A DNA stretch of 64,000 nt from Cytophagales bacterium (GTDB taxonomy: Bacteria; Bacteroidota; Bacteroidia; Cytophagales; CCMP332), in NCBI GenBank assembly GCA_965267555.1, contig OZ254083.1, positions 1,627,985 through 1,691,984 on the forward strand, in the 5' to 3' direction. The notes below the pieces were generated by a model. The model did no database searches, had not been told where the DNA came from, and saw only the letters and a program-made list of their open reading frames with translations. This document shows, piece after piece, positions 1 through 64,000 of the stretch (its first letter is position 1; the number at the start of each line of letters is the position of its first letter). The translations under genes were made by a program, and so were the position numbers.

Positions 1-296
1 AATTGGCTAAGGATTGGAGAATGGACCGCTACCTCAGAAGGCTGGAAGCCATGATGATTACAGCTGATGAAAATGAAATATTGACCATCTCGGGAAATGG
101 TGATGTTATAGAACCTGATGATGAAGTAACATCTATCGGAAGTGGTTCAATGTATGCTCTGGCTGCGGCACGAGCTTTAAAAAAGCACAGTCCTAAACTC
201 AGCGCTGAAGAAATGGTGACTGAAAGTCTTCACATAGCAGCCGATATTTGTATTTATACCAATCACAATATTATAATCGAAAAATTAGGTAAATGA
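1..296 (+). CDS. hslV: ATP-dependent protease peptidase subunit HslV, 3' part (start lies upstream of the window)
   Basis: [43 protein letters not shown] and [12 protein letters not shown] are characteristic HslV motifs. Confidence 0.95.
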
Positions 297-634
297 TTAT
301 TTATCACAACCCAAGATGCCGGAAAAGCAGAGAGACCCTGGAAATGATAAAAAATGCCGGCCTTGAACCCGAAGTACATGAATATTTAAAAAAGCCACTT
401 GACAAAAACCAGTTAAAGGATTTGCTTAAGAAACTTGATAAATCTGCCGAAGAATTGGTTCGCAAAAATGAAGTAGAATTTAAAGAGAATTACAAAGGAA
501 AAGACTTAAGTGAGAATGATTATCTGGACATGATCGTAAAGTTTCCAAAACTTCTTGAAAGACCAATTGTTGTCGATAATAACAGGGCAATTATTGGTCG
601 TCCACCGGAAAATGTTTTAACATTGTTAAAATGA
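293..634 (+). CDS. arsC: ArsC/Spx-family (glutaredoxin-type arsenate reductase-like) protein
   Basis: [12 protein letters not shown] and LLERPIV...IGRPPE motifs; ATGA overlap with hslV. Confidence 0.88.
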
Positions 635-704
635 TAGCCTATATTTCTGAGCTTTATTGGTAAAGAGTTGCTCAGCATTTAGGAATGCTTAATTTTATGA
701 CGAA

Positions 705-1064
705 ATGAAGTCCTATTCTGAATTAGAGGTTTATAAAAAGGCCTACCACCTGGCAGTAGTCATTCATGATCTTACGGGATTGTACGATGACGAAGAAGAA
801 TTTGAATCTTTAGTGCATGAATTGAGAGCGGTCAGCAGAGCGGTAGTTGCGAGAATTTCAGATGCATGGACACACCGAAAATTTATGTCCAATATTGAGA
901 TTCATTTGGCAAAAGCCGTGACAGAAATCAACCTTACTATCGATTTATTAAAAAAAGCGCACGATTCTGATATTATTTCTGAAAAAAGATTTGAGGAAAA
1001 AGTAACAGAATACTTATCCATTCAGCACGATCTTCATGAAATCATGGAGAAGGGATCTTTTTAG
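705..1064 (+). CDS. Divergent four-helix-bundle protein (23S rRNA IVP/TIGR02436-like)
   Basis: SYSELEVYKKAYHLA N-terminus, 119 aa, helical; the usual RRxxxSIxxNIAEG motif is degenerate (RAVSRAVVARISDA). Confidence 0.7.
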   Translation: MKSYSELEVYKKAYHLAVVIHDLTGLYDDEEEFESLVHELRAVSRAVVARISDAWTHRKFMSNIEIHLAKAVTEINLTIDLLKKAHDSDIISEKRFEEKVTEYLSIQHDLHEIMEKGSF

Positions 1065-1118
1065 TGAAAGCAAACAATTTCTCGTATTACTTATTATGTA
1101 ATCAGTCAATCTGATTAA

Positions 1119-1271
1119 ATGGAATCTCCCTGTATAAAAATTTGCAGCATTAACGAAAAAGGATATTGTGCGGGTTGTAAAAGAAATATTGAAGAAATTG
1201 CCAACTGGATGTTTTACAGCAGGGAAGAGCGTCAGCAAATTTCTAAATCTCTTAAAAAAAGGAAGATTTAG
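1119..1271 (+). CDS. Small Cys-rich DUF1289/YdhL-like putative Fe-S protein (50 aa, not in the ORF track)
   Basis: Manual translation MESPCIKICSINEKGYCAGCKRNIEEIANWMFYSREERQQISKSLKKRKI*, matching the SPCxxxC...CxGCxRxxxEIxxW pattern. Confidence 0.85.
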   Translation: MESPCIKICSINEKGYCAGCKRNIEEIANWMFYSREERQQISKSLKKRKI

Positions 1272-1666
1272 ACATCATTTTCCATATCCTGTAATTCCAA
1301 ATTGAGCGCTTTGGTACTGATTTGGGTTTCATAGAGTGAAAAACCCAGCGAAAACAAAAGCAAGACTAAAGAAATCCCAAAAAAATAATTGGCTGTCATT
1401 CCCCGGCTTGTAAATATTAAAATCATCGTAATCACGCAGAACAAAAAGCTAAGGATACCGAATATCTGCATGTATTTGATGAGATATAACCTTCTTCTCA
1501 GATTGACAATTTGTTTTTCAATTCTAAATCGATTTGAATCTTTTTTGTGTCTTTCTCGTAGGCTTCTAATTAATGTTGCTATAGCAAGAAAACGATTTGT
1601 ATAAGCTAGAAACAACAGCGTGATGGCCGGGAATAAAAGTGCCGGTATGGAATAATCTATAACCAA
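1268..1666 (-). CDS. DUF2721-family membrane protein
   Basis: PALLFPAITLLFLAYTNRFLAIATLIRSL N-terminus and 3 hydrophobic segments; TTG start. Confidence 0.8.
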   Translation of the reverse strand: MVIDYSIPALLFPAITLLFLAYTNRFLAIATLIRSLRERHKKDSNRFRIEKQIVNLRRRLYLIKYMQIFGILSFLFCVITMILIFTSRGMTANYFFGISLVLLLFSLGFSLYETQISTKALNLELQDMENDV

Positions 1667-1725
1667 TTTTTTATTTTAGTTTTATATTCGCATTCAAAAC
1701 TAGTTAAACATTCAAGGCTTCCAAT

Positions 1726-2616
1726 ATGAAATCTGTAATTAAAAGTATTTCGGTATTAATTCTTGCGCTAATGGTATTCTTCTCTAGGGGCTATGCCCAG
1801 GAAGTATACCAGGAAAATGCACTCCTATGGGAAATATCAGGTAAAGATCTTAAAAACCCATCTTATGTATTTGCCATATTAAAATTTATCCCGGCCGAGG
1901 ATTTTATTTTTCACAGCAATGCGTCCAAGGCATTTGATGCCTGTGGTATTTTAGCTACGGAAACGCATTTAGACCATCATGCTAAACACGAGCTGAACAA
2001 AGCTGCTCACCTTGAACATGGCAAAACACTAAAAGACTACCTCAGTGAAGAGTACTATGAAAAACTTGAAAATTTATTCACTGAAAAGCTGGGTGTTTCC
2101 AAAATGAAATTTGATTTGGTTTACAGGAAGTTTAAACCCATCATGCTTTCAACAACCATTACCCGATTGGCGCTGAATCACCCAATGAAATATTACGAAC
2201 CCGAATTATTAATAAAAGCACATGACAAAAACATGGTTTCGATGGGGCTTGAAACTGTTGAAAGAGAAGTGCAGGCGCTGGAAAGTTTTAAACTCGAAGA
2301 TCAAATTATTGCGCTTAAACATACCCTTGATAATTTGGATCAGCAGAAAGAAGATTACAATGCTGTTGTAAAGGCTTTTCAGGAAGGGAATCTTCACAAG
2401 GTATTGGAATTTACTATGCATCCCGTTGAAAACAACAAAGATTTCCGACAAAATTTCATAATAGACAGAAATAAGGAATGGATTCCGAAAATGATAGAGT
2501 ACATGCATATGGCTCCAACCTTTTTTGCCGTAGGTGCTACGCATGTAGCCGATGAATCGGGAATTCTACATTTGCTTGAGGAAGAAGGCTATACCATCAA
2601 GCCTCTAAAAGACTAA
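1726..2616 (+). CDS. TraB/GumN-family secreted protein
   Basis: Signal peptide, ALLWEISGK..PSYVF, GLETVERE, RNKEWIPKM, FFAVGATHV..ESGILHLL motifs. Confidence 0.85.
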   Translation: MKSVIKSISVLILALMVFFSRGYAQEVYQENALLWEISGKDLKNPSYVFAILKFIPAEDFIFHSNASKAFDACGILATETHLDHHAKHELNKAAHLEHGKTLKDYLSEEYYEKLENLFTEKLGVSKMKFDLVYRKFKPIMLSTTITRLALNHPMKYYEPELLIKAHDKNMVSMGLETVEREVQALESFKLEDQIIALKHTLDNLDQQKEDYNAVVKAFQEGNLHKVLEFTMHPVENNKDFRQNFIIDRNKEWIPKMIEYMHMAPTFFAVGATHVADESGILHLLEEEGYTIKPLKD

Positions 2617-3818
2617 TTTTTAAAAACTGCTTTAATACTTTTTTGTATTATTTCACCTCCTTTTTTTATTTCTTCAAATGAAACATTTAAAGGAGGGGAA
2701 AGCCTGAATGCATTGGGACAGGATAAAAACCAAAAACTTAAGAGACCCAAATCACGGCATTTTAATACGATTTTATTGACTGCTTCAACGTCTTTAAATT
2801 CCACAGCAAAAAACAACCCAATTCTGCGAACTTCAACAATTTCACGATGATCAAGAAAGGATTCTAATAGCTTGCCTTTTTCTTCTACTTTATCGAGAAT
2901 CTTTTCATCCATAAGGCAATCCAGAAAGGCCTTAGAAGCAGCACAGCTTAAGGGATTTCCTCCGAAAGTCGTGATATGACCCAAAACAGGATCCACTGTA
3001 AATGAGGACATGATTTTTTTGGAGGCTGCAAATGCACCAAGTGGCAAACCTGCACCCAGAGCTTTCCCCAAAACAACAATATCCGGGACAATTCCAAAAT
3101 GTTCAAAAGCAAAAAGTTTTCCGGTACGGCCCATTCCCACTTGAATTTCATCGAGCACGAGTAATGCACCGGTTTCATCACATTTTTTTCTGAGTGCCTC
3201 AATAAAAGATAAATTAGGGATACGCAATCCGGCATCGCCTTGCACGGTTTCCATGATTACGCAAGCTGTTTCTTCATCAATTAATTTCAGCTCCTCCACA
3301 TTATTGAATTCAATATGATATACTTCGGGAAGCAAGGGTCTGAATGCAAATTTTTTATATTCATTTCCGGATACTGATAATGATCCATGGGTGCTACCAT
3401 GATATGATTTTTTAAACGAAATAATTTTATGGCGTCCTGTAAATCGTTTTGCCAGCTTTAGGGATCCCTCAATAGCCTCAGTACCGGTGGAAGTGAAGTA
3501 GACATTGTCGATAGGGTCGGGCAGGAGATTGCATAATTTTGATGCCAAATCAGCCTGACTTTTAATCGAAAATTCACCATAAACCATGACAAATAGGTGT
3601 TTGTCAATTTGATCTTTAATGGCCCTTAGTATTTTGGGATGTCGATGGCCCAGATTATTCACTGCAATTCCGGAAATAAAATCCAGATATTTTTTACCAT
3701 CTATATCCCAAATATGACTTCCCTCTGCACGGTCGACAGATATTTCAAAAGGCATGGGGCTTGTCTGTGCAACAAAATCGTGAAAATTCTTTGAAACTAA
3801 GTTTTTATCAGTAGCCAT
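2613..3818 (-). CDS. Class III PLP aminotransferase (acetylornithine aminotransferase-like)
   Basis: YLDFISGIAV, SGTEAIEGSLK, SYHGST, DEIQVGMGRTG, PDIVVLGKALGAG, HITTFGGNP; start moved from 3851 to the likely ATG at 3818. Confidence 0.88.
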   Translation of the reverse strand: MATDKNLVSKNFHDFVAQTSPMPFEISVDRAEGSHIWDIDGKKYLDFISGIAVNNLGHRHPKILRAIKDQIDKHLFVMVYGEFSIKSQADLASKLCNLLPDPIDNVYFTSTGTEAIEGSLKLAKRFTGRHKIISFKKSYHGSTHGSLSVSGNEYKKFAFRPLLPEVYHIEFNNVEELKLIDEETACVIMETVQGDAGLRIPNLSFIEALRKKCDETGALLVLDEIQVGMGRTGKLFAFEHFGIVPDIVVLGKALGAGLPLGAFAASKKIMSSFTVDPVLGHITTFGGNPLSCAASKAFLDCLMDEKILDKVEEKGKLLESFLDHREIVEVRRIGLFFAVEFKDVEAVNKIVLKCRDLGLLSFWFLSCPNAFRLSPPLNVSFEEIKKGGEIIQKSIKAVFKN

Positions 3819-5505
3819 TGGCATAATCATCTCTTCGTGGATCTGCACCACATTCCCAAAATCCTTCTGAATTTAGCAATATAGCATCAACTCTGCCAAT
3901 AGGAATTCTTTGTCTCAGATTTTGGCCGGTTTTTACCAATTCAAGACTATCGGTATATTCAAAAAATCCTTCTTCATAATAAAGACTATCTGGCAGCCAT
4001 TGATGATGAAAGCGTGGAAATTCAACAGATTCCTGCATGCCAAAACCAAAGTCAACAACATTTAAAATATTTTGAAAAACAGAAGTTATAATCGTGGAAC
4101 CCCCGGGGCTTCCCAAGATTAAATAAGGTTTATTGTTTTTAGCAAGAATTGTTGGAGTCATGGAACTCAACATTCTTTTTTCTGGCACAATGGCATTGGC
4201 TTCCCCGCCAATCAGACCATAATTATTTGAAAAACCCGGTTTGATAGAAAAGTCATTCATTTCATTGTTGAGCAAAAAGCCGCATCCATTTACCATTAGT
4301 TTGCTGCCAAAAGGACTGTTTAGAGTAGTGGTAATGGAAACAGCATTTCCCGATTCGTCAACAATTGAATAATGGGTTGTTTCTTCATTTTCGATTTCTA
4401 GTTTTAAAGCAGGACCTATTTTTGTGGAAGCAGTAGCTTTATCTATTTGAACATCCGCCGATCTCATTTCCAGATAGTCTTTGCTTAATAATTCGTTTAT
4501 GGGTACCGGATGAAAATCCGCATCTCCGAGGTATTTCGAGCGGTCGGCATATACCCGTTTTTCTAATTCACAAATGGTATTGATCGTTTTGAAATCCCAA
4601 CGTCCCCATTCTGTAAAGGGATATTTTTCGGCCATTTTTAGCAAACTTATCAGTGCCCAGCCACCACTGCTTGGTGGGGGCATTGAATAAACCGTGTAGC
4701 CATTATAATTACCCTTTATAGTTTCCCGCCATTTTGGTTTGTATTTTTGAAGATCCTCATTTGAAATTATCCCGCCAAATTCGTTCATGGTAGCAATTAT
4801 AGAGTCTGCAATTTTCCCCTCATAAAAGGCTTTTTCGCCTTTATCTGCAATTAATTGTAGTGTAACAGCAAGTTTTTCATTGCTTATAGTATCTCCTTCT
4901 TGCCAGTTTTCTTTCTGTGTTAGGTAGTTGATTTTATTATTAGTCCTTACAATTTCAGGAAGATATTTATTCATATAAAAACAAGCATGATAACTGAGAA
5001 GCCACCCTTTTTCTGCCAATTCAATTGAAGGGATTAAAAGCTCTCGCCAGTCTTTTCTACCGTATTTTTTATGCAATTCCCAAATGCCTTTTACAGAACC
5101 CGGAACTCCCACCGCTAAAGCGCCTCTAGTACTTAAATCCGGAATCACATTGCCTAAGGAGTCAAGGTACATTCTCCGATCTGCTTTCAATGGAGCTTTT
5201 TCCCTGAAATCCAGTGCTCCCGAATTTCCGGAGCTGTCAAGGAAGACAGCAAATCCACCTCCACCCAGATTACCCGCATATGGGAAAACCACTGCAAGAG
5301 CGAAATGAACTGCGACTGCTGCATCAAAGGCATTACCTCCGGATTTTAGAATCGCTATTCCGATATTACTTGCAAGAGGATGTGCACTTACAATGGCTGC
5401 GTTTTTATAAACTTTTGAGGGCTTTTTAGTTTTGTTTGAGGCTTCCTGGCTACATGAAATTAACAGGATTATTATACAGAAAACCGATATTAATCGATTG
5501 GCCAT
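3808..5505 (-). CDS. ggt: Gamma-glutamyltransferase, lipoprotein
   Basis: GGNAFDAAVA, DFREKAP, PPPSSGG, ETTHYSIVD (catalytic Thr), LNNEMNDF, RMLSSMTPT, GSPGGSTI; lipobox ISC. Confidence 0.95.
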   Translation of the reverse strand: MANRLISVFCIIILLISCSQEASNKTKKPSKVYKNAAIVSAHPLASNIGIAILKSGGNAFDAAVAVHFALAVVFPYAGNLGGGGFAVFLDSSGNSGALDFREKAPLKADRRMYLDSLGNVIPDLSTRGALAVGVPGSVKGIWELHKKYGRKDWRELLIPSIELAEKGWLLSYHACFYMNKYLPEIVRTNNKINYLTQKENWQEGDTISNEKLAVTLQLIADKGEKAFYEGKIADSIIATMNEFGGIISNEDLQKYKPKWRETIKGNYNGYTVYSMPPPSSGGWALISLLKMAEKYPFTEWGRWDFKTINTICELEKRVYADRSKYLGDADFHPVPINELLSKDYLEMRSADVQIDKATASTKIGPALKLEIENEETTHYSIVDESGNAVSITTTLNSPFGSKLMVNGCGFLLNNEMNDFSIKPGFSNNYGLIGGEANAIVPEKRMLSSMTPTILAKNNKPYLILGSPGGSTIITSVFQNILNVVDFGFGMQESVEFPRFHHQWLPDSLYYEEGFFEYTDSLELVKTGQNLRQRIPIGRVDAILLNSEGFWECGADPRRDDYANGY

Positions 5506-5508
5506 AGA

Positions 5509-6843
5509 TCAAAGCAGTTCATTGGCGAGATTCGCTAACTCGGATCTTTCACCTTTTTCAAGCGTAATGTGTGCATAAAGGTCCTGATCTTTCATTCTGT
5601 CAATCAAATACGAAAGACCGTTGGACTGTGCATCCAGGTAAGGTGTATCTATTTGTCTGATATCTCCGGTAAAAATGATCTTTGTATTTTCTCCCGCCCG
5701 CGTTATGATAGTTTTTATTTCATGCGGTGTCAGGTTTTGAGCTTCGTCGATAATAAATCCAATATTGGAAATACTTCGGCCCCGGATATAAGCCAAAGCA
5801 TTAACCACCAATTTTTCAGTATTCAACATTTCATTGATCGCAATAAATTCTTTTTCTTTTTCCTTGAAGTGACTCTGAATAAATTTGAGGTTATCCCAAA
5901 GCGGTTCCATATAAGGGTTTATCTTACTTTTAATATCACCGGGCAAAAATCCAATGTCCTTATTGCTTAGAGGAACAATCGGCCTTGACAAATAGATCTG
6001 ACTGAAATTTTTTCTTTGCTCCAGAACCGATGCGAGCGCTACAAGTGTTTTTCCTGTGCCGGCAACCCCGGTCAAAGAAACCAAACGAATGTCTTGTTGG
6101 AGAATAGCGTGTATGGCAAAGGTCTGTTCTGCATTTTTTGCCTGGATTCCGTAAACGGTTTTCTTACCTATTTTATGAATGTTTTGATCTTGTCCATTAT
6201 AATAGGCAAGAATTGAATTATTATCACTTTTGATAATAAAATATTGATTTTTAATTGGCTCTTCCTCAAAAAATTCCCGCCAATCAATTCTGGAGTTTCT
6301 GTAAAGCTTATTGATAAGCTTTTGGTCCATTCCTTCAACCACTTTTTTACCGGTGTAGAGTTCTGAAACTTCCTTGATTTTTCCTGTCTCATAATCCTCG
6401 GCAGGAAGATCCAGCGATTTCGCTTTAACGCGTAAATTAATATCCTTCGTGACAAGAATGACTTTGCATTGGGGTTGTTCTTCCTGTAAACCAAGGGCAG
6501 CACTCAGTATTTTATGATCTGCTTTATTTTCTGTGAAAATATGACGGGTCCTGTCCTTGGAGTCTCCGGTCATCAAAACCTTGAGTTTTCCTTTTGTGGG
6601 TCCGTTCAGTGATATCCAGTCGCTGAGATGATGATTGGCAGCCAATTCATCGATCCTCCTGATAAATTCCCTGGCCGAGTAATTTTTTGTGTCGCTGCCT
6701 TTTTTAAAATTATCGAGTTCTTCAAGAACTGTAATTGGAATGGCAATATCGTTTTCTTCAAAATTGTTGATTGAATTGTGATCGTATAGGATCACTGAGG
6801 TATCAAGAACAAATATTTTCTTAGGCTTTTTGCTCCCAGGCAT
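5509..6843 (-). CDS. PhoH-family protein with N-terminal PIN domain (PhoH2/YlaK type)
   Basis: FVLDTSV...EELD...ADHKIL...VTKDINLR (PIN); GVAGTGKT, RGRSI, IIDEAQN, GDIRQID (PhoH ATPase); likely start MPGSKK at 6843. Confidence 0.92.
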   Translation of the reverse strand: MPGSKKPKKIFVLDTSVILYDHNSINNFEENDIAIPITVLEELDNFKKGSDTKNYSAREFIRRIDELAANHHLSDWISLNGPTKGKLKVLMTGDSKDRTRHIFTENKADHKILSAALGLQEEQPQCKVILVTKDINLRVKAKSLDLPAEDYETGKIKEVSELYTGKKVVEGMDQKLINKLYRNSRIDWREFFEEEPIKNQYFIIKSDNNSILAYYNGQDQNIHKIGKKTVYGIQAKNAEQTFAIHAILQQDIRLVSLTGVAGTGKTLVALASVLEQRKNFSQIYLSRPIVPLSNKDIGFLPGDIKSKINPYMEPLWDNLKFIQSHFKEKEKEFIAINEMLNTEKLVVNALAYIRGRSISNIGFIIDEAQNLTPHEIKTIITRAGENTKIIFTGDIRQIDTPYLDAQSNGLSYLIDRMKDQDLYAHITLEKGERSELANLANELL

Positions 6844-6969
6844 AGGCTGATTTAATTCCGATCGATATAAAAAATGCTGCAAAAGGCAGCAATGATTTTG
6901 AAGTTGAAAATTTGATAATTTATTCTTTGCTTTCCTAATCAAATTGCAAAATATAATGACATATTTTAT

Positions 6970-7872
6970 ATGACTTTGGCAAATAAGTTGATGATGGTAA
7001 GGCCCCAATCTTTTGGATCAAATCCTGAAACCCTGTTGAATAATTCATTTCAAAAAAACGATAATGTTGATTCAAAAAAAATTCAAAGGCTAGCCCTGCA
7101 ACAATTTGATGAAATGCTGGACAATCTCAGGAAAAATGGTTTTGATATACTTGTTCTTGAGGAACCAAAGGGGGATGTTTTACCAGATTCAGTTTTTCCC
7201 AATAATTGGTTCAGTACTCATGAAAACGGTGAAATAATTTTATATCCGATGTTTTCAGCATTGCGAAGAAAAGAAAGACGCCCAGAATTTATTGAAGTCA
7301 TCAGCAAAGAATCCAATTACAATTTGCTTTTAGACCTGAGCCAAAAAGAGAAGAATGGAATTTTTCTCGAAGGAACGGGCAGCGTCGTTTTTGATCATCA
7401 TTCTCAAATAGCCTTTTGTTGCGAATCACCAAGAAGCAATAAAGCGCTATTCTTTGAACTTGCCGAACATTTAAACTATAAAGCCTTTTATTTTAGGGCC
7501 TTTGATCAAAAAGGCATTCCAATTTATCACAGTAATGTAATGATGGCTATAGGAATTAAAAAAGTTCTCGTTTGCTTGGATGCCATTGAAAAGAATGACC
7601 GGGGTAAAATGATTGCTTTATTTTCAGAAATCGGGAAAGATATTATTCCAATTTCGATGGAACAAATGCATCAATTTGCGGGCAACCTTTTACTTGCGGA
7701 AAACATTGAAAGCCAGACCTTTTGGTTGATGTCAAAATCAGCTTATGACAGCTTAAATGATAAACAGAAAGAGGCTTTGAAAGAAGATGGTGAAATTTTA
7801 TTTTTCAGCATTCCGGAAATAGAAAAATTCGGTGGAGGTAGTGTCCGTTGTATGCTTGCAGAATTGTATTAA
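6970..7872 (+). CDS. ctlX: Amidinotransferase-superfamily hydrolase (CtlX-like, citrulline utilisation)
   Basis: MMVRPQSFGSNPET, PDSVFPNNW, LEGTGS, YHSNV, GGGSVRCM (catalytic Cys). Confidence 0.8.
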   Translation: MTLANKLMMVRPQSFGSNPETLLNNSFQKNDNVDSKKIQRLALQQFDEMLDNLRKNGFDILVLEEPKGDVLPDSVFPNNWFSTHENGEIILYPMFSALRRKERRPEFIEVISKESNYNLLLDLSQKEKNGIFLEGTGSVVFDHHSQIAFCCESPRSNKALFFELAEHLNYKAFYFRAFDQKGIPIYHSNVMMAIGIKKVLVCLDAIEKNDRGKMIALFSEIGKDIIPISMEQMHQFAGNLLLAENIESQTFWLMSKSAYDSLNDKQKEALKEDGEILFFSIPEIEKFGGGSVRCMLAELY

Positions 7873-8792
7873 TTGGAATCAACTGAAGCAATGGCCTCAG
7901 AAATAATTTTTACACTTTTTTGAAGCGCTTCCAATTCAGAGTCTGTCATTTTGAGTTCTAAAACTTCAATCACGCCTCTATTTGATACCATGGAAGGAAG
8001 AGAAATGGCAATATCTTTAATTCCATACGGTCCGGATATGAGCGTTGAGAGATTTATAATTCTCTTTTCACCTCTTATTAACCATTTTAATAGCGTAGCA
8101 GTAACTAAACCAATAGCGTGGTTTGTAGCACCTTTGCGTTTGATTATTTCATAGGCCGCCGTCCGTACCATTTCGCCAATCTCTAATTCATATTCTTTTT
8201 TCCAGTCTTTCCATTCTCGAAGTGGAATTCCACCAATCATGGCTCTTGACCATAGTACGACTTCCGAATCACCGTGTTCGCCAATAACCTGGGCGTGTAC
8301 GCTTTTAGGTTCCAGATCCAATTTCTTACCGATCATTTCTCTCAATCTGGCCGTATCAAGCATGGTACCCGTACCAATCACCTGTCCTGGTGGAAGCTTG
8401 GTATATTTTTGATAAAAGTAGGTAAGGATGTCAACCGGGTTGGCCACTATTATAAGAATGCCATTGAATCCTTGAAGTTTAGCGGATATACTTTTGACAA
8501 TTTTTATATTTTCCTTTAAGAGGTCAAGACGTGTCTCATCGGGTTTTTCACCGCGTCCGGCGGTAATTACAATAGCTTTACAATTTAACATCTCTTCTAT
8601 TTCAACTGCCTTGACTTGAGCAGAAGAATAAAATGGAGAACCGTGATTCAAATCCATGGCCTCTCCTTCGGCAATTTCCTTGCGTGCATCATTTAATAAT
8701 AATTCACGACATATTCCTTTGTGTAGAATAGAGCTGGCAACACCGGTTCCAACCCACCCCATTCCAATTATTCCAATTGAGACATTATTCAT
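7869..8792 (-). CDS. ldh: L-lactate dehydrogenase-like 2-hydroxyacid dehydrogenase
   Basis: GIIGMGWVG Rossmann motif, ETRLDL, ANPVD, LDTARLR, GEHGDSE, GATNHAIG; specificity residue non-canonical. Confidence 0.8.
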   Translation of the reverse strand: MNNVSIGIIGMGWVGTGVASSILHKGICRELLLNDARKEIAEGEAMDLNHGSPFYSSAQVKAVEIEEMLNCKAIVITAGRGEKPDETRLDLLKENIKIVKSISAKLQGFNGILIIVANPVDILTYFYQKYTKLPPGQVIGTGTMLDTARLREMIGKKLDLEPKSVHAQVIGEHGDSEVVLWSRAMIGGIPLREWKDWKKEYELEIGEMVRTAAYEIIKRKGATNHAIGLVTATLLKWLIRGEKRIINLSTLISGPYGIKDIAISLPSMVSNRGVIEVLELKMTDSELEALQKSVKIISEAIASVDSN

Positions 8793-8832
8793 AATTCCAA
8801 TGCTTATCTCTGTGTTTTACGATAATCTGAGG

Positions 8833-8840
8833 CAAAATTA
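8833..8840 (-). promoter_or_regulatory. Bacteroidota -7 promoter motif TAATTTTG upstream of ldh, overlapping the troB stop
   Basis: Reverse complement of caaaatta matches TAnnTTTG, about 40 bp before the ldh ATG. Confidence 0.45.
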
Positions 8841-9626
8841 AGATTCTCTTGATGGGAAATCTTGTTTTTTCATAATCTCAGTAAGAGAACTTAAAATGGT
8901 GAGTTTACCACCATAAGTATCGGTTAGATTTTGAGCATTAAAAGTCTTGGAGATTGGCCCTGAGGCAACAAGTCTTAAGTTGAGTAAGATCAACCAGTCA
9001 AAATATTCGGCAACAGACTGAAGGTCATGATGAACAACGACCAGGGTCTTTCCATTTTTCACCATATTTCTCAGCAACTCAATAATTGCACTTTCCGTTG
9101 CTGCATCCACACCTGCAAATGGTTCATCCATGAAATATATGTCTGCATCCTGTGCAATGGCCCTGGCCAAAAATACCCTTTGTTGCTGTCCTCCGGAGAG
9201 CTGAGATATTTGTCTAGAGGCATAGTTTTGCATTCCCACTTTTTCCAAAGCGATCTGAGCGATTTCGCGATCGGCTTTTCGAGGCCTTTTAAAAAGACCA
9301 AGATGACCATAGCGACCCATAAGGACAACATCGAAAACGGAAGCAGGAAAATCCCAGTCAACCGACTCTCTTTGTGGCACATAGCTTACTTTTTTCCTGA
9401 TTTCATCAATATTTTTGTCAAATATTTTTATGTAACCGCTGCTTATTGGAATTAGCCCCATTATTGATTTCAACAAGGTGGACTTACCTGAACCATTGGG
9501 GCCGAGAATTCCAATTATTTGGCCTTTTGGGATTGAGAAATCTACCCCCCATAGTACGGGTTTGCGATCGTAGCTAACAGTAAGATCATGAACTTCAAGA
9601 ATTGGATTTTGTGCTTGTATAATCAT
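8838..9626 (-). CDS. Mn/Zn/Fe ABC transporter ATP-binding protein (TroB/MntB-like)
   Basis: GPNGSGKST, YVPQRESVDWDFP, LSGGQQQRV, MDEP, VVHHDL. Confidence 0.93.
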   Translation of the reverse strand: MIIQAQNPILEVHDLTVSYDRKPVLWGVDFSIPKGQIIGILGPNGSGKSTLLKSIMGLIPISSGYIKIFDKNIDEIRKKVSYVPQRESVDWDFPASVFDVVLMGRYGHLGLFKRPRKADREIAQIALEKVGMQNYASRQISQLSGGQQQRVFLARAIAQDADIYFMDEPFAGVDAATESAIIELLRNMVKNGKTLVVVHHDLQSVAEYFDWLILLNLRLVASGPISKTFNAQNLTDTYGGKLTILSSLTEIMKKQDFPSRES

Positions 9627-10543
9627 TTTTTCAAAGCTTCAACAATCGTTTTCACATTGGATTGAACAGTACCAATATAGCTGCCTTCCGGACTTCCCGC
9701 TTGCCCCAGCGCATCGGAATAAAGATATCCGCCAATTTTCAGAGGATGGCCTTTTCGTATACATCCTTCAACAACTGCATCAATGGATCTTCGCGAAACG
9801 GATGTTTCCACAAACACAGCGGGAATTTTATTTTCCACTAAAAAATTTACGAGCTTGCTGATGTCTTTAATTCCCGCTTCGCTCAAAGTAGATATTCCTT
9901 GTAATCCACGTACTTCAATATCATAAGCACGACCAAAATACTCAAATGCATCATGAGCAGTAACAAGAACCCTGTTTTTTTGGGGAATTGAAGCGATAGA
10001 GTCTTTTACTGTCTTATGTAAATAGCTTAAACGCTTGACATATTCATCTCGATTGACCAAAATTACCTCACCATTATCGATGGTGTCTGCCAAATGGCTG
10101 CCCAAGTTGCTTACAGCCTTAGCCCAAAGTGCTACATCAAACCAAATATGGGGATCATAATTCCCCGAAAATCCTTCTGCCTGAATAAAATCTTTTGTAT
10201 CGAGCATTTCTTCCATTGAGAAAACAGTTTTTTTGGCTTTTAGTCGTGCCAGAATTTCAACCATTTTCCCTTCGAGGTGCAGACCATTATAAACTACTAT
10301 ATCCGCATTGTTTAACCTTTGCAAATCGCCCTGTGTTGCTTTATACAAATGAGGATCCACACCCGGGCCCATCAAACTTGTAATTTCTACATTGGTATCA
10401 AGCAAATTAATAAGTGCATCACCGATAATTCCTGTTGTAGCTACAATTTGAATTTTTCCCTGCTTCTCGGAAGAATTTGGTGAAGAACAGGCTATTGCAA
10501 TAAGCAGTAGCAGTACATAAAACATTAGATTCTTTCCCATCAA
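9623..10543 (-). CDS. Metal ABC transporter substrate-binding lipoprotein (TroA/MntC-like)
   Basis: Lipobox IAC, GPGVDPHLY, DPHIWFD, TAHDAFEYFG, LYSDALG (His/His/His/Asp metal ligands). Confidence 0.93.
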   Translation of the reverse strand: MMGKNLMFYVLLLLIAIACSSPNSSEKQGKIQIVATTGIIGDALINLLDTNVEITSLMGPGVDPHLYKATQGDLQRLNNADIVVYNGLHLEGKMVEILARLKAKKTVFSMEEMLDTKDFIQAEGFSGNYDPHIWFDVALWAKAVSNLGSHLADTIDNGEVILVNRDEYVKRLSYLHKTVKDSIASIPQKNRVLVTAHDAFEYFGRAYDIEVRGLQGISTLSEAGIKDISKLVNFLVENKIPAVFVETSVSRRSIDAVVEGCIRKGHPLKIGGYLYSDALGQAGSPEGSYIGTVQSNVKTIVEALKK

Positions 10544-11199
10544 TAATTGACCATTAAATTTTGTGCTATTTGAGCTGAAATAATTATTGGACTGTGATTA
10601 TTGATGCTGACTTCATAGGAATTGTCAAATTCCACGATCTCAATGACTTTAACTTTTGCACCAAGTTTAATGTGAATCTTGTCGAGATATTTAAGAAAGA
10701 CACTTGATGTTTCTCCTAAACCCACTACAGAAGCCATTTCTCCGGGCTTAAGTTCTGACAAGGGAAATTTTTGAAGTTCAGGGAATTTACCGGAATCGTT
10801 GGGAATGGGATCGCCATGCGGGTCAAATTTTGGTTGGCCTAAAAACTCATCCAGTCTTTTTATCAAAAGGGGAGAGCGGATGTGTTCCAACTGCTCAGCG
10901 ACCTCGTGGACTTCATCCCAATTGAATTTCAACTTATCGACTAAAAACACTTCCCATAGCCGATGTTTTCGAATTACTCTTATAGCCGCTTCCTGCCCAT
11001 CTGTATTTATTTTTACACCCTGGTATTTTTTGTAATTGATAAGCTTTTTGTTGGAAAGTTTTCTCAGCATATCGCTTACAGATGCCGGTTTGGTGTCCAT
11101 GACATCTGCTATGGCATTGGTGCTCACAGCCTGATGGCCCTGCTGGGATAAATGAAAAATGGCCTTGAGGTAATTTTCTTCTGTAAGACTGAGTTTCAT
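10540..11199 (-). CDS. mntR: DtxR/MntR/TroR metal-dependent repressor with FeoA domain
   Basis: EENYLKAI, ASVSDML, RKHRLWEVFL, EAEQLEH-like VAEQLEH, DPHGDPIP, C-terminal FeoA-like domain. Confidence 0.92.
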   Translation of the reverse strand: MKLSLTEENYLKAIFHLSQQGHQAVSTNAIADVMDTKPASVSDMLRKLSNKKLINYKKYQGVKINTDGQEAAIRVIRKHRLWEVFLVDKLKFNWDEVHEVAEQLEHIRSPLLIKRLDEFLGQPKFDPHGDPIPNDSGKFPELQKFPLSELKPGEMASVVGLGETSSVFLKYLDKIHIKLGAKVKVIEIVEFDNSYEVSINNHSPIIISAQIAQNLMVNY

Positions 11200-11204
11200 A
11201 TTTA

Positions 11205-11225
11205 AAATTTAGACAAATCTAAAAA
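11205..11225. promoter_or_regulatory. Putative DtxR/MntR-family operator palindrome
   Basis: Perfect TTTAGA-CAAA-TCTAAA (11208-11223) starting 9 bp upstream of the repressor ATG. Confidence 0.7.
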
Positions 11226-11294
11226 TTAAAATTTAAAATATAAATTATTTATTTAATTTATAAAACATTGTAAAACAGATAGATAGTAGAATAT

Positions 11295-12398
11295 TTAAGA
11301 CTTGTCTAAAAATGTATTCAAAAAATTTAACTTGATCTTTTCACTGTTCCAAAGGGCCGACTCATCTACAAAATCAGAATGAATTTTTGACTTAATGATA
11401 TCTAGGGTTGATTCGTTCGGATCCAATTCAAAATTAAAATGGATAATTGGTGCATTGGGATTACAATTGCTTTTCCAATATTGATTTTCACTAATGATCA
11501 TTGGAATTCCATTGGCAAGAGCATCAAATAATTTTGTGGGAAACTTGTTTTGATTTTGTACACTGACTTTATAAGGTGCAAGAAGGACATCTGAATTTCT
11601 ATAGGCCTGAATTATCTCAGTTTGATCAACCGGTTTGTTTTTTATAATTCCCTTTAACCAGGGAAGGGTAATTTTTTTTAGCCTGGCATAGACAGTTTCT
11701 TTTGTCGCGTGTACACAAAGATTTAACTCGGCTTTTTGTCCCAGTTCAATAATGGCTTGCACAAAATTGATTGCTTTAAATATTCCTGTGCTATCATGTG
11801 CTGTACCTGTAAAAGCAAATTGAATGACACTTGGATCAAATGGTTTTCTGATAATTTTATCACCCTGATATTTATTCTCTAAAACCGTAAAATTTGGACT
11901 AATAAAAGAGAGCTCTTCCAAATAACATTTTTCGGCAAGAAAGTAATGGTCAATATGTTTTGCTGCTTTAAACTCTATATTTCTGATATATGATGCCAAA
12001 AGGCGATTCAGCGGAAAAGGATATATACCAAGGCTGCTCACATTTAAACTGTGATTTTCACGTATATCATAAATAAGAAAACAGGAATTATTCCTTTTAT
12101 ATTTTAAAGCCGGAACTAAAAGCTCAAAGGTATTGATGATTAATATTTGCGGGTTTAATGTATTGAGTAGTGCTAAGAATTTTTTACCTGATTGAAATCG
12201 ATCCAAACTTAAGCGCTTAAAATTAAATATTGGATGAAATGTAATTTTATGGTCGTTCGTTAAATTATCAGGGTTAAAACCGGCAATATGTATTTCGAGA
12301 TTTGGAAATTCTGCTAAAGATAAACCCAACTTTTTGTACATTCGCGGCTCATTAACCGGCTTTAAAACAGAAGCAATAAGGACTTTCTTTTTATCCAT
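11295..12398 (-). CDS. GT-B fold glycosyltransferase (GT4-like)
   Basis: RMYKKLGLSL, YDIREN, SDVLLAPY, FPTKLFDALANGIPMI. Confidence 0.75.
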   Translation of the reverse strand: MDKKKVLIASVLKPVNEPRMYKKLGLSLAEFPNLEIHIAGFNPDNLTNDHKITFHPIFNFKRLSLDRFQSGKKFLALLNTLNPQILIINTFELLVPALKYKRNNSCFLIYDIRENHSLNVSSLGIYPFPLNRLLASYIRNIEFKAAKHIDHYFLAEKCYLEELSFISPNFTVLENKYQGDKIIRKPFDPSVIQFAFTGTAHDSTGIFKAINFVQAIIELGQKAELNLCVHATKETVYARLKKITLPWLKGIIKNKPVDQTEIIQAYRNSDVLLAPYKVSVQNQNKFPTKLFDALANGIPMIISENQYWKSNCNPNAPIIHFNFELDPNESTLDIIKSKIHSDFVDESALWNSEKIKLNFLNTFLDKS

Positions 12399-12412
12399 TG
12401 AATCGGCAAATT

Positions 12413-13225
12413 ATGGAATTACGAAAACTAATAGAAACCGCCTGGGACAACAAAGAACTTCTCAAAGAGGCAAAAACCATTGAGGGCATTGAAAAGGCTA
12501 TTGAAATGCTCGACAAAGGTGAAATACGTGTAGCAGAACCGGATGGTGATGACTGGAAGGTCAATGAATGGGTCAAAAAAGCGGTGATCCTGTATTTCCC
12601 CATACGCAAAATGGAAACGCTTGAATCCGGAATATTTGAATTTCATGATAAAATTCCTTTAAAGAAAAATTTTGCTGATCTAGGCATCCGCGTGGTGCCT
12701 CATGCACTGGCTAGGTACGGTGCTTATGTATCGAAAGGAGTCGTAATGATGCCTTCTTATGTAAATATTGGAGCATATGTGGATGAAGGAACGATGGTTG
12801 ATACCTGGGCAACTGTAGGCAGTTGCGCGCAGATAGGTAAAGACGTACATCTGAGTGGAGGTGTTGGAATTGGAGGGGTTTTAGAACCACTTCAGGCTTC
12901 GCCGGTTATAATTGAGGATGGCGCTTTTATTGGTTCCAGGTGTATTGTGGTAGAAGGTGTTCGCATCGGGAAGGAAGCAGTATTGGGTGCCAATGTAACC
13001 TTAACTAAAAGCTCTAAAATTATTGATGTTACTGGGTCGACCCCTAAAATATATAAGGGAATTGTTCCGCCACGATCTGTGGTCATTCCGGGTTCTACCG
13101 TTAAAAAGTTTCCTGCAGGGGAATTTAATGTACCGGCGGCTTTAATAATTGGTAAACGAAATGCCGGCACCGATCTAAAAACATCTTTAAATCAAGCTTT
13201 AAGAGAAAACGATATCGCTGTATGA
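12413..13225 (+). CDS. dapD: Tetrahydrodipicolinate N-succinyltransferase
   Basis: WKVNEWVKKAVILYF, DKIPLK, RVVP, MPSYVNIGAYVDEGTMVDTWATVGSCAQIG, GIGGVLEPLQ. Confidence 0.96.
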   Translation: MELRKLIETAWDNKELLKEAKTIEGIEKAIEMLDKGEIRVAEPDGDDWKVNEWVKKAVILYFPIRKMETLESGIFEFHDKIPLKKNFADLGIRVVPHALARYGAYVSKGVVMMPSYVNIGAYVDEGTMVDTWATVGSCAQIGKDVHLSGGVGIGGVLEPLQASPVIIEDGAFIGSRCIVVEGVRIGKEAVLGANVTLTKSSKIIDVTGSTPKIYKGIVPPRSVVIPGSTVKKFPAGEFNVPAALIIGKRNAGTDLKTSLNQALRENDIAV

Positions 13226-13620
13226 TGACTTTAATAACATCAAAAATTGCAATGGCCAAGGACCTAGGTATGCATGGCAATTTATTTGGAGGTAATATGC
13301 TATCATGGATCGATGAAGCAGCCGCAACTCTCGCTTCAAGGATCGTGCAAACGGCCAGTCTTGTGACCTTAAAAATGGAAGAAGTGGTTTTTAAGAAAGC
13401 TGTTAAGCAGGGTTTTCAGATTTTAATTTATGGCGAAGTACATAAAATCGGTAGCACCTCAATTACCCTTTCGATTGAAGCGCGCAAGCATAACGTTTAT
13501 TCGGGAGAAGAAGATGTTGTTTGTTCTACTAAAATAACCTTTGTCAAAATTGATGAACACGGTTCACCAATTCCAATCTCACCTCATATTCGAAAAAAAT
13601 GGGAAAATGGAGAAATTTAG
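13222..13620 (+). CDS. Acyl-CoA thioesterase (hotdog fold)
   Basis: DLGMHGNLFGGNMLSWIDEAA, VGST-like IGSTSITL, FVKIDEHGSP. Confidence 0.88.
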   Translation: MMTLITSKIAMAKDLGMHGNLFGGNMLSWIDEAAATLASRIVQTASLVTLKMEEVVFKKAVKQGFQILIYGEVHKIGSTSITLSIEARKHNVYSGEEDVVCSTKITFVKIDEHGSPIPISPHIRKKWENGEI

Positions 13621-13622
13621 GA

Positions 13623-14513
13623 TTATTTAAAATTTGCGGCAGGTATCAATTCTTTACCACCCTTTGAATAATCGTAAAAACCAGCTCCCGATTTAACTCC
13701 TAGATTACCGGATTGTACCATATTGACCAGTAAAGGGCAAGGTGCGTACTTTGGATTACCCAATCCTTCGTGCAATACGCGTAAAATAGAAAGACAAACA
13801 TCCAATCCTATAAAATCAGCTAGTTGCAAAGGCCCCATGGGGTGTGCCATGCCCAGTTTCATAACGGTATCGATTTCCTGAACTCCGGCAACGCCTTCAA
13901 ACAGCGTAATTATCGCCTCGTTAATCATAGGCATCAAAATTCGGTTTGCTACAAATCCAGGATAATCGTTGACCTCTACGGGTACCTTTTTTAAATTTTT
14001 TGAAAGCTCAAAAACCGTATTACAAACCTGGTCGGAAGTAGAATAACCTCTGATCACCTCTACGAGCTTCATGACCGGTACCGGATTCATAAAGTGCATT
14101 CCGATCACCTTATCGGGTTTTGAGGTTACACTTGCAATTTTAGTGATGGAAATTGATGATGTATTGGAAGCCAGTATGCAATCCTTTTTTGTGTTTTCAT
14201 CGAGGGTCTTGAAGATTTTTAACTTCAAATCCACATTCTCTGTGGCTGCTTCTACCACAAGCTCAGCATCAACAACACCTGAAGGCAAATCTGTGTTTGT
14301 TTGAACTCTGGCCAGGATACTGTTTTTGTCCTTTTCAGTAATCAGCTCCTTTTTTATTTGGCGGTCGAGATTTTTATTTATAGTGGCAATGCCTTTGTCC
14401 AGTGAATCCTGGCTAATGTCAATCAAATTGACATCGAAGCCGTTTTGAGCAAAAACATGTGCAATCCCGTTTCCCATGGTGCCTGCTCCAATTACTGCGA
14501 TTTTCTTCATCAT
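13623..14513 (-). CDS. hbd: 3-hydroxybutyryl-CoA dehydrogenase
   Basis: GAGTMGNGIA, VVEAATE, ASNTSSISI, GMHFMNPVP, PGFVANR, HPMGPLQLADFIGLD. Confidence 0.95.
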   Translation of the reverse strand: MMKKIAVIGAGTMGNGIAHVFAQNGFDVNLIDISQDSLDKGIATINKNLDRQIKKELITEKDKNSILARVQTNTDLPSGVVDAELVVEAATENVDLKLKIFKTLDENTKKDCILASNTSSISITKIASVTSKPDKVIGMHFMNPVPVMKLVEVIRGYSTSDQVCNTVFELSKNLKKVPVEVNDYPGFVANRILMPMINEAIITLFEGVAGVQEIDTVMKLGMAHPMGPLQLADFIGLDVCLSILRVLHEGLGNPKYAPCPLLVNMVQSGNLGVKSGAGFYDYSKGGKELIPAANFK

Positions 14514-14530
14514 ATTGCGTTTTGGTCACG

Positions 14531-14538
14531 CAAATTTA
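14531..14538 (-). promoter_or_regulatory. Bacteroidota -7 promoter motif TAAATTTG for hbd
   Basis: Reverse complement of caaattta, 18 bp upstream of the hbd start. Confidence 0.5.
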
Positions 14539-14670
14539 ATGCTAAGAAATGCTTATCCAAATAATTTAATATTCACTTACTTTTTGATTTTTTATTGTAT
14601 TAAGTAATAAAAAAGACGAATAATAAATCTAAAATTGCTTTAATTGGTTATAAATTGAAAAAACAAGACT

Positions 14671-15594
14671 ATGAAAACAAAAATACTCTTACTCTTAACC
14701 TTAATTTCAATTGAGTTTACTTTGGCTCAAACCGTGACATTGAATCCCGACAAAGACAATACCTTGTATGAATCTGCTTCCGGGGATGTTAGCAATGGCG
14801 CGGGAGATTATTTATTTTTTGGACAAACCAATCAGGGCGATTTAAGAAGAGCTTTAATTTCTTTTGATGTCGCATCGGCACTTCAGCCGGGAGATAGTGT
14901 TACTAATGTATTACTTCGATTTGAAGTGAGTAAAGTACCAAACAATACAAGCAGGACTACAAACATTCACGCACTGACTGCCAGCTGGGGTGAAGGAAGC
15001 AGTAATGCTGGAGGACAGGAAGGCACAGGAACTGCCGCAACTACAGGTGACGCTACCTGGACCATGGCCTTTTTTGGTGGTACCAATCCTGTTCCATGGG
15101 CAAATGCAGGTGGAGATTTTAACCCTACGGCATCCGGAAGCGTCGACGTAACGGGTACAGGGGCTTACAGTGCTTCAAGTGCACAAATGATTGCAGATGT
15201 ACAAGACTGGTTAAATAATCCCTCCAATAATAACGGTTGGATTTTGATAGGAGAAGAAGGGACGAATGCCAGTGCAAAACGCATCAATTCAAGGGAAAAC
15301 TCTTCTAACTCCCTCTCATTGCAAATTGATTTTTTAAGACCTGTAGCGCTTAAGTCTAAATCTGACTTGGATCAAGCTGTATCTGTATTTCCAAATCCGG
15401 TGAGTTCAACTTTTGAGATTAAGTCCAATGCTGAAATTAATACGATAGAAGTTCTGGATTTAAGTGGAAAAAGAAGAAAGGTTATAAGTCCAAATACAAA
15501 GCTTTTTGACATTTCAGATTTGGATAGGGGAATATATTTACTCAAAATGCAAATAGGAGATACCTCCGTAACGCAAAAGCTGATTAAGAATTAA
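14671..15594 (+). CDS. Secreted DNRLRE-domain protein with T9SS type-A C-terminal sorting domain
   Basis: Signal peptide; PDKDNTLYE, RRALISFDV, WLNNPSNNNGWIL, NSRE; CTD VFPNPVSS...DLDRGIYLLK...TQKLIKN. Confidence 0.82.
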   Translation: MKTKILLLLTLISIEFTLAQTVTLNPDKDNTLYESASGDVSNGAGDYLFFGQTNQGDLRRALISFDVASALQPGDSVTNVLLRFEVSKVPNNTSRTTNIHALTASWGEGSSNAGGQEGTGTAATTGDATWTMAFFGGTNPVPWANAGGDFNPTASGSVDVTGTGAYSASSAQMIADVQDWLNNPSNNNGWILIGEEGTNASAKRINSRENSSNSLSLQIDFLRPVALKSKSDLDQAVSVFPNPVSSTFEIKSNAEINTIEVLDLSGKRRKVISPNTKLFDISDLDRGIYLLKMQIGDTSVTQKLIKN

Positions 15595-15616
15595 AAAGCT
15601 TTCAACAGCATAATAG

Positions 15617-15644
15617 ACCCGATTCGCAAGATTCGGGTTTTTTT
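15617..15644 (+). terminator. Rho-independent terminator
   Basis: ACCCGA-TTC-GCAA-GAT-TCGGGT stem with GCAA tetraloop followed by a T-run, 22 bp after the stop. Confidence 0.75.
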
Positions 15645-17865
15645 ATACAATTTGTTTTTGGGTATTGGTATTAACAAAGAGCACGTCTCCAATAGAATCG
15701 TAACCTTTAAAAACTTCTTCCGCTTCGTGTTTTACCATTTCTGTGCGAATTCCCAAAATAGTTAAATCGGCTTCAGCAGATTTTTCATTGACAATATTTT
15801 TTATCTCGATTTCTTCTGTTTTAGGAATGACTTCAATATTATTTGGAGAAATAGGCAATCTACCTGTTTTGATCAATTCCATGATCTTATTCCTTTGATT
15901 GACCAGATCTTCTTTTGGATAAATAGCAAAAATTTTAATATCTCCCTTATGCCAATCGGGGTGACCTAAGATGATATAGGATAGTAAAATCATCAGACTG
16001 GCATTTTCAAAATCCTTTTGAGTGAGCCAAATGTGGATCTGTTTTCTAAATCCAAAATTTCTGTCCGAACTACCAAGAATCATAACATCAAAATTGGTCG
16101 ATTTTGTCAATTGAAAATTGTCGACAATGTCACTCAGGTTATCTGGTTGATGTTTTGAAAACTCAAAGAGTATCATGTTATTTTCCTTACCGGAAATTCC
16201 CGGCAGTTGAATCACCTGGGCCACTGCAGAAGTATAGCTTGGACTGATCATCGTATCCAGATAGATATTGGTCTTATTGGCCTCTGCCATTTTAATGAGT
16301 TTATTCAATGACTCTCTGGCTTTAATATGGGTGTCTTTGGACAGATAACCATCTATGCGATGAATATAGGTTCCAAAACCAAATTTGTAGGATATCCAAC
16401 CAAGCAATTCAAAAGCGCCAAATCGTTTGAATGAGTCTTCCGAAATACAGACCACTGATGGTCTCCAGGTATCTGCATCGGGATCTTTATGGGCCTTTTG
16501 CAGGAAAACCTGAAGTTGGCGCGCCAATTGAAAAATGACCGATTGAAATATTCTGTTTAAGCCTTCTTTTTGACTTCTGGTATTTGATATTCCAAGATAT
16601 GTAAGGACCATTATGGCTAAAGATATTGTGGCATAGGTAGCGTTCATTTGAAACATCAGGAAAATACATAAAATGGCTCCTACCAATGATAAAAACCACT
16701 TCGACCTAAAAGAGGGGCGGTAGGAGGGGTCGCCCGCAAAATGCTCCAAAAATGAAATGGTGCATATCGCACCGTAGGTCACCATAAAAAACATGGAAAT
16801 AATTTCTGCAACAAAGTTGACATCACCGATCATTACAAAAAAGAAAGCGATGATCGACGTTACGATCGCTGCATTTCGCGGTTCTTTACTTTGTGCTACA
16901 AATTTTGATAACCAGATATTGGCATCCGTCGAAGGGAAAATTCTATCAGAAGCAAGGGCCTGTAATGTTCTGGGTGCTACCATAATCGAACCCAGTGCGG
17001 ATGAAATAGTGGCCGCTGCAAGCCCAATTGGTATGATAGGCCCCCAGATGGCAATGTCGCTCATAATTAATTGATTCTGATCGAGTTCATCGGGTGATGC
17101 AGATATGTAAAGTTTTATGGCGATAAAGAAATACATTATCATTCCAAAAATTGTGGCATAGAGCGTTCCTCTGGGAATTGATTTTTTGGGATCTTTTAAA
17201 TCTCCCGAAAGTCCTACCCCGGCAGTCATACCTGTAAATGCAGGGAAACAGATTGCAAATACAAAAAAGAAATTATCGGGATTGGAAACCGTTTGCATCA
17301 TGTCCATTTCTGTGAAATCAACCGAACCGGCAGTTTTTCCTCCCATAAAAAACATGACCAGTGAAGCTGCCAGAATTGTAACGACAACATAGAGCGCTTT
17401 TACACCGAGATCTGCACCTTTAATAAGTATAAGTGATATTAAAAGAAGTAAAAAAGGAATGCTTACTATTCTGTAATCAAAAATATAAATGGCATATTCC
17501 TGTAATAAATAATGAAATACAGGTTCAAATGCCTGGGAAAAAGCGATGATGTAGAATGCTACACTAATTGCCTGTGACAAGTAAAGGGCAATTCCTATCG
17601 CAGCACCAATGGTGATCCCAAATGACCTGGAAATGATATAATATTCTCCGCCACCTTCAACTTTCTGATTGGTAGCTATTTCTGCAATGGCCATTGCCGT
17701 TGGTATGGTTACTAAGTGACCAATTATTATAATGGCGAAGGTGCCGTATAAGCCTACGTTTCCAACCGCATACCCAAACCTGAGAAACATAATTGCTCCG
17801 AGGATGGTAGAAACAGCCGTAAGAAATACAGGTGCTGTCCCAAAACCTTTTTTAGTTCGACTCAT
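15643..17865 (-). CDS. Cation-chloride cotransporter (SLC12)-like APC transporter
   Basis: ILGAIMFLRFG, GGGEYYIISRSFG, FPAFTGMTAGVGLSGDLKDPKKSIPRGT, cytosolic domain starting WRPSV. Confidence 0.85.
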   Translation of the reverse strand: MSRTKKGFGTAPVFLTAVSTILGAIMFLRFGYAVGNVGLYGTFAIIIIGHLVTIPTAMAIAEIATNQKVEGGGEYYIISRSFGITIGAAIGIALYLSQAISVAFYIIAFSQAFEPVFHYLLQEYAIYIFDYRIVSIPFLLLLISLILIKGADLGVKALYVVVTILAASLVMFFMGGKTAGSVDFTEMDMMQTVSNPDNFFFVFAICFPAFTGMTAGVGLSGDLKDPKKSIPRGTLYATIFGMIMYFFIAIKLYISASPDELDQNQLIMSDIAIWGPIIPIGLAAATISSALGSIMVAPRTLQALASDRIFPSTDANIWLSKFVAQSKEPRNAAIVTSIIAFFFVMIGDVNFVAEIISMFFMVTYGAICTISFLEHFAGDPSYRPSFRSKWFLSLVGAILCIFLMFQMNATYATISLAIMVLTYLGISNTRSQKEGLNRIFQSVIFQLARQLQVFLQKAHKDPDADTWRPSVVCISEDSFKRFGAFELLGWISYKFGFGTYIHRIDGYLSKDTHIKARESLNKLIKMAEANKTNIYLDTMISPSYTSAVAQVIQLPGISGKENNMILFEFSKHQPDNLSDIVDNFQLTKSTNFDVMILGSSDRNFGFRKQIHIWLTQKDFENASLMILLSYIILGHPDWHKGDIKIFAIYPKEDLVNQRNKIMELIKTGRLPISPNNIEVIPKTEEIEIKNIVNEKSAEADLTILGIRTEMVKHEAEEVFKGYDSIGDVLFVNTNTQKQIV

Positions 17866-17872
17866 AAAAAAT

Positions 17873-20800
17873 TTAGGTTAATTCTCTCAAGTCAACCGGA
17901 ACGACTCTCGATACCCCATTTTCCACCATGGTAATTCCATAAATAATATCTGTACTTGCCATGGTTCTTTTATTGTGTGTGACGATTATAAATTGAGATT
18001 CATTTGAAAACTCCCGAACAATATTATTGAATTTATCAATATTCGCATCATCCAAAGGCGCATCTACCTCATCAAAAATACAAAATGGAGCCGGTTTTAA
18101 TAGATAAATTGCAAATAATAGGGAAGTGGCAGTAAGGGTCTTTTCTCCCCCGGACAATTGATTAATGGTGAGAGGGCGTTTTCCTTTAGGCTGTGCAAAT
18201 ATTTCTATATCGGAATCCACCGGATCATCGGGATTGAGAAGTTTTAAATCACAGGAATCTTCCTGTGTAAAAAGAGTTCGAAATACTTTGTGAAAATTAA
18301 CTCTGATGAGCTCAAATGCTTTTTCAAAGGTTTCTCTTGCCACGAGGTCGATCTCCGAAATGGTATTTAAGAGCGATTCCTTTGCTTTAATTAAATCTTC
18401 TTTTTGTTCTATAATGAAATCGTAGCGGTTTTTAATCTCTTCATATGCTTCCAGTGCCATGGGGTTAATAGGACCTAAGCGCTCGAGACGATCTTTTATT
18501 TTTTGAACTTCGTTTATTAAAGCTTCTTTTTCTTCTTCATCGATGCTTTTATTTCCATCGATTTTGGCTATATCTATTTCAATTTCAAATTCAACTGAAA
18601 GCCGCTCCTTGAGTGCGGTAATCTCCAGGTCTGTTTCATTTCTTTTTTCTTCAAGGTTGTGTATAAACGAATCGATCACCTCTTTTTTTCTTTGAAATTC
18701 CCTGACTTGTTTCTCAATATCATCTATCAATGTTCGCAGGGCATAATAGGCTTTTTCTTTCTCATTAACTGTATTTTCCAGTGATTCCTTTTGATCGTAT
18801 AGCTCTACGAGATCTGACTCAGCTGCATCGGTTTTGCTGAGCAATACTTTTATCTCTTCCTTGGTTTTTTGAATATCACTTTGCGCTTTTTCAATTCTTT
18901 CCTTACTGCTATCAAAATTGCCTTTTTTATAATCGATATCCTGGCTTAGCGACTTTTCTTTGTTTTGAAGCTGTATTAGAAAGATATTGGCATCATTATA
19001 AGCCTGAGCTGCTTCTGAGGAATTGACTTTTTCTTTTTCGAGTTCTTCGCTTGCGGATTTTAATTCCTGCTCTATATTAGCCAGTGCAATTCGACTTTTT
19101 TCGAGTTCTGGCCCTTGTTCAAGTTTCGAAGATTCAATCTCATTTATTTTGGTACGGATATCCTCTTTTTGTCCTGAACTCGAAACTATTAAATCTTCAA
19201 ATTGCTCCTTTCTTGTTTTTAATGAAACCAGTTCTTGTTTGAGCTTATTTAAATAGTCCTGTTTTTCTTCAATTAAGTGGTTTTTATCAGCTTTTTTAAG
19301 CTCCTCAAGATCAAATTGACGTTTTTTTAGTTTGACTTCGGTCTCTTGATCCTTTATTTGAAGTTTTTGAATTTCGTTTTTCAGTTTGATCAGGTTTTTT
19401 TCTCTGCCAATCCTTTTTCCTTCGAAAAGCCCTACAGATCCCCCCGACAAGCTAAACTTTCTTTTTACCGTCTTGCCATCTTTACTGATCCATACTACAT
19501 CTTTATCAGATAAAATACTATCGTCAATATTTTCGACGATATAGACATTGTCGAGAAGGTATTGTACTAATTTTTTATACTGTACATCGTATTCTACCAA
19601 TTCGGTAGCTGCAATGGCTGAGTTGAAGATTTTTGGTTTTTGAGATGCGTAATTGTCAAACTCAGATAGAATAAAGAAATTTGCTTTTCCCTTGCTGGCA
19701 TCGCTTAACAAATGAATGGCTTTTAAGGCTTCTTCCAGGTTGGCTACCACATAGTAATTAAGATAGGGTTCGAGGTAATTTTCAATTGCCAGTTTATGAT
19801 TTTCATCGGTGGAGATGATATCGGAAAGAAGTGGAGATTTCTTAGCCCAGTTACCTGATTTTTTAAGAAACTTTATAGCCTCAGGAAAACCCTCCAGGTT
19901 ATCGACCAATGATTTTGTGAGTTTGTATTCATTTTCCCTGGAATCAATACTTCTGCGGATTTCAATGTGTTTGTTTCGAATCTTTTCAATATCATTTTCC
20001 GCAGCCTCAATTTGTTTAATGACTTTGGCTTCTTCATTTTTCAGTTCAGAAAGTTCCTTTTCTTTTTCTTTTATGGTGTTTTCCAGGATTCCGATCTTTT
20101 CTGAAAATATCTCAATATCTTTTTCTTTGGCTCCGCTGTCAGTATCGGCTCTTTCAATTTGTTGTTTTAGCGATTCGAGCTGAATTTCATTGATCTCAAT
20201 AGACTTGGAAATTTGATAATATGTCTGTTGAGCATCTGTTTTACTTTTTAGCAATTCATCAAATACGGCTTGCTTAGCCTCAGTAATTTCTTTTTGTTGA
20301 GTATGTATTTTTTGGAGCTCTTCTACTTTCAGGGTATTGGCTTTTACCTCCTCAGCGATTTCCAATAGCTCCTGTTCAAGACTTTTTATGCTAAATGTAG
20401 CCCTTTCATTGCTTTTTTTGTCCGAGTCTAATTGCTCATTTAGTCGCTCCAGGTTTGAATTGAGGTATTTTAGTCTTTCGTTTTTAACATTTTTTTCGCT
20501 CTCGTAATTCCGGATCTTATCAACATGCTCATTTAAGGATTTCTGAGCTTCTGATAGCTCTTTTTCTTTTGAAATGAGGTTTTTCTTCTCTTCTTCAATT
20601 TTTGAGTCCTGCTTCTGAATGTTAGTCTGTATTTCACCTCTTTGATCCTTTTCGGATTGTATTTGAGCTTTGTACTTGTCAAGTCTTAGCTTAAGAGAAC
20701 TCATACTGATTTGGGCTAGCTCAATGCTCTTATTCTTGTAATCAGACTTTAATTCCTGATATTTCTGAGCTTGTTTGGCCTGTTTTTCCAGGCTTTTCAT

Positions 20801-21403
20801 GTTTTTTTCAATTTCAAAAAGCAAGTCCTCAACCCGTTCAAGATCTTTATCCGTGTCTTCCAGCTTTTTTAAGGTTTGTCTTTTTCGGACCTTGAATTTT
20901 GAAATGCCCGCTGCTTCCTCAAAGAGATTTTTTCTGGCTCCATCCTTATTTTGGAGGATATCATCTACCATTTTTAGCTCTATAATGGCGTAGGAGTCAG
21001 GACCGATTCCTGTGTCCATAAAAAGATTGGTAATATCTTTTAGACGGCACTGAACACCATTCATTAAATATTCGCTATCTCCGGAGCGATAATATCTTCT
21101 TGTAATGCTTACTTGAGAATACTCGGTGGGAAGAATGTTTTTAGTATTGTTAAACGTAAGAGAAACTTCTGCCATTTGCATGGCCTTTCGTTTTTTGGTG
21201 CCATTAAAAATGACATTTTCCATTTTGTCCGAGCGAAGCGTTCTCGATTTTTGCTCACCAAGTACCCATCTTATGGCATCAACGATATTCGACTTGCCAC
21301 AACCGTTGGGGCCTACTACACCTGTGATACCTTTGTCAAAATTTATAATAATCTTGTCACCAAAGCTTTTAAAGCCCTTGGCTTCCAATCGTGTAATCTC
21401 CAT
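17873..21403 (-). CDS. smc: Chromosome segregation protein SMC
   Basis: GFKSF, GPNGCGKSN, long coiled coils with hinge (GGSVG), LSGGEK, DEVDAPLD. Confidence 0.97.
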   Translation of the reverse strand: MEITRLEAKGFKSFGDKIIINFDKGITGVVGPNGCGKSNIVDAIRWVLGEQKSRTLRSDKMENVIFNGTKKRKAMQMAEVSLTFNNTKNILPTEYSQVSITRRYYRSGDSEYLMNGVQCRLKDITNLFMDTGIGPDSYAIIELKMVDDILQNKDGARKNLFEEAAGISKFKVRKRQTLKKLEDTDKDLERVEDLLFEIEKNMKSLEKQAKQAQKYQELKSDYKNKSIELAQISMSSLKLRLDKYKAQIQSEKDQRGEIQTNIQKQDSKIEEEKKNLISKEKELSEAQKSLNEHVDKIRNYESEKNVKNERLKYLNSNLERLNEQLDSDKKSNERATFSIKSLEQELLEIAEEVKANTLKVEELQKIHTQQKEITEAKQAVFDELLKSKTDAQQTYYQISKSIEINEIQLESLKQQIERADTDSGAKEKDIEIFSEKIGILENTIKEKEKELSELKNEEAKVIKQIEAAENDIEKIRNKHIEIRRSIDSRENEYKLTKSLVDNLEGFPEAIKFLKKSGNWAKKSPLLSDIISTDENHKLAIENYLEPYLNYYVVANLEEALKAIHLLSDASKGKANFFILSEFDNYASQKPKIFNSAIAATELVEYDVQYKKLVQYLLDNVYIVENIDDSILSDKDVVWISKDGKTVKRKFSLSGGSVGLFEGKRIGREKNLIKLKNEIQKLQIKDQETEVKLKKRQFDLEELKKADKNHLIEEKQDYLNKLKQELVSLKTRKEQFEDLIVSSSGQKEDIRTKINEIESSKLEQGPELEKSRIALANIEQELKSASEELEKEKVNSSEAAQAYNDANIFLIQLQNKEKSLSQDIDYKKGNFDSSKERIEKAQSDIQKTKEEIKVLLSKTDAAESDLVELYDQKESLENTVNEKEKAYYALRTLIDDIEKQVREFQRKKEVIDSFIHNLEEKRNETDLEITALKERLSVEFEIEIDIAKIDGNKSIDEEEKEALINEVQKIKDRLERLGPINPMALEAYEEIKNRYDFIIEQKEDLIKAKESLLNTISEIDLVARETFEKAFELIRVNFHKVFRTLFTQEDSCDLKLLNPDDPVDSDIEIFAQPKGKRPLTINQLSGGEKTLTATSLLFAIYLLKPAPFCIFDEVDAPLDDANIDKFNNIVREFSNESQFIIVTHNKRTMASTDIIYGITMVENGVSRVVPVDLRELT

Positions 21404-21487
21404 ATATCAGATTGCAATGGAGCGAAATTAGCATTTTTGGTAAAAAGGAATCCCCGGAAAAGCGGTTATTTTATAAGATGTGGATAA

Positions 21488-21901
21488 CTATTCGGCAATC
21501 AGGTCAAATGCTTCTCTTTTTATCGAATCAACGTCCAGTCCGAGTTTCAAACCGTCCTCAATCGCACGAATAAGAACCGTAACAATAATTTTCTTGAAGC
21601 CCAGCCGGATGGCAACCTCCACACAATAGTCCAGTTCTTTTTGATACAATTTTCCATCGATCATCATCATTTGGACAACATTGAAGAGGTATTCAAATTG
21701 ATCCTCCTCATTGTCGGGCACAACGATGTCGATATCTTCAGCCCTGTCTATCAATTGATCGATTTGTTTGGCATTGAGGCCACTTTTAAAACCAATCTTA
21801 TAAACAAGATCTTTCTCGGTCTGATCGAAGTGATCATCGATTTTAGCCAAATACACCAGATTACTGAGGTGCTTATCAATCAAGGTTTGCTTATCAAGCA
21901 T
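21488..21901 (-). CDS. TerB-like protein
   Basis: NLVYLAKIDDHFDQTEK, MMMIDGKLYQKE, AIRLGF; likely start MLDKQ at 21901. Confidence 0.75.
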   Translation of the reverse strand: MLDKQTLIDKHLSNLVYLAKIDDHFDQTEKDLVYKIGFKSGLNAKQIDQLIDRAEDIDIVVPDNEEDQFEYLFNVVQMMMIDGKLYQKELDYCVEVAIRLGFKKIIVTVLIRAIEDGLKLGLDVDSIKREAFDLIAE

Positions 21902-22008
21902 GTTTCCTGTATTAGTTATATACAAAAGAACTAAATTTTTTTAAATCAGGTTCTGACCTGAATGTTTATATCATATATAGATTTACTTTTTTATATAAAT
22001 GTAACCAA

Positions 22009-22641
22009 CTAATTCGGTATTTTTTTCAGTTTTATACTAAATATAAGCTGCTGTGGGCTAAAATAGCTTTTTTCTTGCTCCCATTTATTTAAATTGATAA
22101 AATCACTTATGTCAAATAAGCTAAGGATCGGGATATTCGTACTTATTCTGAAAAAAATGTACATGATTTTTATGAGCAAAATATTTGATTTTCGACTTGT
22201 TTTAGCATTAAAATCGGTGATGATTAATGCGCCTTGTTCTGAAAGCATGGCATGACATTTATCTAATATCGATGGAATTTCACTGCGTTTTTGACTGTCT
22301 AAAAAAAATGGCAATGCAATGACATCGTAATTATGGCTTAGGGAAAAGCTTAGAAAATCAGTTTCTTCTATTTGGACTAATTTATTCAAGCCCAGGTTGT
22401 CAGCTCTTTTTCTGCTTTTTTCACACATTCTGGCACTTTTATCGATACATGTTATCCTTTTAAATAGGTTTGTATCTATGAATTCAAGAAATTCAGAACT
22501 TCCACTCCCGACCACTAAAAGTTTGCTTTCAGGTTTGATTGTTTGCAAATGAATGCATTCTGCTTTTATTAAGGATTTGCCAAATACCAGCGATTTGATT
22601 TTATCATAGAATGGAGCAATAATACCGTAGTAATTAGTCAT
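22009..22641 (-). CDS. Class I SAM-dependent methyltransferase
   Basis: IAPFYD, LVVGSGS, CIDKSARM, YDVIALPFFLD, LIITDF. Confidence 0.85.
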   Translation of the reverse strand: MTNYYGIIAPFYDKIKSLVFGKSLIKAECIHLQTIKPESKLLVVGSGSSEFLEFIDTNLFKRITCIDKSARMCEKSRKRADNLGLNKLVQIEETDFLSFSLSHNYDVIALPFFLDSQKRSEIPSILDKCHAMLSEQGALIITDFNAKTSRKSNILLIKIMYIFFRISTNIPILSLFDISDFINLNKWEQEKSYFSPQQLIFSIKLKKIPN

Positions 22642-23475
22642 TTATAGCCAGAATAAGACAATTGGTATTAAAAAAATTCCATCACCAAGGCTTCGGTATA
22701 AATCTGCGGATATAAGTTGTTGAGATTTTCTGAATGAAAGAAACAAAATGAACAACATCGACATCAATAAGAGTCCAATAAGCTTGTGCTGGCTAATCAA
22801 AATAAAACTAATACAAAGAATCAGTGTAAACAGAGCAACTATTCTAATGCTTTGATTGACCTTATTTGGACTCCAGTGCAAACTGATGTTGACAAAGCGA
22901 TCTTCCAAATCAGCTTCCTTTTCAACAGAGCTAAAAAATAAAAGATTGATAAGTGCCAGTAAGAATAATATGGCTAAAGCGAGGTAGGCATCAAGAGAAA
23001 TATTTTTGGCCGTAATAAATGGGCTTAAAGCCAAACCAAAGCTATACCCAAAGGCCACACGCATTTCCTTGCCAAATAGAAATATAGATTTTTTGGAAAA
23101 GTGATTTAAAATATGATGGACAACAACAAACATCATTAATAATGAACCAGCCAAAATGATTGTGGGCTGCAGGAAGTAAAAAGTAAGCCAGGTGTTTATA
23201 AGTATGGCGATGAGTGCAAATATGCTTAAGGTGTGAAAATGAGTCTGATGCAATCGGTGCCTGAAAGAGAAAGCTTCTTTTTCAATTAATTTGGCATCAA
23301 TAAGGTGATCAGCAGTGTAAATCAACCAAACACTAAGTCCCAACACGATATCATTATACCAAACAGAATTTATACCTAAGATGATGTACATGAGCTTTGA
23401 GCAGGCCACTGCACCAATCGCAATGTCAATACTCAAGGCATTTATGTACCTCAATAAATTCGTATAAATGTTCAA
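22642..23475 (-). CDS. UbiA-prenyltransferase-like integral membrane protein
   Basis: About 8 TM segments; Asp-rich IYTADHLIDA and EKEADLED loops. Confidence 0.55.
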   Translation of the reverse strand: MNIYTNLLRYINALSIDIAIGAVACSKLMYIILGINSVWYNDIVLGLSVWLIYTADHLIDAKLIEKEAFSFRHRLHQTHFHTLSIFALIAILINTWLTFYFLQPTIILAGSLLMMFVVVHHILNHFSKKSIFLFGKEMRVAFGYSFGLALSPFITAKNISLDAYLALAILFLLALINLLFFSSVEKEADLEDRFVNISLHWSPNKVNQSIRIVALFTLILCISFILISQHKLIGLLLMSMLFILFLSFRKSQQLISADLYRSLGDGIFLIPIVLFWL

Positions 23476-23476
23476 T

Positions 23477-24664
23477 TTATTTGTCTAATGCCAGAATTCC
23501 TGGAAGGGCTTTGCCTTCGAAATATTCCAGTAAAGCACCTCCACCTGTAGAGACAAAAGATACTTTATCACCATAACCCAACTGATTGACAGCGGCTGCA
23601 GAATCACCGCCACCTATAAGTGAAAATGCACCTTTGGAACTGGCATCGGCTATGGCCCCGGCGATATCTTTGGTGCCTTTGCTGAACTTTTCCATTTCAA
23701 ATACACCTACAGGTCCATTCCACAAAATTGTCTTAGCAGATAATATGGCCTCAGAATATTGTTTAATTGCCTGGGGTCCGATATCAAGTCCCATGTAACC
23801 ATCTTTAATTTCATGGCTATTACAAATCATTGTATTGGCATTATTATCAAAAGCATCTGCAGCCACGGAATCCATTGGTAGCACAAGAGAAACACCCTTT
23901 TCTTTACTTTTTCGGATCAGGTCTTTGGCAAGTGGTATTTTATCTTCTTCGCAAAGAGAATTTCCAATTTTACCACCCTGTGCTTTGATAAATGTATATG
24001 ACATACCTCCACCGATGATGAGGGTATCGACCTTATCCAGCAGCTTTTCAATGATTAATATTTTATCGGAAATTTTCGCACCACCCATAATGGCGACAAA
24101 TGGCCTTTCTGTATGGTCCAGCACTTTTTTAGCATTTTCAATTTCTGCTTGTATCAAATATCCGGCTGCTTTTTCTTCAAAAAATTCTGCAATTGTTGTG
24201 GTGCTGGCATGAGCGCGGTGGGCTGTTCCAAATGCATCATTGACATACGCATCGCCAAGAGAAGCCAATTGCTTGGCAAAATTGGTATCGCCTTTGGTTT
24301 CTTCTTTGTAAAAACGAACATTTTCAAGAAGTAAAACTTCTCCGCTATTGAGTTTTTCTGCTTTTTCTATTGCACTTTTTCCGATGCAATCATCGGCAAA
24401 TTGCACTTCCAGCCCCAGTGCCTTATTCAAATTGGGAATGGTGTGTTTTAACGAAAATTTTTCTTCCGGTCCGGTTTTTGGTCTACCCAGATGAGACATG
24501 AGAATGACTGCCCCGCCTTCGTTGAGAATTTTTTTAATGCTCGGAACAGCGGATTTAATTCTTGTTTCATCTGTTACCTTTTGATTCGAATCCAGTGGGA
24601 CATTGAAATCCACTCGCATCAATACTTTTTTTCCGGAAAATGAAATGTCGTCGATCGTTTTCAT
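23477..24664 (-). CDS. pgk: Phosphoglycerate kinase
   Basis: RVDFNVP, SHLGRP, LLENVRF, VNDAFGTAHRAHAS, GGAKISDKI, WNGPVGVFE, GGGDS, STGGGA. Confidence 0.98.
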   Translation of the reverse strand: MKTIDDISFSGKKVLMRVDFNVPLDSNQKVTDETRIKSAVPSIKKILNEGGAVILMSHLGRPKTGPEEKFSLKHTIPNLNKALGLEVQFADDCIGKSAIEKAEKLNSGEVLLLENVRFYKEETKGDTNFAKQLASLGDAYVNDAFGTAHRAHASTTTIAEFFEEKAAGYLIQAEIENAKKVLDHTERPFVAIMGGAKISDKILIIEKLLDKVDTLIIGGGMSYTFIKAQGGKIGNSLCEEDKIPLAKDLIRKSKEKGVSLVLPMDSVAADAFDNNANTMICNSHEIKDGYMGLDIGPQAIKQYSEAILSAKTILWNGPVGVFEMEKFSKGTKDIAGAIADASSKGAFSLIGGGDSAAAVNQLGYGDKVSFVSTGGGALLEYFEGKALPGILALDK

Positions 24665-24691
24665 AAATGGCGCTTATTATGCAAAAATGAA

Positions 24692-24717
24692 AAATCCTTC
24701 CCAATAGAGAAGGATTT
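24692..24717 (-). terminator. Rho-independent terminator after the ferredoxin gene
   Basis: AAATCCTTC/GAAGGATTT inverted repeat, followed on the minus strand by TTTTTCATTTTT. Confidence 0.6.
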
Positions 24718-24742
24718 ATGATTCCTTTATTTTATTCAATTA

Positions 24743-25090
24743 TTATTCACCGTGCATCCACGCTTTTTTTGCAAGCAGCTCTTCTTCTGATTCTCTTGCA
24801 TCCGGATCATCAACACAACAATCTACAGGACATACGGCTGCACATTGTGGCTCTTCATGAAATCCCATGCATTCGGTACATTTATCGGTTACGATATAGT
24901 AAAATTCATCCGATTTAGGCTCCATCATGGTACCAGCATCCATATTACTACCATCTTCCAATTCTATTTCCTTTAATTCCGTTCCTCCGGAAAAACTCCA
25001 TTCTACACCTCCTTCATAAATTGCAGTATTTGGGCATTCTGGTTCACAAGCACCGCAATTGATGCATTCATCGGTTATCATTATAGCCAT
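24743..25090 (-). CDS. YfhL-type 2x[4Fe-4S] ferredoxin
   Basis: [12 protein letters not shown] and [22 protein letters not shown]. Confidence 0.93.
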
Positions 25091-25149
25091 AGCATTCCAA
25101 TTTTAATCTTTTAACCTCAATTCAAGGCTAAATGTTTAATTTTCGGCTG

Positions 25150-25157
25150 CAAAATTA
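25150..25157 (-). promoter_or_regulatory. Bacteroidota -7 promoter motif TAATTTTG for the ferredoxin
   Basis: Reverse complement of caaaatta in the divergent intergenic region. Confidence 0.5.
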
Positions 25158-25172
25158 AGCATCAATTCGGAA

Positions 25173-26186
25173 ATGACTAAAGAAAGGTTAATTCATTCTT
25201 TTTCCCAATTGGGAAATAAGATTCAAATCCTCGGAAATGAAGAAATGGAGCAGTTATGTATGCTAACATTTAATGAAAATCCTTGGTTTAGCCCTGATAA
25301 TATTCACAAAGCTTTTGATGGCATTTGCAAATGGTTAAATGAATCAGACCTTAATCAATGGATTGATCGATACCCTGAATTGCCTGTAGGAGAAAGTAAA
25401 AGAGTAGGCTTGGTCCTGGCCGGAAATATTCCAATGGTCGGGTTTCATGATGTCTTATGCGTGTTGATGTCGGGAAATAAAGCCATCACAAAATTGAGCT
25501 CAAAGGATTCCGTTCTGATGGAATATTTAAGAAATGAACTCATAAAGATTGACCCAGAATTTGAAAATTCCTGGTTATTGGCGGATCGATTGAATGATAT
25601 TGACGCGGTGATCGCAACGGGAAGTGATAATTCTGCTCGATATTTTCAACAGTATTTTTCAAAATACCCCAATATCATTCGAAAAAACAGAACCTCAGTG
25701 GCAGTATTGTCAGGTTTTGAGAGCAAAGAAGAATTACAAGAGCTCGGGAAAGACATCTTTGACTATTTTGGCTTGGGCTGTAGAAATGTGACCTATTTGT
25801 ATTTGCATGAATCGATGGCGCCGGAAACAATTCTCGAAGCACTGGAAATATATTCCGATGTGATTAAGAATAACAAATATGCCAACAACTATGACTATTA
25901 CCGATCGATATATTTGGTAAACGGAGATCCTCATTTCGCCTCTGATTTCCTCCTTTTAAAAGAGGGTGGAAGCCTTTTTTCGCCTGTGGCCAATTTGCGT
26001 TTCAGTTATTATAAGGATTTAAAAAAACTGGAACAAAAGCTATTGTCTCAGATCAATGAAATTCAATGTATTGTTTCAAATACAAAGCTTGGGATGAAGA
26101 CCATTCCATTTGGACAAACACAGCAACCCGAATTATGGGATTATGCAGATGGGGTTGATACCATGAAGTATTTAGCTTCTATCTGA
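25173..26186 (+). CDS. LuxC-like acyl-CoA reductase
   Basis: LAGNIPMVGFHD, VIATGSDNSARYF, DYFGLGCRNV (catalytic Cys), FGQTQQPELWDYADGVDT. Confidence 0.85.
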   Translation: MTKERLIHSFSQLGNKIQILGNEEMEQLCMLTFNENPWFSPDNIHKAFDGICKWLNESDLNQWIDRYPELPVGESKRVGLVLAGNIPMVGFHDVLCVLMSGNKAITKLSSKDSVLMEYLRNELIKIDPEFENSWLLADRLNDIDAVIATGSDNSARYFQQYFSKYPNIIRKNRTSVAVLSGFESKEELQELGKDIFDYFGLGCRNVTYLYLHESMAPETILEALEIYSDVIKNNKYANNYDYYRSIYLVNGDPHFASDFLLLKEGGSLFSPVANLRFSYYKDLKKLEQKLLSQINEIQCIVSNTKLGMKTIPFGQTQQPELWDYADGVDTMKYLASI

Positions 26187-29100
26187 ATATTTCAATAAAT
26201 CCTTTGAACATCCCCTGATTTGGTATTTCCAGCGTATAGAAATAAGTACCATCGGCATATCCTTCACCATCCCAATCATTCTGATAGTCATCACTGCTAA
26301 ATACCGGACGGCCGGATTTTTCAAATATCTTTAATTTACTTCCGGAAGGAAGCTTTGGAATTACAAAGTAGTCATTGTAACCGTCTTGATTTGGTGTGAA
26401 TATGTTGGGAATAGTAAAGCTGTTTGCAAACTCATAAACTTCCACATAGACTTCAAAAAATTCCGTACAATTTCTGGAATCATTTATGCGTATTGTGTGT
26501 AAGCCTTCAGCTATTTTTTCCAGAACAGTATCAAATGCCTGTGTATTTGGATTCAAAGTCAAATTAAAGGCAGAATCGCCATCAAAACTCAATGTATAAG
26601 GTTCTGTTCCACCTAAGACATCATAAATTGCTACTCTTCCTGTTGCAGAGTCTTCAATGCTCATTGTGATATTTTCGATTTCAGCTACAATGGCATCCGG
26701 TTCGGTAATTTCAATTGTCGATGCAAAATTATAGAAGCAATTGAGTGAATCGCGAATTACGATGTCGTATAAGCCTTCTGAAATCTGATTAAAAGTGGTA
26801 TCTGAGCGGAATGTTTCTGAAAGAAATTGGTTTCCATTATCAAAACTGATGGCAAATGGCGCAAATCCATTTTGTAAACCTGATATGGAAATCGCTGCAT
26901 CATCTGAACCATTACAGGTTATCGAATTAGCAGATACAGAATAATTTAAGAGTGCTGTTCCCGTGATTTGAAAGGATCTGACTTGCTGACAGTTGTTTCC
27001 ATCACTCATGAGTAAATTGTAATTACCGGCACCGAGGCTGTCAAATAGGGTAGAACTTTGCTGCCCTGTAATTCCGATAATTTCATAAACATAATTGCCA
27101 TCGCCTCCGATCGGATTTAAAACCAGAACTGAACCGGTATTTTCGCCACAATCCGCATTGCCTGTAATATTGAGGTCAAATGACAAAGAATCGGGTTGTG
27201 TAAGGCTTACATCGACAGACACATCGCAATTGTCATTATCAATTACAGTAATGGTATAAGTCGAATCAGCAAATAATCCTCCAATTGGATTGGATGGAAC
27301 TGCATTTCCATTCAATGCAAATGAATATGGCGTAACGCCTCCGCTTATTCCCGTCAGTTCAACAGAACCACTATTGGCACCATAACAAATCGGATTTGTA
27401 GTAATAATATTACCAATTACAATATTATTAGGCGCAAAAATGGTATCGGTAAATTCCGCAATACAATTGAGTTGATCCAATATTTGAATAGTATATACTC
27501 CATTGTCGAGGTTGTTAAAAACCGTAATGGCCGGAGGAATATTGGCCTGACTATTTCCATTGATCTGAACTACGTAATTCGGTTGTCCTCCGGAAATATT
27601 GCTGATGCTTATGCTACCATCCGTAAGGTTGCAATCACTGATATCTGCTGTTGTGACATTTGCCGTTATTTCAGGGTTTTCGCTGATAAAATAAGGCAAA
27701 GTTGTAAGACAACCGCTGGCGTCTTCCATAAACAATACGCCATTGCCACTGCCCAAACCTGTAAAAGTTCGCGTTGTATCGAAAATAACATTGTCGAGAC
27801 TAAATTGGAAAGGTGCTGTTCCACCTATTACCGTGTCTACGATTAAAACTCCGCTTGTATCTCCAAAACAATCTATATTTTGAATACTCACATTAGGCGT
27901 TCCCGATCCCGAAACTGTGATGTTGATCGCATTGGTATCGGTACAGCTAGAATTATCCGAAACGATTAAAGTATAAAAGCCATCATCCAATCCTGTGATC
28001 GGACTGCTCACTGTATTTCCATTCAATTCAAAAGTATATGGTGAACCATTTCCACCTAATACAGAGTCAATATTAATTATTCCGTTATTGCTCGAACAAT
28101 TAGTCGGTGGTGTAATTGTAGTAAACAATTGCATGGAATCAGGCTGTGACTGTACAAAATTATAATTGGATGTACACAGAGTATTCACATCTTGTATACT
28201 TAAAATATGATTTCCTGCCAGTAAATTATTAAAAAGGGTGTCTGGCTGGAAGGTACCACCATCAATGCTGTATAAATATGCACCTGATCCACCCTGAGAA
28301 TTGCTAAGGGCCAAGGCTCCATCATTCCCTCCAAAACAGCTGACTGCCTGTACCTCAATTGGCGTGGCACTTGGAGCTATCAATCCATTTATGGTTACAT
28401 TAATTGTAAGCTCGCATCCATTAGCATCCAAAATAATTAATGAATAATTACCAGGAGAGAGGCTATCTACCGAAGAAGTAATTGGCTGTACAGGCTCAAG
28501 CGTATCCCCAATGCTGTCCAATAAAATAAATTGATATGGTGAGGTACCACCTGAAACACTTAAGATGTTTATTTGAGCATCATTGGCGCCACAACTTGTT
28601 TCCTTATCGATTTGAATAATTGCGCTGACATTGAAAGAGCTTCCGATAAAGAAATTCAATTGGAATGTACAAGTAGGGTCAAGGCTATCCCGCACTATTC
28701 CCAAATAATTCCCTGGTGCCAGACTATTAAACACATTGCTGTTTTGCCATGTGGCTCCGGTATCGATCGAAAATTCGTAAAACCCTGAACCGCCGCTTAA
28801 AGAAAGGAATTGAGCCTGGCCGTTGTTTAATCCGCTGCAAAGAGTAGGGGTAGTGCTTACAGATGCTGAAATGGCCCCGGCTACATTAATGTTGATGGTA
28901 GTATCAAAACTACATGAAGAAATCAGATCATTTATGGTTATTAAATAAGCACCGGACCCTAATCCACTGAATGTATTGGTCGAAGAGTCAATGCTGTTAA
29001 TCAAATATTGATAAGACCCACTTCCCTGATTGACAGAATCCACGGTGATAATTCCGTTTCCTGATCCGCAAGCACTTGGTTGAATTACGCTTATAATTGG

Positions 29101-32100
29101 TTGAAGATCAAAAACAGAGTTGATGACAAAAACACTGTCGTCTACGCCCGGAGAAGCACAAGAAGATGATGAGGCAACTGTAAATCGAATTGAATCACCA
29201 TTGGCCAAGGTACTAAGACTAATACTGTCTGAATTAACTGATTGGTCAATCCCATTAACTTCCCAGGTAAATAAAGGTGAAATTCCTTGTCCAGATACAT
29301 AAGCTTTGAATCCCAATGCAGTGCCGCTGCATACCGGGTTGGTATCGTAAACAATAGAATCAAGTTGTGTTACAACAGAAGCCACAGAATTTGCACTCAG
29401 TGTATCAAATGCCGTAGCTGTGGCACAAATTTCTGATGAAATCAATTCTACTACCACTTGATCCCCATTGATAAATGTATTTCCTTCAATAAAGTCAAGA
29501 TTCGTGCCCTGAAGAACGCCGTTTACAAACCAATTATAAGATGGTGTAAGCCCTCCTGATGTTGGAGTGGCGTTGAATCTCACAGAATCCCCATTGCAAA
29601 AACTTGATGGTAACTGGCTCAGGCTAACCGAAGGCGTAATATTTCCGGTCAAACTGACAATGAGACTTGAATTTGCCGTAGAAGGAATAGCACAAGAAGA
29701 ACTGGAAGTCATTAATACATCAACTGTATCGCCATTATTGAATGATGAACTGCTTAATACATTACCCGTTGCCGCCTGGGCAATACCATTGACAGTCCAG
29801 GAAAATGCCGGGCTTAATCCACCTCCGCTTTGACTGGCGATAATATCAATATTACTTCCGCTACAGGCACTTGATGGATTTTGTACGAGTGAAACGTTGG
29901 GGCTAACAGTAGTTACTACTGAAGCATTTAAATTTGAATTGGCCGTTCCTGTAGCACAAGAAGCAGAGGAGGTCAGCAATACTTCTATAAGATCATTATC
30001 ATTAATAGTAGTTGAAGTTAAGGAAGGTCCTGTTTCGCCAACCTGAACAATTGTGTTAATGCTCCACTGGAATGTGGGAGAAGACCCTTCTCCTGATGAT
30101 ACGGTAGAAAAAATAACCGTATCGCCACTACAAACAGGATTTGGTGTTTGAACAATTGATACAGTCGGATTAACATTGCTGGTAATACTCGCAGCTAAAT
30201 TGGCACTGACTGGCCCACTAGAGCAGACTTCGCTTGAAGTCAAGCTTACTTCAACCAAATCCCCGTTGCTCAAGGTGGTGCTAAAAAATGTACTTCCGGT
30301 AAATCCGGCTTGTGGACTTCCATTTACGGTCCATGCAAATACCGGCGTAGTGCCACCACCGCTAAAACTTGCGGTAAATGAAGCCGTGTCGCCAACACAA
30401 GAAGGCGAAGGACTTTGTATTAAACTCACCGTTGGATTTACCGTTGGATTGATATTCGCATTGATATTCGCAGCAGCCGGCCCCGTATTGCATTTTTCAG
30501 AAGAACTCATTTGGACCGAAACCAGGTCTCCGTTATTCACAGAATTTGAAATTAAAGAATCGCCTGTAATTCCTACCTGTGGACTCCCGTTTATAGTCCA
30601 TGAATAGACAGGGCTGCTACCTCCATTTGTCGGGCTGGCAATAAATACAGTAGTATCACCAAAACATACCGGTGAAGGCGATTGACTAAGGCTGACACTT
30701 GTAGTCAAATTATTGAGGATTAGAGGAGTTAAACTGTCTCCTGCAATTCCCGTGGCGCAAGGTTCTGAGGAAGTCATTAAAACTTTTACTTGATCTCCGG
30801 GATTTAAGCTGTTGCTAAAAAATGTTGAAGAGGTAAATCCGCCCTGGTTTATATTATTTACAAACCATTGAAAGGTCGGACTTATTCCTGAACCTGTCAC
30901 AGTGGTTGTAAAAAATGTGGTATCTCCCAAACAAGTAGTATCCGGATTAAATGCAATGCTCACAGTAGGATTTATTCCTGGTACAACGGAAATACTTATA
31001 AATGCTGAATCAAAACAGCCGCTTGGTGTATCTGTACCTACAACAATATAGTCTGTGCTGGCTGCCGGACTTACGTTAATTGTGGCCGTATTCCCGATTG
31101 AAATGGCATTCCCAACTTCAAACCACAGATAAGTATCCGCACCACTGGCGCTTAGATTAGAGCTGCTTCCAATACAAATTGGGTTGGCATCTGCGCTGGC
31201 GGTTACATTCGGAAGTGCATTAACAATTATTGAAATAAATGATGTATCAAAACAACCGGTAGAAGTCTGAGTGCCAATTACAAAATAATCGGTATTGCTT
31301 GCAGGAGACACGCTTACATTTGCAGTTGTAGAAATAGCCATGGCATTTCCTACTTCAAACCATTGGTATGTGTCCGTTCCACCGGCAGTAAGTGTAGTGC
31401 TTTCGCCAAAACAAATCGGATTTGCACTGGCATTGCTATTTACCGTTGGCAAAGGATCGACATTTAATGTAAAAAATGCAGAATCTATACAACCGGTGGC
31501 CGTAATTGTACCCACAGTAATATAATCTGTACTTGCGACGGGACTGACATTAATATTTGCTCCGGAACCAATACTCGTGGCATTTCCGACCTCGAACCAT
31601 TGATAGGTATCTGCACCTGAAGCTGTGAGTGTGGTTGTTTCTCCCTGACAAATCGGATTGGCTGCGGCTATAATATTGACATTTACGGCTGGATTCACAG
31701 ACACAGTAATAAATGCAGTATCAAAACAGGAAGTCAATGTATTTGTCCCTATGACAAAGTAATCGGTATCTACAGCAGGGCTGACGGCCACCGTTGCAGA
31801 GGTGGAGATAGCGACAGCATTTCCTACTTCAAACCACTGATAGGTATCGGCACCTGAAGCGGTTAAGTTAGAGCTGTCACCCGGACATATCGGATTGACA
31901 TCTGCTGTGGCATTTACATTCGGACCAGGATTGACGGTGATGCTAATAAATGCCGAATCGGAACATCCTGTAGCGGTTTCATTTCCAATAACAAAATAAT
32001 TTGTGCTGACGGCAGGGCTTACATTTACAATAGCAGAGGAAGAAAAACTTATAGCATTGCCCACTTCAAACCACAAATAGGTATCAGCCCCTGAAGCTGT

Positions 32101-34896
32101 CAATGTACTGCTTTCACCTAAACAAATTGGGTTGCTGCTTGCAATCGCATTGACATTTGGAAGTGGATTCACATTCAATGTAATTGTGGCTGAATCTATA
32201 CAACCCGTAGCAGTCGCTGTACCAACAAGCAAATAGTCAGTTGTTGCGGCAGGCGATACAGAAATAACAGTACCGGTACCAATACTTATAGCATTACCAA
32301 CTTCAAACCATTGGTAGGTATCAGCGCCTGCAGCATTTAAATTCGTGGTATCACCAAGGCAAATAGGATTAGAATCGGCAGTAATATTAACAAGGGGGTT
32401 GGCATTAACATTTATAGTTATAAAACTGGTGTCGAAACAACCTGTTGCAGTCAAATTTCCTACAACAAAATAATCTGTGCTTACAACCGGACTTACAGCA
32501 ACATTCGCAGATGTTGAAATGGCCGTGGCATTTCCTACTTCAAACCATTGATAGGTATCTGCACCACTACCGGTTAAATTGCTTGTCTGTCCAACACAAA
32601 TTGGATTTAAATCTGCACTACTATTGACTGTAGGAAGGGGATTGACAGAAATAGTAATAAATGCGGTGTCAAAACATCCGGTGACGGTTTCGGTTCCAAC
32701 CACAAGATAATCGGTGTTCGTTGCAGGACTAACATTTACGACTGAAGAACTTGAAAATGATACGGCATTTCCTACTTCAAACCACTGATAGGTATCTGCA
32801 CCGGAAGCCGTAAGACTTGTACTTTCACCATTACAAATTGGATTAGATGATGCTGTGATTGCAACAGGTGGGCTTGGATTTACAGTTAAAGTGATAAAGG
32901 CACTATCAATACATCCACTAATAGTAGCGGTTCCGACTGCTATATAATCTGTGTTGACAAGTGGAGAAACACTGATGACGGAACTTGTTCCAATAGCTGT
33001 TGCATTGCCTACTTCAAACCATTCGTATGTATCTGCTCCTGAAGCAGTTAAATTGGTGCTTTCACCTTGGCAAATGGGATTTGATCCCGCTGTAATATTT
33101 ACAGTTACTGCTGCATTTACATTTACAGTAATGAAAGCAGTATCAAAACAAGAAGTTGTTGTATTGGTGCCTATTACAATATAATCCGTGCTCACTGCCG
33201 GGCTTACTGCTACACTTGGAGAAGTAGAAATAGCAACAGCATTTCCAACTTCGAACCACTGATATGTATCTGCTCCTGATCCAGTTAAAGTGCTGGTTCC
33301 ACCGGGACAAATGGGGTTAATATCTGCACTCGCGCCTACGGTAGGCAAGGGATTTACAGTTAAAGTTATAATCGTTGAATCAAAGCAACCAGTCGCTGTT
33401 GTAGTCCCAATAACAAGATAATCGGTACTCGCAGCCGGAGAAACATTAATCGCTGCTGATGTAGAAATGGCGACGGCATTCCCCACTTCAAACCATTGAT
33501 AAGTATCAGCACCGGAGGCCGTTAAGGTAGCACTATTTCCAAAGCAAATAGGATTGGAGGAAGCTGAAATATTGACTGTAGGAGGGGGATTGACAAAAAC
33601 GGTAACCGTATCAAAATCTGCACAACCCGCTGCATTTTCACCTCTTACGGTGTATTGAGTCGTCACAATTGGTGAAATTGAAAATACATTACTTGTAGAA
33701 AGAACAGCGGGGTTGCCCACTTCAAACCACTGGTAGGAGCTCGCACCGGCAGCAGTAAATACGGCCGTATCTATCGATTCACAAATTGTTTCAGAGGCTT
33801 TGTCTACGGTTAGCACCACTGGCGTTAAGACATTGATTGAAATATTATCAGAATTTGTGCATCCATTCGGGTCGGTATAATTGTAATTAATTATATAAGT
33901 ACCTGTTCCTACTATTGAAGGATCAAATGTATTGCCTACAACACCGGGTCCGCTGAAAGTTCCACCCGCGGGATTTCCGGTTAAAGAAACAGGCGGACTA
34001 TTTGGACATTGATCGGGGACTGGGTCGACTGTAACTACAACATCCTGAACCACTATGGTTTGATTTACAACACTTGTACAGGTAAGATTGGTATCATTAT
34101 CTACTGTAAGGCTCACATTATATGATCCATTGGCCGTATATGCATAGTTCGGATTAGCAAGCGTCGAAGTCCCTGATCCGTCACCAAAGTCCCAATTGTA
34201 GAGATAGGGAGGATCACCTCCACTGGTAATATCGGTAAAATTGAGCACCTGGGCGACACAAGCCGTGTCATCGGAAACCGTAAAATTGGCGTTTAAACTA
34301 GAAAAATCCACTGCACCAGGTAAACCGGAGTCGTTAAAACTCAATTCAATAAATATATCAAAGCCTGCGATAAAACCTGTTCCAAGATCTATAACAAGGG
34401 CATAGGTTCTTCCTGCTGTAAGGTTAATCGGTGCTATAAAGCGCGCATTGGGCGGAATGTTACGAATACCGGTTGGCCCTGTATTTCCACCATTATCCAA
34501 GCAAGCCACTTGAGTGGAAGGTCCTATATTACAACCTCCCGTTACATCGTATATGGCCCAATTGTTAGCAAAGCTGAGGGCAAGTGGGGCACCTCCGAAA
34601 AAAACATTGTCATCAATGGTCATTTCAAAAGGTCCCGTATTGGCCACTGTAAACTTGTACCAAAAAGGCCTATTTTCTCCAGAAGCCCAGCAAACTGAGT
34701 CGCCTCCGGCCAGATCATCAAAACCTACACCGGTAAAAGGAGCCTGAATTGTATCATTTCTGTTATTGGTATTACATAGTCTTAATGCCGTCGAACAATC
34801 CAGAGAAGGATAACCCTGGCCAAAAAGGGAACCCTGAATGACAAGGAGAAGCGTTGACAAGATAGTAATATGCTTAATAGTACGTTTATATGTCAT
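26179..34896 (-). CDS. Giant (~2,900 aa) T9SS type-B surface protein with PKD, Ig-like repeats and SprB-like repeats
   Basis: Signal peptide, PKD (YNWDFGDGS), 12 + 7 Ig-like units, about 11 SprB-like units, CTD IPNIFTPNQDGYND...YQNDWDG...GTYFY...KGFIEIFR; likely ATG at 34896 (GTG at 34902 possible). Confidence 0.9.
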   Translation of the reverse strand: MTYKRTIKHITILSTLLLVIQGSLFGQGYPSLDCSTALRLCNTNNRNDTIQAPFTGVGFDDLAGGDSVCWASGENRPFWYKFTVANTGPFEMTIDDNVFFGGAPLALSFANNWAIYDVTGGCNIGPSTQVACLDNGGNTGPTGIRNIPPNARFIAPINLTAGRTYALVIDLGTGFIAGFDIFIELSFNDSGLPGAVDFSSLNANFTVSDDTACVAQVLNFTDITSGGDPPYLYNWDFGDGSGTSTLANPNYAYTANGSYNVSLTVDNDTNLTCTSVVNQTIVVQDVVVTVDPVPDQCPNSPPVSLTGNPAGGTFSGPGVVGNTFDPSIVGTGTYIINYNYTDPNGCTNSDNISINVLTPVVLTVDKASETICESIDTAVFTAAGASSYQWFEVGNPAVLSTSNVFSISPIVTTQYTVRGENAAGCADFDTVTVFVNPPPTVNISASSNPICFGNSATLTASGADTYQWFEVGNAVAISTSAAINVSPAASTDYLVIGTTTATGCFDSTIITLTVNPLPTVGASADINPICPGGTSTLTGSGADTYQWFEVGNAVAISTSPSVAVSPAVSTDYIVIGTNTTTSCFDTAFITVNVNAAVTVNITAGSNPICQGESTNLTASGADTYEWFEVGNATAIGTSSVISVSPLVNTDYIAVGTATISGCIDSAFITLTVNPSPPVAITASSNPICNGESTSLTASGADTYQWFEVGNAVSFSSSSVVNVSPATNTDYLVVGTETVTGCFDTAFITISVNPLPTVNSSADLNPICVGQTSNLTGSGADTYQWFEVGNATAISTSANVAVSPVVSTDYFVVGNLTATGCFDTSFITINVNANPLVNITADSNPICLGDTTNLNAAGADTYQWFEVGNAISIGTGTVISVSPAATTDYLLVGTATATGCIDSATITLNVNPLPNVNAIASSNPICLGESSTLTASGADTYLWFEVGNAISFSSSAIVNVSPAVSTNYFVIGNETATGCSDSAFISITVNPGPNVNATADVNPICPGDSSNLTASGADTYQWFEVGNAVAISTSATVAVSPAVDTDYFVIGTNTLTSCFDTAFITVSVNPAVNVNIIAAANPICQGETTTLTASGADTYQWFEVGNATSIGSGANINVSPVASTDYITVGTITATGCIDSAFFTLNVDPLPTVNSNASANPICFGESTTLTAGGTDTYQWFEVGNAMAISTTANVSVSPASNTDYFVIGTQTSTGCFDTSFISIIVNALPNVTASADANPICIGSSSNLSASGADTYLWFEVGNAISIGNTATINVSPAASTDYIVVGTDTPSGCFDSAFISISVVPGINPTVSIAFNPDTTCLGDTTFFTTTVTGSGISPTFQWFVNNINQGGFTSSTFFSNSLNPGDQVKVLMTSSEPCATGIAGDSLTPLILNNLTTSVSLSQSPSPVCFGDTTVFIASPTNGGSSPVYSWTINGSPQVGITGDSLISNSVNNGDLVSVQMSSSEKCNTGPAAANINANINPTVNPTVSLIQSPSPSCVGDTASFTASFSGGGTTPVFAWTVNGSPQAGFTGSTFFSTTLSNGDLVEVSLTSSEVCSSGPVSANLAASITSNVNPTVSIVQTPNPVCSGDTVIFSTVSSGEGSSPTFQWSINTIVQVGETGPSLTSTTINDNDLIEVLLTSSASCATGTANSNLNASVVTTVSPNVSLVQNPSSACSGSNIDIIASQSGGGLSPAFSWTVNGIAQAATGNVLSSSSFNNGDTVDVLMTSSSSCAIPSTANSSLIVSLTGNITPSVSLSQLPSSFCNGDSVRFNATPTSGGLTPSYNWFVNGVLQGTNLDFIEGNTFINGDQVVVELISSEICATATAFDTLSANSVASVVTQLDSIVYDTNPVCSGTALGFKAYVSGQGISPLFTWEVNGIDQSVNSDSISLSTLANGDSIRFTVASSSSCASPGVDDSVFVINSVFDLQPIISVIQPSACGSGNGIITVDSVNQGSGSYQYLINSIDSSTNTFSGLGSGAYLITINDLISSCSFDTTININVAGAISASVSTTPTLCSGLNNGQAQFLSLSGGSGFYEFSIDTGATWQNSNVFNSLAPGNYLGIVRDSLDPTCTFQLNFFIGSSFNVSAIIQIDKETSCGANDAQINILSVSGGTSPYQFILLDSIGDTLEPVQPITSSVDSLSPGNYSLIILDANGCELTINVTINGLIAPSATPIEVQAVSCFGGNDGALALSNSQGGSGAYLYSIDGGTFQPDTLFNNLLAGNHILSIQDVNTLCTSNYNFVQSQPDSMQLFTTITPPTNCSSNNGIINIDSVLGGNGSPYTFELNGNTVSSPITGLDDGFYTLIVSDNSSCTDTNAINITVSGSGTPNVSIQNIDCFGDTSGVLIVDTVIGGTAPFQFSLDNVIFDTTRTFTGLGSGNGVLFMEDASGCLTTLPYFISENPEITANVTTADISDCNLTDGSISISNISGGQPNYVVQINGNSQANIPPAITVFNNLDNGVYTIQILDQLNCIAEFTDTIFAPNNIVIGNIITTNPICYGANSGSVELTGISGGVTPYSFALNGNAVPSNPIGGLFADSTYTITVIDNDNCDVSVDVSLTQPDSLSFDLNITGNADCGENTGSVLVLNPIGGDGNYVYEIIGITGQQSSTLFDSLGAGNYNLLMSDGNNCQQVRSFQITGTALLNYSVSANSITCNGSDDAAISISGLQNGFAPFAISFDNGNQFLSETFRSDTTFNQISEGLYDIVIRDSLNCFYNFASTIEITEPDAIVAEIENITMSIEDSATGRVAIYDVLGGTEPYTLSFDGDSAFNLTLNPNTQAFDTVLEKIAEGLHTIRINDSRNCTEFFEVYVEVYEFANSFTIPNIFTPNQDGYNDYFVIPKLPSGSKLKIFEKSGRPVFSSDDYQNDWDGEGYADGTYFYTLEIPNQGMFKGFIEIFR
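26450..29100 (-). repeat. About 11 SprB-like ~80-aa repeats
   Basis: Recurring xC.G.NDG.I.....GG..PY.Y.......F..L..G.Y...I.D...C pattern; boundaries approximate. Confidence 0.75.
29100..30975 (-). repeat. 7 degenerate ~89-aa Ig-like repeats
   Basis: Recurring C.GD...F...GG..P.F.W.VNG...NGD.V.V.MTSS..C pattern; boundaries approximate. Confidence 0.8.
30980..33822 (-). repeat. 12 tandem 237-bp (79-aa) coding repeats
   Basis: The WFEVGN motif recurs at 33721, 33487, 33250, 33013, 32776, 32539, 32302, 32065, 31828, 31591, 31354, 31117 (first interval 234 bp, the rest 237 bp). Confidence 0.95.
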
Positions 34897-35099
34897 ATTC
34901 ACCGCACGAGCTTACGTTAAATTACAGTATTCACAATAATAATCCTATTAACAAGTGTACGCAGTTCAAATTAAAATGATGGGTACGTTTGTAATATTTT
35001 CCCAAAAAAGTACAATTTTTTTTAAGGAAAGGCATGATTGTGATATTTTTTACGTTTAAATGGATATTTATTTCAGTTCAGATATTCATCCTTTATTTA

Positions 35100-35107
35100 T
35101 ACTTTTG
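35100..35107 (+). promoter_or_regulatory. Bacteroidota -7 promoter motif TACTTTTG upstream of acnA
   Basis: Exact TAnnTTTG match 30 bp before the ATG. Confidence 0.6.
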
Positions 35108-35137
35108 CCTTCTTCAAAGTAAAAAACCTGAATCCGT

Positions 35138-37402
35138 ATGGCATTCGACATAGAAATGATCAAAAAGGTTTATCAAAACCTTACTGAAAAAGTAGAGAAA
35201 AGCAGAAACTTATTAAATAGGCCTCTTACACTTACCGAGAAAATTTTATACAGTCATTTGGCAGACCCTCTGCCCGAAAAAGAATTCGTAAGGGCCAAAT
35301 CCTATGTTGACTTTATGCCGGACAGGGTTGCCATGCAGGATGCCACCGCACAAATGGCCCTGCTTCAGTTTATGCAAGCAGGCAAAAAACAGGTTGCTGT
35401 GCCTTCGACTGTACATTGTGATCATTTGATTTTAGCAAAAGAAGGAGCAAAGGAAGATCTTAAAAACTCCATCAATACCAGTGGTGAAGTATTTAGTTTT
35501 TTAGAATCCGTATCCAATAAATACGGTATTGGTTTCTGGAAACCAGGAGCCGGTATTATTCATCAAGTAGTTCTTGAAAACTATGCTTTCCCCGGAGGTA
35601 TGATGATCGGAACGGACTCTCATACGGTAAATGCCGGAGGATTGGGAATGGTAGCCGTCGGAGTAGGGGGTGCAGATGCTGTTGATGTAATGGCCGGAAT
35701 GCCCTGGGAGCTTAAATTTCCAAAACTTATCGGTGTAAAATTAACGGGCAAACTAAGCGGTTGGACAGCCTCAAAAGATGTTATTTTAAAGGTTGCGGGT
35801 ATTTTGACAGTAAAAGGAGGAACCGGAGCAATTGTTGAATACTTTGGCCCGGGGGCCGAATCCTTGTCTTGTACAGGTAAAGGGACAATATGTAATATGG
35901 GGGCTGAGATTGGTGCCACCACTTCAACCTTTGGCTATGATGCTAAAATGGAGGAATATCTTAGAGGTACGGATCGGGCCGATGTTGCCGAATTAGCCAA
36001 TGGAGTTAAAGAACATTTGACAGGAGACCCTGAAGTTTATGCCAATCCTGAGAAATACTTTGATCAGGTGATTGAAATAGACCTTTCCACGCTGGAACCC
36101 CATATCAACGGTCCATTTACACCGGATAGGGCAATTCCTATTTCAAAATTCGCAGAAGAAGTAAAAAAGAACAACTGGCCGGCTGAATTGGAGGTTGGGC
36201 TGATAGGCTCTTGTACCAATTCCTCTTATGAGGATATTACCCGATCGGCTTCCATAGCAAAACAGGCCTCAGAGAAAAACCTAAAAGCCAAGGCAGAATT
36301 TACTGTAACACCCGGTTCCGAAATGGTGAGGTTTACCGTAGACAGAGATGGCTATCTCGATGTTTTTAAAGATATCGGTGGTGTTGTGCTTGCTAATGCA
36401 TGCGGGCCTTGTATCGGGCAATGGGCGAGACATACCAATGATCCAAAACGGAAAAATAGTATTGTAACTTCATTCAATCGGAATTTCGCTAAAAGAAATG
36501 ATGGGAACCCAAACACCCATGCCTTTGTGGCATCACCTGAATTGACGACAGCACTGGCAATAGCAGGCGACCTTAGGTTTAATCCGGTAAGTGATTATTT
36601 GACAAATGAAAATGGTGAGCAGGTAAAGCTGGATGAACCGATGGGAATAGAATTTCCACCTTCTGGTTTTGCCGTGGAAGACTCAGGGTATCAGGCTCCT
36701 GCTGAAGATGGAAGTCAAGTTGAAATTAACGTATCACCCGATTCCAAACGATTGCAATTACTAAAACCATTTGAACCTTGGAATGGTGATAATTTCAATG
36801 AAATGCGATTGCTTATTAAAGCGAAAGGGAAATGTACCACTGATCATATTTCCATGGCGGGTCCCTGGTTGAGGTTTAGAGGGCATTTAGATAATATTTC
36901 GGACAATACACTAACCGGAGCAATTAATTATTTTAATGATGAGGCCGACAAAGTCAAAAATCAATTGACTGGTGAATACGGCGCTGTTCCGGCAACTCAA
37001 AGAGCTTATAAAGCCGAGGGTATTCCAACGGTAGTGGTCGGTGATCATAATTATGGTGAAGGAAGTTCAAGAGAGCATGCTGCTATGCAGCCACGATTTT
37101 TAGGAGTGAGAATTGTATTGGTCAAATCATTTGCAAGAATCCATGAAACGAACCTCAAAAAGCAGGGAATGCTGGGTCTGACTTTTGCAGATGAAAATGA
37201 TTATGATAAAGTTCAGGAAGATGACATTATAGAAACTGTAGACCTGGATCAGTTTGCGCCTGACAAGCAGATTACATTGCGATTAAAACATGCAGATGGT
37301 TCTGAGGATTTGATCAAAACCAATCACACCTATAATGAAAACCAGATAAAGTGGTTTAGAGCTGGCTCTGCTCTTAATTTGATAAAAGAGCTTGAGAAGT
37401 AA
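35138..37402 (+). CDS. acnA: Aconitate hydratase (mitochondrial type)
   Basis: [59 protein letters not shown]. Confidence 0.97.
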
Positions 37403-37411
37403 AATTTGGAA

Positions 37412-38317
37412 ATGAAGCGATTAGGTATTCTGGCCATTATCTCTGTAATGGCATTCTCCTGTGTGATGAATAAGAAAGTTATTTATTTGCAGGACGACGA
37501 CTATTACGGCAAAAACTTACCTTACAATCAGTGGGTCAATGAATATGAATCCAAGTACGAGGAATATTTGTTACAGCCCGGAGATATAATTTCCGTCCGC
37601 ATTGGTTCCTTGACACCTGCGGAATACAATTTTATCAAGGAGTACGAAAGACAATTGGGTCAGATTAGAAAACTCAATCAGTTTGAGCAGAATAATTTAA
37701 CCCAACAAAATGGTTCAGGCGCTCGTGGAGGAATGATGGGTGCAGGTGGAGGCGGAGACAATCCTTTTGATGTTGGATTGATACAATTTTTAGTTGATAA
37801 TTTTTTATCAGGATTTGAACTAGATGATGAAGGTAAACTCAATCTTCCCGAAATAGGTGAATTGATTTTATCCGGTAAATCAATAGAAGAGGCAGAATCC
37901 ATAATTCAGGACAGTCTGGAGGGATATTTTGAAACGCCCATAGTGAAGGTTGAACTCATGTCATTTCAGTTTACAATTTTTGGTGAGATTGCCAAAGAGG
38001 GCCGTTATACTTCCTATAGTTCGGAAACCAATATTTTTGATGCCATTGCTTTGGCAGAAAATCTGACTGAGTTTGCCGATAGAACCAGAATAAAATTAAT
38101 TAGGACGGAAGGCCGAAATGTAAAAACAGCCTATATAAATCTTTTGGATGAAAAACTTTTGGGATCAGAATTTTACTATTTGAGACCCGGAGATAAAATT
38201 ATTGTCCCTGCATTGAAAGCAAAAGTATGGCGGCAATATATAATTTCTGATGTAGCAAGAGCAGTGGCTACATTGAGTTCAGTAGCCACCTTAGTTGTTT
38301 TACTAACCACATTATAA
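37412..38317 (+). CDS. wza: Polysaccharide export lipoprotein (Wza-like)
   Basis: Lipobox AFSC, YLLQPGDII, GKLNLPEIG, FGEIAKEG, YYLRPGDKIIVP; ATG at 37412. Confidence 0.85.
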   Translation: MKRLGILAIISVMAFSCVMNKKVIYLQDDDYYGKNLPYNQWVNEYESKYEEYLLQPGDIISVRIGSLTPAEYNFIKEYERQLGQIRKLNQFEQNNLTQQNGSGARGGMMGAGGGGDNPFDVGLIQFLVDNFLSGFELDDEGKLNLPEIGELILSGKSIEEAESIIQDSLEGYFETPIVKVELMSFQFTIFGEIAKEGRYTSYSSETNIFDAIALAENLTEFADRTRIKLIRTEGRNVKTAYINLLDEKLLGSEFYYLRPGDKIIVPALKAKVWRQYIISDVARAVATLSSVATLVVLLTTL

Positions 38318-40723
38318 TTGAACGAATTTCAAAATACTGATCAGGAGGAAAAACAGGGTATTGGAATTATTCAGAAAGTACTTCTAAGTGCACTTTCTAA
38401 ATGGTACTGGATTGCTTTGTGCGTAATCGTATTTTTAACAGCTGCTTTTCTATACAACCGGTATACCACACCTATTTACCAGGTTTCCGCCTCTCTTGTA
38501 AAGGTAAAAGATCCTGAAAGTGAGAGTATTTTTTCAACCGGGAAATCTGCCGGTATTTTCCGTTCCGATGCAAGCGATGTGGAACGCGAATTAAGGATAA
38601 TAAAATCTCAAAAAAATATTGAAGAAGCCTTAAATGAATTGGATTTTCATTTTAGTGTTTACAGAGCCGGTGAAATTAAAACGACTGAAATCTATCCTCA
38701 TAATTATTTTTGGATTGAAATAGATTCAAATTCAACAAAGATTCCTTACGGAGAACTTTTTGAGTTTACCAATCTCAAGGATAATTCATCGTTTTCCTTA
38801 AATCCCTTAAGTGAACAAAGCGAATTTGCAGGTTTAGCGAAGAGCACTTTTACGTTTGGAAAGTGGTTTAATATCAATGGTTGTAAACTCAGAGTTCAAA
38901 AAATCACAAATAGCGACCTTTCTAAGACAAGTGATGATTTCCTTTTTAAATTCAACGATCCGGAACGAAACATTAATCTATACAACAATCAGCTAAGACT
39001 GCGAAGTGATAAAAATTCCAATAATATTTTTCACTTTGCTTTCAATTCTACTACGCCTCATAAGGACATGGCTTTTTTGGAAACCCTGATAAAGGTTGTC
39101 CGAAAAAACAACCTGAGCGAAAAAAACAGGGATGCTTCAAATTCTTTAAACTTTATTGAGGCTCAATTATCAAAACTAACTGACACTTTAAGTTATTTCA
39201 GAGGAAAAATTGATGAATACAAGATTAAAAATCTTGACTTCGGCAATGGATCAAATTTAATATTGGATAAGATCAACAGGCTTGAAGAGAGCAAATCGGA
39301 ATTGCTCCTTAGAAAAAATTATTATGAATACCTGGAAAATTATGTAAGACAAAAAAGAGATGAGGAAATATTTGCTCCGATGGTAATCGGTATTGATGAC
39401 CCCCTTCTCGATGCATTGGCATTAGAGTATATTGAAATTAAAAAAGAAGCGCGATTATTGAAAAATGAAAAAAACAAGGAAAATCCTTATCTCAATTATG
39501 AAGAAAATGTGGTACAAAGAATTGAAAAAAACATAATCGAAAACGTCACCAACCTTCAAGCAGACAATCAAAAAAAGCTTGTTGAAACCGAATCCAAAAT
39601 CAATTTTTATATATCCTCATTAAAAGGTTTACAGGAAGAGCAAAGGGATTTATACGAAATTCAGCAATTGTCTGAGCTAAATTCTCAACTGGTTGAACTC
39701 TTACTTCAAAAGAAAACAGAAATAAGCATCAGTAAATCGGCGAACAGTTCTGATTATGATATACTCGACAATCCAAAATATGTCGATGATCCTCTTATTC
39801 CGGATAAGGAAAGGAATCTATTAATTGCATTAGCTATTGGATTAGGGATTCCCTTTGGCTTTATTTATTTGAGGGAAGCCTTAAATAACAGAGTTAAATA
39901 TAAGGATGATCTTCTCAGCCTTACCGATATTCCACTCATTGGTGTTATAGGGCATAGTAAGCATTCCAATAATCTTGTGGTTACAGAAAAACCCAAATCA
40001 GTTGTATCTGAATCTTTTAGAGCTATCCGTTCAAATATTCATTTTCTTCAGGCAGGTGAAGAAGGCGGTGTTTTCCTTGTAACATCCAGTATTAGTGGTG
40101 AAGGAAAAACTTTTTGTTCAATCAATCTCGCACAAGTCTTTTCATTATCTGAAAAAAAAGTATTGCTCATAGGGGCAGATATGCGCAAACCCAAAATATA
40201 CGATGATTTTGGTATATCCAATGACTACGGATTGTCTTCATTTCTAAGCGGCGATATGAAACTGAATGAAGTTATCCAAAAAACCAGGTTTCCGAGTTTG
40301 GATATCATCAGTGCCGGAATAATTCCGCCAAACCCATCTGAATTGCTTATGAGCGATCGGATGCAAGAAGCCGTGAAAAATTTGAGGGAAGATTACGAGT
40401 ATATCATCATAGATTCTCCTCCTGTAGGCCTGGTGACAGATGCCAAAATCCTTATGGAAAGGGCAGATCAAACAATTTACATCGTAAGACAGAATGTTTC
40501 TCCCATTGAGGCGATTAAAAACCTTGACCAGGATTATCAGACAGGAAAAATAAATCATATTTCCATGATTCTCAATGATCTTTCGATGAAGAAAGGCGGC
40601 TATGGTTATGGCTATGGTTACGGATATGGTTACGGCTATGGCTATGGCTATGGTTATGGCTACTACGAAGACGACCACAAAAAGAAGAAAGGTGTTTTTA
40701 ACCGGCTGTTTGGAAAGGGCTGA
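38318..40723 (+). CDS. wzc: Polysaccharide co-polymerase / BY-kinase (Wzc-like)
   Basis: Two TM segments, SESFRAIRSN, Walker A TSSISGEGKT, GADMRKP, IIIDSPPV, C-terminal Tyr cluster; TTG start. Confidence 0.93.
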   Translation: MNEFQNTDQEEKQGIGIIQKVLLSALSKWYWIALCVIVFLTAAFLYNRYTTPIYQVSASLVKVKDPESESIFSTGKSAGIFRSDASDVERELRIIKSQKNIEEALNELDFHFSVYRAGEIKTTEIYPHNYFWIEIDSNSTKIPYGELFEFTNLKDNSSFSLNPLSEQSEFAGLAKSTFTFGKWFNINGCKLRVQKITNSDLSKTSDDFLFKFNDPERNINLYNNQLRLRSDKNSNNIFHFAFNSTTPHKDMAFLETLIKVVRKNNLSEKNRDASNSLNFIEAQLSKLTDTLSYFRGKIDEYKIKNLDFGNGSNLILDKINRLEESKSELLLRKNYYEYLENYVRQKRDEEIFAPMVIGIDDPLLDALALEYIEIKKEARLLKNEKNKENPYLNYEENVVQRIEKNIIENVTNLQADNQKKLVETESKINFYISSLKGLQEEQRDLYEIQQLSELNSQLVELLLQKKTEISISKSANSSDYDILDNPKYVDDPLIPDKERNLLIALAIGLGIPFGFIYLREALNNRVKYKDDLLSLTDIPLIGVIGHSKHSNNLVVTEKPKSVVSESFRAIRSNIHFLQAGEEGGVFLVTSSISGEGKTFCSINLAQVFSLSEKKVLLIGADMRKPKIYDDFGISNDYGLSSFLSGDMKLNEVIQKTRFPSLDIISAGIIPPNPSELLMSDRMQEAVKNLREDYEYIIIDSPPVGLVTDAKILMERADQTIYIVRQNVSPIEAIKNLDQDYQTGKINHISMILNDLSMKKGGYGYGYGYGYGYGYGYGYGYGYYEDDHKKKKGVFNRLFGKG
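40601..40666 (+). repeat. (TAYGGN)x10 + TACTAC encoding (YG)10-YY
   Basis: Read directly from the sequence; synonymous variation between units. Confidence 0.95.
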
Positions 40724-40731
40724 TTAGGATT

Positions 40732-41787
40732 ATGAAACTACTTCTCACCGGCGTTGCGGGCTTTATTGGATATCACACAGCTTTTAAATTACTTCAAGAG
40801 GGGCATGAAATTATCGGCCTCGATAATCTCAACACCTATTACGATGTGGATCTTAAGTTAAGGCGATTGGAATCACTGGGGATTAGTGCTTCTCAAATTT
40901 CCGATGATGAAGTTTTGCACAGTGATAATTTTAAAAATTTCAACTTTGTAAAAATTGACATTACAAATAAACATGAGCTGGTTGATCTCATCTCAAATAC
41001 CAATCCCGAAGTCATTATTCACTTAGCCGCACAGGCAGGGGTGCGTTATTCACTTGATCATCCTGAAAAATATCTCGAAAGTAATGTTCATGGATTTTTA
41101 AATCTCCTTGAAGCAATCAGGGAAAGGCCAATTAAGCATTTCATATTTGCTTCCAGTTCTTCTGTATACGGTCTTAATAAGGAAATACCGTTTAAAACGC
41201 ATCACCATACGGATCATCCCATTTCCCTTTATGCAGCCACTAAAAAAAGCAATGAAATGATGGCGCATACCTATAGCCACCTGTTTAATATTCCCATGAC
41301 AGGATTGAGGTTTTTTACGGTATACGGACCCTGGGGAAGACCTGATATGGCCATGTTCATTTTCACCAAAAACATATTGGAAGGAAAAGAAATTAAAGTC
41401 TATAATGAAGGGAAAATGAGCAGGGATTTTACGTATATCAGCGATATTGTTGATTCTATCAATAAGCTGATCGATAAAGTTCCGGAAGGCAAAAACTCAA
41501 ATGTCCAAAAGAATTTAGCGCCAAACGAAAGCACTGCTGCCTATCAATTATTTAATATTGGCTATAACGGCCCCACCAAATTGATGGACTTTATCAAAGC
41601 CATCGAAAAACATACGGGTAAAAAGGCAAAAATCAATTTTCAACCCTTACAGGCGGGTGATGTGGAAAATACGTTTGCCGATGTATCGGATTTATTTGAT
41701 TACATCGATTTCAAACCAAAAGTAGGGGTGGATGAAGGTGTTAAGAAATTTGTGGAATGGTACAAAGAATACTATTCCCGGATGTAA
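40732..41787 (+). CDS. NAD-dependent UDP-uronate 4-epimerase (GAE/CapI-like)
   Basis: TGVAGFIG, HLAAQAGVRYS, ASSSSVYG, YAATKK, RFFTVYGPWGRPDMA, QAGDV. Confidence 0.92.
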   Translation: MKLLLTGVAGFIGYHTAFKLLQEGHEIIGLDNLNTYYDVDLKLRRLESLGISASQISDDEVLHSDNFKNFNFVKIDITNKHELVDLISNTNPEVIIHLAAQAGVRYSLDHPEKYLESNVHGFLNLLEAIRERPIKHFIFASSSSVYGLNKEIPFKTHHHTDHPISLYAATKKSNEMMAHTYSHLFNIPMTGLRFFTVYGPWGRPDMAMFIFTKNILEGKEIKVYNEGKMSRDFTYISDIVDSINKLIDKVPEGKNSNVQKNLAPNESTAAYQLFNIGYNGPTKLMDFIKAIEKHTGKKAKINFQPLQAGDVENTFADVSDLFDYIDFKPKVGVDEGVKKFVEWYKEYYSRM

Positions 41788-42032
41788 TCCGGGATCTTCT
41801 GAAATTTTAGAGCTGGCAAATTAGTATAGAGTTTAATATTTAAAGTTTACCCCACAGTCATTATGGGCTTTAATCGCTTATCCAGAAAGGAATCGGAAGT
41901 TTAAAGTTGATTTGTTTATGGTTAATAGTTTTTAAGTCTACATATTCAACATTCTCTTATACCTATATCATATGACTATTCCCGGAAATAATCCGGGATC
42001 CCCTGAATTGTAAAACCAAGAAATTAGTATAG
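41771..42032. repeat. Two ~58-bp imperfect direct repeats (41771-41829, 41975-42032), each containing a TCCCGGA-N5-TCCGGGA palindrome
   Basis: ACTATTCCCGGA-tgtaa/aataa-TCCGGGATC...AAATTAGTATAG read in both copies. Confidence 0.85.
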
Positions 42033-42103
42033 TATTGAAGCATTGCATTCACAATACTTCAGTAGATAATCTGCGGATGTATGTTTCCCATTTTTAATAG
42101 GGA

Positions 42104-42238
42104 GTTGAATTGTTGAATCAATTAATTATTAGTGAGCAATTGCATTTTATTTCCAAGAATGAGCTCGATAATTTGAGACTAGAAATTGATAAAGTCTCCA
42201 ACAAATTGAACGCACTTCAAAAGTCTAGACTTCAATAA
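42104..42238 (+). pseudogene. 3' remnant of a four-helix-bundle protein gene
   Basis: VELLNQLIISEQLHFISKNELDNLRLEIDKVSNKLNALQKSRLQ*; in-frame TAA TAG at 42095-42100 and no start codon. Confidence 0.75.
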
Positions 42239-42261
42239 TTTTTTAGTCATTTCATTTAGTA

Positions 42262-42269
42262 TAATTTTG
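42262..42269 (+). promoter_or_regulatory. Internal -7 promoter motif TAATTTTG upstream of the wbpB-like gene
   Basis: Exact TAnnTTTG match 52 bp before the TTG start. Confidence 0.45.
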
Positions 42270-42321
42270 CTTAGTCGATCGAAACGATGAAACAAATCAA
42301 CATTTAAACATTTCAACATCA

Positions 42322-43287
42322 TTGAAAAACTTTGCACTCATCGGTGCTGCCGGCTACATAGCACCTCGTCATTTAAAAGCCATTAAAGAAACCGGAAATA
42401 AATTAAGCGCTGCGGTTGACAAACACGATTGTGTTGGCATCATGGATTCGTTTTTCCCAAATGCGGCTTTTTTCACGGAATTTGAACGATTTGACAGACA
42501 TTTGGAAAAGGAAAAAAGAGAACATCATCAGGCGGACTACATCAGTATTTGCACGCCGAATTATATGCACGATGCCCATATCCGCTTTGCCTTGCGATAT
42601 GGTGCGGATGCTATATGTGAAAAACCATTGGTACTGAATCCCTGGAACGTGGATCATTTAATGCAATTACAAAGGGAGTCAGACAAAAAAGTATACAATA
42701 TTTTGCAATTAAGGCTTCACCCAAGTGTCATTGCACTAAAGAAAAAAATTGAGTCTGAACCGAATAAAATCCATGACATCGATCTTACCTATATTACCTC
42801 TCGTGGCAACTGGTATTATGCTTCATGGAAAGGCGATATCAATAAATCAGGTGGAATTGCTACGAATATTGGAATTCATTTTTTTGACATGCTCATGTGG
42901 ATTTTCGGGCCGGTTCAAAGCCGCAAAATTCACTTGCACGAACACGACCGTGCAAGCGGTTTCCTGGTGTTGAAAAATGCAAGGGTCCGCTGGTTTTTAA
43001 GCATCAATGCCGATACATTACCGGATTCAGTTCGAAAAGAAGGACTGACAACATACAGATCACTTTCAATTGAAGGCGAAGAATTTGAATTTAGCAAAGG
43101 TTTCAACGATTTACACACCAGAAGCTATGAAAATATTGTTTCCGGAAAGGGATTTGAACTTTCAGAAGCGCGGCCATCAATCGAGGAAGTATATGAAATC
43201 CGTCAGGCTGCTAAAAGCCCTTTAAAAGAAGATTATCATCCTTTGGCAAAACTTCAACTTGCAAAACACCCCTTTAGCAAAGCCTGA
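42322..43287 (+). CDS. wbpB: Gfo/Idh/MocA oxidoreductase, WbpB/WlbA-like UDP-GlcNAcA 3-dehydrogenase
   Basis: FALIGAAGYIAPRHLKAI, ICTPNYMHDAH, CEKPLV, NILQLRLHP, YITSRGNWY, GGIATNIGIHFFDML. Confidence 0.9.
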   Translation: MKNFALIGAAGYIAPRHLKAIKETGNKLSAAVDKHDCVGIMDSFFPNAAFFTEFERFDRHLEKEKREHHQADYISICTPNYMHDAHIRFALRYGADAICEKPLVLNPWNVDHLMQLQRESDKKVYNILQLRLHPSVIALKKKIESEPNKIHDIDLTYITSRGNWYYASWKGDINKSGGIATNIGIHFFDMLMWIFGPVQSRKIHLHEHDRASGFLVLKNARVRWFLSINADTLPDSVRKEGLTTYRSLSIEGEEFEFSKGFNDLHTRSYENIVSGKGFELSEARPSIEEVYEIRQAAKSPLKEDYHPLAKLQLAKHPFSKA

Positions 43288-43289
43288 AA

Positions 43290-43805
43290 ATGTCAGAAAA
43301 AAAATGGCTTGTGTTCTATACCAAAAGCAGACATGAAAAAAAATGTCTGGATCTTTTATTACGCAGAGGATTCGAAGCCTGGCTGCCCATGGTAAAAGAA
43401 TTGCGTCAATGGTCTGACCGAAAGAAAAAAGTAGAGGCCCCTCTCTTCCGCTCTTACATATTTGTCTACCTAGAAGAACATCAGCTGAGGGAAGTACTTC
43501 AATTGCCGGGTATTTCCTGGAATATCCGCCACAATGATAAACCGGCTGTCTTACATGAAAAAGACAAAAAAATAATTGAACAGGTTTTAGACTCGGGTTA
43601 TGCAATAGAAGAAGAATCTGAAATAAGCGATTTTATAAGCGGACAAAAAGTACTGATCACCTCAGGCGCCTTAAAAAACAACCGAGCCATTGTAATTGGT
43701 AAGGATGATCCATATATTCTTATACAACTCGAGAGTATTGATAAAAATATACGCGTAAAGCTTCCATTTGATGTATTAAAACCCGATAATTCATTTAATG
43801 AGTAA
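43290..43805 (+). CDS. upxY: UpxY/RfaH-type NusG paralogue (antiterminator)
   Basis: WLVFYTKSRHEKK, RQWSDRKKKVEAPLFRSYIFV, KOW-like GQKVLITSGALKN. Confidence 0.9.
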   Translation: MSEKKWLVFYTKSRHEKKCLDLLLRRGFEAWLPMVKELRQWSDRKKKVEAPLFRSYIFVYLEEHQLREVLQLPGISWNIRHNDKPAVLHEKDKKIIEQVLDSGYAIEEESEISDFISGQKVLITSGALKNNRAIVIGKDDPYILIQLESIDKNIRVKLPFDVLKPDNSFNE

Positions 43806-43899
43806 AAAAACTACTCATATCTTGTTTTTTATAATTCGTAATTCGTAATTTGACATTTAATCAATGAAGCCATTGCGAAGTTGATTGTAATTGATTGAA

Positions 43900-44430
43900 T
43901 TGCTCGAGACACTTATTACATCTAAGACCAGAATAAAATTGCTGGTCAAATTCTTTTCAAATGCGCATAGCAAGGGATATCTGCGAAGTTTAGCCAATGA
44001 ATTTGGTGAATCCACAAATGCGATCCGTTTGGAACTCAATAATTTAAGCGAAGCCGGATTTTTAGTTTCCGAAGAAGCCGGAAGAACCATAGAATACCGA
44101 GCAAACAGCAAACACCCGCTTTTTCCCGAATTAAAAAACCTTGCCATGAAATATTTGGGTCTGGATAAGATAGCTGAAGAGGTGGTTCAAAAATTAGGGG
44201 AGGTAAAAGGCGCATTTATACACGGAGATTATACCAAAGGGATAGATTCTGGCTTGATTGATTTGGTTTTGATAGGCCAGGTAAATAGAGAAAATCTTCA
44301 TCGATTAGTTGTAAAAGCTGAAAAGATGATAAAAAGAAAAATCAGGGCCATGGTACTTTCGGAAGAGGAGTATATTGGCTTAAAGGATAAATTGGAAGCA
44401 GATCAGGCCATTTGGTTGTGGAGGGCATAG
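43900..44430 (+). CDS. Winged-helix (ArsR-like) regulator with C-terminal nucleotidyltransferase-like domain
   Basis: MLETLITSKTRIKLL, YLRSLANEFGESTNAIRLELN, YRAN..HPLFPEL, GDYTKGIDSGLIDLVLIG; TTG at 43900. Confidence 0.78.
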   Translation: MLETLITSKTRIKLLVKFFSNAHSKGYLRSLANEFGESTNAIRLELNNLSEAGFLVSEEAGRTIEYRANSKHPLFPELKNLAMKYLGLDKIAEEVVQKLGEVKGAFIHGDYTKGIDSGLIDLVLIGQVNRENLHRLVVKAEKMIKRKIRAMVLSEEEYIGLKDKLEADQAIWLWRA

Positions 44431-44452
44431 ACGATTGACGATGGATTAAAAC

Positions 44453-44468
44453 GACAATGGCCATTGTC
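44453..44468. repeat. Perfect 16-bp palindrome inside a nested inverted repeat
   Basis: GACAATGG|CCATTGTC with outer arms GACGATGGA (44437-45) and TCCATTGTC (44474-82). Confidence 0.85.
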
Positions 44469-44684
44469 TATCCTCCATTGTCCAATTGAATCCTTCAGTT
44501 GAAACCAGACAACTGATTGAATTGTGAGTCCTGATAAAATATCCCACTTGGTTCATGTGACCGAGGAGGCGAAGCTGTGTCTGAGCGAAAGTCGGAATTA
44601 GAAATTAATAATTACAAATGAGGACTGAATCACATAAACACTGTAAGCCTGTATTTATTGCTGGGTAAACCTTAAACAAGCAAT

Positions 44685-45512
44685 TTGGAAAATAAACTAA
44701 TAACCACGATCAAACCTCAAAAAGGTTGGCAACTGATAGACATCAGAGAAATTATCAGATACAAAGACCTCTTGTATTTCCTTGTACTAAGAGGAATTAA
44801 AGCCAAATATGCGCAATCTGTTTTAGGTGTGAGCTGGGCCGTAATCCAACCATTGGTTCAAACGGTTGTTTTTACGTTGATTTTTGGAAAATTGGCGCGA
44901 TTGGGTAGTGATGGTGTGCCATACATCCTTTTCAGTTTTGCAGCCATGGTACCCTGGCATTATTTCAGTGGTATGCTTACCGAATCCTCAAATAGCCTGA
45001 CAGCAAATAAAGCTTTATTATCCAAAGTATATTTCCCGCGTCTGATATTACCACTCTCTGCCGTCTTTACTAAATTTATTGATTTCTCTATTGGGTTTGT
45101 TGTGATGATAGCCTTGTTTCTATACTACAATTTTATTCCATCATTCAACATCATATACTTGCCTCTTCTTTTACTAATAATGGTTCTTACATCAATTGGG
45201 GCAGGCATGATTTTATCTGCTCTGGCAGTTCAGTTCAGGGATGTGAACCACGCCATGTCATTTATGGTAAGAATTTTAATGTATTCGGCGCCCGTAGTCT
45301 ATTCCATATCTATTATTCCGGAAAAATATTTGTATTTCTACGCCCTCAATCCTATGGTAGGTGTAATTGAAGGAATGCGTTCTTCATTTCTTGGTACCAA
45401 AGCAATGCCCTGGGATTTAATCGGCATAGGCGCCATTGTATCAGTTTTTCTTTTTGTTTTTGGCTCATTTTACTTTCGTAAAATGGAAAGAAATTTTGCA
45501 GATGTGGCCTGA
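44685..45512 (+). CDS. wzm: ABC-2 polysaccharide exporter permease (Wzm)
   Basis: RYKDLLYFL, KYAQSVLGVSWAVIQP, LLSKVYFPR, FRDV, PVVYS, LNPM, FADV C-terminus. Confidence 0.93.
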   Translation: MENKLITTIKPQKGWQLIDIREIIRYKDLLYFLVLRGIKAKYAQSVLGVSWAVIQPLVQTVVFTLIFGKLARLGSDGVPYILFSFAAMVPWHYFSGMLTESSNSLTANKALLSKVYFPRLILPLSAVFTKFIDFSIGFVVMIALFLYYNFIPSFNIIYLPLLLLIMVLTSIGAGMILSALAVQFRDVNHAMSFMVRILMYSAPVVYSISIIPEKYLYFYALNPMVGVIEGMRSSFLGTKAMPWDLIGIGAIVSVFLFVFGSFYFRKMERNFADVA

Positions 45513-45534
45513 TACAATTTTCAAATTGAAATAG

Positions 45535-46980
45535 ATGCTATTTAATTCCATTGATTTTGCCGTATTTCTTCCAATCGTTTTTGGAATTTACTGGCTGCTT
45601 AGAAAAAAGCTGCAATGGCAAAATCTCTTTGTGGTTATTGCCAGCTATGTTTTCTACGGTTGGTGGGATTGGCGTTTTCTATCGCTGATAATATTCAGCA
45701 CCCTGGTAGATTATTTGGTGGGTCTTCGAATGGAAAAGACTTCCACCAAACAAAACCGCAAGTATTTGCTGATTCTGAGCCTTTTGACCAATCTGGGATT
45801 GCTCGGATTCTTTAAATACTATAATTTTTTCCTTGATAATTTCACGACGGCCTTCTCATTTTTTGGTACGGAGATCAACGGCGATTCACTGGATATTGTA
45901 TTACCGGTAGGCATTAGTTTCTATACCTTTCAAACCTTGAGTTATACCATTGATATCTACCGCAATAATTTAAAACCGACACGTGATTTACTGGCATTTG
46001 CGGCCTTTGTTAGTTTTTTTCCACAGCTTGTAGCCGGTCCTATTGAACGTGCGGTACATCTCTTGCCGCAATTTTTCAATAAACGCGTTTTTGACTATGG
46101 CCTTGCCGTGGATGGCTGTCGGCAGATATTGTGGGGTTTGTTTAAAAAGGTGGTGATTGCAGACAATTGCGCCTATTATGTCAATATGATTTTCGACAGT
46201 CCGGAGAGCTATTCGGGGAGTACATTGTTATTAGGGGCAGTACTTTTTGCATTTCAGATCTACGGTGACTTTTCAGGTTATTCCGACATCGCCATCGGTA
46301 CGGCGCGATTGTTTGGATTTGACCTGATGAAAAATTTTGCCTTTCCCTATTTCTCCAGAGACATTGCAGAATTCTGGCGGCGTTGGCACATTTCCTTATC
46401 CACCTGGTTCCGCGATTACCTTTATATTCCTTTAGGTGGGAGCAAAGGTTCCAAATGGATGCAGATAAGGAACATCATGATCATATTTGTGGTCAGTGGT
46501 TTTTGGCATGGAGCGAATTGGACTTTTATTGTTTGGGGTGCCTTAAATGCTATTTATTTTTTACCATTAATGATATTGGGGCAGAATCGAAAAAATCTGG
46601 ATACGGCAGGAGAGGGAAGCCTCTTTCCCGGCCTCAAAACCATCTTTTCCATCGGACTTACATTTCTGATCACATGTCTGGCATGGATATTTTTTAGATC
46701 GGAATCCATCGCTCATGCCATGGATTATTACAGCCATATGTTGAGTTTAGACATATTTTCTGTGCCTTTCACAAAGGATTACCTTTTTCTTAAGGTATTA
46801 ATGCTTTTGATATTGGTTTTCACTTTGATAGAATGGCAGGGCCGGAAGGATGAATTTGCAATTCAAAAAATGTTTGGTTTAAAATCCAGAATATTGCGTT
46901 GGACGGCTTACTATGCAATAGTATTTGCTATAATCCTGTTGGCCGGAAAACAAGAGGAATTTATTTATTTTCAATTCTAG
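45535..46980 (+). CDS. MBOAT O-acyltransferase (AlgI/PatA-like)
   Basis: LPVGISFYTFQ, FFPQLVAGPIER, QIYGDFSGYSDIA, FWRRWHISLSTWFRDYLYIPLGG, SGFWHGA (catalytic His), FIYFQF. Confidence 0.95.
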   Translation: MLFNSIDFAVFLPIVFGIYWLLRKKLQWQNLFVVIASYVFYGWWDWRFLSLIIFSTLVDYLVGLRMEKTSTKQNRKYLLILSLLTNLGLLGFFKYYNFFLDNFTTAFSFFGTEINGDSLDIVLPVGISFYTFQTLSYTIDIYRNNLKPTRDLLAFAAFVSFFPQLVAGPIERAVHLLPQFFNKRVFDYGLAVDGCRQILWGLFKKVVIADNCAYYVNMIFDSPESYSGSTLLLGAVLFAFQIYGDFSGYSDIAIGTARLFGFDLMKNFAFPYFSRDIAEFWRRWHISLSTWFRDYLYIPLGGSKGSKWMQIRNIMIIFVVSGFWHGANWTFIVWGALNAIYFLPLMILGQNRKNLDTAGEGSLFPGLKTIFSIGLTFLITCLAWIFFRSESIAHAMDYYSHMLSLDIFSVPFTKDYLFLKVLMLLILVFTLIEWQGRKDEFAIQKMFGLKSRILRWTAYYAIVFAIILLAGKQEEFIYFQF

Positions 46981-47940
46981 TTGAGCACATTTCTAAAATC
47001 CCTACTGATTTTTCTATTCGTTCTAAGTGCTATTCTTTATCCTCTGGACAGATTATTTTCAATTTCACTGGCCAATACGGAAACAGGGGAATTTTCTGTT
47101 TGGAACGACATCCTGAATGGGCAAATCCAGGACCCCATTCTTATTTATGGAAGTTCCAGAGCCTGGGTTCAAATAGACCCGGAAATTCTGGAAGACTCAC
47201 TTGATTTATCGGTTTATAATATGGGGATTGATGGTCATAATTTTCAGCTGCAGTATTTAAGACATAGCCTCAATTTAAAATACGCCGATACACCGCAATA
47301 CATAGTTCAAATCGTAGATCATGCTACCCTTCAAAAGAGGGCGGACTTATATAACTTAAACCAGTTTTTGCCTTATATGCTCTTCGACGAGTATTTTTAT
47401 AAATATACCCTTGACTTCCGGGGTTTTAAAAAATACGATTTTTTTATCCCATTGATTCGCTATTCCGGTAACACCAATGCAATGGCCAATATACTTTTTT
47501 CATGGTATGGAAAAGTGAATTCAAAAAAAATTCGAGAAAAAGGCTTTAAAGCAAATAAGAAATCATGGAATAAAGACTTTGATCATGCAAAAAGTAAATT
47601 TAAATCCTACAAAATAGATATAGATTCCCAGAGCATAAATCTTTTTGAAAATTTTATAATTGAGTGTCAAAATAATTCCACCAAATTGATTTTGGTTTAT
47701 CCGCCCGAATATATCGAAGGTCAATATTTTATTGAGAATAGAGCATCCTTAATCAATTTGTATAAAAATTTAGCATCAAAACACAATTTGATGTTTTTGG
47801 ACTACTCAAAGGGTGAAATCAATTATAAAAAAGACTTATTTTATAATGTCTTGCATTTAAATAAAGAAGGATCTGTACTTTTCAGCGCATTGCTTGCCAA
47901 CGATTTAAAGTCAATTATTAAGTCTCAAATTGCTATTTAA
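46981..47940 (+). CDS. SGNH-like periplasmic partner of the MBOAT (AlgJ/PatB-like)
   Basis: N-terminal TM, IYGSSRA (Ser motif), YNMGIDG, C-terminal FYNVLHLNKEG; abuts the MBOAT stop. Confidence 0.7.
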   Translation: MSTFLKSLLIFLFVLSAILYPLDRLFSISLANTETGEFSVWNDILNGQIQDPILIYGSSRAWVQIDPEILEDSLDLSVYNMGIDGHNFQLQYLRHSLNLKYADTPQYIVQIVDHATLQKRADLYNLNQFLPYMLFDEYFYKYTLDFRGFKKYDFFIPLIRYSGNTNAMANILFSWYGKVNSKKIREKGFKANKKSWNKDFDHAKSKFKSYKIDIDSQSINLFENFIIECQNNSTKLILVYPPEYIEGQYFIENRASLINLYKNLASKHNLMFLDYSKGEINYKKDLFYNVLHLNKEGSVLFSALLANDLKSIIKSQIAI

Positions 47941-47951
47941 GATAATTTTAG

Positions 47952-49235
47952 ATGTCTAATTCGAATATTGTAATAAGTGTTAAAAACATAAGTAAACGTT
48001 ATCGTTTAGGCACATATGAAAAAGCCGATACTTTTGCCGGTCAGATTAAAAATGCTATAACTTATCCATTGCGAAATCTAAAACGAATTTCCAGGCTGAG
48101 TTCATTTAAAGGAGAGGAAGACGATACCATATTCTGGGCATTAAAAGACATTAATTTTGAAGTAAAAAAAGGGGAGGTTTTGGGTATTATCGGCCATAAT
48201 GGAGCCGGAAAAAGTACACTGCTAAAAATACTCAGCCGCATCACACCTCCTAGTCAAGGTGAGATAGAAATTAAGGGCAGAGTTTCTTCCTTGCTGGAAG
48301 TGGGTACTGGATTTCACCCCGAACTCAGCGGAAGGGATAATATCTATATGAACGGGACCATTTTGGGAATGACCAAAAAGGAGATCGATTCAAAACTTAA
48401 TGAAATTATTGATTTCGCCGGCGTTCACAAACACATAGACACCCCGGTCAAATTTTATTCAAGCGGTATGAAAGTCCGATTGGGTTTTAGTGTGGCGGCC
48501 CATCTTGAACCTGAAATACTTATTATCGATGAGGTATTGGCAGTAGGTGATGCCGAATTTCAGAAGAGATGTCTGGGAAAAATGGAAGATATTTCAGGAC
48601 AGGGAAGAACAGTTCTCTTTGTAAGTCATAATATGAATGCGGTAAAATCTCTTTGTCCAAAGGCAATTTTATTAAAAAATGGAAATCTATTGAGCAGTGG
48701 GCCCTCAGATATAATTGTGGATGAGTATTTGTCAATAAATAATACAGGAACCAGCTATTTTAAATTTGAAGATGAGGGACATTTAAAAGAAGATCATATT
48801 CAAATCAACTGGATTCGGATTAAATCCAATGAGGAAGAATACCAAAACCAAATACCATTGGATCATGATATATTGGTTGAAATCGAAGTTTCATTTCTAC
48901 AAAAACCCGAATTAGATTATGGTTTTACCATACAATTTAAAAATGATAAAGGTGATATATTATTTGTAACAGGGCCTAAGAACATGGATTTCGCAAAAGA
49001 TGATGCTGGTTCTAAAATATTACAATGTCATATTCCAAGTCCATTTTTTAATGAAGGAAATTTCTCTTTGAATTTTCATGTTGTGAGAAGAGGAAATCAA
49101 AGAAAAATTGTTAAAAAATGGGAAGATATTCTATTCTACACTATTGGTCCACCAAAAGTCGATATTGGTGATTGGATGGGCAAAGCGAAAGGATGGTTAA
49201 GACCTGAACTTAAGTGGTCAATTTCTAAAAATTAA
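47952..49235 (+). CDS. wzt: ABC exporter ATPase Wzt with C-terminal carbohydrate-binding domain
   Basis: FWALKDINF, GHNGAGKST, LLEVGTGFHPELSGRDN, YSSGMKVRL, IDEVLAVGD, VSH, plus ~170-aa C-terminal extension. Confidence 0.94.
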   Translation: MSNSNIVISVKNISKRYRLGTYEKADTFAGQIKNAITYPLRNLKRISRLSSFKGEEDDTIFWALKDINFEVKKGEVLGIIGHNGAGKSTLLKILSRITPPSQGEIEIKGRVSSLLEVGTGFHPELSGRDNIYMNGTILGMTKKEIDSKLNEIIDFAGVHKHIDTPVKFYSSGMKVRLGFSVAAHLEPEILIIDEVLAVGDAEFQKRCLGKMEDISGQGRTVLFVSHNMNAVKSLCPKAILLKNGNLLSSGPSDIIVDEYLSINNTGTSYFKFEDEGHLKEDHIQINWIRIKSNEEEYQNQIPLDHDILVEIEVSFLQKPELDYGFTIQFKNDKGDILFVTGPKNMDFAKDDAGSKILQCHIPSPFFNEGNFSLNFHVVRRGNQRKIVKKWEDILFYTIGPPKVDIGDWMGKAKGWLRPELKWSISKN

Positions 49236-49259
49236 AATTCATTATAATTAAAGATTAAT

Positions 49260-50030
49260 TTGATATTAAAACCATTTAGAAAAAAATGCTCTGCATTTAT
49301 AATTGGTGCTCAAAAAGCTGGCACAACCGAATTGTTTAGCATTCTTTCCTTGCACCCTGATATAGTTCCATCAATAAACAAAGAAGTGCATTTTTTTTCA
49401 TCAGAATACAAATACGCTAATTATGGACTTCAATGGTATAAAAAACAATTTCCTTATATACCGATTTGGAGTAGTAAAATACTGATGGAAGCTACACCTT
49501 CATATATGTTCAGTCCATTGGCGATTGAAAGAATCAAAACATACAATCCAAATAGTAAGATCATTATTTTATTAAGGGATCCAGTAAAACGCGCTTTTTC
49601 AGCATGGAATATGTTTAACAAAGAATTCAGAAAAAAGGATAGAGACAAGCTATTACTTGATGAAAGATCTTTTGATAAGGCAATTCATGATGAAGTAAAT
49701 GATCCCAACAAAGAAAACAAGCGCTATTATTTATCAAAAGGTCATTATTCAGACCAATTGGAAATAGTTTTTAAATATTTCGACCCTGAAAATGTACTAA
49801 TTATTCAGAGTGAAAGATTTTGGTACAATAGGTCAAATTATTTAAACAAAATCTGCAATTTCTTAAACATTTCACCATATACATTTAAGTTGGTTGAAAC
49901 AAAACATCAAGGGAAAGGAAATTATTCTGAATCCATGTCCAAAGAAATTGAAAAAGAACTAATTGAGTATTATGCTCCATACAATCGCAAATTATTTCAA
50001 TTATTAAATACTGAATTTGATTGGTTATAA
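49260..50030 (+). CDS. PAPS-dependent sulfotransferase (Sulfotransfer_1, heparan-sulfate-ST-like)
   Basis: IIGAQKAGTT (5'-PSB loop), KEVHFF, EATPSY, LRDPVKRAFSAW (3'-PB). Confidence 0.88.
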   Translation: MILKPFRKKCSAFIIGAQKAGTTELFSILSLHPDIVPSINKEVHFFSSEYKYANYGLQWYKKQFPYIPIWSSKILMEATPSYMFSPLAIERIKTYNPNSKIIILLRDPVKRAFSAWNMFNKEFRKKDRDKLLLDERSFDKAIHDEVNDPNKENKRYYLSKGHYSDQLEIVFKYFDPENVLIIQSERFWYNRSNYLNKICNFLNISPYTFKLVETKHQGKGNYSESMSKEIEKELIEYYAPYNRKLFQLLNTEFDWL

Positions 50031-50870
50031 GTGTTTATAAATAAAATACTCGATAGAAATAAAAGAAGATCAATTAATAATTTCTTGGTCAATTTTGGGT
50101 ACTATGTAAAACCTTCCTTTTTAATTGTAGGTGCTCAAAAAGCGGGAACAACAGCATTGTTCCAATTATTAGCTCATCATTCAGGAATAAAGGCTCCTAA
50201 GACTAAAGAGATTAGCTATTTTTATGATGATTCACTGTACAATCTGCGGGGTCATTATTATTATCACATACATTTTCCCAAACCCCATCAGATAGGTATT
50301 TCTCAGCAAACGTTTGAAGCTACACCCGAATATTTATATCATCCAAAATGCGCAGAAAGAATTTATACATATCGGCCGGATATTAAAATAATAATACTGT
50401 TAAGGGAACCTGTTTCAAGAGCCTATTCGGCCTGGACTATGTATCATAATTTTTATAAATCCAAAAATCACAATCATCTTGAGGACTCCCGAAGTTTTGA
50501 GAATGCTATTAACAATGAGTTGAACAATATAGATTCAGTCAATTGGTACATGGATAAGTTTGGATATCTTAGAAGAGGGATTTACCATGATCAGGTAAAA
50601 AGGTATTTGAAAATTTTTCCAAAGGATCAACTATTAATTTTGGAAAGTGAGGAATTAAAAACAGACTCTAATAACGGCCTGCCGAAAGTTCTCGATTTTC
50701 TCTCTTTGTCGAAAGAAATAAAACTTCATACCAATAAAACTAATAAAAGAGAGTACTCCAATGAGATTGATCCTAAAACTATGGAAACCTTAATTGATTT
50801 CTATAAACCTTATAATACCGAGTTATTTGATTTGTTAAATAAGGATTATGGCTGGAATAACATATTGTAA
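50031..50870 (+). CDS. PAPS-dependent sulfotransferase, paralogue 2
   Basis: IVGAQKAGTT, KEISYF, EATPEY, LREPVSRAYSAW, RGIYHDQV; GTG start. Confidence 0.88.
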   Translation: MFINKILDRNKRRSINNFLVNFGYYVKPSFLIVGAQKAGTTALFQLLAHHSGIKAPKTKEISYFYDDSLYNLRGHYYYHIHFPKPHQIGISQQTFEATPEYLYHPKCAERIYTYRPDIKIIILLREPVSRAYSAWTMYHNFYKSKNHNHLEDSRSFENAINNELNNIDSVNWYMDKFGYLRRGIYHDQVKRYLKIFPKDQLLILESEELKTDSNNGLPKVLDFLSLSKEIKLHTNKTNKREYSNEIDPKTMETLIDFYKPYNTELFDLLNKDYGWNNIL

Positions 50871-50890
50871 AACCAAATGACCAAAATAAA

Positions 50891-51976
50891 TTGATTCCTG
50901 TTACCAAACCGTTTCTGGCTCCTCAAGAATATTATCAAAAGTACCTTGATGGAATCTGGGAAAGAAACTGGCTCACCAATCATGGTCCCTTAACATTAGA
51001 ACTCGAAGAATCCTTAAAAAATTTCCTTGATGTAGCACATCTCAAACTGGTTACCAATGGCACAATAGCCATTCAGTTTGCAATAAGAGCCCTGGATATT
51101 AAGGGTGAGATCATTACTACTCCTTTTTCCTATGTGGCTAGCACAAGCAGTATTTCCTGGGAAAACTGTGAACCCGTTTTTGTGGATATTGATCGCTCAA
51201 CTTTTAATATAGATCCTTCTGAGATTGAAAAGGCTGTTACCAAAAACACAAAAGCAATTTTGGCAACACATGTATTTGGCAACCCCTGTGATGTTCTGGA
51301 AATTGAAAGAATTGCCAATAGACATAATTTAAAGGTCATTTATGATGCGGCGCATGCCTTCAATGTCAGAATAGGAAATATAAGTGTTTTCAATTACGGA
51401 GATGTGAGTACCACCAGCTTTCATGCTACCAAGATTTTTCACATGATAGAAGGTGGAGCAGTAGTTACAAAATCCGAAGAACTGGATTATAAAATTTCCA
51501 GGATGAGAAATTTCGGACATAAGGGACCTGAGAACTTTGATGGGATAGGTATTAATGGAAAGGTTTCGGAATTTCACTCCGCTATGGGATTGCTTAACCT
51601 GAAATTCGCCGGTGAAATCCAGACTAAAAGAAAACATCAGTCAGAGTTGTATCGGAAGTATTTGAATCAAAGCAATTTGCAGTATCAGCATATTGATGAG
51701 AATGTGGATTACAACTACGCCTATTTTCCTGTTTTATTTGAGTCCGAATCACAATTAAAAAATGTGATTTCCGCACTGAATTCTTGGGATATTTTTCCGC
51801 GAAGATATTTTTATCCTTTGCTTACCGAGTTGCCTTATGTCAATAAAGTAGATCTTCCGCAGGCGGAAAGTATTAGTAGTAGGATTTTGTGTCTTCCGCT
51901 TTATCATACATTAAAAGATCAAGAAATAGAAAGAATCTCGGATATTATCTTAAATTCAATTTCCAGTATTGCCTGA
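50891..51976 (+). CDS. vioA: DegT/DnrJ sugar aminotransferase, VioA-like
   Basis: MIPVTKPFL, WLTNHGP, NGTIA, TPFSYVAS, YDAAHAF, SFHATK (PLP Lys), INGKVSEFH, RRYFYP. Confidence 0.85.
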   Translation: MIPVTKPFLAPQEYYQKYLDGIWERNWLTNHGPLTLELEESLKNFLDVAHLKLVTNGTIAIQFAIRALDIKGEIITTPFSYVASTSSISWENCEPVFVDIDRSTFNIDPSEIEKAVTKNTKAILATHVFGNPCDVLEIERIANRHNLKVIYDAAHAFNVRIGNISVFNYGDVSTTSFHATKIFHMIEGGAVVTKSEELDYKISRMRNFGHKGPENFDGIGINGKVSEFHSAMGLLNLKFAGEIQTKRKHQSELYRKYLNQSNLQYQHIDENVDYNYAYFPVLFESESQLKNVISALNSWDIFPRRYFYPLLTELPYVNKVDLPQAESISSRILCLPLYHTLKDQEIERISDIILNSISSIA

Positions 51977-52679
51977 ATTAAAGCTGGCGATAATGCAGCC
52001 CTATTTTTTTCCCTATCTAGGTTATTTTCAGCTGGTAGCCGCCAGCGATCTTTTTATTTTTTACGATGATGTCAATTTTATTAAAAGAGGCTGGATCAAC
52101 AGAAACAAGATTGGCTTGAACAATACGGATTATCTTATTACCATTCCCTGTATCAAACCGTCTCAAAACAAATTAATCATGGATACGGAAGTAAACCTGG
52201 ATCATGAAAATTTGAAAAAAACATTTCAGACCTTTCAACAAGCATACAGTAAGGCACCAAATTTTGATATTGTTAATCAAATGTTCAGCGAAGTGTTTAA
52301 CAATGTACCGGCAAATATCTCATCTATTGCAATTAAATCTGTAAAACTTGCGAGTGAATACCTTGGCCTGAATACACGCTTTAAAATTTCCTCGGAAGAA
52401 GATTATGGTAATAATGTTTTAAAAAAAGCAGATCGATTGATAGATATCTGTCATCGTGAAGGTTTTGAATCATACATTAATGCAAAAGGGGGAATTGAAT
52501 TGTATGATAAGGCCTATTTCAAAAATCACAAGGTTGATCTTAAGTTTTTAGACCCTGTATTTACCGATTATGATCGAATAAATCAGGATTTCATACCCGG
52601 ACTTTCAATTCTGGATGTAATTGCATTTTCGTCCCGGAAGGAAGCTAAGTTAATGTGTCAAAAATATAATCTCATTTAG
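51969..52679 (+). CDS. wbqC: WbqC-family protein (putative glycyl/aminoacyl transferase)
   Basis: AIMQPYFFPYLGYFQL, YDDVNFIKRGWINRN, YSKAPNF, YINAKGG, LSILD. Confidence 0.9.
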   Translation: MPELKLAIMQPYFFPYLGYFQLVAASDLFIFYDDVNFIKRGWINRNKIGLNNTDYLITIPCIKPSQNKLIMDTEVNLDHENLKKTFQTFQQAYSKAPNFDIVNQMFSEVFNNVPANISSIAIKSVKLASEYLGLNTRFKISSEEDYGNNVLKKADRLIDICHREGFESYINAKGGIELYDKAYFKNHKVDLKFLDPVFTDYDRINQDFIPGLSILDVIAFSSRKEAKLMCQKYNLI

Positions 52680-53803
52680 TGGAATTCTTATACAACAGAC
52701 ACCAGCTTAGAGAGCTTTCACAATTTATATGCAATTCCTGTTTAAAGGTGGAAAAAGGTAGCTTTGTGATTCTGGAAGGAATGGATGTTCCTCCAAATGA
52801 TCTAAAACTAGTGGCTGAGATCCTCTCCGAATATGATTTTGAGTGTATTGTTTTGAATAAATCATTAGTGCTAAACTGGATAAACAACAGAAGCCGTACA
52901 TTTAATTATCTGTCCACACAGGCGGAATTTGAATTAAGCCTGATGAAAAAAGCAAAAGCCTTTATTGGCTTACGATGCCCTCTGAATACCATTTATGAAG
53001 TGAAAGACAATGTTAGGAAACGTGTAATTGAGGATTATATACAACCCGTTCATTTTAATTTCAGGAATAAAAACCTTCAATGGCTGTATTGCAGACTGCC
53101 AACATCCGACTGGATTTCTGAGACCATTTCGGTCGATGATTATTTTAAAAGCATTCAACTTGATTTTACAAGATTTGAAGAACGAATGTCCATTTTAAAC
53201 AATCGGATTGCCAATTGCTCTATATTTCATTTCCAAGGGGCGAATACAAGTCTTAGGATTGAAAATTCTGGACAAGGAGTTGTGAACTCCGTAGGTAGAC
53301 ATAATTTGCCCGATGGCGAGGTTTTTTTTAGTCCTGAAAAAAGAGGCATTCATGGTAAGATCACGTTTAATATTCCTTCTTTTTATTGGGATAATACATT
53401 TGAAAATATTTCACTGACTTTTAAAAACGGAAAAGTTATTGAATCTGATTCTACAGTAAATTCTGAAGCGCTAAAAAGTAATATAAATTTTGATTCAGGT
53501 TCTGCCTATTGCGGAGAAGTTGCTTTTGGTTTAAATCCATTTGTACGCAAATCGATTACCGATATCCTTTATGATGAAAAAATGCATGGCAGTTTTCATA
53601 TTGCATTGGGAAATGCCTATCCTGAATCTGACAATGGTAACAGGTCGGGAGTTCATTGGGATCTGATTCAGGACATGCGAAAGGATGCAACCAAAGTGTA
53701 TTTTGATGAAGAACTAATTATGGAGAATGGCACATTTGTACCTGATGACTTGAAGTTATTGAATATTAGTGAATTAAAAGACTATATCAGTTATGAAAAA
53801 TAA
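52679..53803 (+). CDS. M29 (AmpS/AmpT-type) metallo-aminopeptidase
   Basis: NLPDGEVF, GEVAFG, LYDEKM, HIALGNAY, HWD metal/catalytic motifs; GTG start. Confidence 0.85.
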   Translation: MEFLYNRHQLRELSQFICNSCLKVEKGSFVILEGMDVPPNDLKLVAEILSEYDFECIVLNKSLVLNWINNRSRTFNYLSTQAEFELSLMKKAKAFIGLRCPLNTIYEVKDNVRKRVIEDYIQPVHFNFRNKNLQWLYCRLPTSDWISETISVDDYFKSIQLDFTRFEERMSILNNRIANCSIFHFQGANTSLRIENSGQGVVNSVGRHNLPDGEVFFSPEKRGIHGKITFNIPSFYWDNTFENISLTFKNGKVIESDSTVNSEALKSNINFDSGSAYCGEVAFGLNPFVRKSITDILYDEKMHGSFHIALGNAYPESDNGNRSGVHWDLIQDMRKDATKVYFDEELIMENGTFVPDDLKLLNISELKDYISYEK

Positions 53804-54452
53804 GGTTGTATTATTTGGAATATTGGATACTGCTGAACTGGCACATTTTTATTTAACACATGATTCTAAATATGAAGTTGTTGCTTTTACTGTAAACAAA
53901 GAATATTTAAAAGAGCAGAATTTCCGTGGTTTACCTGTAGTTGCCTTTGAAGATGTTCATATCGTTTATCCACCGGACCAGTTTTTGTTTTTTGCCCCTA
54001 TGACTGGAAGAAGAATGAATAAAAACAGAGAATCCGTATATAATGAAGCTAAATCCAAAGGATATGAATTTATTTCATATTTAAGTTCAAAAGCTACAGT
54101 TTTTCCAGAGGCAGAAATAGGTGAGAATTGTTTTATCCTTGAAGACAATACAATACAACCATTTACAAAAATTGGCAATAATGTTGTTTTATGGAGTGGT
54201 AATCATATTGGTCATCATGGAATAATAAATGATCATGTATTTTTTACCTCTCATGTTGTAATGTCAGGGCATTGTATAATTGAATCTTACTCTTTTTTCG
54301 GTGTGAATGCAACATTACGTGATTATCTTACCATAGGAAAAGGTTCGCTCATTGCAATGGGCGCTTCAGTTACAAAAAATACAGAGCCTTGGGGTGTATA
54401 TTTTGGAAGTCCGGCAAGAAAAGGTCCGAAATCGAGTATTGACACATACTAA
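53793..54452 (+). CDS. Hexapeptide-repeat sugar acyltransferase (NeuD/PglD/VioB-like)
   Basis: N-terminal Rossmann domain, IGENCFILE, IGNNVVLWSGNHIGHH, GSPAR. Confidence 0.88.
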   Translation: MKNKVVLFGILDTAELAHFYLTHDSKYEVVAFTVNKEYLKEQNFRGLPVVAFEDVHIVYPPDQFLFFAPMTGRRMNKNRESVYNEAKSKGYEFISYLSSKATVFPEAEIGENCFILEDNTIQPFTKIGNNVVLWSGNHIGHHGIINDHVFFTSHVVMSGHCIIESYSFFGVNATLRDYLTIGKGSLIAMGASVTKNTEPWGVYFGSPARKGPKSSIDTY

Positions 54453-55385
54453 ATGAAAATTAAAAAAGGACATTTCATATTTAAACCAAATGGATCAAAA
54501 GCATGGTCAATTAGTCATGCACAGGTTCCTTTTGCATTAAAGATGGATAATCATATCCGTGTATTTTTTGCAACCAGAGATTCCAAAAGCAGATCCTCTG
54601 TTACTTTTGTAGATCTTGATAAAAATAATCCTAAATCTGTTTTATATGTTCATGATAAACCTGTTTTCACTCATGGACAACCGGGCGAATTTGACGATTC
54701 AGGTGCAATGCCTTCCTGGTTCTTGAGAAACAATGGAGAAATACTTTTGTATTACACAGCCTGGAATAGAAGTGAATCAGCATCATACAGGCTTTCAATA
54801 GGAATTGCCCGAAGCGAGGATGACGGCTTAAGTTTTGAAAGAATATACAATGGTCCGCTTATGGACAGATCAAAATACGATCCAATTTGGGTCGGACAAC
54901 CTTGTGTATTAAAGTTTTCGGAAAATGACTGGCGAATGTGGTATTTGTCATGTGAAAAAATTGAATTAATTAATAACCATCCAGAACCATTTTATAATGT
55001 AAAATATGCTACCTCAGAAAATGGAATTGATTGGAATAGAAACAATGAAATTTGCATTCATTTTGATACCGCTACGGATGCAATAGGAAGACCCTGCGTT
55101 TGGAAGCATAAAGGCAAATTTTATATGCTTCATTCCAACAGGCTTGCATCGGGATATCGAACTGAAAAAGATAAAAGTTACAGAATCGAAATGTCAGAAT
55201 CGGAAGATGGCATCCGATGGAATAGGAAATCCGATTTCAATTTTAAAAAATCTGATTCGGGTTGGGATAGTATTATGAATGAGTATACGTCGATAATTCC
55301 AAAGAATGGAGATGGATATTATGTGTTTTATAATGGAAATGGGTTTGGAAATTCGGGTTTTGGTTATTTTGAACTGGAAATTTGA
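54453..55385 (+). CDS. Five-bladed beta-propeller protein (GH32/43/130-like)
   Basis: SHAQVP, FDDSG, YYTAWN, IARSEDDG, YATSENGIDW, SESEDGIRW, FYNGNGFG blade repeats. Confidence 0.7.
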   Translation: MKIKKGHFIFKPNGSKAWSISHAQVPFALKMDNHIRVFFATRDSKSRSSVTFVDLDKNNPKSVLYVHDKPVFTHGQPGEFDDSGAMPSWFLRNNGEILLYYTAWNRSESASYRLSIGIARSEDDGLSFERIYNGPLMDRSKYDPIWVGQPCVLKFSENDWRMWYLSCEKIELINNHPEPFYNVKYATSENGIDWNRNNEICIHFDTATDAIGRPCVWKHKGKFYMLHSNRLASGYRTEKDKSYRIEMSESEDGIRWNRKSDFNFKKSDSGWDSIMNEYTSIIPKNGDGYYVFYNGNGFGNSGFGYFELEI

Positions 55386-56605
55386 CTGATAATCAGCGTA
55401 TAGAACTTAATCAAAGCTGTGTTTTATGTGGCAGCACACAATTCATCAAGGTATATTCCAGATACCATGAGTTTCCATTTTGCGAGCCATTTCTTCAAAA
55501 TATTGTTGTTTGTCATGACTGTGGTTTAAGTACAGTTGAACTTAATCAGTCTTACTCGACAAAGAATTTAAACGCCTATTACAAGTCCGTTCCCAGAACA
55601 CCAATCGATATAAATACAATTGAGGAACAAGATCCAAGAGTTAAGAATGCACAAAAAAGAATTGAATTTATTCGAGAAAGCACCTTCGGCAATACCATGC
55701 TTGAAATTGGTTTTGGGGATGGCATAACTTTATTGGAAGCCAAAAAGTCTGGTTATGAAATTACTGGTATAGATATTTCTGAAGGATATGAGGAAGAATA
55801 TAAATTTCTGACTAATTGTGGAATCGATATTGTAAATGATGATTTTTATTTTGCCACATTTAAAAAGAAATTTGAGATCATCTCTGCATTTCTATTATTT
55901 GAGCACATACCTGAGCCAAATGTTTTTCTTAGAAGAATCAAAGAATTGATTTCAAATGATGGATTTCTCATAATCGAAGTGCCTAATCTGGCTAATTATC
56001 AAAACTTCCTTTCTGAAACCATGCTTACTCATGAACACATCTTTCATTATTCAAATTCAACCCTGAATTCATTGATGAACAAAAATGGATTTCAATTGGT
56101 AGAATCGCTGCCAAATGGTACCAGCTATGGTTTCAGCTTAACTAATTGTTATCAACTCAACACTGAAAAAACTGTGGTTTCTCAGAATCATGCGTGGAGA
56201 AATGAATCCTTGCTATACTTTGAGAATTATTTCAAAAGGCTAAACGAATACAAATCCAGCTTAAAAAAATATATTGAAGAATTAATAGCCGGTAAGGAGA
56301 AGATATATGTTTTTGGAGCCGGATTGTTTTTTGAAGTATTGTGGGAAGTTAGCAATGGAGAAATAGGAACAATTATTGAAGCATTTATCGATGAAACCAA
56401 AAGTAAAATTGGCAACAGGTTAAAAGGAAAACCAATTATCTCATTGACTGATTTTGACAAGGTAAAACCTTATAGAGTATTGATAGCAAGTGAAGCTTTC
56501 TCAAGTGAAATTGCTTCAAAACTAAAAAGCCATAATCTAGAAGTAATTCCATTAAAAATATATGATGATGTAGTTACAAAAATGAAAAGCCATGAAAGTG
56601 AATAA
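55382..56605 (+). CDS. Zn-binding SAM methyltransferase with C-terminal Rossmann-like domain (C-methyltransferase architecture)
   Basis: CVLC...CHDC, LEIGFGDG, FEHIPEP, IEVPN, HEHIFHY, C-terminal IYVFGAG...FIDE. Confidence 0.75.
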   Translation: MTDNQRIELNQSCVLCGSTQFIKVYSRYHEFPFCEPFLQNIVVCHDCGLSTVELNQSYSTKNLNAYYKSVPRTPIDINTIEEQDPRVKNAQKRIEFIRESTFGNTMLEIGFGDGITLLEAKKSGYEITGIDISEGYEEEYKFLTNCGIDIVNDDFYFATFKKKFEIISAFLLFEHIPEPNVFLRRIKELISNDGFLIIEVPNLANYQNFLSETMLTHEHIFHYSNSTLNSLMNKNGFQLVESLPNGTSYGFSLTNCYQLNTEKTVVSQNHAWRNESLLYFENYFKRLNEYKSSLKKYIEELIAGKEKIYVFGAGLFFEVLWEVSNGEIGTIIEAFIDETKSKIGNRLKGKPIISLTDFDKVKPYRVLIASEAFSSEIASKLKSHNLEVIPLKIYDDVVTKMKSHESE

Positions 56606-57425
56606 AAAACAGTTTGCAGAAGACGGGTATTTGCTCATTAAAAATTTCTTTGATCGTGGAATACTCGACAACGCATTTCTAGATACTCTTAAAATATTCA
56701 GTATATCGATGAATAATCATTTAGAGATTGATTTTGATCGATCGACGGAAACCGAGTATGTCGAAAAAAAGATGTTTGAGTTTTTTAAGAAAGATATTGA
56801 AGCATTTATTAATACAGGTAAACAAGTTCAACACACCTTTAATTTATGGCGTATTGCGACTTCATCGCAAATTGAAGACCTTTTAATTAATCTTGGTCTT
56901 GATTTTCCTAATTTAAGTGTAAGGCCAAGTTTTTTCTTCAATTCAAGATTTCTTGATAATACGGGCCATTATTGGAAGCTGGGAAGCCATCAGGACTGGA
57001 GATCTAGTCAGGGTTCGCTGGATTCAGTGACATTATGGTACCCTTACGTTGACTGCAACAAATCTTTAGGTGCTTTAGAAGTGATTCCAGGATCCCATTT
57101 TAACGGCTTATTGGAAGCAGGAGATGTTGATTATTACAGTGAAATCAAATCCGATCAGATTAACGAGTCAGAATTTGTTTCAGTTGAAATGAATAAAGGA
57201 GATCTTTTAATATTTAATTCTTTTCTTGTTCATCGTTCAGGAACAAATGTAACAGACAGAGTCAGATGGTCTTCTCAGTTAAGATATAATAATTTAAATG
57301 AGAAATCATTTATTAAAAGAAATATGCCAAACCCCTACATCTATAAACCAGCGGCAGAATTGGTTAAACCCGGTCCACCTAGCAGAAAGGAAATCAAAAA
57401 CTTTTTTCAAAACCTAAATCAATGA
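56592..57425 (+). CDS. PhyH-family Fe(II)/2-oxoglutarate dioxygenase
   Basis: SHQDW (HxD), LEVIPGSH, GDLLIFNSFLVHRSG.N...RWS. Confidence 0.88.
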   Translation: MKVNKKQFAEDGYLLIKNFFDRGILDNAFLDTLKIFSISMNNHLEIDFDRSTETEYVEKKMFEFFKKDIEAFINTGKQVQHTFNLWRIATSSQIEDLLINLGLDFPNLSVRPSFFFNSRFLDNTGHYWKLGSHQDWRSSQGSLDSVTLWYPYVDCNKSLGALEVIPGSHFNGLLEAGDVDYYSEIKSDQINESEFVSVEMNKGDLLIFNSFLVHRSGTNVTDRVRWSSQLRYNNLNEKSFIKRNMPNPYIYKPAAELVKPGPPSRKEIKNFFQNLNQ

Positions 57426-58477
57426 TCAAATATGTTCATATCGGTTACCCGAAGAATTTTTCAACTTCCCTTCAAAGAAGCTTTTTTTCAATTAACCCTG
57501 AAATATATCATTTGGGAATTGGAAACGATTCCAATATAGATTATAAGGATAAATTTTTGTCGTCCATTTTTGAGGTATATTTAAAAACTTCCAAAGGTTT
57601 TAAATACAATGAGGTTAAAAAACGTATTAAGGATCATATTGATTTTCACTATTCAAAGGCAATAGAATCCAAAGCAAAGGCATTTGGCGTTTCGAGCGAA
57701 CATTTTTCATTTAGTTTTACCTATGACTGTCTCGATTTTGAAACAAAGTTTGATAGGTTAATTGAATTATTTGGAGATGATATTGTGGTCATCGCGATTA
57801 TCAGAGAGCAGATTGCTCTTATTAAATCGCTTTATAAAGAATCTGTAAGAGTCGGTTTCCCCGGAAGTTTTAATGATTTCTTATATGCTTTTTATAAGTA
57901 CCAAGACAGGAACTATTACTATGATCTTCGATACGATCTGGTTTATGATTATTTATCTAAAAAATTAAGTGCCAATCAGTTACATTTATTAACCTTTGAA
58001 TCCTATAGAGGGGAGAGAGAGAAACTTTTAAAAAATGACATGGGGGAATATTCAATTACCTCCGATCTTGCAAAGATCTTGAAAGTCAAAAATAAAGGAG
58101 ATGTTTTTCAACATTTCAATGCAGCTCTTAAAGACAAGGAAGTAAAAATTAAATCAGAATTAAACAAAACGACCAGACATGATCTTGGAAATAATTTGTA
58201 TTCATCTGCTGAATTGCACAGACAGGCTCAATATTTTATTCAAGAGTTGGAATTAAATGAAAAAGAAAATATACTATTTAGAGACGTGCTGGTTAAACGT
58301 AAATTATTAAAAGATGCTGCATCAATGGCAGAAGACAATAACGTAGATTTTGATTTGTTTAAATGTGACAAGGAATTGCTTAATAAGATCAGTACTTTTT
58401 ACATGAAGGGAAATCAAAAATTAATCGATTTATCAGGAATTAAATTGACTGATGAATATTTAATAGAATCATTTTGA
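57422..58477 (+). CDS. Divergent sulfotransferase-like P-loop protein
   Basis: HIGYPKNFSTSLQ, SSEHFS, IIREQIALIKSLY. Confidence 0.6.
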   Translation: MIKYVHIGYPKNFSTSLQRSFFSINPEIYHLGIGNDSNIDYKDKFLSSIFEVYLKTSKGFKYNEVKKRIKDHIDFHYSKAIESKAKAFGVSSEHFSFSFTYDCLDFETKFDRLIELFGDDIVVIAIIREQIALIKSLYKESVRVGFPGSFNDFLYAFYKYQDRNYYYDLRYDLVYDYLSKKLSANQLHLLTFESYRGEREKLLKNDMGEYSITSDLAKILKVKNKGDVFQHFNAALKDKEVKIKSELNKTTRHDLGNNLYSSAELHRQAQYFIQELELNEKENILFRDVLVKRKLLKDAASMAEDNNVDFDLFKCDKELLNKISTFYMKGNQKLIDLSGIKLTDEYLIESF

Positions 58478-58508
58478 TACTACTTCTTTCCGAGATTCTT
58501 TAATAAGG

Positions 58509-59522
58509 TTGACAAAAGATCAGTTTTTAAAAAAGTATTTGAAAACGGAGGTTAAAGAACTAGCCAACGATGTAAATAAAAAAAAGATTCTTTCAGTATG
58601 TGTTACAGCATACAACCATAATAACTTTATTCAAGATTGCTTAAGAAGTATAATTACCCAGAATTGTAATTATGATTTTGAAGTAATTGTAGGTGATGAT
58701 GAATCAAACGATGGATGTCGCGAAACCTGTATTTCCTTAGCAAAAAAACACAGAGATAAAATCAGACTTTTGCTGAATTCACGGAAAAATAATATTCACA
58801 TAAATAATAGACCGACAGGCCGATTTAATTTTATCTACAGCCTGATTTCAACAAATGGAAAATATGTCGCTCTTTGTGATGGTGATGACTTTTGGAGTGA
58901 TCCACATAAACTTAAAAAGCAAATTGATTTTTTGGAGGCAAATCCTGATGTTAATATCTGTGGTCACGTTACAGGTGTATTGGTAGAAGACGGAATTAGC
59001 TATAACCAGGAAAAACGTCCAAATCAGGATTTTGTTGGTCGAAAACTAAATCAAAAAGAAATAATTAGTTTGATAACAGTAAATGGACCGGCATTTCATA
59101 CTTCAAGCTTTGTCTTCAGGAAAAGCGCATTGACGGAATTTAATTTGCTTGCAAATTCAACAGTTGGAGATTATGCACTTTTAATTAAACTTACCGATAA
59201 AGGTTTTGCCTATGTTTTACCGGATGAAATGTCAGTTTACCGCAAAACAACACTAGGCTTTAGTCATGGCAATGAGAGGGATAATTTTCAGCACTCCAGT
59301 AATAAAGTAATTTTCTTTAAATCTATGAATCGATATACTTCTGGTAAATACAAAGAATTATTTAAACCAAGAATTATATCAGGCTACAAAGGATTAATGC
59401 GTTATAATATTGAAAGAAAAAACTATTTGCGATCTATTTTATATTTTCTGCAACTAATACGAATAGATAGAAGACTAATAAATAAATCTTATGAGTTAAA
59501 GGGTCTTTTTGCAAGTAAATAA
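58509..59522 (+). CDS. GT2 glycosyltransferase
   Basis: SVCVTAYNH, VGDDESNDG, YVALCDGDDFW, FHTSS, GDY, MSVYR. Confidence 0.92.
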   Translation: MTKDQFLKKYLKTEVKELANDVNKKKILSVCVTAYNHNNFIQDCLRSIITQNCNYDFEVIVGDDESNDGCRETCISLAKKHRDKIRLLLNSRKNNIHINNRPTGRFNFIYSLISTNGKYVALCDGDDFWSDPHKLKKQIDFLEANPDVNICGHVTGVLVEDGISYNQEKRPNQDFVGRKLNQKEIISLITVNGPAFHTSSFVFRKSALTEFNLLANSTVGDYALLIKLTDKGFAYVLPDEMSVYRKTTLGFSHGNERDNFQHSSNKVIFFKSMNRYTSGKYKELFKPRIISGYKGLMRYNIERKNYLRSILYFLQLIRIDRRLINKSYELKGLFASK

Positions 59523-60546
59523 AACGATATTTTCATGTAATTATAACATCCATTCTCAGCCCGAATGGTTCGATTCGTATAAGAAAAATTTCCAAATAGA
59601 ATCTAAAGATGTAATTGACCTTGGAATGGATAATTTACCATTCCAGTTTGAAATTAGAAATAAGAGGAGGTTTAGATTTATCAAAGAAAAACACCTTTAT
59701 CCATTAGGACATGGCCCTAATGATTTTGTGTTGATTCCATTAATACAAAATGATCCCCTGGAGTTGGCAGAAAACTGTGTTGACCAATTATTGAAGATCA
59801 AAAATAAATGGGATCACTTTCATTTATATTATGTCCCGGAATCTTCCAATGGCTGGAAAGAATTGAAAGCAGCATTTGAAAAATCCGGCTTTAGAGCCGA
59901 AATTAGAAGACACAGGCATTTCTACCGTATAGATACCACCTCAAACTGGGATGACTATTACAATGATTTTCTACACAAAAGCCTCCGGGACGTAAGAGGA
60001 AGATTTAACAGACTGAAAAAAGCAAATCTGAGTTACACTGTTCATGAAACTTTAAATGATATATCGAAACATTTAGATTCTCTTTTAGAAATTTATGACC
60101 AAAGAAGACAAAGTACAGGCCAAAAAAATGCATTCGCGAGAGAGGCGCATAGAAAAATGTTGGAGCAAGTAATAAAATGTTATGAAAAAAAAGGCTGGGT
60201 GAAATTGTCTTATTTACTTGGTAGTGATGATAAAATATGGGCTTATCAGTTGGACTTTATTAAGGATGGTATTCAATATCATTATACACCCGCTTTCGAC
60301 GAAGAATACAAATTTTATTCTCCCAGTAAAATTCTTCTTTACGAAACCTTAAAAAAAGCATTTCAAGATAAATCTATTAGAGAATTTAATTTCATGCGAG
60401 GGGAGTCACCTTATAAAACCCAATATGCAAGACAAAAAGAAGACTACATTTTTATTGATGTTATAAACATGTATTCAGCAACTAATAAGAAGATGTACTT
60501 TCTTAAAAAATTATCACGATTGAAAAACAAACTTTTTTCAAATTAG
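59509..60546 (+). CDS. GNAT (Acetyltransf_6/BcsL/Fem-like) acyltransferase
   Basis: WDDYYNDF.HKS.RD..GRFNRL, YYTP-like HYTPAFDEEYKFYSPSKIL, FNFMRGESPYK. Confidence 0.75.
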   Translation: MQVNKTIFSCNYNIHSQPEWFDSYKKNFQIESKDVIDLGMDNLPFQFEIRNKRRFRFIKEKHLYPLGHGPNDFVLIPLIQNDPLELAENCVDQLLKIKNKWDHFHLYYVPESSNGWKELKAAFEKSGFRAEIRRHRHFYRIDTTSNWDDYYNDFLHKSLRDVRGRFNRLKKANLSYTVHETLNDISKHLDSLLEIYDQRRQSTGQKNAFAREAHRKMLEQVIKCYEKKGWVKLSYLLGSDDKIWAYQLDFIKDGIQYHYTPAFDEEYKFYSPSKILLYETLKKAFQDKSIREFNFMRGESPYKTQYARQKEDYIFIDVINMYSATNKKMYFLKKLSRLKNKLFSN

Positions 60547-60549
60547 ACT

Positions 60550-62361
60550 ATGTGTGGTATACTCGGATATCATCACAAATCACAAAATATATCAGAAGAT
60601 AGCTATTCTAAATCACTTGATTCTCTTATGCATCGGGGTCCGGATGAGAGTGGTACTTATAATAAAGGGAATTTGTGGCTTGGTCATAGGCGACTTTCTA
60701 TAATTGATCTTGAACATGGTCATCAGCCCATGGCAAGTTCTGATGGAAGATATATAATTGTATTTAATGGTGAGATTTACAATTATAAAGAGGTGGCTAG
60801 AAAACTCTGTATGAAAGATTTGCAGACTACTTCAGATACTGAAGTTTTACTATATGCGTATGCGCAAAAAAAGGAAGACTGCTTGAAATATTTGAGAGGT
60901 ATGTTCGCTTTTTCAGTATTCGACACCCATGACAATACTTTATTTATTGCTAGGGATCATTTCGGAATAAAACCACTCGTATATTATTTGTCTAATGAAG
61001 TCTTTGCCTTTTCTTCAGAGATTTCGGCTCTAAAAAAACTACCAGACTGCAATACTTCGATCGATTTTCAAAGCTTGGATATTTATTTAAGACTTAATTA
61101 CATTCCTGCACCAAATACAGCATACAAAGAAATCCGGAAATTAAAACCCGGTCATTATCTTAAATTCAACCTTAATGATAGAAGCCATAAAGAAATCGCA
61201 TATTACCGATTTGATTTTAAACCAGATTATTCTAGTAAAAAAGAGGAGTGCTTTGAAGAATTTGAGTCTATTTTTCAAGATTCTGTAATTCATCATACTT
61301 ATGCAGATGTGCCTTTTGGTGCATTTCTCTCAGGAGGAATTGACTCAACTTCAATTACGATGGAAATGAGTAAATATCTGGGTAAAGGAGTTAAGACTTT
61401 TACAATTGACTTCGAAGGTGATTACTCAGAATTACAATATGCTAAAGAGGCCGCAGAAAGGTTTGGTCTTGACCACGAATATCATTTAGTCAAACCGGAA
61501 GCTATTAATATTTTGGATGATATAATTGAACATTCCGGAGAGCCATTTGGTGATAGCGCTGTGCTTCCTACATTTTACTTGAGCAAAGTAGCATCAAATA
61601 GCGTGAAAATGATTTTGTCAGGCGATGGAGCGGATGAATTTTTAGCCGGGTATAATTCATATTTCAAATGGCTTAAAAGATTAAATGGTGCGGATCTAAG
61701 TTACAAACAGCTCCTAATAAGAAAGTTATCCGTGCTGAAAAACCGAAAGAATATTGAAAACAGAACGCTGGATAAATGGTTGAAATATACACCTGGAATT
61801 CAGAATAAAATTAGAAAATCATTATGGAGAGATGCATATCGAGATTTCTTTATTCCTGAAATTGAAGATTTTCTAAGGGTATTTTCAGAAACAAAATCTT
61901 TAAATCCAATTCAACAAGCACAGACTTTGGATATAAAATTTTTACTTCAGGGAAATATGTTGCCCAAAGTAGATATAGCTTCGATGATGAATTCTCTTGA
62001 AGTAAGAACACCATTTGTGGATATTGAAATTGCCAACTTTATATCACGCACCCCAGCCGAATACTATTTCCAAAGTAATGGTAAGGAATTTGAAGGTAAG
62101 ATTCCTTTAAGAAAACTGCTGTCTGACGTTTTCCCTGAGAATTTTCTTAACCGTCCTAAACATGGGTTTACAGTACCCCTAACCAAATGGTTTAATAATG
62201 ATTCTGAATTTGTCAATTTAATTCAACATTATTTTTACTCTGAAAGTAGTTCATTAACAACTCTATTTGAGAAAGTGACACTTAATGAAATCTTAAATGA
62301 GCAAAAGAAAGATAAAATTTGGTCCCTTTTGATTCTTGGAAAATGGCTTGACAATGAATAA
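60550..62361 (+). CDS. asnB: Asparagine-synthetase-like glutamine amidotransferase
   Basis: MCGI (Ntn Cys), HRGPD, GHRRLSIIDL, FNGEIYN, FLSGGIDS, SGDGADE, KVDIASMMNSLEVRTPF. Confidence 0.95.
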   Translation: MCGILGYHHKSQNISEDSYSKSLDSLMHRGPDESGTYNKGNLWLGHRRLSIIDLEHGHQPMASSDGRYIIVFNGEIYNYKEVARKLCMKDLQTTSDTEVLLYAYAQKKEDCLKYLRGMFAFSVFDTHDNTLFIARDHFGIKPLVYYLSNEVFAFSSEISALKKLPDCNTSIDFQSLDIYLRLNYIPAPNTAYKEIRKLKPGHYLKFNLNDRSHKEIAYYRFDFKPDYSSKKEECFEEFESIFQDSVIHHTYADVPFGAFLSGGIDSTSITMEMSKYLGKGVKTFTIDFEGDYSELQYAKEAAERFGLDHEYHLVKPEAINILDDIIEHSGEPFGDSAVLPTFYLSKVASNSVKMILSGDGADEFLAGYNSYFKWLKRLNGADLSYKQLLIRKLSVLKNRKNIENRTLDKWLKYTPGIQNKIRKSLWRDAYRDFFIPEIEDFLRVFSETKSLNPIQQAQTLDIKFLLQGNMLPKVDIASMMNSLEVRTPFVDIEIANFISRTPAEYYFQSNGKEFEGKIPLRKLLSDVFPENFLNRPKHGFTVPLTKWFNNDSEFVNLIQHYFYSESSSLTTLFEKVTLNEILNEQKKDKIWSLLILGKWLDNE

Positions 62362-63331
62362 GGTGCAAGTCAACTTAATTATTTCTATAGACACAGAATG
62401 TGACAAAGGCCCGGGATGGGAAATTCCCAAACCTATGGGCTTTAGGAATATTACTGAGGGTATTCCGAATACTCTAAAACCTCTATTTGATCAGTTTAAT
62501 ATTAAACCCACCTATCTTTTGAGCCCTGAGGTAATTAAATCTCAGGAATGTGTTAATATTTTTAAGGAGCAGTCAAATGCAGAATTGGGAACCCATCTTC
62601 ATGGAGAATTTATTGGCCCTGCAGAGGACCTCAATGCAAATCGAACCTCTACGCCTCAATTGAAATACGACCCGGAAACCGAAAAAGCAAAGCTCGAAAA
62701 TTTAACGAATCTCTTTATAGATACATATGGTTATGCTCCCTTGTCCTTCCGAGCCGGCAGATGGGGTATGAGCCCTCAAACATTACACTTTCTTCAGGAT
62801 TTGGGTTACCGGGTTGACTCTTCGGTTTGTTCCTTTCGAACGCATTATTTTGATGATGATTATGTAAATTTCTGGGGAGCCCCTTTGCAACCCTATCATC
62901 CATCTATGCATGATTTTAGAAAAAAGGGCAAAATGAAAATTCTGGAAGTACCGGCCACGCTTGGTAACCCACATTTAATGAAATGGCCTCGTTTTATACT
63001 CAGAAATCTAGATGATAAAAGCAGGGTTCATAAAAAGATACTTGGAAAATTGGGCTACAGTTCCAAAATATCCTGGTTCAGACCCTGGAAAAGTTCAGCA
63101 GAGGAAATGAAAATTTTAGCGGATCAATATATCGCTCATTTTGCAAATAATGGCAAACCGGCCCTTTTAAATATGATGTTTCACAGTAATGAAATATTGC
63201 AGGGAACAAGTCCATATGCGCAAACAGAAAACGAATTGACTGCCTATATTGAAAGTATTAAAAAGCTATTTGATCATTTACAGAAAACCTATGACCTTGA
63301 GGGTATAGGATTATCCGATGTATCGGCTTAA
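62354..63331 (+). CDS. Polysaccharide deacetylase-like (CE4/WalW-like) protein
   Basis: SIDTECD, ELGTHLH, SFRAGRW, YRVDSSV, MMFHSNE; ATG at 62354. Confidence 0.75.
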   Translation: MNKVQVNLIISIDTECDKGPGWEIPKPMGFRNITEGIPNTLKPLFDQFNIKPTYLLSPEVIKSQECVNIFKEQSNAELGTHLHGEFIGPAEDLNANRTSTPQLKYDPETEKAKLENLTNLFIDTYGYAPLSFRAGRWGMSPQTLHFLQDLGYRVDSSVCSFRTHYFDDDYVNFWGAPLQPYHPSMHDFRKKGKMKILEVPATLGNPHLMKWPRFILRNLDDKSRVHKKILGKLGYSSKISWFRPWKSSAEEMKILADQYIAHFANNGKPALLNMMFHSNEILQGTSPYAQTENELTAYIESIKKLFDHLQKTYDLEGIGLSDVSA

Positions 63332-63884
63332 AAAGCTTTTAAGAAAATTCAAATTTGGCATACACAGGGAAGTATTTTATGAATACGATTTAAGTCGGGT
63401 ACTCGAAATTCCACAGGTCAAAAATATTCCTCAAATTAAAATACTGGATAAGCAAAATATTGAAGATATATTTAAAATATGGAATGTGGATAGGGGACAA
63501 ATCCGGAAAAGAATGGAATCATCGGACTCGGTCTGTTTCTTGTCTTATCTGAACTCCGAACCTGTGGCCTATCACTGGTTACAAGTTGCCGGAAATCACT
63601 ATGTTCAGAAAGGAGACTTTAGCTTTACAATTCGGCAAGGTAAAACCGCCATGATCTATCATACACGAGTTGATCGTACTTTTCATGGAAAAGGAATTAA
63701 CACCTTTGTCATGTGGCATATAATCAATTACTGCAGGGAAAAAGGACTCGATAAACTTTGGATTTACACCGCTTCTGATAATCACGCTCAAAGAAAGAGT
63801 TTGGATAAGTTGGGCTTTGAATTTATAAAATCTGTATCAAGCATTTTTGTTGGAAAGAAATACTTTGTCTTGACCAAGTTTTGA
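63318..63884 (+). CDS. GNAT-family N-acetyltransferase
   Basis: IYHTRV...FHGKGI acetyl-CoA motif, N.AQRKSLDKLGF. Confidence 0.8.
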   Translation: MYRLKKLLRKFKFGIHREVFYEYDLSRVLEIPQVKNIPQIKILDKQNIEDIFKIWNVDRGQIRKRMESSDSVCFLSYLNSEPVAYHWLQVAGNHYVQKGDFSFTIRQGKTAMIYHTRVDRTFHGKGINTFVMWHIINYCREKGLDKLWIYTASDNHAQRKSLDKLGFEFIKSVSSIFVGKKYFVLTKF

Positions 63885-63898
63885 AAAGAAGAATCACA

Positions 63899-64000
63899 AT
63901 GATTTTTGATCAATTCGGGCACCCTAATCAACCTTTTTGGCATCAGTTGTATTTGCGTTTGATTCAATTGGCTGATTTTGAGATCAAAGTTTTTACCAAA
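63899..64000 (+). CDS. 5' end of the next gene, truncated by the window edge (possibly a glycosyltransferase)
   Basis: ATG at 63899, open to the end: MIFDQFGHPNQPFWHQLYLRLIQLADFEIKVFTK. Confidence 0.5.
   Translation, partial: MIFDQFGHPNQPFWHQLYLRLIQLADFEIKVFTK

Follow-up and report, generated by a model that had tools for sequence, protein, structure and literature searches.

A 48-gene candidate surface-polysaccharide locus in a marine member of the Bacteroidota, predicted to encode a sulfated, N-acylated and amidated glycan

What kind of glycan is made by a long run of co-oriented genes that seems to hold many tailoring enzymes and a single glycosyltransferase? The window (the whole 64,000-nucleotide stretch analysed) carries such a run up to its end, and we assigned families by Pfam and NCBIfam scans of the window and the next 35 kb. 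The locus comprises 48 genes on a single strand over 51.2 kb (genome 1665390-1716548), from window position 37406 to 24.5 kb beyond the window end, which bears out an earlier note that had seen a surface-glycan locus running past the window. The note counted 26 co-oriented genes; in the ORF map all lie on the + strand, with 25 complete in 37406-64000 and the 26th present only as its 5' end. Gaps in this part are -26 to +31 nt, with exceptions of 534, 85 and 254 nt, and all 48 locus ORFs have intact frames with mostly overlapping or near-zero spacing. The claim of only one complete glycosyltransferase did not survive: the next 24.5 kb adds seven GT4 enzymes, two GT2 enzymes and a phosphoglycosyltransferase, alongside three sulfotransferases, an NTP_transferase and a second DegT protein. 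The single-glycosyltransferase appearance arose because the window edge truncates the locus; with ~10 GT4/GT2 enzymes in the whole, the supposed dominance of tailoring enzymes falls away too. We think it probable that a marine, T9SS-bearing member of the Bacteroidota has here its main variable locus for cell-surface polysaccharide (O-antigen or capsule type). Its product is very probably a sulfated, N-acylated, amidated glycan, all chemical steps being read from gene content, motifs, synteny and distribution.

The 5' end holds export and regulatory genes. First come wza for outer-membrane polysaccharide export (37406-38317; Poly_export 45.2 bits) and wzc for a PCP-2a tyrosine autokinase (38318-40723; Wzz, GNVR, AAA_31; TIGR01007 162 bits, cut-off 108), both 85-94% identical in congeners, and an SDR NDP-sugar epimerase/dehydratase (40732-41787; Epimerase 195.7 bits) whose top NCBIfam matches, GalE, RmlB and TviC, each fall under their own cut-off. 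The 534-nt gap before the operon (41788-42321) contains a repeated short element and an 18-nt inverted repeat (41900-41917/42290-42307); 3 of 200 shuffles gave a repeat of equal quality. The congeners showed no inversion of this segment, and neither this nor the inverted-repeat search gave evidence for an invertible promoter. A stretch within the gap (~42107-42229) is conserved in genomes G002 and G003, and an intact IVP gene occupies the place of the gap in contig L004; read by eye, the stretch may be a remnant of a 23S-rRNA-IVP-like gene. Beyond it lie a WbpB-like GFO/MocA oxidoreductase (42322-43287; GFO_IDH_MocA 59.8 bits), a UpxY antiterminator (43290-43805; NF033644 108.1 bits, cut-off 100) and a protein of 179 aa that weakly matches winged-helix (PaaX/ArsR) families (43891-44430). 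Across this conserved module (42322-44430), identity is 82-96% to congeners and 49-66% to the sister genus. The ABC transporter genes wzm (44685-45512; ABC2_membrane 66.7 bits) and wzt (47952-49235; ABC_tran 79.9 bits; weak Wzt_C, E 0.0014) enclose an MBOAT/DltB-like O-acyltransferase (45535-46980; MBOAT 94.1 bits) and a 319-aa signal-anchored partner (46981-47940). The pair, with a partner of ~318 aa, also occurs in contigs L004, L006 and L008. No Wzx flippase was found in the 48-gene locus.

Two PAPS-type sulfotransferases, ST1 (49260-50030; Sulfotransfer_1 53.4 bits) and ST2 (50031-50870; 67.8 bits), stand in tandem in the same frame with one TAA between them (stop codon checked), and carry the motifs KAGTT and RxPVxRAxS. 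Together with the three downstream, the locus has five Sulfotransfer_1 proteins, all of which keep both PAPS-binding motifs (K-x-G-T-T and R/K-x-P-x-x-R-x-x-S). A cysQ-cysC-cysD-cysN operon (genome 2067260-2070852), recognised by an APS kinase match next to homologues of CysD, CysN and CysQ, is found 350 kb away. Sulfation is well supported in silico because five sulfotransferases with intact PAPS motifs coexist with a genomic PAPS operon, and the locus glycan is very probably sulfated. Most of the earlier tailoring calls held; the exceptions were the SGNH assignment of the MBOAT partner, for which we found a weak GDSL_2 match (E 0.077) and constant adjacency to MBOAT, and the third of three sulfotransferase-like genes, a 351-aa protein (57422-58477) without a family match in the HMM scan. 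Profile comparison of this protein with the locus sulfotransferases gave a probability of 3.6%, which did not confirm the call.

Polysaccharide clusters with sulfotransferases have been described in Synechocystis (PMC8205485) and Cobetia (PMC11766843). The capsular polysaccharide of Cobetia marina KMM 1449 is proven by structure to be sulfated, with a simple disaccharide repeat, and that system resembles ours in being marine and ABC-transporter-dependent, with sulfotransferase genes and PAPS synthesis; however, Cobetia is a gammaproteobacterium with its PAPS genes inside the cluster, rather than 350 kb off in a Bacteroidota genome (PMC11766843). The present locus differs further in its five sulfotransferases, ~10 glycosyltransferases, and predicted N-acyl amino-sugar and aminoacyl-uronamide cassettes. 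The xss cluster for synechan in Synechocystis sp. PCC 6803, shown by genetics to make a sulfated exopolysaccharide, likewise combines sulfotransferases (two), glycosyltransferases (eight) and polymerisation/export genes in one large cluster, but it relies on Wzx/Wzy, lies on a plasmid and is under the control of XssQ/R/S (PMC8205485), whereas our locus has Wzm/Wzt without Wzx, an antiterminator of the UpxY family and a much larger set of tailoring enzymes.

An amino-sugar cassette follows the sulfotransferases. It comprises a DegT 4-aminotransferase-like protein (50891-51976; DegT 287 bits; best NCBIfam DesI-type, 253 bits), WbqC (51969-52679; 208.7 bits; no significant fold match in structure comparison), an M29 aminopeptidase-family protein (52679-53803; Peptidase_M29 135 bits) with catalytic motifs kept when aligned to AmpS, a NeuD/PglB/VioB-type LbH (hexapeptide) acyltransferase (53793-54452; TIGR03570 159.8 bits, cut-off 160.8) and a GH130-like protein (54453-55385; GH130 weak, E 0.0026; NF052550 1.7e-11). 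Further on lies a GT2 glycosyltransferase (58509-59522; Glycos_transf_2 74.2 bits). The set DegT-WbqC-M29-LbH-GH130-like-GT2 recurs with sulfotransferases in the Bacteroidota contigs L004, L006 and L008, in one of which cysD-cysN-cysQ adjoins wza. In six of seven contexts a sulfotransferase immediately precedes DegT-WbqC, and between WbqC and the GH130-like gene the content varies among acyl-forming enzymes. Also present are a PhyH Fe/2OG dioxygenase (56592-57425; PhyH 69.3 bits) and a 407-aa methyltransferase of NDP-sugar C-methyltransferase architecture (55382-56605; Methyltransf_23 70.5 bits, Methyltransf_14), whose top PDB match is D-mycarose 3-C-methyltransferase, with TcaB9 also matched near full length (E 1.7e-5). 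The methyltransferases and MBOAT make methylation and O-acylation of the glycan plausible.

A second, Wbp/Vim-like block contains a FemAB-like GNAT (59509-60546; Acetyltransf_6 74.3 bits; no TIGR03019 match in NCBIfam), an AsnB amidotransferase (60550-62361; Asn_synthase 248.8 bits; best NCBIfam TIGR03108, 448.7 bits, under cut-off), a CE4-like deacetylase (62336-63331), a small GNAT (63318-63884; GNAT family) and a GT4 (134.3 bits) that starts at 63881 and ends at genome 1692992. The deacetylase call of the earlier note is borne out by predicted fold rather than by the HMM scan, which gave no match: the AlphaFold model (pLDDT 95.6) best matches CE4-type deacetylases (3qbu, E 5.8e-11), as well as ArnD and PuuE, and polysaccharide deacetylase and NodB-domain protein are the names given to some of its homologues. 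The AsnB protein, with its best match to the WbpS/WbqG-type family, makes amidation plausible, and the FemAB-like GNAT and CE4-like deacetylase do the same for aminoacylation.

From these genes a single pathway can be proposed. At the 3' end, a small phosphoglycosyltransferase of PglC/WcfS type (Bac_transf 201.7 bits), the only initiating one in the locus, would start the chain on undecaprenyl phosphate with a 4-amino sugar from the adjoining PseC/ArnB-like aminotransferase and GNAT. The ~10 GT4/GT2 enzymes would extend it in the cytoplasm, where the five PAPS-dependent sulfotransferases, supplied by the cysQ-cysC-cysD-cysN operon, may sulfate it. One special sugar may be an N-acylated 4-amino-6-deoxyhexose, made by a downstream LegB-type dehydratase (LegB equivalog 497.7 bits, cut-off 475), the nucleotidyltransferase, DegT, WbqC, M29 and the LbH acyltransferase; this sugar is tied to the recurrent cassette headed by a sulfotransferase, and it may be a substrate of the C-methyltransferase and PhyH hydroxylase as well. 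The other would be a Wbp/Vim-type N-aminoacyl (di)amino-uronamide, built by GFO/MocA, the CE4-like deacetylase, the FemAB-like GNAT and AsnB. Wzm/Wzt would export the finished chain, and a WaaL/Wzy-family membrane protein (downstream; Wzy_C 52.8 bits) with Wza/Wzc would place it on or beyond the outer membrane. MBOAT and its partner could O-acylate it in the periplasm, and a side sugar is probably added by a GtrB-like GT2 and a 439-aa multi-pass membrane protein.

Flanked by an aconitase and an SDR gene, the locus keeps a fixed site in each of the three congeners and in two genomes of the sister genus, spanning 39-54 kb. Congeners share mostly 74-96% identity at the ends and mostly 50-80% in the middle. 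The AT-richness noted by eye from ~49 kb is real: GC is 33.6% for 49260-64000 against 37.5% for the genome, within the lowest 0.2% of same-size windows. A fixed site with ends that are conserved and a middle that is variable and AT-rich is the pattern of a serotype-like glycan locus. Bacteroides capsular polysaccharide loci are UpxY-regulated and carry a WcfR/WcfS-type aminotransferase with a small phosphoglycosyltransferase. Here, UpxY lies near the 5' end, a pair of DegT and ~200-aa Bac_transf proteins at the 3' end, and one long co-oriented operon has variable content; unlike in Bacteroides, there is no Wzx/Wzy pair, and Wza/Wzc, Wzm/Wzt and sulfotransferases are present. No UpxZ was recognisable at the locus.

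The presence side by side of Wza/Wzc, Wzm/Wzt and a protein of the Wzy_C family leaves room for more than one product. At least two pathways could have been joined (an ABC-transporter-dependent, WaaL-ligated O-antigen; a capsule or EPS exported by Wza/Wzc; a side-chain module of Gtr type), with the tailoring enzymes split among several simpler glycans. We regard this as a serious though less likely reading. Consistent with it are the presence of a second DegT aminotransferase and a second set of SDR enzymes, the 534-nt gap that sets wza-wzc-SDR off from the remainder, and an embedded 709-aa T9SS-cargo gene (41% GC; gaps of 113 and 66 nt around it); moreover, the DegT-WbqC cassette is tied to Wzx, not an ABC transporter, in related contigs. 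However, the locus has one initiating phosphoglycosyltransferase and one UpxY, with UpxY, Wza and Wzy_C each single copy in the genome; every gene is co-oriented and closely spaced; genomes G001 and G003 keep the overall order; and in Roseivirga the same mix (Wzm/Wzt, sulfotransferases, a Vim-like triad, GT4s and Wzy_C) occurs in one unit.

A doubtful alternative to the single polysaccharide locus is a counterpart of Porphyromonas A-LPS, an anionic (sulfated) LPS with an aminoacyl-uronamide linking sugar for T9SS sortase cargo C-termini, the 709-aa protein being one such cargo. In Porphyromonas gingivalis and Tannerella forsythia the Wbp/Vim pathway leads to the T9SS linking sugar, and the order FemAB-like GNAT, AsnB, CE4-like, GNAT, GT4 plus GFO/MocA here fits VimA/WbpS/VimE/VimF/WbpB (PMC7468200). 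Here too the organism bears a T9SS, and the product type predicted in both cases is an N-aminoacyl, amidated diamino-uronic acid; the VimA-, VimE- and WbpB-like genes are single copy in this genome, which has 113 T9SS C-terminal-domain genes; a cargo gene lies inside the locus in G001 (87% identical), G003 (67%), G002 and G006 (29%); and cargo genes flank related Roseivirga and Winogradskyella loci. Yet the likeness is one of enzyme families, the genes here sit in one large variable locus, and equivalents of WbpA, WbpE and WbpD were not identified. The CE4-like protein is patchily distributed: 6 of the 41 related genomes have it, it was absent from all 33 genomes of other families in the order, and it is therefore not a general T9SS component there. 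At one cargo gene per 31 kb, one is expected by chance in 51 kb about 80% of the time. The GNAT/CE4-like/GT4 triad recurs not only in Roseivirga and Winogradskyella (L116, L117) but also in a KSB1 genome (L118), from outside the Bacteroidota; Proteobacteria that use other sortases are reported to have it too (PMC7468200). A decaying or silent horizontally acquired island whose glycan is not made is very improbable, given 48 intact, tightly coupled ORFs, a site constant across the genus and sister genus, where the modules for regulation and initiation are conserved, and retained catalytic motifs in the sulfotransferases and M29, despite the low-GC centre and the patchy M29 cassette (2 of 41 relatives).

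We found no characterised locus in the literature whose overall gene set was the same. The earlier view that the combination matches no described pathway nevertheless goes too far: the GNAT-AsnB-CE4-GT4 block matches the Wbp/Vim scheme (PMC7468200), and the DegT-WbqC-acetyltransferase-AsnB set recalls an O-antigen module of E. coli O121 and Shigella dysenteriae 7. The sugars of that module are Qui4N and GalNAcAN, and it is not known to have M29, sulfotransferase, GH130-like or C-methyltransferase genes. Like our locus, it groups a VioA-like 4-aminotransferase with a protein of the WbqC family, an acetyltransferase and an AsnB-like amidotransferase in a single glycan locus. The O121/type 7 glycan bears an N-acetylglycine substituent (PMC7685785), and its uronamide needs WbqG (PMC7468200). 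Amide-linked amino acids and uronamides occur in O-antigens.

The window corresponds to genome positions 1627985-1691984; on its + strand, positions 37406-64000 carry 25 complete ORFs together with the opening 40 codons of a 26th. The co-oriented 26-gene set of the earlier note is therefore confirmed, as is its view that the locus continues: an ORF map annotated with Pfam and NCBIfam shows same-strand genes running on unbroken for 24.5 kb past the window. The chromosome is complete (3.5 Mb), and the whole locus, from window position 37406 to genome position 1716548, comprises 48 intact genes in 51.2 kb. It is preceded by a housekeeping aconitase gene (35138-37402) and ends at an adh_short SDR gene and opposite-strand genes that follow a phosphoglycosyltransferase gene. 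Within the window most neighbouring genes overlap or lie no more than 31 nt apart; the exceptions (534, 85 and 254 nt) are all in the 5' part. Immediately upstream of the aconitase gene, on the - strand, is a single ORF of 2907 aa (26179-34902).

Within the window, Pfam and NCBIfam matches confirmed genes for Wza, Wzc, an SDR epimerase/dehydratase, a GFO/MocA oxidoreductase, UpxY, Wzm, an MBOAT protein (top match DltB), Wzt, two Sulfotransfer_1 proteins, a DegT aminotransferase, WbqC, a Peptidase_M29 protein, a NeuD/PglB/VioB-type hexapeptide transferase, a 407-aa methyltransferase, a PhyH dioxygenase, a GT2, an Acetyltransf_6 FemAB-like GNAT, an AsnB amidotransferase and a small GNAT. Past the window follow, in order, two GT4s, a sulfotransferase, a GT4, a 709-aa T9SS cargo protein, a sulfotransferase, a GT4, a GT2, a sulfotransferase, a Wzy_C (WaaL/Wzy family) membrane protein and a GT4; then a LegB-equivalog 4,6-dehydratase, a sugar-1-phosphate nucleotidyltransferase, a second SDR, a GT4, a PaaK-like adenylating enzyme and a 439-aa multi-pass membrane protein; and finally a GtrB/ArnC-like GT2 with a C-terminal membrane segment, a methyltransferase, a GT4, a GNAT, a PseC/ArnB-like DegT and a 196-aa Bac_transf phosphoglycosyltransferase. 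The full locus has ten Leloir-type glycosyltransferases and one initiating enzyme. The earlier impression of a single glycosyltransferase against 14 tailoring enzymes arose because the window edge cut the locus, and the next 35 kb of sequence rule out a genuine scarcity of glycosyltransferases.

A glycan locus of 39-54 kb lies between the aconitase and the downstream SDR in all three congeners (G001, G002 and G003) and in two sister-genus genomes. Using tblastn with the 48 locus proteins as queries, we found within-genus identities of 75-96% for a 5' module (wza, wzc, SDR, GFO/MocA, UpxY and a 179-aa protein) and 74-89% for a 3' module (GNAT, DegT and phosphoglycosyltransferase). In the interior, G001 and G003 keep the gene order at identities of mostly 50-80%, and G002 has most of the genes replaced. 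Conserved ends with a variable interior match the usual pattern of a serotype-determining locus. The most variable part is the low-GC segment: the AT-richness seen by eye from ~49 kb was borne out by a GC content of 33.6% at 49260-64000 compared to a genome mean of 37.5%, below that of 99.8% of equal-size windows. Variant loci at one site in three congeners provide a natural comparison set for relating gene content to structure. The G001 aconitase is 95% identical to that of this genome, and G001 has the same locus with UpxY and the T9SS cargo gene.

The UpxY antiterminator scored 108.1 bits against an NCBIfam cut-off of 100. Directly after it, where Bacteroides has UpxZ, is the gene for the 179-aa protein (43891-44430). 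Its product gave only weak winged-helix (PaaX/ArsR-like) matches, yet no other gene of the locus is as well conserved (identity 94-96% within the genus and 61-65% to the sister genus). Ahead of the GFO/MocA-UpxY operon is the 534-nt gap (41788-42321), which contains a short direct repeat and an 18-nt inverted repeat flanking 372 nt; the quality of the inverted repeat was reached by 3 of 200 shuffles. We found no clear sign of an invertible promoter here: the inverted repeat is somewhat unusual, yet no flipped copy was seen among the congeners. G002 and G003 share a stretch of ~123 nt in the gap that, to the eye, resembles the 3' end left over from a 23S-rRNA-IVP-like gene; a G003-like contig (L004) has that gene intact.

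Wzm (ABC2_membrane, 66.7 bits) and Wzt (ABC_tran, 79.9 bits) occur with one phosphoglycosyltransferase (Bac_transf, 201.7 bits) and a WaaL-family protein (Wzy_C, 52.8 bits), and none of the 48 locus products matches the Polysacc_synt/MOP models for a Wzx flippase. By gene content, this is a predicted ABC-transporter-dependent O-antigen/capsule assembly locus. For the C-terminal carbohydrate-binding domain (Wzt_C), by which Wzt would read a chain terminator, the match is weak (19 bits, cut-off 30.4; E 0.0014). In the pathway that we envisage, the small phosphoglycosyltransferase would start a chain that is assembled and sulfated in the cytoplasm; as Wzx is absent, Wzm/Wzt would carry the chain out, after which it would pass to the WaaL/Wzy-family protein and/or Wza/Wzc. 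A side sugar may come from the GtrB-like GT2 and the 439-aa membrane protein, and the MBOAT pair would carry out periplasmic O-acylation. The MBOAT partner (46981-47940) had been called an SGNH protein, for which significant HMM support was not obtained; it has a GDSL_2 match with E 0.077 and a signal anchor, and adjoins MBOAT in four loci. We regard it as possible, if rather unlikely, that the locus products are instead divided between two or more glycans.

We classed proteins as sulfotransferases where they had a Pfam PF00685 or PF13469 score above the curated cut-off and both PAPS motifs. The tandem window genes ST1 (49260-50030) and ST2 (50031-50870) scored 53.4 and 67.8 bits with Sulfotransfer_1 (cut-off 22), and the downstream ST3, ST4 and ST5 scored 63.0, 57.3 and 44.6 bits. 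The 5'-phosphosulfate-binding loop (K-x-G-T-T) and the 3'-phosphate-binding motif (R/K-x-P-x-x-R-x-x-S) are kept in all five, which are thus family members and predicted PAPS-dependent enzymes. ST1 and ST2 are 40% identical and share one frame, with a lone TAA between them. No signal peptide or membrane segment was found in any of the five, so sulfation would be cytoplasmic. An APS kinase gene with adjoining CysD, CysN and CysQ homologues is found elsewhere (cysQ-cysC-cysD-cysN operon; genome 2067260-2070852). A third sulfotransferase-like protein had been proposed in the window (57422-58477; 351 aa), which we rejected: it has no HMM or PDB match, an hhalign profile probability of 3.6%, and only the motif PKNFSTS. 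There are 12 PF00685 matches in the genome, of which five are in the locus. Each of the 8 genomes of the family has two to eight copies; among 33 genomes of the order's other families, only 8 have any. The G002 locus has none of the ST1-ST5 types but carries another Sulfotransfer_1 gene.

The Wbp/Vim pathway produces 2-N-seryl- or 2-N-glycyl-3-N-acetyl-(gluc/mann)uronic acid, or its amide, using WbpA/B/E/D, the CE4 deacetylase VimE, the FemAB-like VimA and the AsnB-type WbpS, with VimF as the associated GT4 (PMC7468200). The locus contains a contiguous FemAB-like GNAT, AsnB, CE4-like protein, small GNAT and GT4 (the block starts at window position 59509), and a GFO/MocA gene heads the operon. 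The VimA/VimE/VimF-type adjacency is seen at the level of family, fold and gene order only, with AsnB and a GNAT inserted before the GT4. The FemAB-like GNAT scored 74.3 bits with Acetyltransf_6 and did not match TIGR03019. The top match of AsnB was TIGR03108 (WbpS/WbqG-type; 448.7 bits, below the cut-off of 816.9), and it scored 421 with the generic asparagine synthase model TIGR01536, above the cut-off of 267. GFO/MocA is WbpB-like at family level only and is the sole candidate recognised for the Wbp core (WbpA, WbpB, WbpE, WbpD); there is no UDP-GlcNAc 6-dehydrogenase within the locus.

The CE4-like protein (62336-63331) has no significant HMM match. A model built from a 28-sequence alignment (pLDDT 95.6) had as its best PDB matches the CE4-type deacetylases HP0310 (E 5.8e-11), an M. 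smegmatis enzyme, ArnD and PuuE, so the earlier deacetylase call holds at the level of fold. Some homologues (47-48% identity) are named polysaccharide deacetylases or NodB-domain proteins. The triad of GNAT, CE4-like protein and GT4 recurs in Roseivirga, where sulfotransferases, Wzm/Wzt and Wzy_C accompany it, in Winogradskyella, where it adjoins cysC-cysD-cysN-cysQ, and in a KSB1 genome with AsnB. This supports a predicted role for the block in uronic acid aminoacylation and amidation. The earlier note did not recognise the gene combination as a described pathway, which goes too far for this block: it is of a described type (PMC7468200).

The block might alternatively serve T9SS cargo anchoring. 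The 709-aa cargo gene lies inside the locus, 4.3-6.4 kb past the window end (genome 1696276-1698405; L002:5292-7421, L002 being the stretch past the window), and is at the same position in G001 (87%), G003 (67%), and G002 and G006 (29%). Its GC content (41%) is above that of its neighbours. The protein has a signal peptide, a type A C-terminal sorting domain and, by eye, repeated Cys-containing modules; the sorting domain is the only domain recognisable, with no enzymatic domain among the matches. However, the genome has 113 cargo genes, or one per 31 kb, so such adjacency is expected by chance, and we discounted it as evidence for anchoring. The Wbp/Vim-like genes are single-copy in this genome, and just 6 of 41 relatives have the CE4-like gene, a distribution that argues against a general role in cargo attachment. 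Anchoring is therefore doubtful. Four tandem genes of ~715-726 aa, each with a terminal T9SS sorting domain, lie at genome ~1333783-1341157, within the most AT-rich 50-kb stretch of the chromosome (~34.9% GC, 1.34-1.38 Mb).

Uronic acid aminoacylation and amidation would account for one part of the locus; its most interesting component is a conserved, uncharacterised amino-sugar cassette. For the M29 protein, G003 encodes an orthologue with 61% identity, and a few Bacteroidota contigs encode relatives with 38-48%; identity to the large generic M29 family does not exceed about 37%. The protein was found in only 2 of 41 related genomes, and the matches listed in a species-wide M29 profile search of genome contigs were all generic aminopeptidases at ~33% identity. 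The order is the same in each context examined: DegT, WbqC, M29 and LbH transferase, followed by a GH130-like protein of 310 aa, one or two unknown genes and GT2. Nearby are sulfotransferases and the MBOAT pair, with either Wzx or Wzm/Wzt, and in one Cyclobacteriaceae genome cysD-cysN-cysQ is immediately upstream of wza. In 6 of 7 contexts a sulfotransferase (Sulfotransfer_1 or Sulfotransfer_4 type) immediately precedes DegT-WbqC. DegT, WbqC and GH130-like genes are also constant in the cassettes of G001 and two further related genomes (G005 and G006), and the genes between them vary: PhyH, FemAB-like GNAT, methyltransferase and GNAT in G001; FabG-like SDR, AMP-binding adenylating enzyme and LbH transferase in G006; methyltransferase, two SDRs and metallophosphoesterase in G005. 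Constant genes with changing genes between them point to a single 4-amino sugar scaffold with a lineage-specific N-substituent.

A 2-acetamido-4-keto-6-deoxy precursor linked to GDP or UDP is suggested by the LegB equivalog (genome 1704906-1705907; TIGR04180 score 497.7 bits, cut-off 475) together with the nucleotidyltransferase. As there is no NeuB/LegI synthase within the locus, a nonulosonic acid is not predicted. The top NCBIfam match of DegT is dTDP-4-keto-6-deoxyglucose aminotransferase. The 407-aa methyltransferase has a C-methyltransferase C-terminal domain, and its closest PDB entries are NDP-sugar 3-C-methyltransferases (D-mycarose 3-C-methyltransferase, TcaB9; E 1.7e-5, near full length), making a branched-chain sugar possible. 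The M29 protein is a predicted member of the M29 aminopeptidases (AmpS/PepS/AmpT): PF02073 scored 135.2 bits over the C-terminal two thirds, a profile match to AmpS had E 4.4e-21, and PDGEvF, GEfA and DEk..H align with the AmpS catalytic residues. E214, E280, H307, H326 and D328 are invariant.

WbqC (PF08889) scored 208.7 bits against a cut-off of 21.3. A sequence search of the PDB gave no match, and literature searches returned no functional study of WbqC/O121. Its model is confident (pLDDT 92.8) but without a significant PDB match. The best matches, all non-significant, were the bacillithiol enzyme BshC (E 0.049) and class I tyrosyl-tRNA synthetases (E 0.2-1), which offer at most a lead towards an ATP-dependent ligase. 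One speculative reading, which we consider improbable, is that the cassette (sulfotransferase, DegT, WbqC, variable acyl genes, GH130-like, GT2) represents an as yet undescribed way of making N-aminoacylated 4-amino-6-deoxy sugars that carry sulfate. WbqC would then act as an ATP-dependent ligase and couple a carboxylate (in this case an amino acid) to the amine of the sugar, a role suggested solely by its weak fold likeness to cysteine-adding BshC and class I aminoacyl-tRNA synthetases. The aminoacyl or peptidyl group might be trimmed or edited by the M29 peptidase-fold enzyme and capped by the LbH transferase, and the GH130-like protein might be a non-Leloir glycosyl-transferring enzyme.

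Sulfated polysaccharides have been much studied in animals and algae and, among bacteria, chiefly in cyanobacteria; to our knowledge, only a few proteobacterial clusters are tied to a proven sulfated structure. Marine Bacteroidota are known degraders of algal sulfated glycans, and a locus in a complete genome, with at least one congener that seems to stem from an algal culture, is a practical start for asking if they also make such glycans. Many Bacteroidota glycan loci contain WbqC, the sugar-locus M29 clade and the GH130-like partner, and the locus is equally a start for assigning functions to these proteins. Polysaccharide clusters with sulfotransferases and a proven product are described in Synechocystis (PMC8205485) and Cobetia marina (PMC11766843); the literature searched gave no description of a Bacteroidota sulfated glycan or its genes. 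Amide-linked amino acids are found in E. coli O antigens (PMC7685785), and WbqG/WbpS-type amidotransferases form uronamides (PMC7468200).

Related genes occur elsewhere on the chromosome. An MBOAT paralogue at genome 810270-811726 matches in two coordinate-overlapping pieces (69% over 281 aa and 53% over 231 aa), which suggests a frameshifted or split copy. A second set of AsnB (34% identical), Wzm (37%) and Wzt (54%) at genome 3002074-3005690 marks another ABC-transporter glycan locus, and more DegT and sulfotransferase genes are grouped at genome 1.27-1.29 Mb.

What the first reader, a model, noticed from the sequence alone, without database searches (positions are those of the whole stretch)
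49260..50870. Tandem heparan-sulfate-sulfotransferase-like paralogues directly after wzt
Seen: both carry KAGTT, EATPxY and LRxPVxRAxSAW. Copy 1 has KEVHFF; copy 2 has KEISYF and lacks the His. Known: KxGT, EVHFF and RxPxxRxxS motifs typify eukaryotic HS N- and 3-O-sulfotransferases; characterised bacterial polysaccharide sulfotransferases are few. Inference: the two enzymes have different regiospecificity on a uronate-containing glycan (a uronate epimerase is upstream), possibly a glycosaminoglycan mimic. No PAPS-synthesis genes (cysDN/cysC) are in the window.
Basis: partly seen in the sequence, partly recalled or inferred. Interest (0 to 1): 0.7.

Follow-up and report, generated by a model that had tools for sequence, protein, structure and literature searches.

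The report
Two sulfotransferases in a polysaccharide operon
Two adjacent genes after the polysaccharide ABC exporter encode intact sulfate-adding enzymes of the same fold as animal heparan-sulfate sulfotransferases, and most likely decorate this bacterium's own surface polysaccharide with sulfate; this is a good but ordinary example of a very large, mostly untested bacterial enzyme family, not evidence for a heparin mimic.

Summary
Both pass Pfam Sulfotransfer_1. Their best solved relatives are heparan sulfate 3-OST-1/3/5 and the NDST1 N-sulfotransferase domain, by sequence (E 2e-25, 3e-22) and by AlphaFold/Foldseek (pLDDT 93 and 92, TM 0.7-0.84). The PAPS-loop Lys, the 3'-phosphate Arg/Ser and the Glu catalytic base are invariant in 44 relatives. 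The His missing from ST-B varies across the family, so it is not diagnostic.

The genome has cysQ-cysC-cysD-cysN in one operon with another sulfotransferase, 12 Sulfotransfer_1 genes in all, and three more sulfotransferases just beyond the window in the same locus.

The pair has one-to-one orthologues in a congener. It lies at the start of the locus's variable region, whose left edge falls inside wzt.

Best reading: two soluble cytoplasmic PAPS-dependent sulfotransferases with different acceptors sulfate the lipid-linked glycan before Wzm/Wzt export.

The glycosaminoglycan-mimic idea is unsupported. Heparan-sulfate-contacting residues are not conserved, and adjacent genes point to an N-acylated 4-amino-4,6-dideoxyhexose. 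The fold resemblance is shared by about 12,800 protein clusters.

Verdict: new member of a known kind.

The parts
49260..50030 (+). ST-A: PAPS-dependent sulfotransferase, 256 aa, heparan sulfate 3-OST/NST-like subgroup of Sulfotransfer_1. Key residues K19 (PAPS loop), E42 (base), R106/S114 (3'-phosphate site).
   Evidence: Pfam 3.2e-14. PDB 1zrh 1.9e-25. AF2 pLDDT 93.2. Foldseek TM 0.78-0.84 to 3-OST-1/3/5 and NDST1. Invariant residues in alignment A1. No membrane segment, pI 9.2.
50031..50870 (+). ST-B: paralogous sulfotransferase, 279 aa. Key residues K37, E60, R125/S133. Ser replaces the His of EVHFF. It has a 20-residue basic N-terminal helix.
   Evidence: Pfam 1.3e-18. PDB 3uan 3.4e-22. 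AF2 pLDDT 92.4. Foldseek top hits 3rnl, 3-OST-1/5/3 and NDST1. 40% identical to ST-A. 60% identical orthologue in G001.
47952..49235 (+). wzt: ABC ATPase with a roughly 180-aa C-terminal domain. The nucleotide-binding domain is about 94% identical to the congener's; the C-terminal domain only about 50%.
48600..48750 (.). Left boundary of the locus's variable (serotype-like) region, inside wzt at the junction of the nucleotide-binding and C-terminal domains.
   Evidence: Nucleotide identity to G001 falls from about 0.82-0.86 to about 0.63 here and stays at 0.46-0.73 through the sulfotransferases, DegT and WbqC.
44685..45512 (+). wzm: ABC-2 permease and first gene of the co-directional operon that contains the sulfotransferases.
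   Evidence: Pfam ABC2_membrane 2.8e-18.
50891..51976 (+). DegT-family sugar aminotransferase of DesI/VioA type (NDP-4-keto-6-deoxyhexose 4-aminotransferase), 20 nt after ST-B. A DegT gene lies within two genes of a sulfotransferase in seven of the close-homologue contexts.
   Evidence: Pfam 2.5e-85. NCBIfam best match DesI, below its cut-off. PDB 2po3 1.4e-53. Neighbourhoods.
51969..52679 (+). WbqC-family protein of unknown biochemistry, part of the recurring sulfotransferase-DegT-WbqC cassette.
   Evidence: Pfam 1.3e-61. The same order is seen in L035 and L037.
53793..54452 (+). NeuD/PglB/VioB-family sugar N-acyltransferase, the likely fate of the amine made by DegT in this locus.
   Evidence: NCBIfam TIGR03570 6.1e-47, 159.8 bits against a cut-off of 160.8.
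40732..41787 (+). NAD-dependent epimerase resembling UDP-glucuronate/galacturonate 4-epimerases. It lies in the conserved 5' part of the locus (92% identical in G001).
57422..58477 (+). 351-aa ORF with sulfotransferase-like motifs at the expected places (GYPKNFSTSL; IIREQIALIKS; FYMKGNQKLIDLSG). It may be a very divergent extra sulfotransferase, but this is unproven.
   Evidence: Read from the sequence. hhalign against the family was not significant. No PDB or Pfam match. Absent from G001.

Best explanation
ST-A and ST-B are two catalytically competent, soluble, cytoplasmic PAPS-dependent carbohydrate sulfotransferases. They belong to the Glu-base (heparan sulfate 3-OST/NST-like) branch of the Sulfotransfer_1 family. 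They are co-transcribed with wzm/wzt and with the sugar-nucleotide and glycosyltransferase genes of a roughly 50-kb surface-polysaccharide locus. Using PAPS made by the genome's cysD/cysN/cysC genes, with PAP removed by CysQ, each transfers sulfate to a different acceptor position. The acceptor is the undecaprenyl-diphosphate-linked glycan, or its repeat unit, while it is still on the cytoplasmic face of the inner membrane. The sulfated chain is then exported by Wzm/Wzt. The pair belongs to the strain-variable part of the locus, so sulfation is part of what distinguishes this strain's glycan from its congener's.

Shown here: fold, cofactor-binding and catalytic residues, paralogy and orthology, operon position, presence of the PAPS pathway, and absence of membrane segments.

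Inferred: that the proteins are active, that the acceptor is this locus's glycan, that the two act at different positions, and that sulfation precedes export.
For: - **Family and fold.** Pfam Sulfotransfer_1 is over the cut-off for both proteins. The best solved relatives are 3-OST-1/3/5, then a bacterial sulfotransferase (3rnl) and NDST1. The AF2 models score pLDDT 93.2 and 92.4. Foldseek gives TM 0.66-0.84 and E 1e-17 to 1e-10 to those structures, then a clear gap to the next class (curacin sulfotransferase, E 1e-7, TM 0.5).
- **Catalytic set.** K19/K37, K41-E42/K59-E60, R106/R125, P108 and S114/S133 are invariant in 44 relatives. PMC11625862 defines the PAPS-loop Lys, the PB-helix Ser and a Glu base for HS3ST1/NST1.
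- **Cytoplasmic location.** There is no hydrophobic segment (maximum KD19 of 1.0-1.2) and the pI is 9.1-9.2.
- **Operon position.** Gaps are 24, 0 and 20 nt within a co-directional gene run.
- **Both copies retained.** G001 has one-to-one orthologues (54% and 60% identical) in the same order. In the tree the two copies form separate lineages.
- **PAPS supply.** CysN, CysD, CysC and CysQ are all over their NCBIfam cut-offs and share an operon with a Sulfotransfer_5 protein.
- **Heavy investment in sulfation.** The genome has 12 PF00685 matches, three of them 2-10 kb beyond the window in the same locus. The genus and family are sulfotransferase-rich.
- **Precedent.** Sulfated capsule or EPS loci pair canonical Wzx/Wzy or ABC export machinery with sulfotransferases and cysDNC (PMC11641403, PMC11766843, PMC13125312).
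Against: - There is no chemical evidence that this organism's glycan is sulfated, and no expression data. The RNA runs found hold none of the sequence.
- Some close relatives of ST-B (P0011, P0028, P0015) sit outside any glycan locus, so the subfamily is not tied to polysaccharides.
- The acceptor, the regiochemistry and the timing (nucleotide sugar, lipid-linked unit or polymer) cannot be read from sequence.
- In Aeromonas salmonicida, a sulfotransferase-domain gene directly after wzt coexists with an O-antigen in which no sulfate was found (PMC4483657).
Confidence: 0.72

Rival explanations
1. The sulfotransferases work specifically on the amino sugar made by the adjacent DegT(-WbqC) genes. 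They would O-sulfate it, or N-sulfate its amine as NDST does for GlcN, possibly at the nucleotide-sugar or single-residue stage rather than on the polymer.
For: A DegT aminotransferase lies within two genes of a subfamily member, usually with two or more sulfotransferases around it. This holds in the own locus, G001, L035, L036, L037, L038 and L076. The DegT orthologues there are 49-54% identical, more than the sulfotransferases themselves. No N-acyltransferase is visible in the 16.9 kb of the Winogradskyella locus L038. The NDST1 N-sulfotransferase domain is among the closest structures.
Against: This locus has a VioB-family N-acyltransferase and WbqC, which would occupy the amine. The closest homologue in the phylum sample (G065, 46% identical to ST-B) and five other 20-kb contexts have no DegT. 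Only 3 of 27 sampled loci have DegT adjacent. I know of no N-sulfated sugar in a bacterial polysaccharide (from memory).
Confidence: 0.13
2. One of the two enzymes adds a sulfate to the non-reducing end of the finished chain. This cap would stop polymerisation and would be the epitope read by the variable C-terminal domain of Wzt before export.
For: The sulfotransferases follow wzt directly. The Wzt C-terminal domain diverges in step with them (about 50% against 94% for the nucleotide-binding domain). The order wzt-sulfotransferase recurs in L035, L038, L014, L047 and L067. Capped chains recognised by a Wzt carbohydrate-binding module are an established mechanism (PMC9445017, PMC11231755). The A. 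salmonicida wzt-adjacent sulfotransferase with no sulfate in the repeat unit would fit a sub-stoichiometric cap.
Against: Known terminators carry a coiled-coil molecular ruler (PMC11231755), whereas ST-A and ST-B are single-domain proteins. The Wzt_C match is below cut-off and the domain has no PDB sequence match. Only 2 of 27 sampled family members have Wzt upstream. Sulfate is not among the terminators described in the paper read. A. salmonicida also has a WbbB homologue, whose Klebsiella prototype terminates with Kdo.
Confidence: 0.07
3. One reading: the enzymes sulfate a uronate-containing, glycosaminoglycan-like backbone (heparosan- or chondroitin-like), making a host-mimicking glycosaminoglycan.
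For: The closest solved structures are heparan sulfate 3-OSTs and NDST1. A UDP-glucuronate 4-epimerase-like gene lies 7.5 kb upstream.
Against: Positions aligned with 3-OST-1 R67, R72, D95, K123 and R276 are Q18, T23, S47, A78 and N in ST-A, and Q18 and A78 are fixed family-wide. The roles of those 3-OST-1 residues are recalled from memory. The same fold-level similarity holds for 12,826 protein clusters at E<=1e-10. Neighbouring genes specify a 4-amino-4,6-dideoxyhexose pathway. Export is by Wzm/Wzt, not KpsMT/KpsCSDE. No large bifunctional glycosaminoglycan synthase is present in the roughly 50-kb locus, where glycosyltransferases are 314-404 aa. The organism is a T9SS-rich Bacteroidota with no sign of being an animal pathogen.
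Confidence: 0.04
4. ST-B is a catalytically dead paralogue, because it lost the His of EVHFF, and serves only as a scaffold or regulator for ST-A.
For: ST-B has Ser in place of the His. It also has an extra basic N-terminal helix.
Against: The Glu base, the PAPS-loop Lys and the Arg/Ser of the 3'-phosphate site are all intact. The His column is H in 29 of 44 relatives and N, D, S, G or A in the rest. NDST-type enzymes also lack it (from memory). The orthologue in G001 is 60% identical with the same features, more conserved than ST-A's orthologue.
Confidence: 0.04

Closest known systems
Animal heparan sulfate glucosamine 3-O-sulfotransferases (3-OST-1/3/5; PDB 1zrh, 3uan, 1t8t, 3bd9)
   Same: Same fold (TM about 0.8). 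Same PAPS-loop Lys, 3'-phosphate Arg/Ser and Glu catalytic base in the K/N-E-V-H-F-F segment. Similar size of the catalytic domain. About 25% identical.
   Different: The bacterial proteins are soluble and cytoplasmic, not Golgi type II membrane proteins. Residues aligned with the heparan-sulfate-contacting basic residues are not conserved. The genomic context indicates a non-glycosaminoglycan acceptor.
N-sulfotransferase domain of NDST1 (PDB 1nst, 8ccy)
   Same: Same fold (TM 0.71-0.80) and the same Glu-base class. Like ST-B, it lacks the His after the Glu (the last point is from memory).
   Different: NDST1 is fused to a deacetylase and acts on GlcN of heparan sulfate. Sequence similarity is weaker (E about 1e-11) than to the 3-OSTs.
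Uncharacterised bacterial sulfotransferase from Alicyclobacillus acidocaldarius (PDB 3rnl)
   Same: Top Foldseek hit for ST-B and third for ST-A (E 6e-16 and 2e-16), at 27-28% identity. It is a bacterial, soluble member of the same branch.
   Different: It is a structural-genomics entry with no known substrate, so it adds no functional information.
Sulfated capsule and EPS loci of marine bacteria and cyanobacteria (Vibrio sp. KMM 8419, Cobetia marina KMM 1449, Synechocystis synechan xss)
   Same: Canonical polysaccharide assembly and export genes sit beside one to several sulfotransferases, with a cysDNC(Q) PAPS supply (PMC11641403, PMC11766843, PMC13125312).
   Different: Those loci use KpsMT or Wzx/Wzy and usually keep cysDNC inside the locus. 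Here export is by Wzm/Wzt (with Wza/Wzc and a Wzy_C protein also in the locus), PAPS genes are 378 kb away, and the locus has five or more sulfotransferases. Sequence relatedness of those enzymes to ST-A/ST-B was not tested.
Aeromonas salmonicida wbsalmo ORF19 (sulfotransferase-domain protein directly after wzt)
   Same: The gene order wzt-sulfotransferase occurs in an ABC-transporter-dependent O-antigen cluster (PMC4483657).
   Different: It is a single 216-aa protein. No sulfate was found in that O-antigen and its function is unknown. Homology to ST-A/ST-B was not tested.

Membership tests
PAPS-dependent sulfotransferases, Pfam Sulfotransfer_1 (PF00685) | Whole-protein score above the curated gathering score | tested here: met
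   53.4 and 67.8 bits against a cut-off of 22. The whole-genome scan agrees.
PAPS-dependent sulfotransferases, Pfam Sulfotransfer_1 (PF00685) | 5'-phosphosulfate-binding loop with a catalytic Lys (GxxKxGTT) | tested here: met
   GAQKAGTT is present in both. K19/K37 is invariant in 44 relatives. The definition is from PMC11625862.
PAPS-dependent sulfotransferases, Pfam Sulfotransfer_1 (PF00685) | 3'-phosphate-binding strand-turn-helix with Arg and Ser | tested here: met
   The motifs are LRDPVKRAFS and LREPVSRAYS. R106, P108, R111 and S114 are invariant.
PAPS-dependent sulfotransferases, Pfam Sulfotransfer_1 (PF00685) | alpha/beta fold with a central parallel sheet, superposable on solved sulfotransferases | tested here: met
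   AF2 pLDDT is 93.2 and 92.4. Foldseek probability is 1.00 with TM 0.66-0.84 to 3-OSTs, NDST1 and 3rnl.
PAPS-dependent sulfotransferases, Pfam Sulfotransfer_1 (PF00685) | Sulfate transfer from PAPS to an acceptor | not testable with these tools
   This needs purified protein and a PAPS or PAP35S assay.
Glu-base branch (HS3ST / NST type) | Glutamate, not histidine, as catalytic base, at the position of 3-OST-1 Glu in ENEVHFF | tested here: met
   E42 (ST-A) and E60 (ST-B) align with that Glu in HMMER alignments to 1zrh and 3uan and are invariant in the family. The class definition is in PMC11625862.
Heparan sulfate 3-O-sulfotransferase (functional membership) | Basic and acidic residues that contact heparan sulfate (3-OST-1 R67, R72, D95, K123, R276; roles recalled from memory, source paper not held) | tested here: not met
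   The aligned residues in ST-A are Q18, T23, S47, A78 and N. Q18 is invariant and A78 is 38 of 44 across the bacterial family. H271 and K274 equivalents (HxxKG) are kept in ST-A.
Heparan sulfate 3-O-sulfotransferase (functional membership) | Lumenal enzyme with a membrane anchor acting on a HexA-GlcN backbone | tested here: not met
   There is no hydrophobic segment. Neighbouring genes specify other sugars. No heparosan or chondroitin machinery was recognised in the locus.
O-polysaccharide chain terminators of ABC-transporter-dependent pathways (WbdD / WbbB type) | Terminator activity carried on a protein with a coiled-coil molecular ruler (PMC11231755) | tested here: not met
   ST-A and ST-B are single sulfotransferase domains. 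ST-B has only a 19-residue N-terminal helix.
O-polysaccharide chain terminators of ABC-transporter-dependent pathways (WbdD / WbbB type) | Partner Wzt carries a carbohydrate-binding module that reads the cap | tested here: inconclusive
   A 180-aa C-terminal domain is present and strain-variable. However, the Wzt_C match is E 0.0014, 19 bits against a cut-off of 30.4, and there is no PDB sequence match.

The most novel reading that the evidence does not exclude
The recurring module of a DesI/VioA-type aminotransferase flanked by two or more Glu-base sulfotransferases makes a multiply sulfated 4-amino-4,6-dideoxyhexose. The module is seen in this locus, its congener, Winogradskyella, Salegentibacter and metagenomic contigs. 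One enzyme would N-sulfate the amine, giving a sulfamate as in heparan sulfate GlcNS, and the other would O-sulfate the sugar. That residue type has not, to my knowledge, been described in a bacterial polysaccharide. A related untested variant is a terminal sulfate cap read by the variable Wzt C-domain.
Probability: 0.1. Interest if true: 0.7.

Novelty: new member of a known kind. Interest (0 to 1): 0.35.

Why it matters
Few bacterial polysaccharide sulfotransferases have been characterised biochemically (PMC11625862, PMC11641403). They are wanted as soluble, E. coli-expressible alternatives to the animal Golgi enzymes used for heparin- and chondroitin-type products. This locus offers a compact test set. 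It has two related but long-separated paralogues with intact catalytic sets, three more distant sulfotransferases in the same locus, and a congener with a diverged allele of the whole cassette. The genome also has a dedicated PAPS/PAP-recycling operon. That makes it a reasonable place to learn acceptor-specificity rules for a family of more than 12,000 protein clusters. It also identifies this Bacteroidota lineage as a probable producer of a heavily sulfated surface glycan. It does not, on present evidence, reveal a new mechanism or a host-mimicking glycosaminoglycan.

Tried and rejected
- **wzt-sulfotransferase coupling as a rule.** In a 401-genome phylum sample, 23 genomes had a homologue at E<=1e-15. 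Only 2 of 27 loci had Wzt within 1.5 kb upstream and 3 of 27 had DegT adjacent. Adjacency is a feature of a subset, not of the family.
- **Recent tandem duplication.** The tree does not place ST-A and ST-B as sisters. ST-B groups with metagenomic proteins (UFboot 91) and ST-A with its G001 orthologue and P0003. Their 40% identity is as deep as the subfamily itself.
- **His loss as a marker of inactivity or N- versus O-specificity.** Rejected, because the column varies across the family and the Glu base is invariant.
- **ORF 57422-58477 as a sixth sulfotransferase.** hhalign gave probability 0.6% (E 0.09), and there was no PDB or Pfam match. It is left as an unproven hint.
- **Wzt C-terminal domain against solved structures.** No sequence match.
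- **Expression evidence.** The sequencing runs that hold the region appear to be the assembly's own sample. RNA-labelled runs hold none of it.
- **Literature on WbqC.** Nothing informative was found.
- **Moon et al. 2012 on 3-OST-1 substrate contacts.** The paper is not held, so those residue roles are cited from memory.
- **The search for related loci in genome contigs.** It returned only distant relatives at 28-37% identity. The closest contexts came from the genome search and the look-up of encoding contigs.
Full report
**1. Observation**

ST-A is 49260-50030 (256 aa, TTG start). ST-B is 50031-50870 (279 aa, GTG start). ST-A begins 24 nt after the stop of the preceding gene (47952-49235). 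ST-B begins on the base after the ST-A stop. The next gene begins 20 nt after ST-B.

- ST-A: GAQKAGTT, NKEVHFF, MEATPSY, LLRDPVKRAFSAW.
- ST-B: GAQKAGTT, TKEISYF, FEATPEYL, LLREPVSRAYSAW.

The two proteins are 40% identical over 252 residues (E 3e-53). The upstream gene is a Wzt-type ABC ATPase. It has ABC_tran, NCBIfam TagH/Wzt-like matches, and a 180-aa C-terminal extension with a sub-threshold Wzt_C match. A Wzm permease lies at 44685-45512.

**2. What the proteins are**

Both exceed the Pfam Sulfotransfer_1 gathering score (53.4 and 67.8 bits against 22). Against all PDB sequences, the best matches are:
- human and mouse heparan sulfate 3-OST-1 (1.9e-25 for ST-A, 3.4e-22 for ST-B);
- then 3-OST-5 and 3-OST-3;
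- then an uncharacterised Alicyclobacillus sulfotransferase (3rnl);
- then the NDST1 N-sulfotransferase domain at about 1e-11.

AlphaFold2 models built on a 44-sequence alignment are confident (pLDDT 93.2 and 92.4). Foldseek returns the same set with TM 0.66-0.84 and E 1e-17 to 1e-10. There is then a clear gap to the next class, the curacin sulfotransferase at E 1e-7 and TM 0.5.

**3. Catalytic competence**

A review of polysaccharide sulfotransferases (PMC11625862) defines the class by three features:
- a Lys in the PAPS-binding loop;
- a Ser on the 3'-phosphate-binding helix;
- a catalytic base, which in HS3ST1 and NST1 is a glutamate rather than the histidine of cytosolic enzymes.

In the 44-sequence alignment the invariant columns are G16, Q18, K19, K41, E42, Y82, R106, P108, R111, S114 and Y163, in ST-A numbering. 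ST-B has the same set. E42/E60 align with the Glu of ENEVHFF in 3-OST-1.

Neither protein has a hydrophobic segment (maximum 19-residue Kyte-Doolittle of 1.0-1.2), and both are basic with pI 9.1-9.2. They are soluble cytoplasmic proteins, unlike the Golgi-anchored animal enzymes.

**4. How special is the resemblance to heparan sulfate enzymes?**

It is not special. An exhaustive HMMER search of 1.84 billion cluster representatives found:
- 32,978 clusters at E<=1e-3;
- 12,826 clusters at E<=1e-10;
- 410 clusters at E<=1e-30.

Outside the congener (54% identity), the nearest relative is 41% identical. In a maximum-likelihood tree, human 3-OST-1 branches inside the bacterial diversity. It sits nearer to ST-A/ST-B than the three other sulfotransferases of the same locus do. 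That is a long branch, so the placement is tentative.

Several positions differ between 3-OST-1 and ST-A in the HMMER alignment:

| 3-OST-1 segment | ST-A segment | Substitutions |
|---|---|---|
| GVRKGGTRAL | GAQKAGTTEL | R67 to Q, R72 to T |
| EVHFFD | EVHFFS | D95 to S |
| VEKTPAY | MEATPSY | K123 to A |
| HESKGR | HQGKGN | R276 to N |

Q18 and A78 are fixed or nearly fixed across the bacterial family. I recall those 3-OST-1 residues as needed for heparan sulfate binding or catalysis (Edavettal 2004; Moon 2012). I could not verify this, because the paper is not held.

The fold and chemistry are therefore shared, but the acceptor-binding surface is not.

**5. The two copies**

A congeneric genome (G001) has the same tandem pair in the same place. 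The correspondence is one to one: ST-A 54% and ST-B 60% identical to their orthologues, against 35-40% across paralogues.

In the tree, ST-A with its orthologue and ST-B with its orthologue are separate lineages of one subfamily and are not sisters. ST-B groups with metagenomic proteins, with moderate support. The pair is therefore old, and both members have been kept. That fits two different jobs, but it does not show what the jobs are. Another family of the order (G037) also has a tandem pair of this subfamily.

**6. The locus**

The genes run co-directionally from about 37.4 kb to beyond the window's end. In order they are:
- Wza, then Wzc;
- a UDP-glucuronate-4-epimerase-like gene;
- a GFO/MocA oxidoreductase;
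- a NusG/UpxY-like gene and a small unknown ORF;
- Wzm, an MBOAT, an SGNH-like gene, then Wzt;
- ST-A, then ST-B;
- a DegT gene (DesI/VioA-like), WbqC, an M29 peptidase and a VioB-family acyltransferase;
- an unknown ORF, a methyltransferase, a PhyH dioxygenase and another unknown ORF;
- a GT2, a GNAT, an AsnB-like gene, an unknown ORF and a second GNAT.

The whole genome shows that the locus continues for about 24 kb more. That stretch has GT4 enzymes and three further Sulfotransfer_1 proteins (C1:1694111-1694947, 1698472-1699341, 1701517-1702491). It also has a Wzy_C-family membrane protein, a T9SS-tailed secreted protein and further NDP-sugar enzymes.

Comparison with G001 shows a classic variable-centre pattern:
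- Flanking genes are 90-96% identical.
- Identity collapses through ST-A (54%), ST-B (60%), DegT (55%) and WbqC (45%).
- Five genes are replaced outright.
- Identity then climbs back.

The left edge of the variable region lies inside wzt. The nucleotide-binding domain is about 94% identical and the C-terminal domain about 50%. Nucleotide identity drops from about 0.82-0.86 to about 0.63 near window 48,600-48,750. The sulfotransferase pair is thus part of what differs between the two strains' glycans.

**7. Sulfate donor**

The genome has one APS kinase. It sits in an operon at C1:2067248-2072517 with this gene order:
- a Sulfotransfer_5 protein;
- a class IV aminotransferase;
- CysQ;
- CysC;
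- CysD;
- CysN.

The four Cys proteins are all above their NCBIfam cut-offs, and the Sulfotransfer_5 match is 9e-43. PAPS synthesis and PAP removal are thus present and are wired to a sulfotransferase.

The genome has 12 PF00685 matches. Its three congeners have 6-8, the sister genus has 3-5, and most other families of the order have 0-1. The genome has 118 T9SS sorting domains and about 37% GC, so it is a Bacteroidota.

**8. Contexts elsewhere**

Close homologues repeat parts of the cassette:

| Source | Gene order |
|---|---|
| Metagenomic contig L035 | Wzc, Wzm, Wzt, ST, ST, DegT, WbqC, ST, GT2, MT |
| Winogradskyella vidalii (L038) | Wza, Wzc ... Wzm, Wzt(Wzt_C), ST, DegT, ST, MT, GT2 |
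| Salegentibacter sediminis (L036) | cysC, cysD, cysN ... Wzx, ST, DegT, ATP-grasp, ST, GT2 |
| L037 | WbqC, DegT, Sulfotransfer_4, ST, Wzx |
| L076 | ST, Wzx, Sulfotransfer_4, DegT, ST |
| Aminicenantes MAG (L014) | Wzm, Wzt, about 1.4 kb, ST |

The association is not general, however:
- Three ST-B-like proteins sit among housekeeping genes.
- Six 20-kb contexts from the phylum sample lack DegT.
- In that sample, 23 of 401 genomes have a homologue at E<=1e-15. Only 2 of 27 loci have Wzt upstream and 3 of 27 have DegT adjacent.

**9. Most likely mechanism**

In an ABC-transporter-dependent pathway, the whole glycan is built on undecaprenyl diphosphate at the cytoplasmic face. That is the only compartment where PAPS is available.

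Two soluble sulfotransferases co-transcribed with the transporter and the sugar genes are therefore best read as cytoplasmic tailoring enzymes. They would sulfate the lipid-linked chain or repeat unit before Wzm/Wzt export, each at its own position. This matches the general scheme described for sulfated bacterial and cyanobacterial polysaccharides: canonical assembly and export machinery plus sulfotransferases plus a PAPS supply (PMC11641403, PMC11766843, PMC13125312).

I put this at about 0.72. Within that figure:
- That the proteins are active sulfotransferases is close to certain.
- That they act on this locus's glycan is likely.
- That they act at two different sites is plausible.
- The identity of the sites is unknown.

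**10. Rivals**

- **Amino-sugar acceptor (about 0.13).** The enzymes may be specific for the DegT-derived amino sugar, possibly including N-sulfation. This would explain the recurring 'DegT flanked by sulfotransferases' pattern. It is weakened by the VioB-type acyltransferase here and by homologues without DegT.
- **Terminal sulfate cap (about 0.07).** A cap read by the variable Wzt C-domain would be new. However, described terminators carry a coiled-coil ruler (PMC11231755), which these proteins lack. The carbohydrate-binding-module assignment is also weak.
- **Glycosaminoglycan mimic (about 0.04).** See sections 4 and 6.
- **Dead ST-B (about 0.04).** See section 3.

The Aeromonas salmonicida cluster is a caution for all readings. 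It has a sulfotransferase-domain gene directly after wzt, yet no sulfate was found in the O-antigen (PMC4483657).

**11. Verdict**

- two distinct enzymes: yes;
- PAPS pathway present: yes;
- glycosaminoglycan mimic: no support;
- His loss meaningful: no.

This is a new member of a known kind of system. It is useful as a test bed for acceptor specificity in a very large uncharacterised family, but it would not surprise a specialist.

Noticed in passing
genome C1:2067248-2072517 (outside the window, minus strand): One operon encodes a Sulfotransfer_5 protein, a class IV (branched-chain/D-amino-acid type) aminotransferase, CysQ, CysC, CysD and CysN. PAPS synthesis and PAP recycling are thus linked to yet another sulfotransferase rather than to sulfite reduction genes. 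The substrate of that sulfotransferase-aminotransferase pair is unknown.
   Followed up: partly
window 57422-58477 (+): A 351-aa ORF with no Pfam or PDB match carries sulfotransferase-like motifs in the right order: GYPKNFSTSL near the N-terminus, IIREQIALIKS with the Arg-to-Ser spacing of the 3'-phosphate site, and FYMKGNQKLIDLSG at the C-terminus. It is absent from the congener. hhalign against the family was not significant.
   Followed up: partly
window 48600-48750, inside wzt: The recombination or divergence boundary of the variable part of the polysaccharide locus falls at the junction between the Wzt nucleotide-binding domain and its C-terminal domain. The C-terminal domain co-varies with the glycan-specific genes.
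   Followed up: yes
genome C1:1691865-1716000 (just beyond the window's 3' end): The locus continues for about 24 kb. It holds three more Sulfotransfer_1 genes, several GT4/GT2 genes, a Wzy_C-family membrane protein (C1:1702491-1703705) and a 709-aa protein with a T9SS sorting tail embedded among them. It also holds NDP-sugar enzymes and an ArnC-like GT2 with a large membrane protein. Wza/Wzc, Wzm/Wzt and a Wzy_C protein therefore coexist in one gene run.
   Followed up: partly
whole genomes G000-G007 versus the rest of the order: The window's taxonomic family is enriched in Sulfotransfer_1 genes. The four genomes of the genus have 12, 8, 6 and 7, and the sister genus has 3-5. Most other families of the order have 0-1.
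   Followed up: partly
G001 (L022, L031-L033): The congener's public record is named 'Hyphobacterium sp. CCMP332', which NCBI places in Alphaproteobacteria (Maricaulaceae). Yet it shares 90-96% identical flanking proteins with this roughly 37% GC genome, which has 118 T9SS sorting domains. The label looks wrong; it may be a co-cultured Bacteroidota from an algal culture.
   Followed up: partly
window 38318-40723 (+): The Wzc-type tyrosine kinase ends in a long perfect (GY)n repeat, GGYGYGYGYGYGYGYGYGYGYY, followed by a Lys-rich tail. This is an unusually regular form of the Tyr-rich autophosphorylation tail.
   Followed up: no
L035, L036, L037, L038, L076 and the window: A DesI/VioA-like DegT aminotransferase recurs next to two or more sulfotransferases of different subfamilies (Sulfotransfer_1 and Sulfotransfer_4). 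WbqC or an ATP-grasp enzyme is often present. The pattern spans several Bacteroidota and metagenomic contigs.
   Followed up: partly
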